Assembly (NCBI GenBank): GCA_030704615.1
Contig: CM060733.1
Span: 59,582,001-59,646,000 of the forward strand
DNA length: 64,000 nt
From: Takakia lepidozioides
Lineage: Eukaryota > Plantae > Bryophyta
Reading direction: 5' to 3'
In this document: piece by piece, positions 1 through 64,000 of the stretch
Numbering within the stretch: the stretch's first letter is position 1
Layout: each line of letters begins with the position of its first letter
The notes under the pieces: generated by a model
Told to the model about the DNA's origin: nothing
The model's database searches: none
What the model saw: only the letters and a program-made list of their open reading frames with translations
Translations under genes and position numbers: made by a program

Positions 1-90
1 TAGCTCTTAGAAAGTTCCATAAGCCTGCCCAATATGGGCCTCCAAGGACCTCCAATCGTCCTCCAACCAGCCCTCACAAGGCTCCACATG

Positions 91-371
91 CCTGCAAAAC
101 ATTGGCCTCAAAGGACCCCAAATAGTCCTTCAAACAGCCCCAAGCAGGCTCCACAAGCCTGCAAGATATTGGCTTCAATAGACCCCAATATCCTCAAGCA
201 GGCCCAATACCTGCAAGATATTGGCCTCAATAGACCCCAAATAGTCCTCAAAGCAGGCCCCAATACCTGTAAGATATTGGCCTCAATAGATCCCAAATAG
301 TCCTCAAACAGGCCCAATACCTGCTAGATATTGGCCTCAATAGACCCCAAATAGTCCTCAAACAAGCCCCC
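91..371. repeat. tandem repeat, ~55-bp unit, about 5 copies
   Basis: Recurrent CCTGCAAGATATTGGCCTCAATAGACCCCAAATAGTCCTCAAACAGGCCCAATA. Confidence 0.9.
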
Positions 372-399
372 ATAAGGCTCCAAAAATATCCACAGTCAG

Positions 400-780
400 T
401 CGATTTTTCATCCGTCACCAACCAAATTTAATCCAAAACCGTGATTTCTCATCCGCAGGTCTGATATTTCATCCGCCACGATAGTTCATCCGTCGGTGCG
501 ATATTTCATCCGCTGGCGCAGTTTCATCCGTTGCCGCGATTTTTCATCCGCTGCCACGATTTCATCCGCTGACGCAGTTTCATCCGTCGTCGTGATTTTT
601 CATCCGATGGCACGATAGTTCATCCGCTGACGCAGTTTCATCCGTCACCGCGATTCTTCATCCGATAGCGCGATAGTTCATCCACTGACAACATTTCATC
701 CACTGGCGCAGTTTCATCCACTACAGATTCTCATCCAGGAGCGCCGATTCTCATCCACTGGCTCAATAGTTCATCCGATG
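400..780. repeat. minisatellite with TTTCATCCG core, ~18-21-bp unit, about 19-20 copies
   Basis: TCATCC(G/A) recurs about every 20 bp. Confidence 0.9.
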
Positions 781-811
781 GGACAATGGTGGTGCTCCCA
801 ACTCTGGGGCA

Positions 812-901
812 ATGTTCCCACACGTTCCCATGCGTTCCCAAGCGTTCTCATGCGCTCCCTCGAGTTCCCAAGGAGTTCTCACGTGTTCCCACGCGTTCCC
901 A
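812..901. repeat. short ~11-bp GTTCCCA-core tandem repeat
   Basis: GTTCCCACAC/GTTCCCATGC/GTTCCCAAGC units. Confidence 0.75.
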
Positions 902-1995
902 AGCTAGGGTTTGCGCCGCTTTGCCTCTGCGATTGCTGCAACGAGCTATGGCTTCTATGGAGCAACTAGAGGTGCTGTTCTTGGTTTCTTGAGCATCAAT
1001 AGACCACCAAGAGCGCCTCTAACTCCCTGAGCAAGCTATTTGCCACATAACAAGCTCTCTTTCTCTATAGAACTTATTGAAACAGCATAGAACAAGCTAT
1101 TGAGCTCTCTATGGCATACCCTCTTCTAGCCACTGCATGCACTCATAGTGCTTCATTCTATGGCCATAGTGGACTTCTTAGAGCTCCTAATCCAACCCTG
1201 CACTTGCCATTTCCATAGACATGCTCTTTCCAAGCTTGGGATTGAAACCCCAACTCAAAGCATGCTCTACAAATACACTATTCTGCCCCAAAGAAAAATC
1301 AGATGTCTACCTCCACTCATAGCTCTCCTAAGCTTGAAGTTGAAGACTCCCACAAGCTGAAACCGTGCTCCACACATGCACCGCTCGCTCCCTTAACACC
1401 CGAGCTCTTCTTGAACTCCTCAAACCCTGCAACACTTGCAGAATAAGAGCTTCTTCACAAGCTCTCAAACTTTTCAATGGGGCTCTCCTTGAAGACCTCC
1501 TCTTGTACATAAACACCACAAGGCTTTCCTCTTCCAAACCCTGCAATACTTTGTAACTTAAGAGCTATCTACCAAGCTCTCTTCCACACACAAGTGGTAA
1601 CTATGCTAACACCTTGTACTCATCGATGTAAGCAAGTCGTCTTCTAGTGATACGGAAATGGTGAAAAGAGGATAAACCACTCTATCACGTTATATAAGTC
1701 AATCCCATGGCACCTTTGCTAAATGACTCCACCATACAGACCTCACCCACTTTCCATCTCAAGAACTAGAGTTATGGCGGCGAGAGAGGCCTCGAGAGGC
1801 TCGACTAGAAGAAGACAAGCCTGCCTACGTCTCACATGGAGATAACCTCTCCACGTTCCAAGTGAGGTTCACCACCTCACTTGGCACATGGAACCAAATG
1901 AAGTCCCAATGCCAACAAAATACAAATATAAATGTATAATGTCCTAATTAGCTAGAAATAACTATTTCTAATTAATCACAAACAAAACCATGATA

Positions 1996-3753
1996 TGGGT
2001 ATGATCAGGAAGAAGCACTCAGAATCTACGAGCAAATGGAAGTAGAAGGTGTGAAGCCTGACAGGGTCATGTTCATTTATGTTCTCAATGTCTGTACGAA
2101 CTTAGGAGCGCTGGAAAAGGGCAAGCAGGTCCATTCCGACATTCTGAAATTAGGAATTGCATCATATACTGGTACAGACAATGCCCTCATTAACATGTAT
2201 GCCAAATGTGGGAGTATGAAAAATGCACACCAGATGTTCCAAATTATGGCTAAACCAGATGTGGTCTCATGGAGTGCAATGATTGCAGGATATGCTCAAC
2301 ATGGATCTGGTACAGAGGCTTTCAAAATGTATGAGCAAATGCAACAGGAAGGGGTTATGCCCAACAGCATAACATTCATTTGCATTCTCAATGTATGTGC
2401 CAGTGTAGGAGACCGGGAAAGGGCGAAGAGGTCCACGCTGACATAATGAAAGCTGGAACTTCTTCGTGTATTTAAGTGGAGAACAGCCTTCTTGACATGT
2501 ATGCCAAATGTAGGAGCGTAAGAGATGCACATTAGGTTTTTGACAAAATGCCTGAACGAGATGTAGTCTCATGGAAGGCCATGATTACAAGATATGCTGA
2601 GCATGGCTATGCTGAAGAGCTTTCATTAAGATACAAGCAAAATGGAACTGGACGCGATGACACCGAACAGGGTCACGTTTGTTTTCTATTGTCAATGCAT
2701 GTACCAGTCTAGGGGCCCTGGAAAAGGGCACGCGGTTCCATGCTCATATTATCAAAGCTGGGGTTGTGTCATATATTAACTTGGACAATGCCCTTGTTAA
2801 CATGTATGTCAAATGTGGGAGTATTCACGATGCACCTCAAGTGTTTGAAAATATGGTTCAGCAAGCATGGAATGCCATAATTGCAAAATATGCTCAGCAT
2901 GGGTGTAGTACAGAGGCCTTCCAACTATTTGAACAGATGCAGCAGGAAGGCTTGAAGCCAGATGGTATCACCTTCGTTTCTCTTCTCTCTACTTGTAGGC
3001 ATGTAGGCCTGGTGGATGAAGGCCACCACTTGTTTGGTTCCATGAGTAGAGATCACGGCCTCACTCCTACAGTGGAGCATTTTTGCTGCATTGTGCACCT
3101 TCTTGGCCGTGTAGGCCGATGAATTGAGGCAGAAGAGTTCATCAACAAAATGCCAATTGAACCAGATGCTCTGGTTTGGGGGACCTTGCCTGCTGCTACC
3201 AGAATTCATGGGGATGTGGAGGTAGCAGAACATGTAGCAAAATCTCTTCTCAAGTGCGATCCCAACCACCCTGCAGCTTATGTGCTGCTATCCAACATCT
3301 ACGCCGCATCTGGCAGGTGGGATGATAAAGCAGAGGTGAGAAAATTGATGGATGACAGATGTGTCAGATTGAGCCAGGACAAAGCTATATTGAAGTCAAC
3401 GACCAGGTACATACATTTGTTCCAGAGGATGAAATGCATCCACGAATCAAAGAAATCCATGCTGAGCTGAAGATATTGTCTGGGCAGATGCAACAGGCCG
3501 GCATGTGCCTGACACACGCTCTGTATTGCATGATTTGGAGGTGGAGCAAAATGAGTTTTCTCTTTGCCACCACAGTGAGAGGCTGGCCATTGCTTTTGGG
3601 CTCATCAGCACCCCTGCAGGGATGTGTGGTGACTGCCACCACACTGCCACCAAGTTCATCTCACGAATTGTTGGGTGGACGGTTGTTGTACGGGATGCCA
3701 ACCGATTCCACCACTTTCAAGATGGGGTTTGTTCTTGTGGGGATTACTGGTGA
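1996..3753 (+). pseudogene. PLS-class pentatricopeptide-repeat protein with E/E+/DYW domains (organellar C-to-U editing factor type), frameshifted and 5'-truncated by the retroelement
   Basis: PPR motifs (NALINMYAKCGS, DVVSWSAMIAGYAQHG, KPDGITFVSLLSTC), E domain (MPIEPDALVWGTL, AAYVLLSNIYAASGRW), DYW ([38 protein letters not shown] stop) spread over ORFs 2036-2446, 2679-3122, 3150-3470, 3359-3760 and 3505-3753. Confidence 0.92.
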
Positions 3754-4449
3754 AACATAATATGCCATGGAGTGCAACAGTCACTGCTCTACTTTCTGTG
3801 AACTGCCCATGGTGATGCGCAACATTCAAGTTTGATGGTAGCAGTGGCATCACAGGAACAGCTCTCAATAGAACTGCGGTTTCCAAATGCTTGCATCGAT
3901 GGAGAAAGGGATCCTGAGAAAAATGGCGTACCCAAGCAGGTGTTTTATTTGGAAAATGTCCAACTTCACCAACCCTATTGAACACAGTCTAGGAAAACTG
4001 CCTACAGATCAGCATCTCTTTTGTTGGGTAAAATCTCAAGCTGCATTAACAAAGTTCTCTGGAGGAAAGATTGTTGTGGAAGTAATGATGCAAAGCCCTG
4101 CATAACCAGGGAGAGGGTTTGCAGATTAGTAATGGTGCTACAAATACTTCAGAATATGTAGGTGGATAGTCATTGAGATCTTGAAGAAATTCCCATGGGG
4201 AGGGGTGGTGGCCAAACCTTCTTGAGTATCCTTAAGATATGGGCCAGCCAAGCAGCTTTGGAATGATGACAGGGTGGCATGGATCCAGTGAGCCAATTGT
4301 TTCTTCAAATGCCTGAAAGTAATGTGTTCTCATTCACATGTTGAAAGAGCTCACATGCCCCTCATCGGGCCACTGATGAGTAGGTTTTGCAAGCATTGAA
4401 GCTTTGTTGTCATCCTGAGTGCATGCACTAGCCCGGCAGCTCCGGAAAG

Positions 4450-5130
4450 GCAGCCTTGCGTGTGCAAGCCTTGCAACTCTAGAAAAACGTGAAGAGGTGC
4501 ACGGCGACATTGTCAGAGCTGCAATTGTACCAAATGTCATTTTAACAATGCTCTCGTGGACAATGCACGTGCAGGCCTGGGAGCTCTGGAAAAGGGGAAA
4601 GAGGTCCATGGTGACATCGTCAAAGCTGGAATTGTACCACATGTCATCCTGAACACTGTCCTGGTGGACATGTATGCAAAATGTGGGTGCATTAAGGATG
4701 CGAAGGGAGTTTTCACCACTATGGCTGACCGAGATGTGGTGTCGTGGATTGCGATGCTTGCAGGGTGTGCACAGCAGGGGCGCAGGATGGAGGCCTTGGA
4801 GACCTATGAGCAAATGATGGGGAAGGGGTGAAGCCCGACCACATCACGTTTGTATGTGTTTGCAGTGCGTGTGCAAGCCTGGCAGCCCCTGAGGTGCATG
4901 GTTGCATCGCCTAAGCTGGAATTGTACCAGATGTGATTCTGAACAATACCCTCGTGGACATGTATGCCAAATGTGGGAGCATTGAGAATGCGGAGGGAGT
5001 GTTCAACAATATGGCCGAACAAAATGTGGTGTTGTGAAATGCGATGATCGCAGGATATGCCCAACATGATTGTCATAGGGAGGTCCTGCAACTATTTGAA
5101 GGAATGCAAAAAAAACGGGGCTTGAAGCAT
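4450..5130 (+). pseudogene. PLS-PPR gene fragment, paralogous to 33440-39300
   Basis: ORF 4556-4831 (LNTVLVDMYAKCGCIKDAKGVFTTMADRDVVSWIAMLAG). 5055-5128 is nearly identical to 38590-38660. Contains stops and frameshifts and has no C-terminal domains. Confidence 0.85.
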
Positions 5131-5948
5131 CAGTATTGACACATTGGTAGTACATGTGTGGGCTCGTCTTACACAGGAGTTAATGACGCAATTTTGATGG
5201 ACATTCACATATTTGGCTAGATTTGCATGTGATCTCACACTGGAAGGTTCGTCAATGAGTTATTTCAACTGCCTGCTGTTGTAACATGGGCGGAAGCGTT
5301 GTTTGCACGGATGAATTCAGACAAAGAAGTTGACACTGGATACAACCCGCTAAGGGGGCCAGTGGACCCAAAGCATCATGTTTCTTGTGAAATCCCTCAC
5401 GCTGATAGCTTTCCTTCTTATGATCCCGCCTTGTCGAGAAGGTGTGGAAGGAAAGTATGATAGCTACCTCTCAGGGAGAGCTCAAATCAGCTGCAGTGGA
5501 ACTTCGAGAGAAAACAACGTAATTTTGAGTTTTTGGTGGTGCTTGCTATTCGTGTTGCTAGGACTAACCATGACCAAACAGCATTGACCAAGGAAGTCAA
5601 TGACTTGCAAATGTCCGGGACTGATGTCATGTAGAAAGAAACAGAGGAGTATTGGGGACTGGTGGAGGACCAGTTCCTGCTGCCGTAGGTTGGGGTTTAG
5701 CTTTGTGGGTTGTGGAGATACGACGCTACGAATGTATTGGTCTTTGAAGCTAGCCTAGTCCCTCTATTTTTTGTCTTCTAAAAGGCTGCTGGATGCCCTA
5801 AACCATCCCCATGGCTTGACATTGTCCTCTCTTCACCCACATCTTTTTCAGCCTCTTCACTCAACCTACACTTCATCCGAGCTGAGCTTCTGGTTATCTA
5901 GCAATTTGCCCCTAGTCCCAATGGAATCTGACCAACCGCCGTTGATGA

Positions 5949-6125
5949 TGTCGTGTGCATACATATCGCTACACAACTACATCGCTGTCCAAAACCATAC
6001 AACACATGTGCACACCCCACACTAGTATACCACTAGTCCACCACTAGTCCAACCACTAGGCTACAACTAGTCAGTCACTAGGCTGCCACTATGCTGCCCA
6101 CTATGGCAGTCACTAGTCCACACAA
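5949..6125. repeat. terminal repeat segment A (copy 1, outer)
   Basis: Near-identical to 6444-6643, 45977-46165 and 63567-63752. Confidence 0.95.
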
Positions 6126-6643
6126 TGATAAAGAATAGGAATACAAACACGAGTTCACAAATCTGAAGCATAAACTTATGCATATATAACCTCATCACTC
6201 AAATACAAGTCAAGCCAAGTGCACCCCACGCCATGGGGAATCCACACTACGGCGCCATAGCTAGGCGCGGTGAGGCTCAACTCGAGAAAGATGAGCCTCC
6301 CGCACTTGCCGTGAAGATAACCACTCCAGGGCCTAAATCTGCCTTGACCCCTGGATTGACACTTGGGCCAATCCCAAATGTCAATATGTAAAAACTAGCT
6401 ATTTCCTAGCTAGTTTCACACTAGTGGCAAATAACTTGACAGCTGTCGTGCGCATACATATCGCTACACAACTACATCGCTGTCCAAAACCACACAACAC
6501 ATGTGCACACCACACACTAGTATACCACTAGTCCACCACTAGTCCAGCCACTAGTCCAGCCACTAGTCCACTACTAGGCTACAACTAGTCAGTCACTAGG
6601 CTGCCACTATGCTGCCCACTATGGCAGTCACTAGTCCACACAA
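6126..6643 (-). repeat. intact LTR unit B-gc-A (B 6126-6441, GC 6442-6443, A 6444-6643)
   Basis: TGAT...CACA boundaries. B matches 30612-30928 with about 4 substitutions and 1 indel. Central palindrome GACAGCTGTC at 6438-6447. Polypurine tract directly adjacent. Confidence 0.9.
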
Positions 6644-6654
6644 TCGCCTCCCTA
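6644..6654 (-). promoter_or_regulatory. putative polypurine tract
   Basis: Minus strand AGGGAGGCGA immediately precedes TTGTGTGG, the LTR start. Copy 2 has AGGGGGGCGA at 46166-46175. Confidence 0.6.
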
Positions 6655-6902
6655 GCTGGTGCTTAGGTCCCTCTAAGTCCAGGTAGCCACAAGATGTGAT
6701 AGTGACCATAGCCTCACTAAGTCCTCCACCACTATCCCTACTACACTCAAACTCGATAGATCAAGAGGCCGGGTGCAAGAGTTGCCCCATCGTTAGTCGC
6801 CGTCTTGCAACCTGTGAACTTGAGCTTGGGATCTCATGTATTGACTCCTATGAGCTTGGCCTCCCATGTCTTATTAGCTGCCTCAAGTCATGTCCACTGC
6901 CA

Positions 6903-8200
6903 CTATCCCAAGCAGTGTGGACACAACCAATCTCCGTCAGGAACCTTCTCAAGAGGTGGTGTCAAGCATCCCATATGCCAACCCCTTGAGCATCGATCAC
7001 ACACCATCATGGTGGCTGCCCCTTTGGCAGACCCACAGAGCATGCACCTCAAACCTGCAGGTACCACTGCCAAGTTTGGGTCAACTCTGCCATCGACATT
7101 GGGAAGGTGACATGGCGCACAATTACGCACATGGTCCTTCCAAGTCATGCCATCCCGACCCTCCAAGATCAGGACCCCTGAGGGCAACACCTCTCGAACC
7201 CTCAGAATAACACGCCCTGCAGTAACATCCAGAGTCGTAGGAGCAGTCTGCTGCAAATAAACATAGTCACCAGGGCTAAACCTCCACCCACGTATAGTGG
7301 CATACCTCAACGTATCACGGTGCTGTGCAATGGCAAGGTTCTCAAAAGCCATGGGCATGACTTTCTTGAACAACTGCACGCTAATCACATGCACGTACCC
7401 ACACGTCCGGATCGTCAAGGTTAAGGACTTGAGCAGTGTCCCTACGAATGGCTGCAGGCAAATCCGGCTCTCGGCCAAAGAGAAGGAAATATGGTGAGAA
7501 GGAGGCAAGTGATGCTTGTTTGTTGAACCTGTAGCCCATGGCTAACCAAGGAACCTGAAGATCCCAATCTCCTAGGTGTCCCTTCTGTAAGCCATACTTG
7601 CGCAAACCCCTCTTCACCGTCTGAACAACTCTCTCTGCTAAGCCATCGGCCTCAGGATGATCCCGAGAAGTGGTGCGGTGGTCTATCAAGGCTTTATCAC
7701 ACAAAGCTTGAAACTCCCCCAAAAACTCTCTCCCTTGGTCCGTGAGTACCTCAGCTGGAGAACCAAATTGGCTAAGCACACGATCCAAGAATGCATACGC
7801 AGCCCCCTCACTAGCCTTGTCAGGCAATGAAACCAACTCAATCCACTTGGAGAAGTGCTCCACCATCACCAACACATATCTGTGGTGGCGCATAGTCAGT
7901 GACAACGGTCCTGCGAAGTCAAGACTCCACCTGTAGCCCAATCCCATGATTGGTAAAGGATGCAACTATGGTGTAGGGGCGTTGAATGAAGCACGCACCC
8001 TGTCACACACCATGCACCTAGCCACGAACTGTTGCACCTCTGTATGCATACCACGCCACCAATACTGCCCTGCAGTAAACTGTGAGTACGTCGCACTCCA
8101 AAATGCCCCAACTCCTCATGGGAATGCCGCACTAACCGTGCACGCTGTGTGGGGTAGGCACAATCCTCACCCGACATCTCCCCAACTCGAAGTAGGTGGT
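6903..8200 (-). pseudogene. pol: DDE integrase with N-terminal HHCC zinc motif and C-terminal PHD finger (frameshifted)
   Basis: HEELGH..CMVC; WSLDFAGP, VLTDQGREF, HPEADGLAER (D-D-E); PHD CMLC..VCDRCSRGWHMGCLTPPLEKVPDGDWLCPHC at 6903-7050. Confidence 0.92.
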
Positions 8201-8479
8201 ATCCCCTCCCACTTGAACCTCTTGGCTCGTTGCAGGATCCGATCCCTCTCCCTGGCAGTCACAATGGCTGCCGTGTCTCCTGTGCGGAGGTAGTCCAACA
8301 CAGCCGAATCCTCATGTATATCTCTGGCACCACCTAGCTCATCACTAGCCTCAGGGTCCTCAGACACTCCGTCTACAGTCATCCCTGTTGTAGGTCCAAT
8401 CTGACCTCCCGATGCCAAGATACACAAAAATGCAGATGCGTGCCATCCCGCACCATCTCCTCGTCCGTCTCACCATGCC

Positions 8480-9846
8480 ACCGAGCTCCAGTGTCATCCT
8501 GCTGGCTCATGCATGGATTGCGACTCAATCCATCCGCATCCCGATTGACCAAACCCGGTCGATGCACAACCTGAAAGTCATACTCCTGGAGTATAAGTGC
8601 CCACCGTGCAAGCTTCCCCGTAAGCTTGTCTGACTCCATCAACCACTTGAGTGGCTGGTGATCCGTGACAAGGGTGAAAAATTGCCGTATAGATAGCACC
8701 TGAAGTGTGCCACGGCCCACACTGCAGCTAAGCACTCTCCCTCATATGAGCTGTACTTAGCCTCTGCAGCGTTGTTCGAGCGGCTAGCGTAAGCCACTAC
8801 GAACTCTCTTCCCTCATCATCCACCTGTGTGAGCACCGCTCCAAGCCCAGCATGCTCCAATCCGTATGCAGCTGAAAGGGACGCCCCCTGATAGGTCGTC
8901 TCAAGATAGGCGCCGAGGTCAACCTCGCCTTGAGCTCTTGAAAAGCTCGTTCCTCTTCCTCCTGGTCCACCTTGGTCTCTTGGTTAGAGCCTTTGCAATG
9001 GTACTATCCCTTGACAAACCGTCTATAATAGTTTGCCAACCCCATGAAAGCTCGAACTCGGCTCACATCCGTGGGGCGTGGAATTTGTGCAATGGCCTCT
9101 ACCTTAGTCTGCTGTACCCCCAATCCTCCAGGATATATCATGTGACCCAGATACTCAATCTGGTTGTGGAAAAACTTGCACTTCCCCGGATGCAACTTCA
9201 ATCCGTGCGCTCTCAAGCGCTCCAATACCACCTGAAGGTGTCTCTCATGCTCCTCCATCGTAACACTAAAGATGATGATGTCATCTATGTAGCACCGAGC
9301 AAAGTCCACCCCTGCTAGAATCCTATCCATGACTCTCTGAAACTCTGCAGGAGCATTCTTAAGCCCAAATGGTAAGAACCGCCACTGATATAGGCAATCC
9401 TTGCCGTGCTCATTGATCCCCCAGAATGCCGTCTTCTGCTTGTCCGCCTCCTTGATTGGCAACTGGTGATATCCGGATCGTAAATCCAAAGTGCTAAAGG
9501 CCTTAGCATGCCCGATGGCATCAAAGATCTCCTCTGGTGTTGGCATGGCATACTTATCGGACTTGGTCTGACGATTTACAGGCCGGTAATCACCGCACAT
9601 ACGTCTCTCCGTCCAATTGCCATAGACATCCTTCTTGGCTGGCATCACTGTGGCTGAAGCATACTCTCCACCAGAGAGCTCCACCAAACCTGCCTCCCAG
9701 AGATCTTGAGTCCTCATCTGAATCAAAGACCTCTCCATGTCACTGTATCTATAGGGTCTCCGAAAGATTGGCGTGTCAGTGGCCAACTCAATACGATCTC
9801 TTGACCCTTCAGTGCTCCCAAGTCCTTCAAACTGAAGGCAAAGCAA
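8480..9846 (-). pseudogene. pol: reverse transcriptase and RNase H (frameshifted)
   Basis: RMCGDYRPVN, LDLRSGYHQ, LPFGLKNAPAEFQ, YIDD, FMGLANYYRRFV; RNase H VAYASR, YSSYEGECLA, TDHQPLKWL, NRDADGLSR. Confidence 0.95.
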
Positions 9847-10289
9847 TTCCTGTAAGCCCTCAGGAACCGCCGTATACGTCGTCTCTCTCCTCCGGTGACA
9901 ATGGGTCCAATGTCAGGGCTCCCAATTGTCCTCCGTAACTGCAACCTTAAGTCCAGTGGGCTTAGAGGTAGAGGACGCGTCCAGTGGTTGCTATGTTGCA
10001 ACCTCTTGAGCAGTACTCCCCGCCTGCTCAGTCAATGACAAGGCCTCATCCTGCCCCATCATCTCATCCTTGAGGACCTCCTCAACCCGAGAAGAATCCC
10101 CAACCTCATCCATCACAGCCGCCTTGGCTGCCAACTCCCTCTGAACCTCGAGCACCTCCCACGTGTGCCATGGATGCATGCACCCCGTGGTCCTCACATG
10201 CTCGCCCCCACTCACTGCCTGTACCGTCTCGGTAGGCAGAGAGACCATTGAGGGAAGTGTATTCCGCACTCTGCGTTGCTCAGCCAGAG

Positions 10290-11245
10290 CCAAGCTGATA
10301 ATCCAGGTCAAGCAATTGAGATCCATTGCTTGCCCCAACACTTGACGACGTGATGCCTCAGAAAGAGACGACACGTGGTACCAGTGGTAAAACCCATTGC
10401 CCGCTCACGCTCGTCAGCATTAGGCTCCACTAACTACTGCTGCAACTGAGCATCCCACAGGAGGCCAGGTCCACTATCCCGGAAAGCATGCGATCCTGGG
10501 AAGCTGAGCAGTGTAGGTAATGCTGCTCGTGGTTGACCCACCTTGTTGACCACTGCCAAAGGCAAAACGGTCATCGTGTCTCACACGCTGAGACTGCCTC
10601 CCTGTGTCCAGAATGTTATCCACTGTGAGATGTGCTGGCCGCTGCACCCCATCAAATGCACGCTTGAGCAGTGCGGGTGGCATCAAGTTAGTCCACCATA
10701 GCCGTGGACGATGAGCCCGTGACCCCACTGTAGCTGCATCTAGCAACACTGCTGACCCAAGCCACGACCGGACTTGATGCACACTGGCCATCACCCTGGC
10801 CCGAGAATCGCCCATCAGTGGCACATTCTCCAAGATGTATGCTGGAGATACAGCTTGATGAAGCTGCAAGTGGCGCAAAACCCGCACCATCTCCCAAAAC
10901 AGACCCGACCTCGAGTCTCGCAATCCATTGCCATGCCCGGCTGATGAATGCCCTTGGCAGGGCCAACCTGCCACTACCAGATCAATGGAGCCAACCCGCT
11001 CCAAATCCTGCGCCCCCAGCAACGAAATGTCTGCTGGCAAGGCCTGCTGATATCCACGAATTGCAGACACCGACAACAACTCAGGGTACCGCTGCACCAA
11101 CTGAGCAACATGGCGAAGTGAAACGCGTCGTGCAGTCTCATCCCTCTCCACATACAGGTAACGCCGAACTCGTACACCTGCTGTAACACAGCAGCCAATC
11201 CGGTGCTGATCCCGCCAAACAAGTCCAGAAGACAAATGCCTTCAT
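10290..11245 (-). pseudogene. pol-embedded C5 DNA cytosine methyltransferase domain (frameshifted)
   Basis: Motif I LLDLFGGISTG, II YVERD, IV DLVVAGWPCQGHS, VI YILENV, VIII RAHRPRLWWTN, X-like RRQVLGQAMD, in canonical order (ORFs 10974-11288, 10474-11235, 9991-10374). Confidence 0.92.
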
Positions 11246-11639
11246 CCGGATACTGCCACACAATAGGTGTGGTGTCCAATGGAGACAACTGAGGTGGTCC
11301 TGGTGCAATCCCCCACTCTCCTCCTCTCCTGACGGTACAAAAGCCTCCACCCAGGCTTGTTGCACCCGTCGATCAGCATCCCGCTGCAAATCCTTGCTCG
11401 TGCCCCACAATGGAGTCTGAGCAACCATGGTAGGCAACTCCGCCATACCATACATGTCATCCTGCTCTCCCGGAGGTGGTACATCCTCTGAATGAGCATT
11501 GCCCTCAAGCAACTCTCTAGGCCAACTCACTGCCGCTGTGAATGCTGCTAGTGTCGGCATCTTGCCTCGCTGGGCAACCGCAACTCCTCCTATGAACGTC
11601 ACAGGGAGCTGCACACGCCGGCCCTCCCCTGACCATGCA

Positions 11640-12010
11640 GGCCTATAGGAAGCTGACTCCTCCCAAAAATCCAGGGTGAAGCCCATGGGGTACAACACTG
11701 CCCCACCAACCAGGACATCGTATAGACTGCGTCTGTCACAATGGCCTTGGCTCGCATCACTGAGCCATCTGTAGGGTGATCCGGCCGTAGTCTGATAGCC
11801 AACTCATGCCGTGTCATGCCCCGAGCCTGCTCCGATCCTCCCAGAGACGTCTGTATCTGGAAAGGACAAGGCTCCATATCCGCCTCCGTGAGGCCCAAGC
11901 CTGCAATAGCAGCTCTGCCAGCATCAATGGCTGAGCTCCCGAGTCCAACAAGACCCGCAGTGGCCGGTACCTCTTGCCTGCCGGTCCACTCAAACAGAAA
12001 ATGCATCCTG
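11640..12010 (-). pseudogene. pol: aspartic protease
   Basis: VLLDSG motif near 11940-11955 (reads RVLLDSGAQPLMLG in copy 2, ORF 53538-53915), followed by IQTSLGG and YDVLVGG. Confidence 0.8.
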
Positions 12011-12250
12011 GTTGTCTAACATGACAACTCCAGGTGTCACCATGGCGCGCTCAATGGCTGGCCTAGCTGGCAGCTCCATCAACCTGGCAGCTTGCCATGG
12101 CGCCGCCGTGGCAGTCTTGACCCTCAAATCCGAGGATCCCTCCGGCACTACACCTCCCACTATCTCCGCAGAAGATGAAGTAACCTCCCCACTCTCACAG
12201 AGTGTAGCTGCCAGCCTGAACACCTCAGCTGGTTTTACCCGGCGTCGCAA

Positions 12251-14153
12251 TCATGGTAGCCGAGAACAATGGAGCCTGGCACACACAGATGTGGCCGCTC
12301 CTAGCAGCACACTAGCTGCCGTAGCCTTGGCAACACTAGGTAGTGGTGCTACCCGTGTAGCTCTCCCCAATGGCATATAACCCTCCGCCTCGGTAGTCGG
12401 GCGAGAACTAGGTGCCATGGATGGCGTCGACACTGTCTCCGCCAATGTGAATGACTGAGGAAGCCTAGCCTGACGGCTTGCCTCCCCACGCTGTGGATCC
12501 AACTCCACCTCTGCACCTCGTGGCTCAGGAACTCGTGCTGCTCCTCGAGTCACGGCTGCAGCAGACTCCACCTGCACTAGTGGTAGTGCTGCTCCACACA
12601 TGAATCCCATGCCTCCCATATCTCCTCCCTCAGGAGCAGGAGGTGGACCATCCGGCCTTAGAGCCGGTACCACCTGAGCTGTAGCCATGGCAGCGAGCCT
12701 CTGCTCTAGCTGCTGAAGCCGGTTGGCCATGCCTTGGTCAACACCCTGACCTCCGCGTCCTTGGCCATGTTGAGCTTGCCCTTGGCCTGCACCTCGTGGC
12801 TGGCCACCTCGTCCTCTCTGGGCTGCTCCACCTCGCCCCCGGCCACCATTGTTCCCTTGGAACTGGCCTGGGCGCAACTCAGGATGCAAACCATAACACT
12901 GGGCCTCTCCATGCCCGTGCTTGCCACAATGCCCACACTGCAACTGTGCAGGCTGTGCATGTGCCGGCCCTTTGCCTCCCTCTGGGCAATCCTTTTTTGA
13001 CATGGGGTCCTCCACATGTCCAGCACACCACATCCGCCCGTTGTTGGCCAGCAAATGAAGGGAGAGACCCCTGCATCTGAGGTCCTCTCTGCCCTTCCCT
13101 GAGCTTCACCTGAGCCCCCTTGTTGCCTTGAGCACGTTGAGGTAGTGGTTGGCTAGGAGCACCACTACCCCGTGGTGTCTCCTTAGCAAATCCCACCATG
13201 ACCACTCGTTCCTCCACCATGTTGAGCTCTATCCGCTCTGCCAGCAAAAACACATTTGCTAAGGTGGGTTGGGCCGCTTGTAGGAGAGTTGCATCCCGCA
13301 CCCCTTCTCCTCAGCTCCTTGTCCAATATCCCATACCAGAATTGGACTGCCTGAGCTTCCGTAACCCCTTGGGTTACATTTATCAAGCGCCTCATGCGAG
13401 TGAAAGCCTCCCTCAAGCTCTCAGTCGGCTTCCGTTGGAACTCTTGCAAGCTCCGCAACTTCTCTGTCCTCACCCCTTGGTAGTTCCCTCTCAACTCTTC
13501 GAAGAACTCCACAACAGGGTTGAAGGCAGGCACGGGTGCTAGTGCTGGTGCGGTAGTGGCTTGGGTGGACGTCGTAGCTACTGTACCACCAGTCCCACTT
13601 TCCACTGCTACTTGCTGAAGCTGCCGGTGCAGCGGCAGGTGTAGCCACTGCCCTCGTGGCTCTAGTGCCCCTAGTGATGGAGACATAGTCGGGTGACCAG
13701 TACATCCTCCACTCCTCGATCTCAACCTCATGCCCCCGCCTGAACTCATGGTAATCATCCATAGGCGGCCCCTCAAGGTGCTGAAACAGCCCTTTCCATG
13801 CCATGAACGGCGTAAATAGTTGTGGATTGCGCATTTGCTGCAAATCACACCAACTATCAAACTCTTGGATAAAATCATCCAACTCGATGGTGCCCACCGC
13901 CCCAGAGTACTTTTCGTGGCCCCTTGGTAGCTCCATACATCCTCCATTGTGTCCCACAACAATGGCAAAGAAACAACTTGCACCGCCGGTATGAGTCCTC
14001 CTGATTCACAATCCGAATCAGAACCTTCCGTGAAGACACAGGAGGTGAAGGTGGCCTAAACCGCACACCTCGTCTCGTGTACCCACTAGTATCGCTAGTG
14101 CTCGAACCGGCACTATCCCCAGCAACTAGTGGCACCTCCGTGTTGACACTCAA
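12251..14153 (-). pseudogene. gag with two zinc knuckles (frameshifted)
   Basis: LDDFIQEFDSWCD, FQRKPTESLREAFTRM, CWTCGGPHVKKDC, CGHCGKHGHGEAQC, RGG-rich tract. Confidence 0.85.
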
Positions 14154-14715
14154 CCGGTCATGAACATGTCCCTAACCCCCTCTCCACAAGGTAACCGGGT
14201 AGAGAACCTGTTGCGGCTTATGGTTTGGAATACTAAGTTCCTAACATAGCCTACACCTGTACCTGCATCCACCGCAAGCACTCCTATGGTTGGCTGGTCA
14301 TCACCTCCAACCTCACCACAGGAGAAACAATGATGGTCTGGCTGGTCATCACCCCAGCCTCACCATCGACAGCATGCTCTAGGACTGGCCGGTGATCAAA
14401 TCGGACCAATCACCTATAAAAACAAGCGCCCACACAAAACTAGCATGGCGCACAGTCAAGCATGCAGGTATGGAGGGGATCCAAACACAAGAAATCAGAA
14501 CGACAACTCCCCCACACCAAAAACAACTCCACGGTGTTGCTCTTGCAATGACACCCCAGCCCAAACCCGAACTGACTCTTGCCTCCACCTACGGAAAGGT
14601 CTTGGCCTAATGAGAGGGTGGAAACTACGAAGAAGAGAAGCTAAAGCAATGCATACCCCCAGCATGCCCTCATCCCAACACTCTTCCTCTCCTCTCTCTC
14701 AACCTCACTTGCATG

Positions 14716-15420
14716 ACCATTGTTCCCTTGGAACTGGCCTGGGCGCAACTCAGGATGCAAACCATAACACTGGGCCTCTCCATGCCCGTGTTTGCCACAA
14801 TGCCCACACTGCAACTGTGTAGGCTGTGCATGTGCCGGCCCTTTGCCTCCCTCTGGGCAATCCTTTTTGACATCGGGTCCTCCACATGTCCAGCACACCA
14901 CATCCGCCCGTTGTTGGCCAGCAAATGAAGGGAGAGACCCCTGCATCTGAGGTCCTCTCTGCCCTTCCTTGAGCTTCACCTGAGCCCCCTTGTTGCCTGC
15001 ACATTGAGGTAGTGGTTGGCTAGGAGCACCACTACCCCGTGGTGTCTCCTTAGCAAATCCCACATGACCACTCGTTCCTCCACCATGTTGAGCTCTATCC
15101 TCTACCGCTCTGCCAGCAAAAACACATTTGCTAAGGTGGGTTGGGCCACTTGTAGGAGAGTTGCATCCGCACCCTTCTCCTCAACTCCTTGTCCAATATC
15201 CCATACCAGAATTGGACTGCCTGAGCTTCCGTAACCCCTTGGGTTATATTTATCAAGCGCCTCATGCGAGTGAAAGCCTCCCTCAAGCTCTCATTCGGCT
15301 TCCGTTGGAACTCTGCAAGCTCCGCAACTTCTCTGTCCTCACCCCTTGGTAGTTCCCTCTCAAACTCTTCGAAGAACTCCACAACAGGGTTGAAGGCAGG
15401 CACGGGTGCTAGTGCTGGTG
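14716..15420 (-). repeat. first part of an internal tandem duplication (repeats 12845-13550); continues at 27279-28447 after the MULE
   Basis: Junction GCATGACCAT|TGTTCCC with ACCAT microhomology at 12845-12849, 14716-14720 and 28443-28447. Confidence 0.9.
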
Positions 15421-15823
15421 GGGGGGTGCTATTCCGTGAGCCTAGAGGCGTGAGCCTGTGAGCCCAGGAAAGCGTGAGCCCAGCACAGGCTCACGCCACG
15501 TCAGCATGCAAACAGTGCCTATTTCCGCGGGATGTCACCTATTTCCGAGTGGGGTCACCTATTTCCGCGGGTTGATGTGGGGAGAATTGAGAATTGAGAA
15601 CAAAGTGGTTTGTTTGTTTTTGCAATGTACTCAAGTCTGTGAGGTTCACAAACAACAAATATATTGAAGGAACAATCCGGGCAGTCCATGCAACCCCCAT
15701 CTCCAACAATAGTTTGGAACCATGAATGTGAATTCCATGCACACATTGCAAAGAGGACAATAAGGACACACAACCATCCCATTTCAAATTTGTCCCAGAA
15801 TTAAACCAAAAGAATACTTCATA

Positions 15824-18800
15824 TCAAGTGTCGCAGTCATCACAATCAATGTCCACCTCCTGTGCTATGTCATCTACAAAGATTCTGGCCCCAACACCAC
15901 GTGTTCTACGAAGGCCATCGCAAGGTGGACTCTGAGTGCCATGAACGGACATGCTTGCTGCGAGTGCCTCCGCATAGACAGGTAGCACACAAGACCGAGG
16001 AGGACTGAAAACAAGTCCAAATAGGTGTGATAGCCCAGGAGGGCAAGTGGAAGCACGCGGACTCCTACACATGTCCACAAAATTCCATTTTTAACACAAT
16101 GATGCAATGCACAAGTCCAACGAAAGAGATGTCTCCCCATTTGCACTTTGCCTCAGAACAGCGATTCTCGATAATGAAACAACAATGCAAGCATGCACAG
16201 GTTCAACTTACTCACAGGCAAAGTCGGAGTCCAGCTCCTTGTCAGAAGTCTCCTCTGTACCAGTATCAGCGGGACGGGGCTTCGGAAGGACCTGAGAAGT
16301 GTGTCCACCCAAACCCATCAGGAGGTTCTTGTAAATCTCAGCATCCCCTTCAATCCCAAAGACATGTCGCGCACTGGCCTTGCAAGCGTGGTACGAAGCA
16401 CCTGCAGTGGAATAGAATGAAGTAAGCAGACATTGAAGACACATTCGGAACGGTGGAAAGTGCTGAAAGTGCAAGCTCAATCAAACCTCATGAAATGTGA
16501 ATGTTGAAGGGACGAACCTGTGCCCATCGACAAATCCAGAACTCTGGCGTCTGTGTAGGTGCAGCACTCCACAATCGTTTGAATGAAAGCCGGGCTCCTC
16601 TCCCTCGCCCCTCTCCAAGGAACCCCATTCCCCCTTCGCAAGCACACGTTGCTGTCGACGTAGTTGTGATGCATGTCATCCGTGGGAGGATCTGTCCTGT
16701 CATCTATGAACTTGCCCCCGTGAGTGATGGCGAACTCCGTAATGCCGGCCGGAGTCGTTGGTGGATGCACCCGGACGAGACAAACAGCTTCAAACAGACG
16801 AGTCTGCGAACATGACATCCAGAAGGAACTAAGAACCAAAATAAAATCGGGCCCCTACATATGAGTTTGAGCGACCTACACAACACAATCCCAGAACAAA
16901 AAAGAAGAGGAAGAAGAAGGGAAACTCACCATCTCTCCCGGACGATCCCCCTTCGTAAGGTACATGCTGTTCACACAATTCCATGTCTTCAGGACTCTCA
17001 TGCCCGAGGCTTTCAAATAGCTGGCAAGGGCACGGCGACACGAACATCGATGGACTGGATGAGAACCAAAACACCTGCATCGGAAAGGAAGAAGTTGCAA
17101 AAGGAAAAACCCACCGCCAGTAGCGCTCATCAATGCATTCCAACCCGGACAAGCACCCGATGGTGGGATATCCGGACTGCCAACCATCAGGGATGTCCAA
17201 GATGATGAGTTCCGCTGCATATGGCTTCTCCTTCCCGTTCACCCACGATTTGGTCATTTTAGCCTGCAAACAAAAATACAATGAATTCTGACAAGTTTTA
17301 TAAACGATCCATGCCCACAGCAGACAAGAGAGCAGAAGCCACAGAACCCAAAGAGAACACGCACCGTGCTGAGGAACTCGACAATCCTCTCCCACACTGG
17401 TGATGGCTCGCCCTTGTAATCAGATTTCTTCGACTCCATCATGGCAAGGAACCCGACGTTGGCAATCTCCAACCTGTTGGACGAATGAACCTCGTGGATG
17501 TTCCACTGCATGGTACGGGTCCTTGGGATCAACCACACCCTTGTTCTTTTTTTTCTCCGGATCCCCTACCATGCGGTGGAGTCTGCTGGACATGCTCCAC
17601 AGGCCAATAGCTGCAACACTTCCCTGCCCTTGTGCCACCTTCCCTCTAACCCTTCCCGTCCCCACAACACCAGCAACATCTTTTCCCTTTGCCTTTCTTC
17701 CTCTACCCCGGGGTATCCTGAGCGGGGCTCCCTTCTCTGCAAGAGTCCTCAGATTACGCTCATGAATGTCGAGGTCCGCTGCTGCGGCAGTGGCTGCAAT
17801 ACGAATCGGTCATTCTCTCTCCTCAAAGATACAACTCTACAGCTGGGGTCTCTGAAGGAGGGCAATCCAAATACCAACCACAAGAAGAAAGATGGTCGGA
17901 CCCCAGTCATGCAAGATCCCAGCAGTGAACATGGTCTGGTTGCCAGCAGGGACAAGCCAAAGGTCCACGAAATCTGGATGTTTGTCCAAGCAATTCTCTT
18001 CCAGGAGAACAAACTTAATGTACCTGCACGAACAGACACAGCCTCATTATCCAATGCACATATTGTGTCCCAGCTTTTTCAACACACCAGGAAGACCCCC
18101 TTAAACAGTATGCCACACAACACATTGCAACCACAACACAAGCAAAGAGTGCAAGGGTGTGCACCTGTAAAGGCATCGTTTCCAGGCTTCCTCTCCTTTT
18201 TCCTGCTGGTCAAGCTCATTTGTTCGACTGATGCCACCCTCCTTGCTGAACTCTCTAAAGAAACCAGAGTGCCACACTGTGGCTCTCCATTTCCTCATGT
18301 ATGCTTCGAAGGAGACCTTCGGAGCTGTCATAGTGATGCCATAGTCAGCCAGCTGAGTATGCAGAACCGATCGGGCCCTTTCTTCCAACTGCAAAAAAAT
18401 TGAAATGGAAGAATGAACCCAAAAACAGTCACAGCGAATGTAAGAGGCAATGGGAAGAGAAGGACAGGAAAAGAGAAAAGAAAGTGAGATACGAGAGGAC
18501 ATCACACCTGGCTCCAGTAAGTGGCCTTGTGAAGCCAGTTGTCCAGCACATTGTCACTGACAGGAACGACACGCTGGGTCTTCTTCTCCTTCTCTGGCCT
18601 TGGGAACATGTGGGTATCCCTAACTGTGGGATCGGAGTTCCATATCTGCAGCCACTTCACCTTCTGTTCAGAAGACACGACGGCGGTAGACAACCTGTGC
18701 AACTTCTCCTGGGCCATCTCCGGCTTGCCTGGCTTGTTATAATGGTTTTTTATCTCCAGCAGAAACTGCGGCCCGAATGATGGGTCGGCCATTCTCAACT

Positions 18801-21800
18801 GCTTCACAAAAGCACTCATTATTGTCCTTCTTGTAGCGTTCATCTCCTTCTGGATGTGACTTTCAACTCCCTTTGCTGTCCTTCTCTCCTCAGGGGTAGA
18901 GCTGTAGTATTCCAGTTTGCCACGCTCCCCTGCATCTGCAATGTCTTGCTGCAAGGGAATGCAAGAGAGTTGCATCAATCCAAGGTCAAGGGAGACAGAG
19001 AGAAACAAACATGTGGAAGCAGGAATATGGAAAGGCCAGATGAAGGAAGATGTATCTCACCGTGTACATGTACTCCATGAAAGCCTCACGGGTCAACGAG
19101 TACCATGTTTCCGAAGTCTTGGAGCTTTCGCATTTCTTATACATCTCTGCCGAAAGGATGGTCTTGAAGTTGGTCAAGGGCATCTGCCCGATCCTTTGTA
19201 TCCTATACAGTGTGTGAACCAGACTCGTTTTGACATGCGATGTCTCCGTCCCTCTGCAGAATGATATCTGAATTTCAGAATGTAATTCAAGGACTTCAAT
19301 CAAGGAAGAACGGAACCAGAAGTGCAACGTACAATGAGAAACCAACCTGTTCACATCATTCATTGCCGTCAGAAGACCCATCATGTTGTCGTCACAATCA
19401 AGCACCATCGATCGAACAGAGTAATGCCACTCTTCCTCCTGTGAGTGCAGCCTCCCAATGACAGCCATCCATGCAAGCAACCGGTGGTTGCCATCCCAAA
19501 CGTGAAACATCTTCCCGAGAATACCTGGGTGGAAGGTTTCTGGAGAGAAGAAGTTCGAAGGATTCGTTCACCTGTCTCCAAATGGGGTCCCAGGAGTCGA
19601 CGATTGACTCATCAACAAGGAGCTCGTTACCTCTTGAATCCCTAGTAGAAACGTAAAAGACCGCGGATCCATCCAAATACCCATGAACAAACTCGGCCTC
19701 CAGCTTGAGAATGTCTTTGACAAGGGGTGGACGAACGACGGGCATGGAAACCAACCTACACAGGGGAATCTTCAACCTCCCACCAGGAGCAAGCATACTT
19801 TGAACCACAAGCTGAGAGTTCACCTTTTGACCCCCAGCATCTCAGCGGCTTTGCTTTCAAAAAACTCATCGTCAACATCATCTTTGGTCTCCTTCCCCTG
19901 ACCCTGAGGGACCTCATCCGCCACACTTTGCATTTTCCCCTGCAAGGTTGTTCACTCAAATTCTTATAAGAGAGGAATGAAACGTCGACCGATGCATGAA
20001 AAAGTGGGATAAAAAGGGAAGTGTTCTTTGAGCTGCCAGATAAGTGTTCATTGATCCTCACGGACATGCACTATGTTCCCGATTTACACAGGGAAAGAAC
20101 ATTGAAAAGTTGCTCAAATATCTGCCCATGAGGGCCGAAAGTTGCGCCCTTCCATTCATATGTTCTGCCTAACAGTGTGCGGTTCCGCAGACTGTTTGAG
20201 CTGACAGTGAAGGGTTCATTTATACTCAAAAATGTGCCCCTGAAGTCCAAATTTTGCACCCAGAAACATTGAAATGCTCAGCTCAAACAGTGTGCGTTGC
20301 CGCACACTGGCTGGCAGTGAAGGGTTCTTTTCACCTCACACAGGTGCCCCTGAAGTCCAAATTTTGCACCAGAAACATTGAAATGCTCAGCTCAAACAGT
20401 GTGCGTTGCCGCACACTGAGCTGGCAGTGAAGGGTTCTTTCACACTCACACAGGTGCCCCTGAAGTCCAAATTTTGCCAGAAACATTGAAATGCTCAGCT
20501 CAAACAGTGTGCGTTGCCGCACACTGTCTGAGCTGGCAGTGAAGGGTTCATTTCACACTCACACAGGTGCCCCTGAAGTCCAAATTTTCACCCAGAAACA
20601 TTGAAATGCTCAGCTCAAACAGTGTGCGTTGCCGCACACTGTCTGGGCTGGCAGTGAAGGGTTCTTTTCACACTCACACAGGTGCCCCTGAAGTCCAAAT
20701 TTTGCACCAGAAACATTGAAATGCTCAGCTCAAACAGTGTGCGTTGCCGCACACTGTCTGAGCTGGCAGTGAAGGGTTTCACACTTGCCCCTGAAGAATT
20801 TTGGAAACATTGAAATGCTCAGCTCAAACAGTGTGCGTTGCCGCACACCTGGCAGTGAAGGGAGGTGCCCTGAAGTCCAATTTTGCACCCAGAAACATTG
20901 AAATGCTCAGCTCAAACAGTGTGCGTTGCCGCACACTGTCTGAGCTGGCAGTGAAGGGTTCTTTCACACTCACACAGGTGCCCCTGAAGTCCAAATTTTC
21001 ACCCAGAAACATTGAAATGCTCAGCTCAAACAGTGTGCGTTGCCGCACACTGTCTGAGCTGGCAGTGAAGGGTTCTTTTCACACTCACACAGGTGCCCTG
21101 AAGTCCAAATTTTTCACCCAGAAACATTGAAATGCTCAGCTCAAACAGTGTGCGTTGCCGCACACTGTTGAGCTGGCAGTGAAGGGTTCTTTCACACTCA
21201 CACAGGTGCCCCTGAAGTCCAAATTTTCACCCAGAAACATTGAAATGCTCAGCTCAAACAGTGTGCGTTGCCGCACACTGTCTGAGCTGGCAGTGAAGGG
21301 TTCATTTCACACTGGTGCCCCTGAAGTCCAATTTTGCACCCAGAAACAAATGCTCAGCTCAAACAGTGTGCGTTGCCGCACAGCTGGCAGTGAAGGGTTC
21401 ATTTCACTCACACAGGTGCCCCTGAAGTCCAATTTTGCATCCAGAAACATTGAAATGCTCAGCTCAACAGTGTGCGTTGCCGCACACTGTCTGAGCTGGC
21501 AGTGAAGGGTTCATTTCACACTAACATAACAGACATCAAGACCAAATTTTGAACCCTAAAACATTGAAAAGGTCTGCTCAAACAGCGTTGCCGCACGCTG
21601 TTGAGCTGGTTTGAAGGGTTCATTTCAACCTCAGATCAAAGACCAAATTTTGCACCCAGAAACACCGAAATGCCCAGCTCAAACAGTGTGCGTTGCCGCA
21701 CACTGTTGAGCTGGCAGTGAAGGGTTCATTTCACACTCACACAGGTGCCCCTGAAGTCCAAATTTTGCACCCATAAACATTGAAATGCTCAGCTCAAACA

Positions 21801-22500
21801 GTGTGCGTTGCCGCACACTGTCTGGGCTGGCAGTGAAGGGTTCTTTTCACACTCACACAGGTGCCCCTGAAGTCCAAATTTTGCACCCAGAAACATTGAA
21901 ATGCTCAGCTCAAACAGTGTGCGTTGCCGCACACTGTCTGGGCTGGCAGTGAAGGGTTCGTTTCACCCTCACAAACAGACATCAAGACCAAATTTTGCAA
22001 GACCAATGGTTCTTTCTTTCACAAATACCTGCCATTCAAAGCCGAATTCTTCACAAATATGGGTCGTGTGGATTTTACCTTTTTCGTAGCTACTCGAGAA
22101 GACTCCCCAGTTGCCGGGGACGCTTTCCGCTTGGGCTGCTCTCTTCGCCGACTATGTAGGTGAGCCTCTCCCCCTTCCTCTTTCCCGTGGTCAGATCGTT
22201 CGTGAGGCCAGTGTCAACATCTTCCTCCATGTCGTCTGTCTCTCCCTCAGACGCAGTGTCCTCCTCGCCTGTTCCTGGAACTATGGTGGGTTGTTGTTCT
22301 TCTCCAGATTCCTGCTCCTCCATCCCACACTTTCCTGTATTCCCTCTTCTTCCTCCTTTTCCTCTTCCTCCACTCTTTCCATCCTCATTCTATATCTAGC
22401 TCTATTCCTGTTTCTAGAACTCGTGAAGTATAATGACTTCCTTCTCTTTCTCCTCCGCTGGAAACAAGGGCTCCCCACGATGCCCCTGGAGCTCTCCAGT
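15824..22500 (-). pseudogene. multi-exon accessory gene: acidic N-terminus, ParB/Srx-like domain, helical region, beta-class N6A/N4C methyltransferase-like domain
   Basis: IPLCRLVSMPVVRP..FHVWDGNHRLLAW (19398-19823, 18986-19510); YAAELIILDIPDG (~17185-17225); PWRGARERSPAFIQTIVECCTYTDARVLDLSMGTG (~16515-16640); ASYHACKASARHVFGIEGD (~16340-16400). GT-AG introns, e.g. ~19940-22078. Boundaries approximate. Confidence 0.7.
20170..21990. repeat. tandem array, ~110-115-bp unit, about 16 copies, each with an 18-bp-stem inverted repeat
   Basis: Unit CAGAAACATTGAAATGCTCAGCTCAAACAGTGTGCGTTGCCGCACACTGTCTGAGCTGGCAGTGAAGGGTTC..CAGGTGCCCCTGAAGTCCAAATTTTGCACC. Confidence 0.95.
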
Positions 22501-23329
22501 TTGACGTTTGCAACAAGTTCTGGTATCGCATGTAACAAAAATAAAAATGGACGTTGTCAACCGTATTTGGATGCGGGTGTTGATATTGTGTGCGAACGGA
22601 ATTCATCCATTTTGTCGTCTTTGTATTACCCAGCTAATAAAGCGCCGAAGAAAAAGAATATCCGTTGCATGCATTTTGCGATATATGTCAGATGTGCTTC
22701 GCCGCCTGCCAATACATGGCGGCCTCCTTGCCTTCTTTCAAATTCGAATGCGCCGTAGAAATGTAGTGCTTTTTCAATTCCGAGCAGTTCTTCCAGATTC
22801 GCAATAATTGTTATGCTTCACATATGCATCCACGTGTGTTGTGCTGCATGCCCTGTGGTTTTTTTATGCCGTGACCGTCCCCATGGGGTCATTCGGTATA
22901 AAGGATTGTGTCGGATATGACCATGTGTTGCACACATTCGTGCGAGGTATCTCTTGAAGTGTCGGTGTTTGTTCTGTGCTATTCTGGCGCAACACAATCT
23001 CATTACAATCGGATCTTCCTGTTTACTGCTCTCCAGGGTTGTTGCCGTCATTTCATAATGGATGGTTTCATGTCATTTCAGGGTTTGTTTTCCATCCAAA
23101 AACAGTACGGCTTCTTGTGGCTCTGGTCTTTCAAAACCGTTTTTCTGGTTGGTGGGAGGTGAATGTGCACGTCATCCCTACATCCTTGGCATGCATCGCC
23201 GGCAGCCTTGGGTTTGGTGCTACCCTTGTTGACCTCAGTTTGCTGGTGGTATTTCCACTTTCGATAATTACGGGCTCTCAGTTCGGGGATTCCGTTCTGC
23301 ATCGGCAGTTTCGTTCAGTGCTGGAAAAC

Positions 23330-26300
23330 ATGTCGAGGGAGCGAGATGCACTCGCTCGATTCCATTCCAATGCAGGTACTCTTCCACTGACTGCCACTGC
23401 AGACGACGATGGGTATGCAGTTGTTCATGAGGATGAGCTGGTTACAGTGTTCCCGCTGGAGTTGGGTTCTCTGCTTGTTCAGAAAGAGGTGTATGACGAG
23501 GATGGGAATTTGGATTCTGGGCACTTGGAGAAACCCTTGGTTGGCGAGTGTGGAAGGAAGTGGAGAGTCCTTCCAGGAACATACCGTGTCCTTGGAAAAG
23601 AGAGAAGACAATCAGCAGGATCAGTCGTTACCCCTGGCACTGCAGCATCGGTCGTGCAACAGAAGGGCACAGTTCCTGTGAAACAAGAGGTGAGCACATC
23701 CACTACCTTCGTTACTCTTTCGGACTCGTCCTCGGAGGATGTTTCTGAGATTCCTCCGCCAGTGCAAACTCCCTTATTGGATGATGACGAATTGCGCGAG
23801 ATAACAAGTGTCATTCCAAAATTGAAAGCCCTCGCAGGTGTGCCTGGGTGCAAGAGCGAGCTACGTTTTGTTGATTGGGAGTCCCCTCCAGTGCAACGTG
23901 TTCAATACGTGCCAGCTCAGTTTGATGGGGACATTGTTTGAGCTCAACCCCCACGTCTTCCAGTGGACTGGCTGGGCTTCTGCAGGGCATGGACAAGAAA
24001 CATGACGGACATCCTTGGTGCAGGACAAAAACTTCGAACATCCATAACGACATTGGCTTGAAATTTCGGAGGTCGGTTTGCGTTGGGCATTGCAAGTGCC
24101 TGAATATTTCTTGCCCTCGGCTGAGAAACAGCGCTCAGCCAAACGAAAGTGAGTGGGAAGGTGTGCCCCTGAATCCTTTCACCCCAGGGCTTGCACCTCC
24201 CAATACCAATACTTTTGTGTGCAGGTTCTGCAAACTTTCCCCGTCCTGTGTTTCTGTTTGCCACGCTCGTATGTATCAGGTGGCACATCGATGCAAGACA
24301 ATGACTCGTGCCTGCATTCATATGGGTGCACACGAGCATCCTGTGTCCAAAGGGAGTTGCAGGGATAGCGTGGACATCGCTAGAAATCTACTGAAGCAAG
24401 AGTTCCATAATGCCCCTTCTGCAACACCTTCTGCTATAGCGCTTGCAGCTAGCAAGGCATTCCTGGAAAAACACATACTGGGTGAAGGGGATTCGACACA
24501 GCCAATGCTGGATGCAGATTCCCTTGAGGCAGTCATGGACCATTTCTCCGTGTTGAGCTCTCCCAATATTCGAAACCAGGTGAATGCACTCAGAATGGGC
24601 ACAGGCACTGCTGGATTCATGGACAACATTATGGACCTCAAACGGAGGAGTCGCTATGAATTCATTCAAAACAGTATGTTCCCTGGCCAGGGCTCGTCCA
24701 AAGTGTATTTGTTCAAGATGTCCGCTGTGGGCCAAGGCAGTGGGTGAGCATTGTCCGCCGAATGCAACCTGGAGGAGATTTGGCTAAATGTTGGTTAATG
24801 TTTGTTTCACTAAACGCGTATGATCCAGCGTACCAGCGTGTGCTCTCCATAGCAATTTGTGATATGCAGTCGGAGGACACTGAATCCCAGATGCTCATGT
24901 GGAAGTCCCTCCGTCATGCAGCGCAATGGAATACAGAACACAAACTTTGCGGGCTTCATGGCTGATAGTGCACAGGCAAATTTCAATGCAGTGCGGCGCG
25001 TGTTTGGTTCTGGGGATCCTAAGGTCCCCATGGAAAATAGGGAGCGCACATGCCTCTTCCATTGGAGTCAATCTCTGGCACGTCATACAAAGCGCTGCTG
25101 CCCTGACCTTCAGTTGGAGCATAGAAGGCTCTGTCTGAAGTACAAGAATGCCACCTCAATGGGAGAAGCAGAGAGCACTTACCAGGCAATCCGGGCTTGG
25201 TGGTTCTCCGCTGGTGCTGCTACAGGTATCCACCTGAAGGAGTTGGAGGACTGGTTGGTTTTCTGGCACTTCAGGTACAGACAGTGGGGAGCTTTCATGA
25301 CGACGGTAAGCCTCACAAGTTTTCCTTAAACACAAATTGCACTTTGCATCGTGCCTGTTCATTTGGGGTTGTTCGATTGTCACTTGAATAACCTCTACCA
25401 TTTCTTTTCCTTCCTCACATTTCCATGCAATGCCTCCTGCAGGACATGTCCTTGGAGGACTTGGCCGACATGCCATCGTGTAATTTGGCAGAGACTGTTC
25501 ACAACGCCTGGATGCAACAGTCTACCAAAGCAGGTCGTGACTTGTATGTGGCCACTGCTGATGACATGGTGCGGGCACTTACACAACAAACCAGGTACCG
25601 CAATTTTCTGATGGACGGGGTGGAGGGAAGGGCCCCGATTCGACTTTGTTGATGCTAAGGGCTGCGAGTAGGTCCGGAGACCCGTCAAAGATGGCCAGAG
25701 CTCTAAACAGGTGCACTGAAGGTTCCCCTCTGCAATCCAGGCTCCCCCATTTGGAAGGCGAGGAAAGATTTGGATCATGCAAAAGGAAATTAAACACTCT
25801 TCCAGGGTCAGATGGAGATTCCCATAGGCCAGACAGGGTCAATTTCTCTGTGCCAAAGGTGTCTCCAGTGCAGACTAAGTCCTGTGCCGGCCCCTTCCCA
25901 GGTGGGTCCTCCTCCTGTGGAGCAGGTGCGGAACATGCAAGCATAGCAGCGGAAATCCCATTGGAGGAGGTGGTGGCCATGGTGCAGGAATCTGATTGCA
26001 TTGATAGTGACTGGCATATAGAACGCACCCCACCAGGATCTAGAGTGGCTTGCATGGCAATTCGGACCCCCTCTTTCAAGAAATGCAAATCAAAAATATG
26101 CAAAGGCTCCAGGGGGACTCCAGCTCCAACATTCACAGGGTTGTTCCGACCTTATCATAGTGGGGAGTCAAAAGAGCACAAGTTTTGGTTCTGCCCAGAC
26201 GATATGGCACGATGCGTGAAGGGAACAGTTCGTCCTTCCGTGATAATGAAGCCCCCTCCCCCGCAATTTGGCCTGTGCAAATTGGGACATCGCTGTCCTC

Positions 26301-26850
26301 AACCGAGATAAGCATGCTGGAGGAGGGAGGGTTTTGTCTTGCACGGTCCCGGGTGGTGCCCTTATGCACTGTCGGCACAGATGTGCCACATGCTCCGACA
26401 ATGCCTCCACCCGGTGCCAACTCCCACCCAACAAAAAGAGATGGAAAAACAGTGCGCCGTGTTGCTTCGGGTGCAGATCACGAATGCAAGATGGAATCGG
26501 CTAGAATTTTGCAGGCTACGGTGGCTCATCACCGAAGTCCCTTCCCCGGGGTATGGACGGATTTACACAGTGCTGTCAATTGGCTCAGTTCTTCATGCCA
26601 AAGAATATCAAGTTACCATTGGGAATTTCCCATCGTGCACTTGTCCGGATTTGTAACGATGCGTGAGGGCGCTCTCGGCATGAGAGGGAAGTGGGTCCCC
26701 TGCAAGCATCAATATTACATATACCTTGTAATTATGTGTTGCGACGGTAAGAGAGACCAATTCATTCACCAAGCCACACTAGGCTACGGAGAAGTCATCA
26801 CCCTTCTGCAGCGGGACACCTCGCGTAGAGCTCCGCCAACTTCTCTTTGA
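23330..26850 (+). pseudogene. MULE transposase with GCM-like DNA-binding domain, DDE core and SWIM finger (frameshifted; intron 25306-25442)
   Basis: HPWCRTKTSNIHN..RRSVCVGHCKC..CRFC..GAHEHP (GCM-like); GFMADSAQAN, ERTCLFHW (CxxH), CNLAETVHNAW; CTCPD..CKH SWIM near 26635-26710; GT at 25306 and AG at 25442 join MTT|DMSLEDL. Confidence 0.85.
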
Positions 26851-27278
26851 ACACATACGAGCCATGCCCGCTTCCCATGCTGGTTTCCAGGTTGCCGTGT
26901 GTGAAGACTTTTCATTTTATGACAAACATATACATTTCGTTCACTTGTGGGCAAATGCACTTGCGATTCATTGTAAGCGTCTCTCTGTGAATTGAAATAA
27001 ACTGTGTCAATCATTCTGAGCTCAAATCTGACATGTTTACATATTCCTCTTTTTTGGCACGCATTGCAGACATGGTGCATGGTGGCCTCCTTTGTTTTGT
27101 CCACGGTAATAGGCCCTCTTCCTGCAATCCTCGCCTATAGGACCTGCTTCTCCAGCAGATTCATGCCGCTCACGCTTCCCTGAAGCGTGAGCTCAGCTCA
27201 CGCTTCAAAGCTTGAACGTGAGCTCAGCTCCCAGGCTCACGGGGCTGGGCTCACGCCGTAGCTACGCTGGTGCTGGTG

Positions 27279-27890
27279 CGGTAGTGGCTTGGGTGGACGT
27301 CGTAGCTACTGTACCACCAGTCCACTAGTTCCACTGCTACTTGCTGAAGCTGCCGGTGCAGCGGCAGGTGTAGCCACTGCCCTCGTGCTCTAGTGCCCCT
27401 AGTGATGGAGACATAGTCGGGTGACCAGTATATCCTCCACTCCTCGATCTCAACCTCATGCCCCCGCCTGAACTCATGGTAATCATCCAAAGGCGGCCCC
27501 TCAAGGTGCTGAAACAGCCCTTTCCATGCCATGAACGGCGTAAATAGTTGTGGATTGCGCATTTGCTGCAAATCACACCAACTATCAAACTCTTGGATAA
27601 AATCATCCAACTCGATGGTGCCCACCACCCCAGAGTACCTTCATGGCCCCTTGGTAGCTCCATACATCTCCTCCATTGTGTCCCACAACAATGGCAAAGA
27701 AACAACTTGCACCGCCGGTATGAGTCCTCCTGATTCACAATCCGAATCAGAACCTTCCGTGGAAGACACAGGAGGTGAAGGTGGCCTAAACCGCACACCT
27801 CGTCTCGTGTACCCACTAGTATCGCTAGTGCTCGAACTGGCACTATCCCCAGCAACTAGTGGCACCTCCGTGTTGACACTCAACCGGTCA
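27279..27890 (-). pseudogene. duplicate of the gag N-terminal region
   Basis: Near-identical to 13551-14160. Confidence 0.9.
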
Positions 27891-28554
27891 TGAACATGTC
27901 CCTAACCCCCTCTCCACAAGGTAACCGGGTAGAGAACCTGTTGCGGCTTATGGTTTGGAATACTAAGTTCCTAACATAGCCTACACCTGTACCTGCATCC
28001 ACCGCAAGCACTCCTATGGTTGGCTGGTCATCACCTCCAACCTCACCACAGGAGAAACAATGATGGTCTGGCTGGTCATCACCCCAGCCTCACCATCGAC
28101 AGCATGCTCTAGGACTGGCCGGTGATCAAATCGGACCAATCACCTATAAAAACAAGCGCCCACACAAAACTAGCATGGCGCACAATCAAGCATGCAGGTA
28201 TGGAGGGGATCCAAACACAAGAAATCAGAACGACAACTCCCCCACACCAAAAAACAACTCCACGGTGTTGCTCCTGCAAGGACACCCAGCCCAAACCCGG
28301 ACTGACTCTTGTCTCCACCTACGGAAAGGTCTTGGCCTAATGAGAGGGTGGAAACTACGAGGAAGAGAAGCTAAAGCAATGCCAAACCCCAGCATGCCCT
28401 CATCCCAACACTCTTCCTCTCCTCTCTTCCCTCACTTGCATGACCATGGGAATATCATGAAGATACTCCTCAAACCGCCCTCCACGAGCTTCAAAATTCG
28501 GCCTTCCAGACCACATGCCAGTCCTTAGGCAGTCCACCAGTGCCTCCACGAGTC

Positions 28555-29125
28555 AGCACAGGCCGTCCACAGGTCAACACGGGCCACCACAGACCAGCAC
28601 AGGCCCACACAGCTCACTGGTCGCAGCCGTCACAGTCCCACAGGCCACTGGGCACAGCCTGTCACAGCCCCTCACAGCCCCAAAGGCCTCAGGCACGACT
28701 TGTCACAACCCCTCACAGCCCCAAAGCCACGGGCACAGTCTGTCACAGCCCCTCACAGCCGTCACAGCCCCACAGGCCACTGGGCACAGCCCCGCACAGC
28801 CCGTCACAGCCCACAGGCCACTGGGCACAGCCTGTCACAGCCCCGCACAGCCCGTCATAGCTCGCCACAGCCTGTCACAGCCCGTCACACAGGCCACTGG
28901 CACAGCCCGTCACAGGCCACTGGGCACAGCCTGTCACAGCCCCTCACAGCCCCAAAGGCCACGGGCACAGCCTATCACAGCCTCACACAGCCCGTCACAG
29001 CCCCACAGGCCACTGGGCACGGCCTGTCACAGCCCGTCACAGCCCGTCACAGCCCCAAAGGCCTCAGGCACGGCCTGTCACAGCCCCTCACAGCCTCAGG
29101 CACAGCCCGTCACAGCCCCATCCAT
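28555..29125. repeat. (TG)TCACAGCCC / CACAGGCCACTGGG minisatellite in the retroelement leader
   Basis: Degenerate ~10-11-bp CACAGCC units. The homologous array at 56575-57685 is about twice as long. Confidence 0.92.
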
Positions 29126-30595
29126 GGCCGCTCTGGCAGTTTAGCCATTTCTCCAAGAGGTTTAGCCACGCCAAGCTAGGGTTTGTGTCTCTTGGAGTCT
29201 AGGCTTCTTTCCACCGAGCTATGGCGGTTGTGAGGAAATCAGCAAGGTATTCTTGCTCTTTCGGCCCACACACCACCCTAGTAGCCCTAAGCCATGAGGT
29301 GGTTGCCACAAACCAAGCCTTCTTTATCACTTAGCCTCCCCAAACACGCCACTAAACTCATTGGCAAACAACCAAGCCCTGCTGGTTCCCAGCCCTTGTG
29401 AGCACTCATTCAAGCACTCTCCTTGGCCATAGCATCTGTCTTAGAGCCTATTCCAGCCCCCTACACCTGCTGCTTCAAGAGTTGCGCTCCCTTCAAGCTT
29501 GAAGTTGAAACCCCAACTCACATAGGCCCTACAAGTGCTTTTCTTTCACTCCAAGTGGAAACCAGCCCTAGACCTTCCGTTCTAGCTCTCTAAAGCTTGA
29601 AAAAAGAGCCTCAATGGGCTGAAGGCATGCTCCACACATGCCCCACTCTCACCATAAGAGAATCAGCTCTTTTGCTTCATTTCTTGCACCCACAAACCTG
29701 AAAATACAAGCTTCAGCAGGCTGAAAGCATGCTCCACATGCCCTACAGGGAAACCAGCCCCTTCCTTCCTTTCTTGCACCCACCTGAAAGTGCAAGCCTT
29801 CACCAGGCTGATAGCATGCTCCACACATGCATTGCCCTCACATAAGGGAAGTCAGCCCTTCCCTCTTCCTTGCTTGCCCTCCAAGCTTGAAGATGGAAGC
29901 TTCAATGAGCTGAATACATGCTCCACATATGCAACCTCTTCACACAAGAGATATCAGCCCCCTATCTTGGCTCCTTGGCTCCTTGATGCTCTCTAAGACA
30001 AGACTAAGCACTCCACAGCCTTTGCCAAGCTCCTGAAACCCTAAGGCTTACATTTCCAGCCACAAGACACTTCTCTTGTGGTGCAAGAGCTATTCTTCCA
30101 AGCTCTGAAACCCTAGGTGCACATTCCATGGCCTTGCCGCACCTCTTAGCTCCTGTTCCAGCCCTGCTCTTGCCATGACAAGAGCCCTCTCAATGCTGAA
30201 AATTGAAACCCAATCTCACCATACTCCACAAAGTGCACTGATTTGCCCCAAGCCAAATCAGCCCTTTCGCTTGGTCTTGCAATTCTTCACACAATGAAAG
30301 CTCGCATTCCCAAATCCAGTTCTCAGCTTTGCCACCAAAGCCACTATAACCTGCTCTTGACTGGTCCTCTTCCCAATCGTGCTTGCTCATGCATGTACAC
30401 AATCTGAAACCATCAAGGTGCTCTGGAATTACCTGCAGCATGGTGCTTTCATCTCTGAAGCTGAAGATCGAATGCCAAGGTCTACCACCTCGTAACCCAC
30501 ATCACCTCCGCTTCTAACAACCAAGAGCTCCACGGTGCTCCTTGCATAACAACTTGGTTCTACAACTAACTCGTATCTGGCACTCACAGATACGA

Positions 30596-30611
30596 GCTGA
30601 TCTTTCTCGAG
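30596..30611 (-). promoter_or_regulatory. non-tRNA primer-binding-site position, complementary to LTR-internal 30767-30782
   Basis: Plus strand GCTGATCTTTCTCGAG abuts B and is the reverse complement (15/16) of CTCGAGAAAGATGAGC inside B. No TGG..tRNA match is present. Same arrangement at 63225-63240. Confidence 0.65.
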
Positions 30612-30928
30612 TGATAAAGAAGAGGAATACAAGCACGAGTTCACAAATCTGAAGCATAAACTCATGCATATATAACCTCATCACTCAAATACAAGTCAAA
30701 CCAAGTGCACCCCACGCCATGGGGAATCCACACTACGGCGCCATAGCTAGGCGCGGTGAGGCTCAACTCGAGAAAGATGAGCCTCCCGCACTTGCCGTGA
30801 AGATAACCACTCCAGGGCCTAAATCTGCCTTGACCCCTGGATTGACACTTGGGCCAATCCCAAATGTCAATATGTAAAAACTAGCTATTTCCTAGCTAGT
30901 TTCACACTAGTGGCAAAATAACTTGACA
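30612..30928. repeat. terminal repeat segment B (copy 1, 5' terminus of the element)
   Basis: Matches 6126-6441, ends TTGACA, followed by TSD ATGA. Confidence 0.95.
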
Positions 30929-33900
30929 ATGACCTTGTCAGTCAAAAGAGAGAAATTTTTTCAGGCGAGGTAGCAGATCTGAGACCCGATGCCCTCTTGT
31001 TGATCCCAAATTCCTTGCAGCTTTTGATGAAATGTATCCCTGCAGTCTAGCTAATATTGCAGAGCCCCTCTGTAGGATTCCTAGGCACCCGCAAGGGCCT
31101 GATATCCAATTTTTTTTGCCTGAATTGCGTTCACACCAACACACTAGTGAACCAGTAGGAGGTTCAAAAATGACACCTTGAGTCTTGAGAACTTGGACAT
31201 GTGTATAACTTCAAATAATATGGAAAACCAAAATGTTAATACGAAGAGGCAGATAAAATATGCTAAAGACAAATATATGATGAACGCCAGAAAAAAATGC
31301 ATGAAATAAAAAATAACCAAATTTTTTGAAACCGTGGCATTAGATCAAAATCCAAACAATTTGAAATCTAAACTAAGCAAAAATAAAGATGAAAAAGATA
31401 TCATATAAACAACATTTATAAAAAAATCTATTTGTTGTATCAAGAGTCATTACACGGGTCAAATTAATATCAAATGAAACAATGGGCTCCCAGCTTGCTT
31501 TCGCAAAACATAAGAGGAAGGGAAAACTAGGGAGCATGATTCAGCACACCACAACAATCAGAGGCTTGACACGCTGTAAGGTCATTTGACCACATTTTCT
31601 CCGTTGATTTTAACATGATGCATAGTCTCTCTCTGCAATACTGCCAATAAATGGTCACCTGTCCATAAAACTTGAATGTAGCCCATCTCTTTAGAGGTTG
31701 TTCTCAGAATTCGTCGCTAGTAGTGCGGAGCAACACGAAGCCCTAGTAATTCTAGCGACGACAGAAGGTCGGAAGCTAGTTTAGCGTAGAGCAGGAATAG
31801 GGTGCCAAAGTGCCACGTCATCGTCGCCACGTTTCGTCATCAAAATTCTGTCGAGTCTGCCTGAATTGCCCGCCCGAAATATGCCAATAGAAATCGCCGC
31901 ACCAACTTATTCGGAACTGCCCGCAATGCCCGGATCTTGATCTTTGAACTGCAGGAGCTCTCGTTTTCCGCCATCATTCACCTTGCAAGCTGCACAACAT
32001 TTGCCACTGGATTTGTATTGATAGGAGAAGCCAAGAAGAGCAGCAATCCAAAGCAACTGCAAGTCGCCATCGCTGTCGTCGTCCAAATCTAGAAATCCCT
32101 CAAAGTTTTGAAGAGCGTCAGAATGACCCGTTGGAAACCCTTTTGTGGACTTCGCGCAGGGTCCTTTGGGACTCCTCTAAAAACTGCCTGCTTTGTGTTT
32201 GTGAAGTCAAGCAAAGCTGAGATGTGGAAAGGATATGAAAGAGATGAGACCTTGCTCGTCTTGCTTCCCGCCCCGTGTCCGCTCTCTCTCACAGGCACAG
32301 GAATGGCAGGGTGCCGGCGTTCTCCTGTGTGGGCTCCAGGGAGACTTCAAAATCATGACGTTGTCTTCTCCTTGCACTGAACGGGCGGGCGGCCTCACAT
32401 CATACAGGAATTTCACGGGCTTTTTGCAGCTGAAATCGGCAGCCAGCTTTGCTATGCGGAGCACAAGGCGCTTACAAGTGATGGCTGTGACGCCTGCCCA
32501 GTCTGCAGGAAAACCGGAAAATGGTATAACCTGGAACTCTCTGCATACTTTTTGGGTTCTCTACCCTGTTTTGCGGGGAAATGACCAGCGATTTTGTTCT
32601 CAGGTTGTTATGGAAGGGCTTGTGCACAGCCCACGGTATTCTGCTACAAGTTTGAAGAAGTGCAAGCATTTTGAGTTCAGAAAGGTTACCTAGTATGTGA
32701 AAGACATCGTTGAGGTCCTTCTAGTGTAGTGCATATCACAATTGCTAATGAAGACGAATTAGAGGAAAAGAGAGATGCACTCAATAGGAACGTTGGTTGA
32801 GGGCATAGTCCCCCAGATATGGCAGCCAGCTGTGGGGATTTCTACCCACCAGTTAGATACTCACCCTAAAGCCATAGCGCCTGCATGCAGTCAGAGGACA
32901 ATCCACCTACATGGAGCTGAGGGTTGGCGGAATGGCTGGTATAGACCCTCATGCTACAAACCTCAATGTCAACTTCTACAATGCTGCTCTAGCTCCCAAT
33001 CCAACAATGTGACACATGCGGCTTTGAGGGCACAGTCTGTCACATTGCTTCAGAAAGAGGAGAGGAGAGGCTGTGCTTTATGAGATTTATTCTGGTGTGC
33101 CTGCCCCTTTGGAAAAGAGGTGAAAAAGAGGGAAGAGAATGGAGCTTCTATGGAAAACATTCAGCTTTGGCAGTAGTTCAAATCAAATCCTTCGCAGGGG
33201 TGGGACAACAGGTCTGGTGCTCAGCTGCACCGTGGTGGTTCTCACCGACCAATCCGACATTACCTGACTACAGACACAAGCAGCATGCACAAGAGGGTCC
33301 ATTTGGGTTGATGGTCGGTCAAGTCCTCTATGGGTCATGACACAAGGTCAATGACAATGTGCCGTCGAGGGCACCTTCTTCTTCATCCTATTTCTGCCTG
33401 TTTTGCCCTCTCATCAGACTTGGCCCTGAGGTGCATATTGCATATTGATGCCAAAATGCTGAAATGAGATGTGGTCTCTTGGACTGCAATAATTGCAGGA
33501 TGTACTGAGCAAGGGCATGGTGAAGAGGCATTTGAACTCTTTGGGAAAATGCCACAAGAAGGTGTAGAGCCCGACGAGGTCACTCTCATTTGCATCCTCA
33601 AAAGGTGTGCCAGCCCGCAGCTCTAGGGCAGGGCAAGGGGCTTCATGCCCACATTGTCAAATCTGGATTTGAATCAGATATCTATGTAGGAAGTAGCCTT
33701 GTCCATATGTATGCCAAGTGTGGGAGTTTGGTGGATGTGCGAAAGGCGAGATGTCTAGGCGAGATGTAATTTCATGGTATGCTCATGCAAGAGGCATTCC
33801 AGCTCTTTCGGCAGATGCTCACCAAGTGTTCGATAGAATGCCTCAACGATCTTTGATCATGTGATAATGTTGGCAGGATTTACCAAGCATGGATGTGGTA

Positions 33901-35592
33901 GGAATGCTTTGGAGACCTATGAGCAAATGTTGCGGGAAGGGGTGAAGCCCAACCACATCACATTTGCTTATGTTTGCAATGCGTATGCAAGCCTGGGAGC
34001 TCTGGAAAAGGGGAAAGAGGTTGGTGACATCGTCAAAGCTGGAATGGTACCAGATGTCATTCTGAACACTGCCCTGGTGGATATGTATGCCAAATGTGGG
34101 TGCATTAAGGATGTGAAGGGAGTTTTCAACACTATGGCTGAACGAGATGTGGTGTCATGAAGACGATGCTTGCAGGGTATGCACAGCAAGGACGTGGTAT
34201 GAAGGCTTTGGAGACCTATGATCAAATGATCGGGGAAGGGGTGAAGCCCGACCACATCACATTTGTGTCCATTTGTGATGCGTGTGCAAGGCTGGCAGCT
34301 CTGGAAAAAGACGAAGAGGTCCATGGCGACATTGTCAGAGCTGCGATTGTACCTAGTGTCATTCTGAACAATACCCTTGTGGACATGTACGAAGGGCGCG
34401 GGATGGAGGCTTCGGAGACCTATGAGCAAATGATGGGGAAGGGGTGAAGCCCGACCGCCTAATTTTGTTTGCATTTGCAATGCGTGTGCAAGCCTGGCAA
34501 CTCTGGAAAAGTGCAAGGTGGTCCATAGTGACATCGTCACATCTGGAATTGTACCCAATGTCATTCTGAACACTACCCTGCTGGACATGTATGTCAAATG
34601 TTAGTGCATCGAGGATGCAAAGGGAGTTTTCGTGGCTGAACGAGATGTGGTGTCGTGGAGGGCGATGATTGCAGAATATGCATAGCAAGGGTGCGGGATA
34701 GAGGCTTCAAGACCTATGAACAATTGATGTGCGAGGGGGTGAAGCCCAACCGCATAACGTTTTTTGCATTTGCAGTGCGAGTGCAAGCCTGACAGCCCTG
34801 GAAAGGTGCAATGAGGTCCATGGTGACATCGTCAAAGCTGGATTTGTACCAGATGTCATCCTGAACACAGCCCTGCTGGACATGTATGTCAAATGTGAGT
34901 GCATCGAGGATGCAAAGGGAGTTTTCGACAGTATGGCTGAAAGAAATGTGGTGTCGTGGAGGGCGATGATTGCAGGATATGCACAGCAAAGGGCGGGATG
35001 GAGGCTTCGGAGACCTATGAGCAAATGGTGGGGGAAGGGGGGAAGCCCCAACCGCATAACGTTTGTTTGCATTTGCAATGCGTGTGCAAGCCTGACAGCT
35101 CTGGAAATGTGCAAAGTGGTCCATGGTGACATCGTCACATCTGGAATTGTACCCAATGTCATTTTGAACACTGCCCTGCTGGACATGTATGTCAAATATG
35201 AGTGCAGCGAGGATGCAAAGGGAGTTTTTGACAATATGGCTGAATGAGATGTGTGGCGTCGTGGAGGGCGATGATTGCAGAATATGCATAGCAAGGGCGC
35301 GGGATGGAGGCTTCGAGACCTATGAGCAATTGATGTGCGAAGGGGTGAAGCCCAACCGCATAATGTTTTTGTTTGCATTTGCAAGACTGGCAGCTTTGGA
35401 AAGGTGCAATGAGGTCCATGCAGGTGACATCGTCAAAGCTGGATTTGTACCAGATGTCATCCTGAACACTGCCCTGCTGGACATGTATGTCAAATGTGAG
35501 TGCATCGAGGATGCAAAGGGAGTGTTTGACAGTATGGCTGAAAGAAAAGAAATGTGGTGTCGTGGAGTGCGATGATTGCAGGATATGCACAG

Positions 35593-38287
35593 GGGATTGC
35601 TAAACCGTGAGCAGAATCTGTGAGCAGAAAATTCCGTGAGTAAAATTCTGCTCACGCTTCTGGTGCTCACCTATAACCGCAGACACCTATTCGGCTTAGA
35701 GGATATATTACTGCGGGTAGTGTCCAGTATAACATGCATACCAATTCATCGTTATGGATGAATGGGGCGATGAATGGGGCGATGAATGTATGTTGGACGA
35801 ATGGCGCATGGATGAATGTAGTTTGTGGTTGAATGCAAAATTAAAAAGCATTTTTAAGTAGTGGTTGCCAAATCCCCGAGGTCCAGAGGTTCACGCCAAC
35901 TGCAGAGGGTTGTGGTTGTCCTTTCACCAGGTATCCTAAGTCGAGAGAGATGCTGACAGCCAATTGCAAAGAAGGTGGAGAGGCCATTTGGTGCTTTAAT
36001 ATAAATCGTTTGAAAATAGCTGATTTATTCCGACGAAGAATATCCACTGCTACTGGAGTCGGAGTCCAAAACGAAGGAAGAACTGTCTATGAGGACACTA
36101 GCTTTGTGCTGCACAAAATCCTCTCTATCGTAAAGCACAGGAGGGAGAGAAGAGAGGAGACTAAATTTGCAAGTTGCAGCCTCCGCATAACATGACATCT
36201 GTAACGTCTTCTGGTGTACTATTTGGGATGAATGGCATCTACAAATTGTTCGGACCACATAACTTATGATTTGTTGTCATGTCCTTCTTCCATGTGACCA
36301 AAAATCCATGCTGGGTAAACGCCAGGTCTTTTGCTTGCAATGCAGGGGTTGGGTTCATTTGCAAGTTTTCCAATTTTTATTTTTATTTTATTTTTCCCCG
36401 AATGTGCCAGATTAAGGTGTCGTCACCGACACCTTAATCTACCTTAATATGGCTGTCTTCTGGTGTGTTATTTGGGGTGAATGGCATCTACAAATTGCTC
36501 GGACCACATAACTTATGATTCGTTGTCATGTCATTTTTCCATGTGACCAGAAATCCATGTTGGGTAAACGCTAGGTCTTTTGCTTGCAAAGCAGGGGATG
36601 GGTTCATTTGCAAGTTTTTCAATTTTTATTTTTATTTTTCCCGAATGTGCCAGATTAAGATGTCGTTGACGACACCTTAATCTGGCTGGTCTTATGGTGT
36701 GTTATTTGGGGTGAATGGCATCCACAAATTGCTCGGACCACATAATTTATGATTCATTGTCATGTCATTCTTCTATGTGGCCAGAAATCCATGCTGGATA
36801 ACCGGTCTTTTGCTTGCAAAGCAGGGGTTGGGTTCATTTGCAAGTTTTCCAAAATAAATAAATAAATATTATTTTATTTTATTTATTTTTCCCCGAACAT
36901 GATGGCTGGTCTTTGGGTGTGCTATTTGGGGTGAATGGCATCTACAAATTGCTCGGACCATATAACTTTGATTCGTTGTCATGTCCTTCTTCCATGTGAC
37001 CAGAAATCCATGCTGGGTAAATGCCAGGTCTTTTGCTTGCAAAGCAGGGGTTGGGTTCATTTGCAAGCTTTCCAAATAAAAATAAATAAATAATTATTTT
37101 ATTATTCCCCGAATGTGCCAGATTAAGGTGTCGTCTTAATCTGGATGGTCTTTTGGTGTGCTATTTGGGGTGAATGGCATCTACAAATTATTCGGCTTAT
37201 GATTCGTTGTCATGTCCTTCTTTCAGGTGACCAAAAATCCATGCAGGGTAAATGCCAAGTCTTTTGTTGCAAAACAAGGGCTGGGTTTGCAAGTTTTCAA
37301 AATAATAATAATAATAATAATTTTTATTATTATTTTATTTTCCCCAAATGTGCCAGATTAAGGTGTTGTCAACGACACTTTAATCTGGCTGGTCTTTTGG
37401 TGTGCTATTTGGGGTGAATGGCATCTACAAATTACTCGGCTTATGATTCGTTGTCATGTCTTTCTTCCAGGTGACCAAAAATCCATCCTGGATAAACGGC
37501 AGGTCTTTTGTTGCAAAGCAAAGGCTGGGTTCGTTTGCAAGTTTTCAAAAAATAATAATATATTATTATTATTATTTCCCGAATGTGCCAGATTAAGGTG
37601 TCGTCAACGACACCTTAATCTGGTTGGTCTTTTAGTATGCTATTTGGGGTGAATGACATCTACAAATTGCTTGGCTTATGATTCGTTGTCATGTCCTTCT
37701 TCCAGGTGATCAGAAATCTATGTTGGTCTTTTGGTTGCAAAGCAGGGGTTGGGTTCATTTGCAAGTTTCCAAAAAAAAATAATAAAATAATAAAATTTAT
37801 TATTTTTTTTTTTCCTGTCTGAATGTGTCAGATGAAGGTGGCGTTGACACTAGCTTAATCTGGCTAGTCTTTTGGGCCGGAATTAAGCTTCCACCAAATT
37901 AAAATACACTTATTTAAACTCAACCACACATGGATCCATGCACACATGTTGTTGCAGTCATCCATGGTTCACTCATCTAGACAATTTTTCATCCGACACT
38001 TCCAACGTTCATCCAATGTTCATCCATTCCATTTTACATTCATCATAGATACATTCATCCGACAGTTTTTCATCGCACATTCGTGCCACATTGTCGTCGT
38101 AGAGTCTGTCTGTCTTCGGTCTGATGGAGAGAAGATTGTGCCGTTGCAGTGGAGTTTGTATCCACGGCAATAGGCCCACTTGTTCCCTCGCTTTTAGGGT
38201 CCGCATCAATAATATGCTCACGCTTGGGGGAATCTGCTCACGAATAAGAGAATTTGCTCCCGGGTTCTGCTCACGCATTTGCTGCCC
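35593..38287. mobile_element. non-autonomous Mutator-like element, ~2.7 kb
   Basis: Interrupts PPR codons GGATATGCACAG|CAAGAG. TSD TATGCACAG (35584-35592) versus TCTGCACAG (38288-38296). Imperfect TIRs GGG..CGTGAGCAGAA. Subterminal GATGAATG / CATTCATC-like tracts in opposite orientation. No transposase ORF. Confidence 0.85.
36200..37875. repeat. tandem array, ~235-250-bp unit, about 7 copies, with variable AT-rich microsatellite per unit
   Basis: Recurrent TATTTGGGGTGAATGGCATCTACAAATTGCTCGG..CATGTGACCAGAAATCCATG..GCAGGGGTTGGGTTCATTTGCAAG..CCGAATGTGCCAGATTAAGG. Confidence 0.93.
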
Positions 38288-40199
38288 TCTGCACAGCAAG
38301 AGGCGGGATGGAGGCTTTAGAGATCTATGAGCAATTGATGTGCGAAAGGGTGAAGCCCAACCACATCACATTTGTTTGCGTTTGCATATGCTTGTGCAAG
38401 CCTGGCAGCCCTGGAAAGGTGCAATGAAGGTCCATGGTGACATCGTCAAAGCTGGATTTGTACCAGATGTCATCCTGAACACTGCCCTGCTGGACCTGTA
38501 TGTCAAATATGAGTGCATCGAGGATGCAAAGGGAGTGTTCGACAGTATGACCGAACGAAATGTGGTGTCGTGGAATTCAATGATCACAGGATATGCCCAG
38601 CATGGTTGTCATAGGGAGGTCTTGCAACTATTTGAAGGAATGTAAAAGAACGGCTTGAAGCCGGACAGTATCACCTTTATATGTGGTCTCTCTGCATACA
38701 GTCACATTGGCCTACTCAATAAAAGAACACGCTACTTCGATTCCCCGAATCAAGATCATGGGTGTTACCTCGACAGTAAAACACTTGGCTGCATGGTGGA
38801 CCTTCTTGGACGTGCGGGACAACTGGATGAGACAGTGGACCTGATTAAAAAAATGTCAATCAATCCAGATGTTGTGGTGTGGAAGGCCTTGCTTGGTGCC
38901 TGCAGAATCCATGGCAATGTGGAGATGGCTGAACGTGCGGCAACATCTATCCTCAAGTGGGATGAACAAGATGCTGCAACTTATGTGTTGCTATTAGACA
39001 TCTATGCTGCAGCTAGCAGGTGGGATGATACTGCAAAGGTGAGAAAAATGATGAAGGTCAGAGGGTTTAGAAAGGAGCCGGGTCGCTTCTACATTGAGGT
39101 TGACAACAAGGTGCACACCTTCGTTGTAGATGACAAGTTGCATCCCAGAATTAAGGAAATCCATGCTGATCTGAGAAGATTGTCTGGGCAGATGAAAGGA
39201 GGTGGGAGATGCCTGACACGCGCTTTGTATTGCATGATGTGGGGGAGGAGGAAAAAGAATTTTCTCTTTGTCACCATAGTGAGAAGCTGACCATTGGTTT
39301 TGCACGACCCCTACGACACCTCCTCCTCCACTAAATTTACAATTGCATTCAAACATCTATGCTGCAGCTGGTAGGTGGGATCCATCTTAGCAGCAGAATA
39401 TTCTCTCTGCATTTTACCAGCGCCTAACAACAAGCTGTATGTCCCATCACATTTCACATGAGCCCTTCCTTGTACAACAATTTGACAGATAGAATAGTTT
39501 ATATAGCTACCTGTTATGTGCTAACTCTCTTCCTCAAAAAGATGCAGAGAGGAGAAGATTGTCAATGCCCAATGCAGGATGCCTCGGCATGAGCTTGGTC
39601 ACGTGAGCGCGTGAGCGCAACTGCGCTCACGCCACGTCACCTTGCGCCAATGCCACATCACGGGGCTCACTCCACGTCATCACACTTGAAGACCGCGTCA
39701 CCACGCGCCCAGGAAGAAGTGGAGTGTATTCCCGCGGATTGGCACCCTTACCGCGGAAACAAGCTGGACGACATAATAAAAGGCAGTGGTCATTCCCACC
39801 TGAAAGCAACAGATGAATAAAGGATGGATGAATGTACAGTTGGATGATAAACATATGGATGAGTGTGAAAAATGAATGTAGATGGATGAATGAGGGATGG
39901 ATAAGAGTCAAATGGATGAATGTATAATGGATGTTGAGCAATGAAAAACATTCATGACAGGAAGATGCATGACTAAAACTTTAGACGAATGCACAACGTA
40001 TATGACATGAGTGTGGAAGGTTTGTGGGGTGGATTAAAGAGTACAGAGGATGAATGTACAATGGATGTTGAACAAAGGAAAACACTCATGAATGTAGCAC
40101 GCATGAATACACTGTAGATGAAAGCACAATGGATATGACAAGAGTGAGGGAGGTTTGTGAGATGGATTCATACACATTGCAATTTAAATGGTGCCTGAA

Positions 40200-43100
40200 G
40201 TGGAGCCAGACAAAAGGGGGAGGAGCGCTGTGTTGTAGAGGTCAGAATCACCCTCCATGCCAAAAAGGCTTCTTCCGCCTGCCTTGCATGCATGGTAAGT
40301 TGCTCTTGCACCAGACAGGAGGACATGAACAATTTGGGGGGGGGATTTAAGCAGATGGAACTGGTGAAAGAAAATCAATTCGGAAGGGAGAGAACGAACT
40401 TGTGGACACCGAAAGATCGACCACCCGTGCAGAGTGGTGGCTGCATGACTCTAGCAGTATTTGCATGAACGCTGGGGATTTTTCCTTTGCACCTCTCTAG
40501 GGAGTGCCATCTGGTCTCTTCAGAGTGACTGGACTGCATGAAGTTGTGCAAAATGTCATCGACATGCGGCTCATAGGGGGGGTTGATGAAAACCCTGGTC
40601 AGAAATCTCAAAGCTGCGGATGGAGGATGGTGTCTTTGAGGTGCGAATCCTCCGCAGGCAGATCGCCTCGAACATCCTCGTCTGCCAAAGATAGCAGGTT
40701 AGTGTGGTAAGCACAATCTATAGTGGAAGTGTGTACATCGGCTGTTCAGAACTCAGGCACAAAACAATCATTTTTATCACGAATCGGTGATGATCGGTGT
40801 CGATCATGATAGATTCTTCTAGAGTGGAGCTGCAGAGAACATTGAAACTCATCATGAAAGCACAAGCAGAAGGGAGACGGCATACCAGCTGACCAGGGAA
40901 ACCCCCTTTCACAAGGTAGAGGCTGTTCATATAATTCCATGTGCGCAAAACTTCAAACCCTGAAGACTTCAGGTATGATGCCAATGCCCGATGACTATCT
41001 TTGTCACATGACTGAAAAAGCAGAAGTGTTCCCTGCATCAGAGAGGAAATTATTACAGAACCCGAACACACCCAACTCCAGTAGTTGTCCTCGAATTTGT
41101 TCCAGCCTGGCGTCTTGCCCTTTGGAAGAACTTCTGGCACAGCCTGGCCATCCGGGATGTCGAGAATGACAATGTCAGCCGCATATGTTTTCTACACACC
41201 GCACACGAAGGTGGGACCTGTGCTCACCTGCAACAGACATGTTTTTTTTAAGAACGATGGCAAGAATGTTTTCAAAGAACCAAACTGAAATACTGCCAAA
41301 TGAAACTTTCAGAGAAAAAGGAAAGAACCTGGAATTCTCACCAGATTGAGGAATGAGATTATGTTGTCCCAGGTAGGCAAAAGCACCCCAGTGTATCCTC
41401 TCTTTCGACTCTGCATCATCGACAGCCAACCCTCATTGACAATTTTAATCTCTCCTGCCGAATCAGAACGGGAAGGGTGTGGCTTGGCATCGAGCACGCA
41501 CTGAACTGTGCGGGTATATCTTCCAGCAGTGAAGTCCTGCCCACTCTCCATCCCTTTTCTTTCTCCTTCCCCTTGTCCTTTTCCTTCTCTTTGGACTTGT
41601 CTTTGTCCTTTGGCTTTGCTGGTGAGATGGCTATGACATCAAGAGCCTTGTCTTTTGGTTTGCGGCCCGCCTTCTTTCCCTTCTGCGGCGTTCCCTGAGC
41701 ATCAGGCTCCTTGCAGCCAATGTTGCTATGTTTCTTTGGTACTCTTCGTCAGTCAGAGGCGCCAGCATCTCAGCATTATTGTTCAAATATTTCATATGCT
41801 GTTCTTGAAAGGTCGTGTGCTCCGGTGGGCAGTCAAGGTACCAGCCACAGTCTCTGAAGTGAGAAGGACTCCAGTCCTTCAATATCCCTGCAGTATACAT
41901 GGTTGGATCGTTTGCAGGGTCCGACCACATGTCAAGATAGTCTGGAATACCGCTCAGGTGATTTCCTTCCATAAGCACATATTTCGTTACCTGTTAAACA
42001 GGAGATAAATCCCAACCCACCAAAGCGCGAAGTGAGTAAGATGCAAGTAGCACAGAATGAAAAAAACATGGAATGAAATGGCTCTGAGAACTGCTCCAAG
42101 GACCTTTCAGGACCACACGACAGCTCCGGATGTGAATGTCGTCAACGCCATTCAAAACATTCCATTCAATGATACTGTAAATACACCCTAATCCACGTGA
42201 ATGCAAACTCTCGCTTTGGAATGACACAGATATAGAAGTGAATGTCGTCAACGACATTCACTTTGGATTTGTGAATACACTGCTAATCAAGCCTAATGAT
42301 TTCTCAAAAGAGGCAAAATCATTGGATGGAAATCAGAAACTCGAGTAAGGAACCCTCCCAAAAAACTCAATGGACATTCATAACGAACATAACACTGAGG
42401 ACCTCATAATAACACTGGATGTGAATGGCGTCAACGCCATTCACAAAATTACGAACAATGAACCAATTAATACACCCTTAGCTCCCAATCCATGTAAATT
42501 CAAATTGTCGCTGGTGAATGACACAGACATAGAAGTGAATGTCGTCAACGACATTCACTTTGGATCTCTGATAACACAGCTAATCAAGCCTCAAGATTTC
42601 TCGCAAGAGGCAAAAGCAATGCAGAACAACTGAATGTCTGCATCGACATTCAGCAAACTGAAGTGAGGAACCCTCACTGTAAACTCTATGGACATTACAA
42701 AAACTTACATAACTCTAAGGACCTCTCAACAACTCTGGATGTGAATGTCGTCAACGCCATTCAGGAACATTATCAATTCGAATCTGGGACACTATAATTA
42801 CACCCTAAGCTCCTAATCCAGGTGAATTCAAATTCTCGCTTAAGAATGACTCAGACAAAGAAGTGAATGTCGTCAACGACATTCAATTTGGATCTATGAT
42901 TACAATCCTTATGAAGCCAAATTATTTCCCAAAAAGTGCAGTAGAGTTTCCAGTATGATTGCACCTGTACACAACTCGCATCATGGCCAACTCCTCCAAC
43001 CTGACTGTCAAAGTCGTTGGACCGTAAAATGTTACCATCTTTGGAGAACTCCCGGAAAAAAACAGTATCTCCAGGTGAGACCTCTCCATGTCCTTATGTA

Positions 43101-44295
43101 TGCCTCCAATGACATTTGGGGAGGGGAAACAATCAAAATGTTTAAGTCCTTCAAAGTCTGATCCAGCACAATGATGGCGCGCTTTTCGAGCTGCAAATTG
43201 TATATTTGTCAGTATTGCAAATAAGATACTCATCACATAATTGAAGAAAAGAAAACGGCTTATTTGAATACACACCTGACTCCAAATGTAGCCTTGTGGA
43301 GCCAGTTATCAAACACCAAATCACTGATTCCTTCCACCTTTGTGCCAGGCTGTATGGTGCTCTTTGGGAACTGATTCAAGTCCTTTACTGTCTGATCTGA
43401 GTTCCATATCTCCAGCCACCTTATTTTTGTTTGTGGGTCGACCATGGATATGGCCAGCCGGTGCAATTTCTCTTGCTGCATCTCCGGATGCACATACTTG
43501 TCATAGTGAGATTTGATCTGCTGAAGGAACTCAGAACCAAGTCCAGGATCTACTATTCTAAGCTGCTTTCCGAAGGCGGACATCAATTTGGTTCTTCGCA
43601 ATTCAAACTCATTTTTTATTGCTGCTTCCACACCCTTTGATGTCCTTAGTTCCTCTGTGTAGTGCGGTAATATTCGGATTTTTCTCTTTCAGCTGCCTCT
43701 GCCAGTTCTTGCTGCATTGATTCAAATAGTGATTAGCACCGAAGGGACTACAAACATGTATTCGAAAAGTAAACTGAGTACAGACTCGGGCTTACCGCAT
43801 ACATGTACTCCAGAAATGCCTCTCGAGTCAAAGAATACCAAGTGCCTACAGCTCTTCCTGTTTCGCATTTCTTGATTATATTGGGGGGGGGGGGGGGGGG
43901 GGGGTACCGTCCCAAAATCATCCAGCTTCATCAGACCAATCCGCTAAATTCGGAATAGTGTGTGGACCAAGCTTGTTGTCACATGCGATTTCTTTGTCGA
44001 TCTGCAAAAACATTGGAAACATTGCATTCCTTAACACTGTTTTTTTGGGATTAACAAGACACTACAGAGGGAATGAAATCTCTAGGATGACTTACTTGTT
44101 CACGTCGTGCATAGCTGTAAGAAGCCTAGCGATGTCGTTTCCTGGATCCAAAACCATTGCCTCCACAGCAACATGCTTGTCTTTGTCTTTCGCATGGTGT
44201 TTCTGGATGTATCCCATCCATGCCAGCAATCGGTGGTTGTCGTCCCAGACGTAGAACATGTGGTTGCAGAATTGCTGGGTGTTCTTTCCCATCAT
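40200..44295 (-). pseudogene. second ParB-like / amino-methyltransferase-like accessory gene, N-terminus deleted
   Basis: FYVWDDNHRLLAWM (44092-44290); EMQQEKLHRL..WLEIWNSD (43260-43631); YAADIVILDIPDG (~41150-41190); P*RGAKEKSPAFMQILLESC..ARVVDLSVST (~40400-40510); ATYHACKAGGRSLFGMEGD (~40245-40310). Confidence 0.7.
42120..42905. repeat. tandem array, ~300-bp unit, about 3 copies, each with two copies of a palindrome
   Basis: AAGTGAATGTCGT-CA-ACGACATTCACTT near 42237 and 42533, shorter-stem copy near 42861; variant GTGAATG(T/G)CGTCAACGCCATTCA near 42131, 42421 and 42741. Confidence 0.88.
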
Positions 44296-44554
44296 CCCAC
44301 GACTCCCACACGAGGTCTCCGCCCCCATGGTGAGTCCTATGTCACCCCCACTAAGTCCCGCTAAGCTACCACCACCCCTTGTGGAGCCACCCCCACCGCA
44401 ACCCGGTGTGCGGGGCTCCACCTAGTGAGCGCCTCCGCCTCCTTGAGTGCCTTGGGCACTCAAGGGTGCTTCAGCCCCCCATACCTATCACTGCCGTTGT
44501 CCCACCACAGGGGCAGCCCCTCATGTGTCCCGACCCCCTGCCCTCAAGGCGACA
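44296..44554 (-). mobile_element. LTR fragment of the conventional gypsy family at 58552-62780
   Basis: Matches about 62512-62780 and ends ..CAAGGCGACA. Confidence 0.9.
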
Positions 44555-44639
44555 TCAGTAAACCGATTTACACTGAAGGTCTGCGATAGCAAGGTATCAA
44601 CGTACGCGAGGAAGGAAGATGGCTTCCTCTAAAGCGAGC

Positions 44640-45976
44640 GGAGTTATTCTCTAACGACAAACCAGTGCCATTCTCCCAGGAAGTCCTTGATAATGGATTT
44701 GCAATTGTTCTGGAACATGTCTTGGCTACCCGTTTTCAGCTTCAGAATGGCCATCTTTTTGGAGAAAGAGGTGTACGATTTGAAAGGGAAGTGTTTGAAA
44801 TACTCTTTCCAAAACCGTGATGAGACGGCTCATGTCAGCCAGTGGAGAGTGCCCTGGTCGATACAGAGTACTTGGAGAGCCTCGGCAAAAGTCCCTTGGG
44901 TCATATGTGACGCCCGGGACTGCTGCTTCGGTCGTTGAAGACAAGAGGGAGGTGGTGGTGAAAAAAAGAACAGACGTCCTCCACTCCAATCGTTGAGCTT
45001 TCGGATTCGTCCGATGATGACATAAGTGAAATTCCAAATCCAGTCCTTCCTACTGTGGTTGAGAAGCTGATGAAGAAGAGATTTGTAGTGTCATTCCAAA
45101 ATTACGGGCGATGGGAGGAATGGCTGGATTCAAAAGCGAGTTGCGAGGAATTGATTGGGAATCTTTGAAGCAGGTGCCTGTGAAGTTCTTGCCAGAGACT
45201 TTTGATGGCGATATCCTATTCGAGCTGCCTCTTCCTCCGCGAGTTGGAGGTGTAACAATCATGATGCATGGAATGGACAAGAAACACGACAGGCACCCGT
45301 GGTGTAGAACAAAAACATCCAATATTCAGAATGATGACAAGCTTGTTTTCAGGAGAACAGTTTGCAATGGACACCTTAGGTGTGATAATTTGAATTGCAG
45401 ACACTTTCTTCAGTCTGGGGTTCATAATCAAAGCGAATGGGAGGGTCTGGCCGAAAATCCATTTCAGCCTGGGACTGCCCCACCACCGGCAAACACTTTC
45501 GTCTGCAAATTCTGCAAACTTGTGCCATCCTGCTTGACGCTCTGCGGAGCAAGAATGTACTATGTTGTCCACCGTTTGAAAACAATGACAAGAGCTTGTG
45601 TGCATTTCAGATTCCATAACCATCCTGTCTCGAAGGGGGATTACAGGGAGAGTGTTGAGACAGTATCGAGGTTGATTAAACAGGATTTCGGGAGAAACCC
45701 ATCCGCAACAACATCTGCAATTGCTCTTGGCGCAAGCAAGTCCTTCTTAGAAAGCCATATTTTGAGTGAAGGGGATTCTGTGGGGACTAAACTTGACGGT
45801 GCAGCATTGGACCTGGTCATGGATCATTTCTCCACTTTGAGTTCACCTAAAATTCGGCTTCAGATCAATGCATTAAGAATGGGTTCTGGTATCAGAGGCA
45901 TAGACAACATTTTGGAGTTGAAACGAGTGAGCAAGTATGATTACATCCAGGACAATGTATTCCCAGGTCAAGGTGC
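44640..45976 (+). pseudogene. N-terminal part of MULE2 transposase (GCM-like domain)
   Basis: ORF 45111-46064: MDKKHDRHPWCRTKTSNIQND..CKFC..HNHP..YIQDNVFPGQG, collinear with 23938-24747; cut at 45976 by the retroelement. Confidence 0.87.
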
Positions 45977-46422
45977 TGTCGTGCGCATACATATCGCTAC
46001 ACAACTACATCGCTGTCCAAAACCACACAACACATGTGCACACCACACACTAGTATATCACTAGTCCACCACTAGTCCAGCCACTAGTCCAACCACTAGG
46101 CTACAACTAGTCAGTCACTAGGCTGCCACTATGCTGCCCACTATGGCAGTCACTAGTCCACACAATCGCCCCCCTAGCTGGTGCTTAGGTCCCTCTAAGT
46201 CCAGGTAGCCACAAGATGTGATAGTGACCATAGCCCCACTAAGTCCTCCGCCACTATCCCTACTACACTCAAACTCGATAGATCAAGAGGTCGGGTGCAA
46301 GAGTTGCCCCATCGTTAGTCGCCGTCTTGCAACCTGTGAACTTGAGCTTGGGATCTCATGTATTGACTCCTATGAGCTTGGCCTCCCATGTTGTTAGCTG
46401 CCTCCAGTCATGTCCACTGCCA

Positions 46423-46696
46423 CTATCCCAAGCAGTGTGGACACAACCAATCTCCGTCAGGAACCTTCTCAAGAGGTGGTGTCAAGCATCCCATATGCCA
46501 GCCCCTTGAGCATCGATCACACACCAGCATGGTGGCTACCCCTTTGGCAGACCCACAGAGCATGCACCTCAAACCTGCAGGTACCTTTGCCAAAGTTTGG
46601 GTCAACTCTGCCATCGACATTGGGAAGGTGACATGGCGCACAATTACGCACATGGTCCTTCCAAGTCATGTCATCCCGACCCTCCAAGATCAGGAC
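46423..46696 (-). pseudogene. integrase C-terminus with PHD finger (copy 2)
   Basis: CMLC..VCDRCSRGWHMGCLTPPLEKVPDGDWLCPHCLG stop. Confidence 0.9.
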
Positions 46697-49086
46697 TGTC
46701 GTGGCCCTTTGCCTTGAGGGCAGGGGGTCGGGACACATGAGGGGCTGCCCCTGTGGTGGGGGCAGCGGCAGCGATAGGTATGGGGGGCTGAAGCACCCTT
46801 GAGTGCCCAAGGCACTCAAGGAGGCGGAGGCGCTCACTAGGTGGAGCCCCGCACACCGGGTTGCGGTGGGGGTGGCTCCACAAGGGGTGGTGGTAGCTTA
46901 GCGGGACTTAGTGGGGGTGACATAGGACTCACCATGGGGGCGGAGACCTCGTGGTGGGAGTCGTGGGGGAGTCTTGGGACTCAGCACGGTCCATAGGGAC
47001 CGTGGTGAGTGGGGCCAAGACTCACCGCGACTCCTCACCGGGAGTCGAGGGTTTTCGTGGTGGTTCGCCATAAAATGGCATGGCTGGTTGTGAAACCCCC
47101 GCGGACAGCTACAGAGGTATATATAGGGAGTAGTAACCCCGAGAACGGTGCAAGCCCGTTGGTGACCAAAAACTAGTGGATAAGCGAGAGCGAGCCGGAA
47201 AGCGACCAAAGAGTGGGGAGCTGTTCCGGACTGCCAACTACCAAAGGGAATTCCCGCTGGTTCCAAATCGGTGGAGGGTTCTTGGGAGAACAAAAGGGGA
47301 CCGTTATGCCCCGGTGAGCAGCCGAAGCTCCAAGTTGGCCCAGCGGCCAGGTTGGGAGTCAGGCGCGCGCATCAAAGCGAGTAACCTGGCTCCTGGAGCT
47401 AGAGCAGTACTTCCGGGCGGCCAAGTTGAGTGACGAGGATCGGGTGGAAGTGGCTCCCACCTATTTGAGAGGCTATGCTCAACAATGGTGGCAGAAACGC
47501 CTTCACGACCGAGGTCCAAGCCCGGAAACCTTGAACTGGAGTGGGTTCAAGGAATTGATGAAGAGACAGTTTGTGCCCCTCAACGCGTCCTGGCTTGCCC
47601 GGGACAAGATGAGGAATTTGAAGCAAAAGATGACATTCGGGGGTATGTCCAGGCTTTCAATGTACTGTTGCTCGAAGTCGCGGACATGGCAGAGAACAAA
47701 AATGGTCTTCAACTTTGTGGCGGGACTGGCCCCATGGGCAAGGCGGAAGTTGGAGGAGAAGCCACCCAAGACTTTGAACGAGGCAATTGAGAGGGCTGAA
47801 TGTTTCTCGGATGTCCCTAGGGATGAGAGACAAGGCCGTACGAAGCTGAACCACAAGAAGACCCGGCGGAAAGGTGACTCCTTCCGACCGGAAAAGAAGT
47901 GGGATAGGCCACGCGGCGACAATGGCACGTGAAAATCGAAGGGAGTCACTTATTGCGTCCGCCACCTATGCTGTTGGATCTTGAAAATGAACCTGAGTAC
48001 GAGGTGGAGGCAATACTTAAGTCGAGGAGGTTCAAGAACCGAGAAACGGAGTATCTCGTCAAATGGAAGGGCTATCATCATGTGGAGGCATCTTGGGTGC
48101 GTGCCTCAGAAATGGGAAACGCATCCGAGGCGGTTGCAGCTTTCGAAGGGTGACCTCAAAAGCGGAAGAAGCGTTGATGGGGACATCAACCTTGGAGCGT
48201 GGGGAGGAAATGCATGCTGAGCTCGGCTTAGCTAGCTTAGGAATCCGATTGCAAAAACTTGTATTGTACAAAACGTGCTATAAATGAAATGGATTCCAAA
48301 TGTTGTGCGTCCTATTTTGTTTGGAATGGTGATGCATGGTATAGTTGGCTAGTGTGTAGAATGCATGCTAGCTTATAAAAGTGGGAGAGGTAAATTGGGT
48401 TAATCGTGTGTTTGCGTAGTGCCGAAATCGGGTGACCCCCATCCGAGGGGCAAGGAAACTTGCGCCTTCTTTGGGAGTTCACGTGCTAGTGCGCACCTGG
48501 CGCGTGCGCGTATTATAACTGCGCTACCGAGGGGGTTGCCTTGTAGTGCGGGCTAACGCGGAAGCCACGTGCTTCCGTTCACGTACTATAATTGTGTAGC
48601 CTCGGGACGAAGTCCTAGTGCGATTTCGGGTGTTCCCGTACCGTAGGCCAGCATTCCAAGGCGGACCCAATTGTAGTGATTGGGGCGCACGGTTGGTTCA
48701 AGGTTATCCTCCTAGTCAAAGAGGGTTCCAGGTGAACCCTTGCTCAAGGTGATGCCAAAAGCGGCATCATAAGCGGTCGCAAGCAATGTTGTTGCAGTAA
48801 GGCGATTCGATCCTCGGGGAGGATCGTTCCTTGGCCTTGAAGTAGGCCAAGAAGAGTGCACTGGGAGGAGCTGGAGAGGCTCCACCCTTGGCCGGGACTT
48901 GGAGGAAGTCGGCCGAACTAGCTAGTGGAGAGTAGAGTCAAGTGTGGGGTTTGGTTCTTTGTCATGGGACGCCATGGTGCGGAAACAAACTCCTTGATGT
49001 GGGACGCCACAACTTGGATGTTCGTTTCTACAAAATGGACAAGTCGATGAGGACATCCACTCCCTGTTGGTAGGGGTGTGTGTCGC
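46697..49086 (+). mobile_element. rearranged gypsy insertion: truncated LTR + gag of the 58552 family joined to a chromodomain, PPT and an unrelated LTR-like segment
   Basis: 46697-47385 is the reverse complement of most of LTR 62062-62780; 47386-47930 matches gag ~61095-61645; chromodomain follows; purine tract GGGGAGGAAA at ~48201-48210; 48211-49086 has no match elsewhere in the window. About 220 bp of host integrase (7176-7394 equivalent) is missing, so no TSD. Confidence 0.8.
47975..48153 (+). pseudogene. chromoviral integrase C-terminal chromodomain
   Basis: EYEVEAILKSRRFKNRETEYLVKWKGYHHVEASWVRASEM. Confidence 0.9.
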
Positions 49087-51580
49087 GTACCACACGTCCG
49101 GATCGTCAAGGTTAAGGACTTGAGCAGTGTCCCTACGAATGGCTGCAGGCAAATCCGGCTCTCGGCCAAAGAGAAGGAAATATGGTGAGAAGGAGGCAAG
49201 TGATGCTTGTTTGTTGAACCTGTAGCCCATGGCTAACCAAAGAACCTAAAGATCCCAATCTCCTAGGTGTCCCTTCTGCAAGCCATACTTGCGCAAACCC
49301 CTCTTCACCGTCTAAACAACTCTCTCTGCTAAGCCATCGGCCTCAGGATGATCCCGAGAAGTGGTGCGGTGGTCTATCAAAGCTTTATCACACAAAGCCT
49401 GAAACTCCCCCAAGAACTCTCTCCCTTGGTCCATGAGTACCTCAGCTAGAGCACCAAATCGGCTAAGCACACGATCCAAGAATGCATACGCAGCCCCTCA
49501 CTAGCCTTGTCAGGCAATGGAACCAACTCAATCCACTTGGAGAAGTGCTCCACCATCACCAACACATATCTGTGGTGGCGCATAGTCAGTGGCAACGGTC
49601 CTGCAAGTCAAGACTCCACCTGTAGCCCAATCCCATGATTGGTAAAGGATGCAACTGTGGTGTAGGGGTGTTGAATGAAGCACGCACCCTGTCACACACC
49701 ATGCACCTAGCCACGAACTGTTGCACCTCTGTATGCATACCACGCCACCAATACTGCCATTGCAGTAAACTGTGAGTGCGTCGCACTCCAAAATGCCCCA
49801 ACTCCTCATATGCATGCCGCACTAACCGTGCACGCTGTGTGGGGTGAGGCACAATCCTCACCCGACCATCCTCCCACACTCGAAGTAGGTGTATCCCCTC
49901 CCACTTGAACCTCTTGGCTCGTTGCAGGATCCGATTCCTCTCCCTGGCAATCACAGTGGCTGCCGTGTCTCCCGTGCGGGTAGTCCAACACAGCCGAATC
50001 CTCATGTATATCTCTGGCACCACCTGGCTCATCACTAGCCTCAGGGTCCTCAGACACTCCATCTACAATCATCCCTGTTGTAGGTCCAACCTGACCTCCC
50101 GATGCCAAGATACACAAAAATGCAGATGCGTGCCATCCCGACACCATCTCCTCGTCCGTCTCACCATGCTACCGAGCTCCAGTGTCATCCTGCTGGCTCA
50201 TGCATGGATTGCGACTCAATCCATCCGCATCCCGATTGACCAAACCCGGTCGATGCACAACCTGAAAGTCATATTCCTGGAGTATGAGTGCCCACCGTGC
50301 AAGCTTCCCCGTAAGCTTGTCTGACTCCATCAACCACTTGAGTGGCTGGTGATCCGTGACAAGGGTGTGAAAATATTGCCGTATAGATAGCACCTGAAGT
50401 GTGCCACGGCCCACACTGCAGCTAAGCACTCTCCCTCATATGAGCTGTACTTAGCCTCTGCAGCGTTGTTCAAGCGGCTAGCATAAGCCACTACGAACTC
50501 TCTTCCCTCATCATCCACCTATGTGAGCACCGCTCCAAGCCCCAGCAAGCTCCAATCCTTATGCAGCTGAAAGGGACGCCCGCTGATAGGTCGTCTCAAG
50601 ATAGGCGCCGAGGTCAACCTCGCCTTGAGCTCTTGAAAAGCTCGTTCCTGCTCATCTTCCCACTGCCACTTCTAGTCTACCTTGGTCAGCTTGGTTAGAG
50701 CCTTTGCAATGGTATTAAATCCCTTGACAAACCGTCTATAATAGTTTGCCAACCCCATGAAAGCTCGAACTCGGCTCACATCCGTGGGGCGTGGAATTTG
50801 TGCAATGGCCTCTACCTTAGTCTGCTGTACCCCCAATCCTCCAGGATATATCATGTGACCCAGATACTCAATCTGGTTGTGGAAAAAACTTGCACTTCCC
50901 CGGATGCAACTTCAATCCATGCGCTCTCAAGCGCTGCAATACCACCTGAAGGTGTCTCTCATGCTCCTCCATCGTAACACTAAAGATGATGATGTCATCT
51001 ATGTAGCACCGAGCAAAGTCCACCCCTGCTAGAATCCTATCCATGACTCTCTGAAACTCTGCAGGAGCGTTCTTAAGCCGAAATGGTAAGAACCACCACT
51101 GATATAGGCAATCCTTGCCGTGCTCATTGATCCCCCAGAATGTCGTCTTCTGCTTGTCCGCCTCCTTGATTGGCAAACTGGTGATATCCGGATCGTAAAT
51201 CCAAAGTGCTAAAGACCTTAGCATGCCCGATGGCATCAAAGATCTCATCTGGTGTTTGGCATGGCATACTTATCGGACTTGGTCTGACGATTTACAGGCC
51301 GGTAATCACCGCACATACGTCTCTCCGTCCAATTGCCATAAACATCCTTCTTGGCTAGCATCACTGTGGCTGAAGCATATTCTCCACCAGAGAGCTCCAC
51401 CAAACCTGCCTCCCAGAGATCTTGAGTCCTCATCTGAATCAAAGACCTCTCCATGTCACTGTATCTATAGGGTCTCCGAAAGATTGGCGTGTCAGTGGCC
51501 AACTCAATACGGATCTCTTGACCCTTCAGTGCTTCCAAGTCCTTCAAACTGAAGGCAAAGCAATTCCTGTAAGCCCTCAA
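49087..51580 (-). pseudogene. RT, RNase H and integrase core of copy 2
   Basis: Collinear with 7395-9870; YIDD, TDHQPLKWL and HAYEELGH..CMVC motifs. Confidence 0.93.
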
Positions 51581-51999
51581 GAACCGCCGTATACGTCGTC
51601 TCTCTCCTCCGGTGACAATGGGTCCAATGTCAGGCTCCCAATTGTCCTCCGTAACTGCAACCTTAAGTCCAGTGGGCTTAGAGGTAGAGGACGCGTCCAG
51701 TGGTTGCTATGTTGCAACCTCTTGAGCAGTACTCCCTACCTGCTCAGTCAGTGATAAGGCCTCATCCTGCCCCATCATCTCATCCTCAAGGACTTCCTCT
51801 ACCTGAGAAAAATCCCCAACCTCATCTTTCATCGCCACCTTGGCTGCCAACTCTCTCTGAACCTCGAGCACCTCCCACGTGTGCCATGGATGTCTGCACC
51901 CCATGGTCCTCACATGCTCGCCCCTACTCACTGCCTGTACCATCTCGGTAGGCAGAGAGACCATCGAGGGAAATGTACTCCGTACTCTGCATTGCTCAG

Positions 52000-52965
52000 C
52001 CATAGCCAAGCTGATAATCCAGGTCAAGCAATTGAGATCCATTGCTTGCCCCAACACTCGACGACGTGTGCCTCAGAAAGAGAGACGACATCGCCGTGGT
52101 ACCAGTGGTAAAACCCATTGCCCGCTCACGCTCGTCAGCATTAGGCTCTACTAACTGCTACAACTGAGCATCCCACAGGAGGCCAGGTCCACTATCCCGG
52201 AAAGCATGCAATCTTGGGCAGCTGAGCAGTGTAGGTAATGTTGCTCGTGGTTGACCCACCTTGTTGACCACTGCCAAAGGCGAATGGTCATCGTGTCTCA
52301 CACGCTGAGAATGCCTCCATGTGTCCAGAATGTTATCCACTGTGAGATGTGCTGGCCGCTGCACCCAATCAAATGCACGCTTGAGCATGCGGGTGGCCAT
52401 CAAGTTAGTCACCATAGCCATGGACGATGAGCCCGTGACCCCATTGTAGCTGCATCTAGCAAGACTACTGACCCAAGCCACGACCGGACTTGATGCACAC
52501 TGGCCATCACCTGGCCCGAGAATCGCCCATCAGTGGCACATTCTCCAAGATAAGATATGTATGCGGAGAGAGAAGCTTGATGAAGCTGCAAGTGGCGCAA
52601 AACCCGCACCATCTCCCAAAACAGATCCCGACCTCGAGTCTCGCAATCCATTGCCATGCCCGGCTGATGAATGCCCTTGGCAGGGCCAACCTGCCACTAC
52701 CAGATCAATGGAGCCAACCCGCTCCAAATCCTGCGCCCCCAACAACGAAATGTCTGCTGGCAAGGCCTGCTGATATCCACGAATTGCAGACACCGACAAC
52801 AACTCAGGGTACGCTGCACCAACTGAGCAACATGGCGAAGTGAAACGCGTCGTGCAGTCTCATCCCTCTCCACATACAGGTAACGCCGAACTCGTACACC
52901 TGCCTGTAACACAGCAGCCAATCCGGTGCTGATCCCGCCAAACAAGTCCAGAAGACAAATGCCTT
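52000..52965 (-). pseudogene. C5 cytosine methyltransferase domain of copy 2
   Basis: CLLDLFGGISTGLAAVLQAG, DLVVAGWPCQGHS, YLILENV, LGQAMD. Confidence 0.92.
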
Positions 52966-53379
52966 CATCCGGATACTGCCACACAATAGGTGTGGTGTCC
53001 AATGGAGACAACTGAGGTGGTCCTGTGCAATCCCCACTCTCCTCCTCTCCTGACGGTACAAAAGCCTCCACCCAGGCTTGTTGCACCCGTCGATCAGCAT
53101 CCCGCTGCAAATCCTTGCTCGTGCCCCACAATGGAGTCTGAGCAACCATGGTAGGCAACTCCGCCATACATACATGTCATCCTGCTCTCCCCGGAGGTGG
53201 TACATCCTCTGAATGAGCGTTGCCCTCAAGCAACTCTCTAGGCCAACTCACTGCCGCTGTGAATGCTGCTAGTGTCGGCATCTTGCCTCGCTGGGCAACC
53301 GCAACTCCTCCTATGAACGTCACAGGGAGCTGCACACGCCGGCCCTCCCCTGACTGCCATGCAGGCCTATAGGAAGCTG

Positions 53380-55866
53380 ACTCCTCCAAAAATCCAGGGT
53401 GAAGCCCATGGGGTACAACACTGCCCCACCAACCAGGACATCGTATGAGACCGCGTCTGTCACAATGGCCTTGGCTCGCATCACTGAGCCATCTGTAGGG
53501 TGATCCGGCCGTAGTCTGATAGCCAACTCACGCCGTGTCATGCCCCGAGCCTGCTCCGATCCTCCCAGAGACGTCTGTATCTGGAAAGACAAGGCTCCAT
53601 ATCCGCCTCCGTGAGGCCCAAGCCTGCAATAGCAGCTCTGCCCAGCATCAATGGCTGAGCTCCCGAGTCCAACAAGACCCGCAGTGGCCGGTACCTCTTG
53701 CCTGCCGGTCCACTCAAACAGAAAATGCCATCCTGGTTGTCTAACATGACAACTCCAGGTGTCACCATGGCGCGCTCAATGGCTGGCCTAGCTGGCAGCT
53801 CCATCAACCTGGCAGCTGCAGCTTGCCATGGCGCCGCCGTGGCAGTCTTGACCCTCAAATCCGAGGATCCCTCCGGCACTACACCTCCCACTATCTCCGC
53901 TCCTCCCACTCTCACAGAGTGTAGCTGCCAGCCTGAACACCTCAGCTGGTCTTACCCCCGGCGTCGCAATCATGGTAGCCGAGAACAATGGAGCCTGGCA
54001 CACAGATGTGGCCGCTCCTAGCAGCACACTAGCTGCCGTAGCCTTGGCAACACTAGGTAGTGGTGCTACCCGTGTAGCTCTCCCCAATGGCATAGTAACC
54101 TCCGCCTCGGTAACAGTCGGGCGAGAACTAGGTGCCATGGATGGCGTCGACACTGTCTCCGCCAATGTGAATGACTGAGGAAGCCTAGCCTGACGGCTTG
54201 CCTCCCCACGCTGTGGATCCAACTCACCTCTGCACCTCGTGGCTCAGGAACTCGTGCTGCTCCTCGAGTCACGGCTGCAGCAGACTCCACCTGCACTAGT
54301 GGTAGTGCTGCTCCACACATGAATCCCATGCCTCCCATATCTCCTCCCTCAGGAGCAGGAGGTGGACCATCCGGCCTTAGAGCCGGTACCACCTGAGCTG
54401 TAGCCATGGCAGCGAGCCTCTGCTCTAGCTGCTGAAGCCGGTTGGCCATGCCTTGGTCAACACCCTGACCTCCGCGTCCTTGGCCATGTTGAGCTTGCCC
54501 TTGGCCTGCACCTCGTGGCTGGCCACCTCGTCCTCTCTGGGCTGCTCCACCTCGCCCCCGGCCACCATTGTTCCCTTGGAACTGGCCTGGGCGCAACTCA
54601 GGATGCAAACCATAACACTGGGCCTCTCCATGCCCGTGCTTGCCACAATGCCCACACTGCAACTGTGCAGGCTGTGCATGTGCCGGCCCTTTGCCTCCCT
54701 CTGGGCAATCCTTCTTGACATGGGGTCCCCACATGTCCAGCACACCACATCCGCCCGTTGTTGGCCAGCAAATGAAGGGAGAGACCCCTGCATCTGAGGT
54801 CCTCTCTGCCCTTCCCTGAGCTTCACCTGAGCCCCCTTGTTGCCTTGAGCACGTTGAGGTAGTGGTTGGCTAGGAGCACCACTACCCCGTGGTGTCTCCT
54901 TAGCAAATCCCACCATGACCACTCGTTCCTCCACCATGTTGAGCTCTATCCGCTCTGCCAGCAAAAACACATTTGCTAAGGTGGGTTGGGCCGCTTGTAG
55001 GAGAGTTGCATCCCGCACCCTTCTCCTCAGCTCCTTGTCCAATATCCCATACCAGAATTGGACTGCCTGAGCTTCCGTAACCCCTTGGGTTACATTTATC
55101 AAGCGCCTCATGCGAGTGAAAGCCTCCCTCAAGCTCTCGTCGGCTTCCGTTGGAACTCTTGCAAGCTCCGCAACTTCTCTGTCCTCACCCCTTGGTAGTT
55201 CCCTCTCAACTCTTCGAAGAACTCCACAACAGGGTTGAAGGCAGGCACGGGTGCTAGTGCTGGTGCGGTAGTGGCTTGGGTGGACGTCGTAGCTACTGTA
55301 CCACCAGTCCCACTAGTCCACTGCTGCTTGCTGAAGCTGCCGGTGCAGCGGCAGGTGTAGCCACTGCCCTCGTGGCTCTAGTGCCCCTAGTGATGGAGAC
55401 ATAGTCGGGTGACCAGTACATCCTCCACTCCTCGATCTCAACCTCATGCCCCCGCCTGAACTCATGGTAATCATCCATAGGCGGCCCCTCAAGGTGCTGA
55501 AACAGCCCTTCCATGCCATGAAAGGCGTAAATAGTTGTGGATTGCGCATTTGCTGCAAATCACACCAACTATCAAACTCTTGGATAAAATCATCCAACTC
55601 GATGGTGCCCCACCCCAGAGTACCTTCGTGGCCCTTGGTAGCTCCATACATCTCCTCCATTGTGTCCCACAACAATGGCAAAGAAACAACTTGCACCGCC
55701 GGTATGAGTCCTCCTGATTCACAATCCGAATCAGAACCTTCCGTAGAAGACACAGGAGGTGAAGGTGGCCTAAACCGCACACCTCGTCTCGTGTACCCAC
55801 TAGTATCGCTAGTGCTCGAACCGGCACTGTCCCAGCAACTAGTGGCACCTCCGTGTTGACACTCAA
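53380..55866 (-). pseudogene. gag and protease of copy 2
   Basis: RVLLDSGAQPLMLG; zinc knuckles; ORFs 54066-54743, 54425-55132 and 55313-55780. Confidence 0.88.
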
Positions 55867-56574
55867 CCGGTCATGAACATGTCCCTAACCCCCTCCACAA
55901 GGTAACCGGGTAGAAACCTGTTGCGGCTTATGGTTTGGAAATACTAAGTTCCTAACATAGCCTACACCTGTACCTGCATCCACCGCAAGCACTCCTATGG
56001 TTGGCTGGTCATCACCTCCAACCCCCACAGGAGAAACATAATGATGGTCTGGCTGGTCATCACCCCAGCCTCACCATCGACAGCATGCTCTAGGACTGGC
56101 CGGTGATCAAATCCGGACCAATCACCTATAAAAACAAGCGCCCACACAAAACTAGCATGGCGCACAGTCAAGCATGCAGGTATGGAGGGGATCCAAACAC
56201 AAGAAATCAGAACGACAACTCCCCCACACCAAAAACAACTCCACGGTGTTGCTCTGCAAGGACACCCCAGCCCAAACCCGGACTGACTCTTGCCTCCACC
56301 TACGGAAAGGTCTTGGCCTAATGAGAGGGTGGAAAACTACGAGGAAGAGAAGCTAAAGCAATGCCTAACCCCAGCATGCCCTCATCCCAACACTCTTCCT
56401 CTCCTCTCTTCCTCACTTGCATGACCATGGGAATATCATGAAGATACTCCTCAAACCGCCCTCCACGAGCTTCAAAATTCGGCCTTCAAGACCACATGCC
56501 AGTCCTTAGGCAGTCCACCAGTGCCTCCACGAGTCAGCACAGGCCGTCCACAGGTCAACACGGGCCACCACAGA

Positions 56575-57685
56575 CCAGCACAGGCCACACAGCTCACTGG
56601 TCACAGCCGTCACAGCCCCACACAGGCCACAGCCTCACAACCCTACACAAGTCACAGGTCACAGCCCCACATCACAGCCCCAAAGGCCACATGTCACAGC
56701 CCGTCACAACCCAAAGGCCACAGGCACAGCCTGTCACAGCCTACGTCACGTCACAGCCCCAAAGGCCACAAGCCCATCACAGCCCCACACACAGCCTCAC
56801 AGCCCGTCACAGCCCACAGGCCACAGGCACAGCCTGTCAAGCCCCTCAACAGTCACAGCCCCACAGGCCACAGGCACAGCCTGTCACCCTCACAGCCCGT
56901 CACAGCTCGCCACAGGTCACAGACAGGCCACAGGGCCCTGTCACAGCCCTCACAGCCATCACAGCCCAGGCCACTGGGCACACAGCCCCTCACAGCCCGT
57001 CACAGCCCACAGGCCACAGGGCACAGGCTGTCACAGCCCCTCACAGCCCTCACAGCCCCACAGGCCACTGGGCACAGCCTGTCACAGCCCCTCACAGCCC
57101 CTCACAGCCCCACAGGCCACTGGGCACAGCCTGACACAAGCCGTCACAGCCCGTCACAGCCCCAAGGCCACAGCACCATAGCCCCTCACAGCCCGTCACA
57201 GCCCACACATAGGCCACATGGCACAGCTTGTCATAGCCCTCACAACCCGTCACAGCTCGCCACAGCCCCACAGGCCACATGGCGCCGCCTGTCACAGCCC
57301 CTCACAGCCGTCATAGCTCGCCACAACCTGTACAGCCCGTCACAGCCCCACAGGCCATAGGGCACAGCCTGTCACAGCCCCTCACAGGCCCACAGGCTGG
57401 GCACAGCCTGTCAAGCCCTCACAACCCGTCACAGCCCCCATGCCAGGCACAGCCTGTCAAGCCCTCACAGCCCGTCACAGCCCCACAGGCCACTGGGCAC
57501 AGCCGCCACAGCCCCCAAGCCCACAGCCTGTCACAGCCCTCACAGTCGTCACAGCCCCACAGGCTACTGGGCACAGCCTGTCACAGCCCGTCACAGCCCC
57601 ACAGGCCATTGGGCACAGCCTGACACAGCCCGCCACAGCCCCACAAGCCACATGGCACAGCCTGTCACAGCCCCACAGGCCACTC
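56575..57685. repeat. CACAGCC minisatellite in leader of copy 2, ~1.1 kb
   Basis: Same unit family as 28555-29125. Confidence 0.92.
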
Positions 57686-59277
57686 ATGACAGTTTAGCCA
57701 TTTCTCCAAGGGGTTTAGCCACGCCAAACTAGGGTTTGTGTCTCTTGGACTCTAGGCTTCTTTGCACCGAGCTATGGCGGCTGTGAAGAAATCAGCAAGG
57801 TATTCTTGCTCTTTCGGCTCCCACACACCACCAATAGTAGCCCTAAGCCATGAGGAAGATGGTTGCCACAAACCAAACTTCTTTCTCACTTAGACTCCCC
57901 AAACACGCCACTAAACTCAATGGCAACCAACCAAGCCTTGCTGGTTTCCAGCCCTTGTGAGCACTCATTCAAGCGTTTCCCTTGGCCATAGCATCTGTCT
58001 TAGAGCCTATTCCAGCCCCCTAAACCTGCCACTTCAAAGAGCCATGCTCTATCTAGGCTTGAGGTTGAAACCCCAACTCAGAACACGCTCTACAAGTGTC
58101 GGACTGTCACATAAGAGCATATCAGCCCCTTACCTTCTCTTCTAGTTCTCGAAAGCTTGAAACCTTCAACAAGCTGAAAGCATGCTCCATACATGCATTG
58201 CTCTCACATAAGGGAAGTCAGCCCTTCCCTTTCCCTTGCTTGCCCTCCAAGCTTGAAGATGGAAGCTTCAATGAGCTGAATACATGCTCCACACATGCAA
58301 CCTCTTCACACAAGAGGTATCAGCCCCCTATCTTGGCTCCTTAGCTCCTTGATGCTCTCTAAGACAAGACTAAGCACTCTACAACCTTTGCCAAGCTCCT
58401 GAAACCCTAAGGCTTATATTTCCAGCCACAAGACACTTCTCTTGTGGTGCAAGAGCTATTCTTCCAAGCTCTGAAACCCTAGGTGCACATTCCATGGCCT
58501 TGCCGCACCTCTTAGCTCCTGTTCCAGCCCTGCTCTTGCCATGACAAGAGCTGTCGCGCACCTCACTTCGGTAAGCTCCCCCCTCAAGTCATAGTTACTC
58601 GCTTTGATGCGCGCGCCTGACTCCCAACCTGGCCGCCGGGCCAACTTGGAGCTTCGGCTGCTCACCGGGGCATAACGGTCCCCCTTGTTCTCCCAAAGAA
58701 CCCTCCACCGATTTGGAACCAGCGGGAATTCCCTTTGGTAGTGGCAGTCCGGAACAGCTCCCCACTCTTTGGTCGCTTTCCGGCTCGCTCGCTTACTCAC
58801 TAGTTTTTGGTCACCAACGGGCTTGCACCGTTCTCGGGGTTACTACTCCCTATATATACTTCTGTAGCTGTCCGCGGGGGTTTCACAACTAGCCATGCCA
58901 TTTTATGGCGAACCACCACGAAAACCCTCGACTCCCGGTGATGAGTCGCGGTGAGTCTTGGCCCACTCACCACGGTCCCTATGGACCGTGATGAGTCCCA
59001 AGACTCCCCACGACTCCCACCACGAGGTCTCCGCCCCCATGGTGAGTCCTATGCCACCCCCACTAAGTCCCGCTAAGCTACCACCACCCCTTGTGGAGCC
59101 ACCCCCACCGCAACCCGGTGTGCGGGGCTCCACCTAATGAGCGCCTCCGCCTCCTTGCGTGCCTTGGGCACTCAAGGGTGCTTCAGCCCCCCATACCTAT
59201 CGCTGCCGCTGCCCCCACCACAGGGGCAACCCCTCATGTGTCCCGACCCCCCCCTGCCCTCAAGGCAAAGGGCCGAC

Positions 59278-61900
59278 GCATCTGTATGAATCTCAAATGG
59301 ACGATCGAACTCCGGGATTTTCAAGACTGGAGCTTCCGCCATCCGTGCTTCAATTCAGCAAAAGCTTGGCCACAAAATGTGTGTTCCATACCTAGACTTT
59401 GGATTTACACAGAAGGTCCGACAGCGGCCCCGCGATCTTGGCGAAATTTCTCACATACTTCCGGTAATAGGAGGCGAGTCCTAGGAAGGATCGCACTCCC
59501 GGGACCGAAGTCGGAGGCTCCCAGTCCAAGATCGCCCTCACCTTTCTGTCATCCATTTTGATCCCATCCTGTGTAATCACATGCCCCAGGAACTCCACTT
59601 TTGTGACCCGAATTTGCACTTTGAAGCTTTGGCATACAGCTTCCCTTCTCGCAATTTTGGAAACACCCTTTTTAGGTGCTCCAGGTGTTCTTCCTTTGTT
59701 TTCGAGTACACCAAGATGTCGTCGATGTACACGATCACAAAGTCATCCAACCACTCCTGGAAAAGGCTGTTCATCAGCGTGCTAAATGTCGCTGGTGCAT
59801 TGGTGAGCCCAAAAGGCATCACCAAGAACTCATATGAACCATACCTTGTCCTGCAGCGGTCTTCTCCTCATCTCCTTCCGCCACCCGAATTTGATGATAG
59901 CCGGAGTGCAAGTCGATCCGGCTGAAATACTTCGCTCCTGCCAACCGATCGAAGAGGTTGTCGATCCTTGGCAAAGGGTACGGTTTTTGATAGTCACCTT
60001 ATTCAGAGCCCTGTAATCGACACAATCCGCAGCGTCCCATCCTTCTTGTCTGCGAATAGCACCGGGGCTCCGTAAGGTGACTTACTCGGCCGGATGTACC
60101 CTTTGACATTAGATCCTTGAGCTGAGTCTTCAGCTCGACCAACTCCCTGTGGCTCAACCGGTAGGTGCCTTGGCAGGCGGTTCCATTCCCGGTATCACCT
60201 CAATCTTGTGGTCAACTCTTCGCGGTGGCAAGCCGCTTGGTAAATCCTCTGGCATCACATCCTGGTATTTCTCCAAAATCCCCTTGATCCAATCTGGGCT
60301 CAGCTCCCCATCGCCTTCTCCCTTCACTTCTCTAATGTAAAGCAAAAACTGGGGCTGTGTGCCTCCTCCACGGCCCACTCCCTTGCTGACAGAAGGTTTA
60401 TTCGCCCTCCACGGATTTGGGTGTTTTCGACACTCGTAAGACCTCGCTACCATTCCCACAAGGCAGCGTGACTACTCTCTTACGGCCATCTATTACCGCT
60501 CCGGATTTGTTCAAAAATGTCATCCCCAAAATGAGATCTACTCCATCGATCTCGCAGATGGTGAAGTTCTCACGTCCCTCCCAACTCCCCAGTTGAAGAT
60601 GAACATCAAACGCCAACCTTGTCGTCAACTCTGGTTCTCCTTTGGCAGAACGCACCTCAATAGAGGCCCCCACGTCACTTGTCGGGAGTCCCAACTTTCG
60701 CGCTGCCGCCGGCGTCATGAAGGAGTGCGACGCTCCTGTGTCACCTACAACGACACGTTAGTTCCGGATATTATCCCATCCATGAAATAACTGACTCCCT
60801 TTATGCAGGGCGCCAGTTTCCTGATACAACTCACAAGAATAGTTGCCTACCTTGCAAGTCCTGGCGACCACCGCTTCCACCAAGCGACTGATGGTATCTT
60901 TCGACAGCTCCGTGGTTGCCCGAGTCATGTTCAATTGTCGAGGTTTCGTGCACTTCTTGGCCATGTGCCCGGGCTCCCCGCAATTGAAACACACTCCATC
61001 AAAGGTCGCCTTATGTCCGCCATAAGCCGCTCCACCCGCTTTTCCTTTCGAAGCACCGGGTGTCGCCTTGACGTGTGAAGGCCCCCCTTCGATTTCCACG
61101 TGCCATTGTCGCCGCGTGGCCTATCCCACTTCTTTTCCGGTCGGAAGGAGTCACCTTCCCGCCGGGTCTTCTTGTGGTTCAGCTCCGTACGGCCTTGTCT
61201 CTCACCCCTAGGGACATCCGAGAAACATTCAGCCCTCTCAATTGCCTCGTTCAAAGTCTTGGGTGGCTTCTCCTCCAACTTCCGCCTGGCCCATGGGGCC
61301 AATCCTGCCACAAAGTTGAAGACCATTTCTGGTTCTTCCATGTCCGTGACTTCGAGCAATAGCACATTGAAAGCCTAGACATACCCCCGAATGTCATCTG
61401 TTTGCTTCAAATTCCTCATCTTGTCCCGGGCAAGCCAGGACGCGTTGAGGGGCACAAACTGTCTCTTCATCAATTCCTTGAACCCACTCCAGTTCAAGGT
61501 TTCTGGGCTTGGACCTCGGTCGTGAAGGCGTTTCTGCCACCATTGTTGAGCATAGCCCCTCAAATAGGTGGGAGCCACTTCCACCCGATCCTCGTCACTC
61601 AACTTGGCCGCCCGGAAGTACTGCTCTAGCTCCAGGAGCCAGGTGTTGAGTGCCTTCCGATTTCGGACGCCTCGAAAGGTGCCGGGTTCCTTAGGCTTCA
61701 CCTTAAACTTTGCCTTAGTGGAAGTGGCATTAGCCGCCTTCAACACGTCTTTCAACGTCCCGCCAAACTGCGCCAACAACCCTTCCCAAAAGGCTGCCGG
61801 CATGGGAGGCATCTCTTGGTTTGTCGGAGCTCTCAAGGATTCCTCGGGCTCCGACTCCTTGGATTCCTCCGCTCTTGAGCGGCCTCGTTTTCGGAAACAT
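59278..61900 (-). pseudogene. gag - protease - RT, ending at the start of RNase H (FEIHTDAS)
   Basis: YLRGYAQQWW gag; CFNCGEPGHMAKKC knuckle; GDTGASHSF protease; [12 protein letters not shown] and [12 protein letters not shown]. Confidence 0.92.
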
Positions 61901-62047
61901 GCATTGCTTCCTCAAACGGCCGCCTCGGTGACACGTCGCCCCCATCGGGCTCACCAGGATCATCATCTTTTGGGCCGCCGCTTTCGCTTCGGCTTGCCCG
62001 ACCCCATGATGAGGCCAATCCAAGGACGATCGCGTACTGAACTCTAA

Positions 62048-62059
62048 GCTCTGATACCA
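62048..62059 (-). promoter_or_regulatory. primer-binding site for initiator tRNA-Met
   Basis: Minus strand TGGTATCAGAGC, 2 nt after the 5' LTR. Confidence 0.92.
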
Positions 62060-63240
62060 AGTGTCGCGCACCTCACTTCGGTAAGCTCCCCTCAAGTCAT
62101 AGTTACTCGCTTTGATGCGCGCGCCTGACTCCCAACCTGGCCGCCGGGCCAACTTGGAGCTTCGGCTGCTCACCGGGGCATAACGGTCCCCTTTGTTCTC
62201 CCAAGAAACCTCCACCGATTTGGAACCAGCAGGAATTCCCTTTGGTAGTGGCAATCCGGAACAGCTCCCCACTCTTTGGTCGCTTTCCGGCTCGCTCGCT
62301 TACTCACTAGTTTTTGGTCACCAACGGGCTTGCACCGTTCTCGGGTTACTACTCCCTATATATACTTCTGTAGCTGTCCGCGGGGTTTCACAACCAACCA
62401 TGCCATTTTATGGCGAACCACCACGAAAACCCTCGACTCCCGGTGATGAGTCGCGGTGAGTCTTGGCCCACTCACCACGGCCCCTATAGACCGTGATGAG
62501 TCCCAAGACTCCCCACGACTCCCACCACGAGGTCTCCGCCCCCATGGTGAGTCCTATGCCACCCCCACTAAGTCCCGCTAAGCTACCACCACCCCTTGTG
62601 GAGCCACCCCACCGCAACCCGGTGTGCGGGGCTCCACCTAGTGAGCGCCTCCGCCTCCTTGAGTGCTTTGGGCACTCAAGGGTGCTTCAGCCCCCCATAC
62701 CTATCGCTGCCGCTGCCCCCACCACAGGGGCAACCCCATGTGTCCCGACCCCCCTGCCCTCAAGGCAAAGGGCCGCGACAAGAGCCCTCTCAATGTTGAA
62801 GCTCGAGATTGAAACCCAATCTCACCATACTCCACAAAGTGCATTGATTTGCCCCAAGCCAAATCAGCCCTTTCGCTTGGTCTTGCAATCCTTCACACAA
62901 TGAAAGCTCGCATTCCCAAGTCCAGTTCTCAGCTTTGCCACCAAAGCCACTATAACCTGCTCTTGACTATCATCTTCCCAAGTGTGCTCATGCATGTACA
63001 TAATCTGAACCATCAAGGTGCTCTGGAATTACCTGCAGCATGGTGCTTTCATCTCTGAAGCTGAAGATCGAATGCCAAGGTCTACCACCTCGTAACCCAC
63101 ATCGCCTCCGCTTTTAACAACCAAGAGCTCACGGTGCTCCTTGCATAACAACTTGGTTCTCTCATTCTCAAGCAAAAAACCACAAGTGCTACAAACTAAC
63201 TCGTATCTGGACTCACAGATACGAGCTGATCTTTCTCGAG

Positions 63241-64000
63241 TGATAAAGAAGAAGAATACAAGCACAAGCTCATGCGAGCTCACAAAGCTGAAGCATAAAT
63301 TCATGCATATATAACCTCATCACTCAAATACAAGTCAAGCCAAGTGCACCCCACGCCATGGGAATCCACATACGGCGCCATAGCTAGGCGCGTGAGAGGC
63401 TCAACTCGAGAAAGATGAGCCTCCCGCACTTGCCGTGAAGATACCACTCCAGGGCCTAAATCTGTCTTGACCCCTGGATTGACACTTGGGCCAATCCCAA
63501 ATGTAATATGTAAAAGCTAGCTATTTCCTAGCTAGTTTCACACTAGTGGTAAAATAACTTGACAGCTGTCGTGCGCATACATATCGCTACACAACTGCAT
63601 CGCTGTCCAAAAACCACACAACACATGTGCACCACCACAAACTAGTATACCACTAGTCACACTAGGAAACCACTAGTCAACCACTAGGCTACAACTGTCA
63701 GTCACTAGGCTGCCACTATGATGCCACACTATGGCAGTCACTAGTCACACAATGATAAAGAAGAAGAATACAAGCACAAGCTCATGCGAGCTCACAAAGC
63801 TGAAGCAAATCATGCATATATAAACCTCATCACTCAAATACAAGTCAACCAAGTGCACCCACGCCATGGGGAATCCACACTACGGCGCCATAGCTAGGCG
63901 CGGTGAGGCTCAACTCGAGAAAGATGAGCCCCCGCAGTTTCCGTGAAGATAACCCACTCCAGGGCCTAAATCTGCCTTGACCCCTGGATTGACACTTGGG
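63241..64000. repeat. terminal repeats of copy 2: B-gc-A-B(partial)
   Basis: Palindrome GACAGCTGTC at 63561-63570. Both B copies share the diagnostic insertion AAGCTCATGCGAGCTCACAAAG that is absent from the copy 1 B segments. Confidence 0.93.

Follow-up and report, generated by a model that had tools for sequence, protein, structure and literature searches.

Gypsy-Type Retrotransposon Copies Carrying a DNA Methyltransferase Join Host DNA at a Palindrome Within the Long Terminal Repeat

Two Broken Gypsy-Type Copies in the Window

The window, i.e., the whole stretch of 64,000 nucleotides analyzed from Takakia lepidozioides, contains two copies, both broken, of a gypsy-type plant retrotransposon that carries its own DNA methyltransferase, and these copies enter host DNA at a small palindrome within the long terminal repeat (LTR) and not at the LTR tips (Table 1). 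Self-BLAST and direct reading recovered, block for block, the layout proposed in an earlier sequence-only reading. On the + strand, copy 1 (5949–30928) is ordered A-B-gc-A-[pol-gag]-B, and copy 2 (from 45977 to the window end) is ordered A-[pol-gag]-B-gc-A-B; read in gene orientation, copy 1 is B′-int-A′-B′-A′. The + strand of copy 1 begins with TGTC and finishes with GACA. The A|B joint reads CACA-A-TGAT in both copies, with base 6125 being its single extra base in copy 1. The two A blocks of copy 1 are 97.7% identical in substitutions and differ additionally by one 23-nt indel within a short repeat, and its two B blocks are 98.7% identical; these values fit the production of both pairs in one event. 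In copy 2, the left boundary lies at 45975 or 45977 because GC (45975–45976) directly precedes TGTC at the junction, and this GC may be due to chance (1 in 16). The far end of copy 2 lies beyond base 64000, and its extra A and B blocks may represent a mirror arrangement or a piece of a longer array; compared with the other copies, the final ~900 bases of the window contain numerous 1-base indels.

Both copies are Ty3/gypsy elements encoding gag, a C5 DNA methyltransferase (DNMT), reverse transcriptase (RT), RNase H, a DDE integrase, and a PHD finger. As in other Ty3/gypsy elements, the pol order on the - strand is RT, RNase H, and integrase, the last of the DDE (rve) kind. In copy 1, the integrase region (7384–8258) is interrupted by frameshifts, the GWPCQG motif of the methyltransferase is intact, and the Pfam scan of the C-terminus found no chromodomain. 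The related polyproteins have the domain order CCHC-DNMT-RT-RH-IN. A tyrosine recombinase domain (Phage_integrase, PF00589) was not found at E ≤ 0.01 in 20 stop-free coding-strand pieces of copy 1 or at E ≤ 1e-4 in four gypsy-DNMT polyproteins among five related proteins scanned, and the record of P0272 lists no Phage_integrase; these domains and null scans bear out the initial description of a DDE-integrase gypsy family lacking a tyrosine recombinase. The fifth related protein scanned shows a DNMT domain alone.

The two window copies and most of the relatives examined are degenerate. In copy 1, the gag region is tandemly duplicated, and the accompanying unclassified 11.8-kb insert (15421–27265) includes a 115-bp tandem array and yielded no Pfam match in the 11 ORFs scanned. 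The segment 49086–56428 of copy 2 is collinear with 7394–14720 of copy 1 (96.6%), and the internal region of copy 2 is broken by a piece of another LTR element in inverted orientation (46697–49085) and contains a nested, internally deleted LTR element (58552–62775; 724-bp LTRs).

Table 1. Coordinates of the features of the two copies in the window.
Feature	Position	Strand	Basis and remarks
Copy 1, left 4-bp target-site duplication, ATGA	5945-5948	.	direct reading; = 30929-30932
Copy 1, terminal A block (A′2)	5949-6125	-	self-BLAST, reading; closes the element with ...GACA on the element strand (TGTC on +)
Copy 1, 3′-side B block (B′2)	6126-6441	-	self-BLAST, reading; contains 12-nt ATCTTTCTCGAG (6280-6291 on +), complementary to primer site
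Copy 1, mid-LTR palindrome GACA-GC-TGTC	6438-6447	.	direct reading; internal B/A boundary; proposed attachment site of the integrase
Copy 1, inner A block (A′1), start of U3	6444-6643	-	self-BLAST, reading
Copy 1, polypurine tract, element strand AGCTAGGGAGGCGA	6644-6657	-	direct reading; directly adjoins A′1
PHD finger, C-terminal end of pol	6906-7541	-	Pfam PF00628, E = 4.5e-11
Integrase DDE core (rve)	7384-7965	-	Pfam PF00665, E = 2.9e-14
Integrase H2C2 zinc domain	7899-8258	-	PF17921, E = 7e-4
RNase H	8382-8983	-	Pfam RT_RNaseH, E = 1e-17
Reverse transcriptase	9007-9912	-	Pfam RVT_1, E = 6.9e-34
C5 cytosine DNA methyltransferase domain within pol, upstream of RT	10477-11241	-	Pfam PF00145, E = 2e-13
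gag, weak match	13186-14055	-	Pfam Retrotrans_gag, E = 0.002, under curated cut-off
Secondary damage: 1.87-kb tandem duplication of gag region and insert	14716-27265	.	self-comparison
Copy 1, primer-binding position, element strand CTCGAGAAAGAT	30600-30611	-	complementarity; directly after B′1
Copy 1, 5′-side B block (B′1)	30612-30928	-	element strand opens with TGTC
Copy 1, right target-site duplication, ATGA	30929-30932	.	direct reading
Copy 2, A block	45977-46165	-	self-BLAST, reading; adjoins polypurine tract (46166-46179) and non-element DNA
Copy 2, internal region	46166-63240	-	self-BLAST, reading
Copy 2, primer site	63229-63240		
Copy 2, B block adjoining primer site	63241-63564	-	self-BLAST, reading
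Copy 2, palindrome GACA-GC-TGTC	63561-63570	.	direct reading
Copy 2, extra A (63567-63752), joint, extra B (63753-64000, cut by window end)	63567-64000	-	self-BLAST, reading

The LTR Defined by Reverse Transcription

Ty3/gypsy elements have a primer site after U5 and a polypurine tract before U3, and both are found here. A homologous polypurine tract, AGCTAGGGGGGCGAG, adjoins A′ in moss copies and is thus kept between the window and the mosses. On the other side, the 10–16 nt that follow B′ are complementary to B′ positions ~150–170; in copy 1, the 12-nt primer position is complementary to 30767–30778 in B′1, which was matched by 0 of 500 shuffles, and across three lineages the complement was equalled by 0–3 of 500 shuffles. 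The pair co-varies among the window (CTCGAGAAAGAT), moss (ACTCAAAGAACTATGT), and liverwort (ACTTAGAGAACT), and the RNA fold closes on this pair (-72.4 kcal/mol, z = -5.2). The site after U5 probably serves Tf1-like self-priming, its complement lying in the predicted 5′ part of the transcript, as in Tf1/sushi elements. Because the polypurine tract adjoins A and the self-priming site adjoins B, the LTR set by reverse transcription is B-gc-A, as the sequence-only reading had proposed.

Host Junctions, Palindrome, and Joint Among Relatives

Relatives were found in peat-moss metagenomes, the liverwort Calypogeia fissa, and the alga Closterium, and they have the same CA-GC-TG palindrome, the same ends, and the same kind of 4-bp duplication as the window copies. 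The Closterium element, the nearest charophyte comparison, is 46% identical to the window element in RT and 37% in DNMT. The termini are TG...CA with a target-site duplication within the 4–6 bp typical of Ty3/gypsy elements: the ends are TGTC...GACA, and perfect 4-bp duplications flank 12 of the 14 complete elements. These are ATGA in the window, TCAT (L001), AAGG (L014), AATC (L034), TGTT (L020), TACA (L030), ATTA (L037), TGTG (L057), and TACA (L068), AGGG in Closterium (L094), and CTTT (L096) and CAAA (L003) in C. fissa. The chance probability of at least 9 perfect duplications in 12 is ~5e-20; the mid-LTR layout with duplications far exceeds chance and recurs in independent assemblies of other organisms. 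Every host junction shows one half of the palindrome, and joining of host DNA at these halves, accompanied by a 4-bp duplication and without retention of the central GC, is seen in the window and in 11 further complete relatives.

GACA-GC-TGTC is found in the window, moss, C. fissa, and two Closterium species, with the variant AACA-AT-TGTT in one moss family, and it is conserved while the remainder of the LTR is not. The A|B joint (j) varies among copies while the gc palindrome is constant, and one moss copy carries a 15-nt insertion of the primer-binding site at j. The joint behaves as the LTR-LTR end joint that it was initially taken to resemble; in retroviruses, 2-LTR circle junctions that keep primer-site sequence form a recognized class of aberrant joints.

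Short and Long Forms and the One-Sided Extra Block

Two forms of the integrated element occur. The short form, B′-int-A′, which has no terminal repeat, occupies 14 moss loci and one locus in C. fissa and is the commonest form among moss contigs; it corresponds to a third class, A..B without repeat, predicted from the window alone. The long form, B′-int-A′gcB′-j-A′, is found at 14 loci, comprising 13 in relatives and copy 1 in the window, and its A-coding-B-A-B layout is also seen in L001, L014, L034, L094, and L096. Two complete direct LTRs bound an integrated copy in ordinary Ty3/gypsy elements; here the copies begin and stop mid-LTR, and none of the 24 visible 5′ ends belongs to a copy bounded by complete LTRs on both sides. 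The extra block of the relatives is confined to the 3′ side: 0 of these 24 5′ ends have it, against 8 of 22 3′ ends in the main moss family (Fisher p = 0.004). The only mirror case is copy 2, which is incomplete at the window end. Because of this 3′ sidedness, a 2-LTR circle that opens at random in one LTR or the other lacks support; opening in either LTR was how the sequence-only reading had explained both arrangements.

Comparison With Known Systems

The split-repeat layout on a gypsy element is already known and is not new: de Mendoza et al. (2018) noted DIRS-like repeats on the DNMT-bearing KnitGypsy-Dnmt3 of Klebsormidium nitens (PMC5890265, Fig. 4c legend). As published, that element resembles the one in the window in having a gypsy-type pol with a Dnmt-type C5 methyltransferase inside, and it shares the DIRS-like A-coding-B-A-B layout with copy 1. 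That publication covers K. nitens only and is silent on junction sequences, target duplications, an att site, the priming mode, and a short form, whereas the window lineage is traced here to a land plant, mosses, a liverwort, and Closterium. The same layout extends from green algae to mosses, and no description of the att-site mechanism was found in the literature that could be searched.

In gene orientation, the long form has exactly the A1-int-B1-A2-B2 split repeats of DIRS, Ngaro, and PAT elements; it departs from them in having a DDE integrase, in its TG...CA ends, and in duplicating 4 bp of target, and the scans detected no recombinase. Tf1/sushi self-priming gypsy elements (the Tcn1 clade in plants; PMC6317226) likewise have no tRNA primer site and have a 5′ transcript segment complementary to the sequence just after U5; this likeness concerns the priming site, and the window element has a PHD finger at the C-terminus instead of a chromodomain. 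Foamy-virus and HIV-1 integrases cut palindromic LTR-LTR junctions (PMC1180852, PMC1905944). A retroviral-type integrase there cuts a CA-NN-TG style palindrome in duplex DNA and restores integration-competent ends, as may happen here; in those viruses, however, the palindrome forms where two LTR tips meet and a normal provirus results, whereas the present palindrome lies inside the LTR and the product is permuted. By analogy, the element may also be likened to bacterial insertion sequences of the IS3/IS911/IS30 type, in which the left and right ends adjoin across a 2–3 bp spacer in a circular intermediate and are the target of a DDE enzyme, although these are DNA transposons and involve no reverse transcription.

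Proposed Explanation and Alternatives

We consider, with a probability of roughly 0.6, that the two copies belong to an old streptophyte Ty3/gypsy lineage, of the kind published as KnitGypsy-Dnmt3, in which reverse transcription is ordinary and integration occurs at the palindrome inside U3, yielding permuted copies. The lineage encodes gag, a protease region, the Dnmt-type C5 methyltransferase, RT, RNase H, the DDE integrase, and the PHD finger, and its LTR in element orientation is A′-gc-B′, lying between the polypurine tract and the Tf1-like self-priming site. The integrase would bypass the LTR tips and act on the two halves of the CA-GC-TG palindrome inside U3, ~150 nt upstream of the putative transcript start. 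A nick after each CA would generate CA-3′OH ends with a 2-nt GC 5′ overhang, which is the normal processed-end geometry, and strand transfer would then produce the 4-bp duplication with loss of the GC. Use of these palindrome halves would explain why integrated copies are permuted relative to the LTR, as B′-int-A′ or B′-int-A′gcB′-j-A′, where j would be the U5-to-U3 end joint. The anatomy, the domains, the duplications, the conserved site, and the heterogeneous joint are observed directly; this cleavage and the topology of its substrate we infer from integrated copies. The long form would require cDNA with U5 joined to U3, either a 2-LTR circle, which is a putative intermediate, or an end-to-end joined or read-around molecule, and the short form may arise from a 1-LTR circle or from linear cDNA cut in both LTRs. 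Recombination between the two A′ blocks after integration could also convert long forms into short forms, so the frequency of short forms is no proof of their direct integration. The 3′-only extra block in relatives counts against this explanation in its simplest version, as a circle cut at either of two identical sites predicts otherwise.

Several other accounts of how the copies arose bear on this choice. In the account closest to the original proposal, every cDNA becomes a 2-LTR or 1-LTR circle that is opened randomly at the palindrome of either LTR, giving ABA..B, A..BAB, and A..B. All three classes are represented by the two window copies and the short forms, and the joint resembles a circle junction, including its primer-site insertion variant; yet the two long classes should then be about equally frequent, and 14 canonical long copies stand against no mirror block at the 24 visible 5′ ends. 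Furthermore, the sole mirror case, copy 2, leaves the window and could belong to a longer array. Faster collapse of the mirror form through recombination of its two long B′ blocks could rescue this account, which we nonetheless regard as unlikely. Less likely still is the formation of linear molecules and no closed circle, in which the polymerase at the plus-strand end jumps from the end of U5 to the start of U3 and yields LTR-int-LTR-j-A′..., so that the right end alone gains a second GACA half-site and the integrase pairs TGTC of the 5′ LTR with either of the two GACA half-sites. The one-sided extension, the mixture of short and long forms, and a joint able to include copied primer sequence would all follow, but this route is purely inferential, calls for an integrase that nicks far from a DNA end and for removal of the tails by repair, and yields no copy 2 unless copy 2 is a longer concatemer.

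If the true LTR were A-B (TGTC...GACA), integration would be normal and B-gc-A would be the circle junction; A-B does have perfect TG...CA inverted ends, and GACA-GC-TGTC resembles two LTR tips each with one extra base. This assignment is very improbable and is contradicted by the positions of the conserved polypurine tract and self-primer: in every copy, the internal region meets A at its polypurine end and B at its primer end, A-B stands on both sides in no copy, and an invariant gc junction with a variable, primer-bearing A|B joint is the opposite of what it predicts. It is comparably improbable that the layout stems from faulty assembly, or from ordinary LTR copies that nested or recombined unequally, although a region full of nested elements and the indel-rich final ~900 bases could be taken to speak for this; the same layout with different duplications is present in short-read metagenome contigs, the chromosome-level C. 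fissa assembly, and two Closterium assemblies, and a perfect duplication brackets copy 1. An element of the DIRS/Ngaro/PAT type, integrating via a tyrosine recombinase, would account for the split direct repeats, which are a hallmark of those elements (PMC5890265), and is hardly tenable: it is contradicted by the DDE integrase, the 4-bp duplications, and the failure of the scans to find a recombinase domain. Tyrosine recombinases are not known to make target duplications.

Perspectives

The present analysis widens the range of DNMT-carrying gypsy elements beyond one charophyte, adding mosses, a liverwort, Closterium, and the land plant of the window; a plant-wide survey mentioned neither the methyltransferase nor the PHD finger (PMC6317226). 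If the integrase truly acts on the internal palindrome, the lineage would provide a natural case of joined-end cDNA as a productive integration substrate, a long-debated question in retrovirology. It would also explain how a DDE element can converge on the split repeats regarded as a signature of tyrosine-recombinase elements and would define a class of gypsy insertions without terminal repeats that is hidden from LTR-based finders. A broader reading, which we offer tentatively and at somewhat less than even odds, is that, in a lineage conserved from zygnematophyte algae to land plants, the att site of the integrase moved from the LTR tips to the CA-GC-TG palindrome in U3, and that end-joined cDNA (1-LTR or 2-LTR circles, or read-around molecules) is integrated, with most insertions being without any LTR. 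Were this so, circular or end-joined cDNA, usually deemed a dead end, would be the productive intermediate, and a retroelement of eukaryotes would operate in the manner of an IS911-type junction circle, out of sight of LTR-based annotation.

Arrangement of the Two Window Copies

The repeat blocks of this DNA methyltransferase (DNMT)-bearing Ty3/gypsy element, referred to as A and B on the plus strand and as A′ and B′ in gene orientation, were located by BLAST of the window against itself and by direct reading, which reproduced the coordinates and arrangement of the sequence-only reading. Copy 1 (5949-30928) has the layout A-B-gc-A-internal region-B, starts with TGTC, ends with GACA, and is flanked by ATGA at 5945-5948 and again at 30929-30932; inside it, B meets A at the palindrome GACA-GC-TGTC (6438-6447). 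Its two A blocks are 97.7% and its two B blocks 98.7% identical, as expected if one event made both pairs. Copy 2 (from 45977 to the window end) has the layout A-internal region-B-gc-A-B, the last B being cut by the window end and the far junction and duplication lying outside the window; its left junction happens to have GC directly before TGTC. The A|B joint CACA-A-TGAT is common to both copies, and both are broken by frameshifts and secondary insertions. When the sequences on either side of copy 1 are joined with a single ATGA between them, no continuous open reading frame (ORF) results, and therefore the neighboring pentatricopeptide-repeat (PPR) genes give no empty-site support.

Features of the element in the window
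Feature	Position	Strand	Basis
A blocks	5949-6125, 6444-6643, 45977-46165, 63567-63752		self-BLAST and direct reading
B blocks	6126-6441, 30612-30928, 63241-63564, 63753-64000		self-BLAST and direct reading
Self-primer pair	30600-30611 with 30767-30778; also 63229-63240; 6280-6291
PHD finger	6906-7541	minus	Pfam, E 4.5e-11
rve integrase core	7384-7965	minus	Pfam, E 2.9e-14
Integrase_H2C2	7899-8258	minus	Pfam, E 7e-4
RT_RNaseH	8382-8983	minus	Pfam, E 1e-17
RVT_1	9007-9912	minus	Pfam, E 6.9e-34
C5 DNA methylase	10477-11241	minus	Pfam, E 2e-13
gag (weak)	13186-14055	minus	Pfam, E 0.002

Between 14716 and 27265, copy 1 contains both a tandem duplication of its gag region (1.87 kb) and an 11.8-kb insert (15421-27265), within which positions 20153-21973 form a 115-bp tandem array; the 11 ORFs of this insert that were scanned gave no Pfam match. 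Another LTR retrotransposon family, with LTRs of 724 bp (58552-62775, 46697-49085, 44296-44550), the stop-free pieces of which resemble gag, protease, and reverse transcriptase (RT) fragments by eye, is represented by a nested, internally deleted copy and an inverted fragment in copy 2 and by an isolated LTR fragment 1.4 kb away from copy 2. Between 63100 and 64000, 6-9 gap events, many of a single base, occur per block of ~190-320 bp relative to the other copies, far above the level elsewhere, which could reflect a local loss of sequence quality or an older segment. Among the host sequences, the ~300-bp "satellite" repeat families at 2036-5128 and 33867-39290 (plus strand) are P-L-S triplets of PLS-class PPR genes, the second of which ends in E and E+ motifs (38655-39290); the best database match of the E-motif ORF is 55% identical. 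These genes are of the RNA-editing type and indicate that the host is a land plant.

Coding Domains and Relatives of the Element

The element is encoded on the minus strand, and the broken genes were searched against Pfam in stop-free pieces of copy 1. A tyrosine recombinase, of which none had been visible in the sequence-only reading, was matched neither among 20 coding-strand pieces of copy 1 (E ≤ 0.01) nor in four related gypsy-DNMT polyproteins (E ≤ 1e-4), the fifth protein scanned (P0123) having a DNMT domain only. The related polyproteins have architectures such as CCHC-DNMT-RT-RH-H2C2-rve. The PHD finger at the integrase C-terminus, also found in a moss-metagenome relative (L001, 12650-12991) and in the related proteins P0130 and P0163, occupies the place of the chromodomain in chromoviruses and suggests targeting guided by histone tails.

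In all, 97 relative loci were fetched. The RT piece matched peat-moss metagenomes and the liverwort Calypogeia fissa at 57-92% identity, and the methyltransferase piece matched gypsy-DNMT polyproteins in metagenomes and named DNMT-bearing proteins in Closterium and Scenedesmus, including P0134 of Scenedesmus sp. PABB004 (annotated as "pol", 3225 aa). DNMT-carrying gypsy elements are thus also present outside Klebsormidium, in Closterium sp. NIES-68 (L094, 9441-17082) and Closterium sp. NIES-54 (L095, 14616-15781); the Closterium elements match the window element in domain order, at identities of 46% in RT and 37% in DNMT. A Logan contig with 90% nucleotide identity (L092) stops exactly at the boundary between the polypurine tract and A and is uninformative on ends, no clear split repeats were found inside the contigs of other DNMT-gypsy lineages from lake metagenomes (L088-L091), and L005/L006, L062, and L064/65 were left unclassified as too rearranged or of low complexity.

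Integrated Forms and Target-Site Duplications

The relatives occur in two integrated forms. The long form, in gene orientation B′-primer site-gag-pol-polypurine tract-A′-gc-B′-j-A′, where j is the A|B joint, is flanked by TCAT, AAGG, and AATC in the moss metagenomes (L001, L014, and L034, respectively), by CTTT in C. fissa (L096), and by AGGG in Closterium NIES-68 (L094), and is seen in part at L013, L015, L047, L050, L054/55, L072/73, L074/75, and L095. The Closterium copies share the split repeats, the GACA-GC-TGTC palindrome, and the 4-bp duplication. The short form, B′-internal region-A′ without any repeat, is the commonest in moss contigs (14 distinct loci), with perfect duplications of TGTT (L020), TACA (L030 and L068), ATTA (L037), and TGTG (L057) and matches at only three of four positions at L005 and L032. 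It also occurs in the chromosome-level assembly of C. fissa (L003, the duplication CAAA of which emerges when its start is placed by alignment with L096) and is therefore not a short-read artifact.

At the boundaries of every integrated copy stand the two palindrome halves, flanked by a 4-bp duplication and without the central GC, and the ends are always TGTC…GACA or point mutants thereof. Host junctions at TGTC/GACA with 4-bp duplications had been predicted from the window, and across the window and relatives the duplications are perfect in 12 of 14 complete elements; the chance probability of at least 9 perfect duplications in 12 is ~5e-20. Of the three predicted classes, ABA..B and A..B recur in relatives, and the mirror class A..BAB is represented by window copy 2 alone, which is incomplete.

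Palindrome, Long Terminal Repeat Boundaries, and Priming

The window, C. fissa, both Closterium species, and the main moss family share the internal boundary GACA-GC-TGTC, which is part of a 16-bp palindrome in L094 (TGCGACAGCTGTCGCA); one moss family has AACA-AT-TGTT in its place. The palindrome is under selection, as the remaining LTR is not alignable between these lineages. CpGs always precede the right-end half-site (CGCACGACA in moss and liverwort, L001, L014, and L096; GCGCACGACA in the window, 6430-6460), and the left-end half-site lacks them; methylation by the element of its own att site through its CG methyltransferase is conceivable.

A conserved polypurine tract adjoins the start of A′ (window, AGCTAGGGAGGCGA; moss, AGCTAGGGGGGCGAG). 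No tRNA-type primer site is present; instead, the first 10-16 nt downstream of B′ show complementarity to a stretch ~150-170 nt inside B′, and the pair co-varies across three lineages (window, CTCGAGAAAGAT / ATCTTTCTCGAG; moss, ACTCAAAGAACTATGT and its complement; liverwort, ACTTAGAGAACT and its complement). Only 0-3 of 500 shuffles gave such a match, and the predicted fold of the RNA from the B′ segment to the primer site pairs its 5′ end with the primer site (-72.4 kcal/mol, z = -5.2). This arrangement corresponds to self-priming of the Tf1 type. With such a self-primer, U5 ends where B′ ends, so that the reverse-transcription LTR is A′-gc-B′, as had been proposed (B-gc-A on the plus strand), and the palindrome lies in U3. 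The palindrome was also considered as the U3/R boundary, and this was dropped since the self-primer puts the likely transcript start ~150 nt inside B′.

The joint j consists of the U5 end, one base, and the U3 start (CA-T-TG in the window, TTTTCA-[A/G]-TTGTGG in moss) and differs between copies, whereas the gc palindrome is constant; j is therefore the end joint made in each cycle and A′-gc-B′ the copied LTR, which rules out the reversed assignment of A-B as the LTR. At L015, the joint contains a 15-nt insertion with primer-site sequence at its start. Retention of primer sequence at the junction of 2-LTR circles is a known aberrant class in retroviruses.

Proposed Integration Mechanism

The integrase would nick after each CA of the palindrome; with the 2-bp spacer, the two nicks would produce CA-3′OH ends with 2-nt GC 5′ overhangs, the ordinary geometry of processed ends, and strand transfer would then yield the 4-bp duplication. 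The short form would derive from a 1-LTR circle or from cuts in both LTRs of linear cDNA, and the long form from a molecule in which U5 is joined to U3. Foamy-virus and HIV-1 integrases cut palindromic LTR-LTR junctions (PMC1180852, PMC1905944), and this chemistry accordingly has precedent. A circular intermediate is plausible. Integration by a tyrosine recombinase, for the retroelements of which split direct repeats are the hallmark, is rejected by the lack of a recombinase match and the presence of duplications. An assembly artifact or nesting is likewise rejected, as the layout recurs in four independent kinds of assembly, each with its own duplication, and rearrangement of an ordinary LTR element after insertion is rejected because no ordinary copy came to light and it is the permuted unit that the duplications flank. 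The core of the sequence-only reading is upheld, namely the LTR assignment, the three classes, the lack of a recombinase, and the use of the palindrome by a DDE enzyme for integration, the nicking itself being inferred.

That reading further held that a 2-LTR circle is opened in either LTR. Random opening at two identical palindromes predicts equal numbers of the canonical long form and its mirror, B′-j-A′-gc-B′-internal region-A′. The mirror is seen once, in window copy 2, which may belong to a longer array, and the relatives contradict this part of the model: in the main moss family, the extra block is present at 8 of 22 distinct 3′ ends but at none of the 19 distinct 5′ ends (Fisher p = 0.004; binomial 2e-4), and once window copy 1, C. 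fissa, Closterium, and the remaining families are added, the canonical long copies number 14 and the block is absent from all 24 5′ ends. Possible explanations of the 3′-only bias are faster recombinational collapse of the mirror form, in which the B′ repeats are 3-5 times longer than A′, plus-strand synthesis that reads around, on one side only, from the end of U5 to the beginning of U3, or some difference between the two substrate LTRs. Since A′-A′ recombination could turn long forms into short ones, the ratio of forms is no direct read-out of integration.

Relation to Previously Described Elements

A gypsy pol carrying a DNA methyltransferase was described as KnitGypsy-Dnmt3 in Klebsormidium nitens, in a paper that already notes, in a single sentence, the split-repeat layout for a gypsy element of the DDE type (de Mendoza et al., 2018; PMC5890265). 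This was the only prior mention found in the literature on split direct repeats with gypsy, Phygy, and bryophyte DNMT3 gypsy elements, and no paper found for such elements treats their junctions or duplications, an att site, or a mechanism; a plant-wide LTR survey makes no mention of either a methyltransferase or a PHD finger (PMC6317226). The family, the layout of which was itself noted in 2018, is classed as a gypsy lineage with a proposed att site inside the LTR, the insertions of which are mostly devoid of LTRs.
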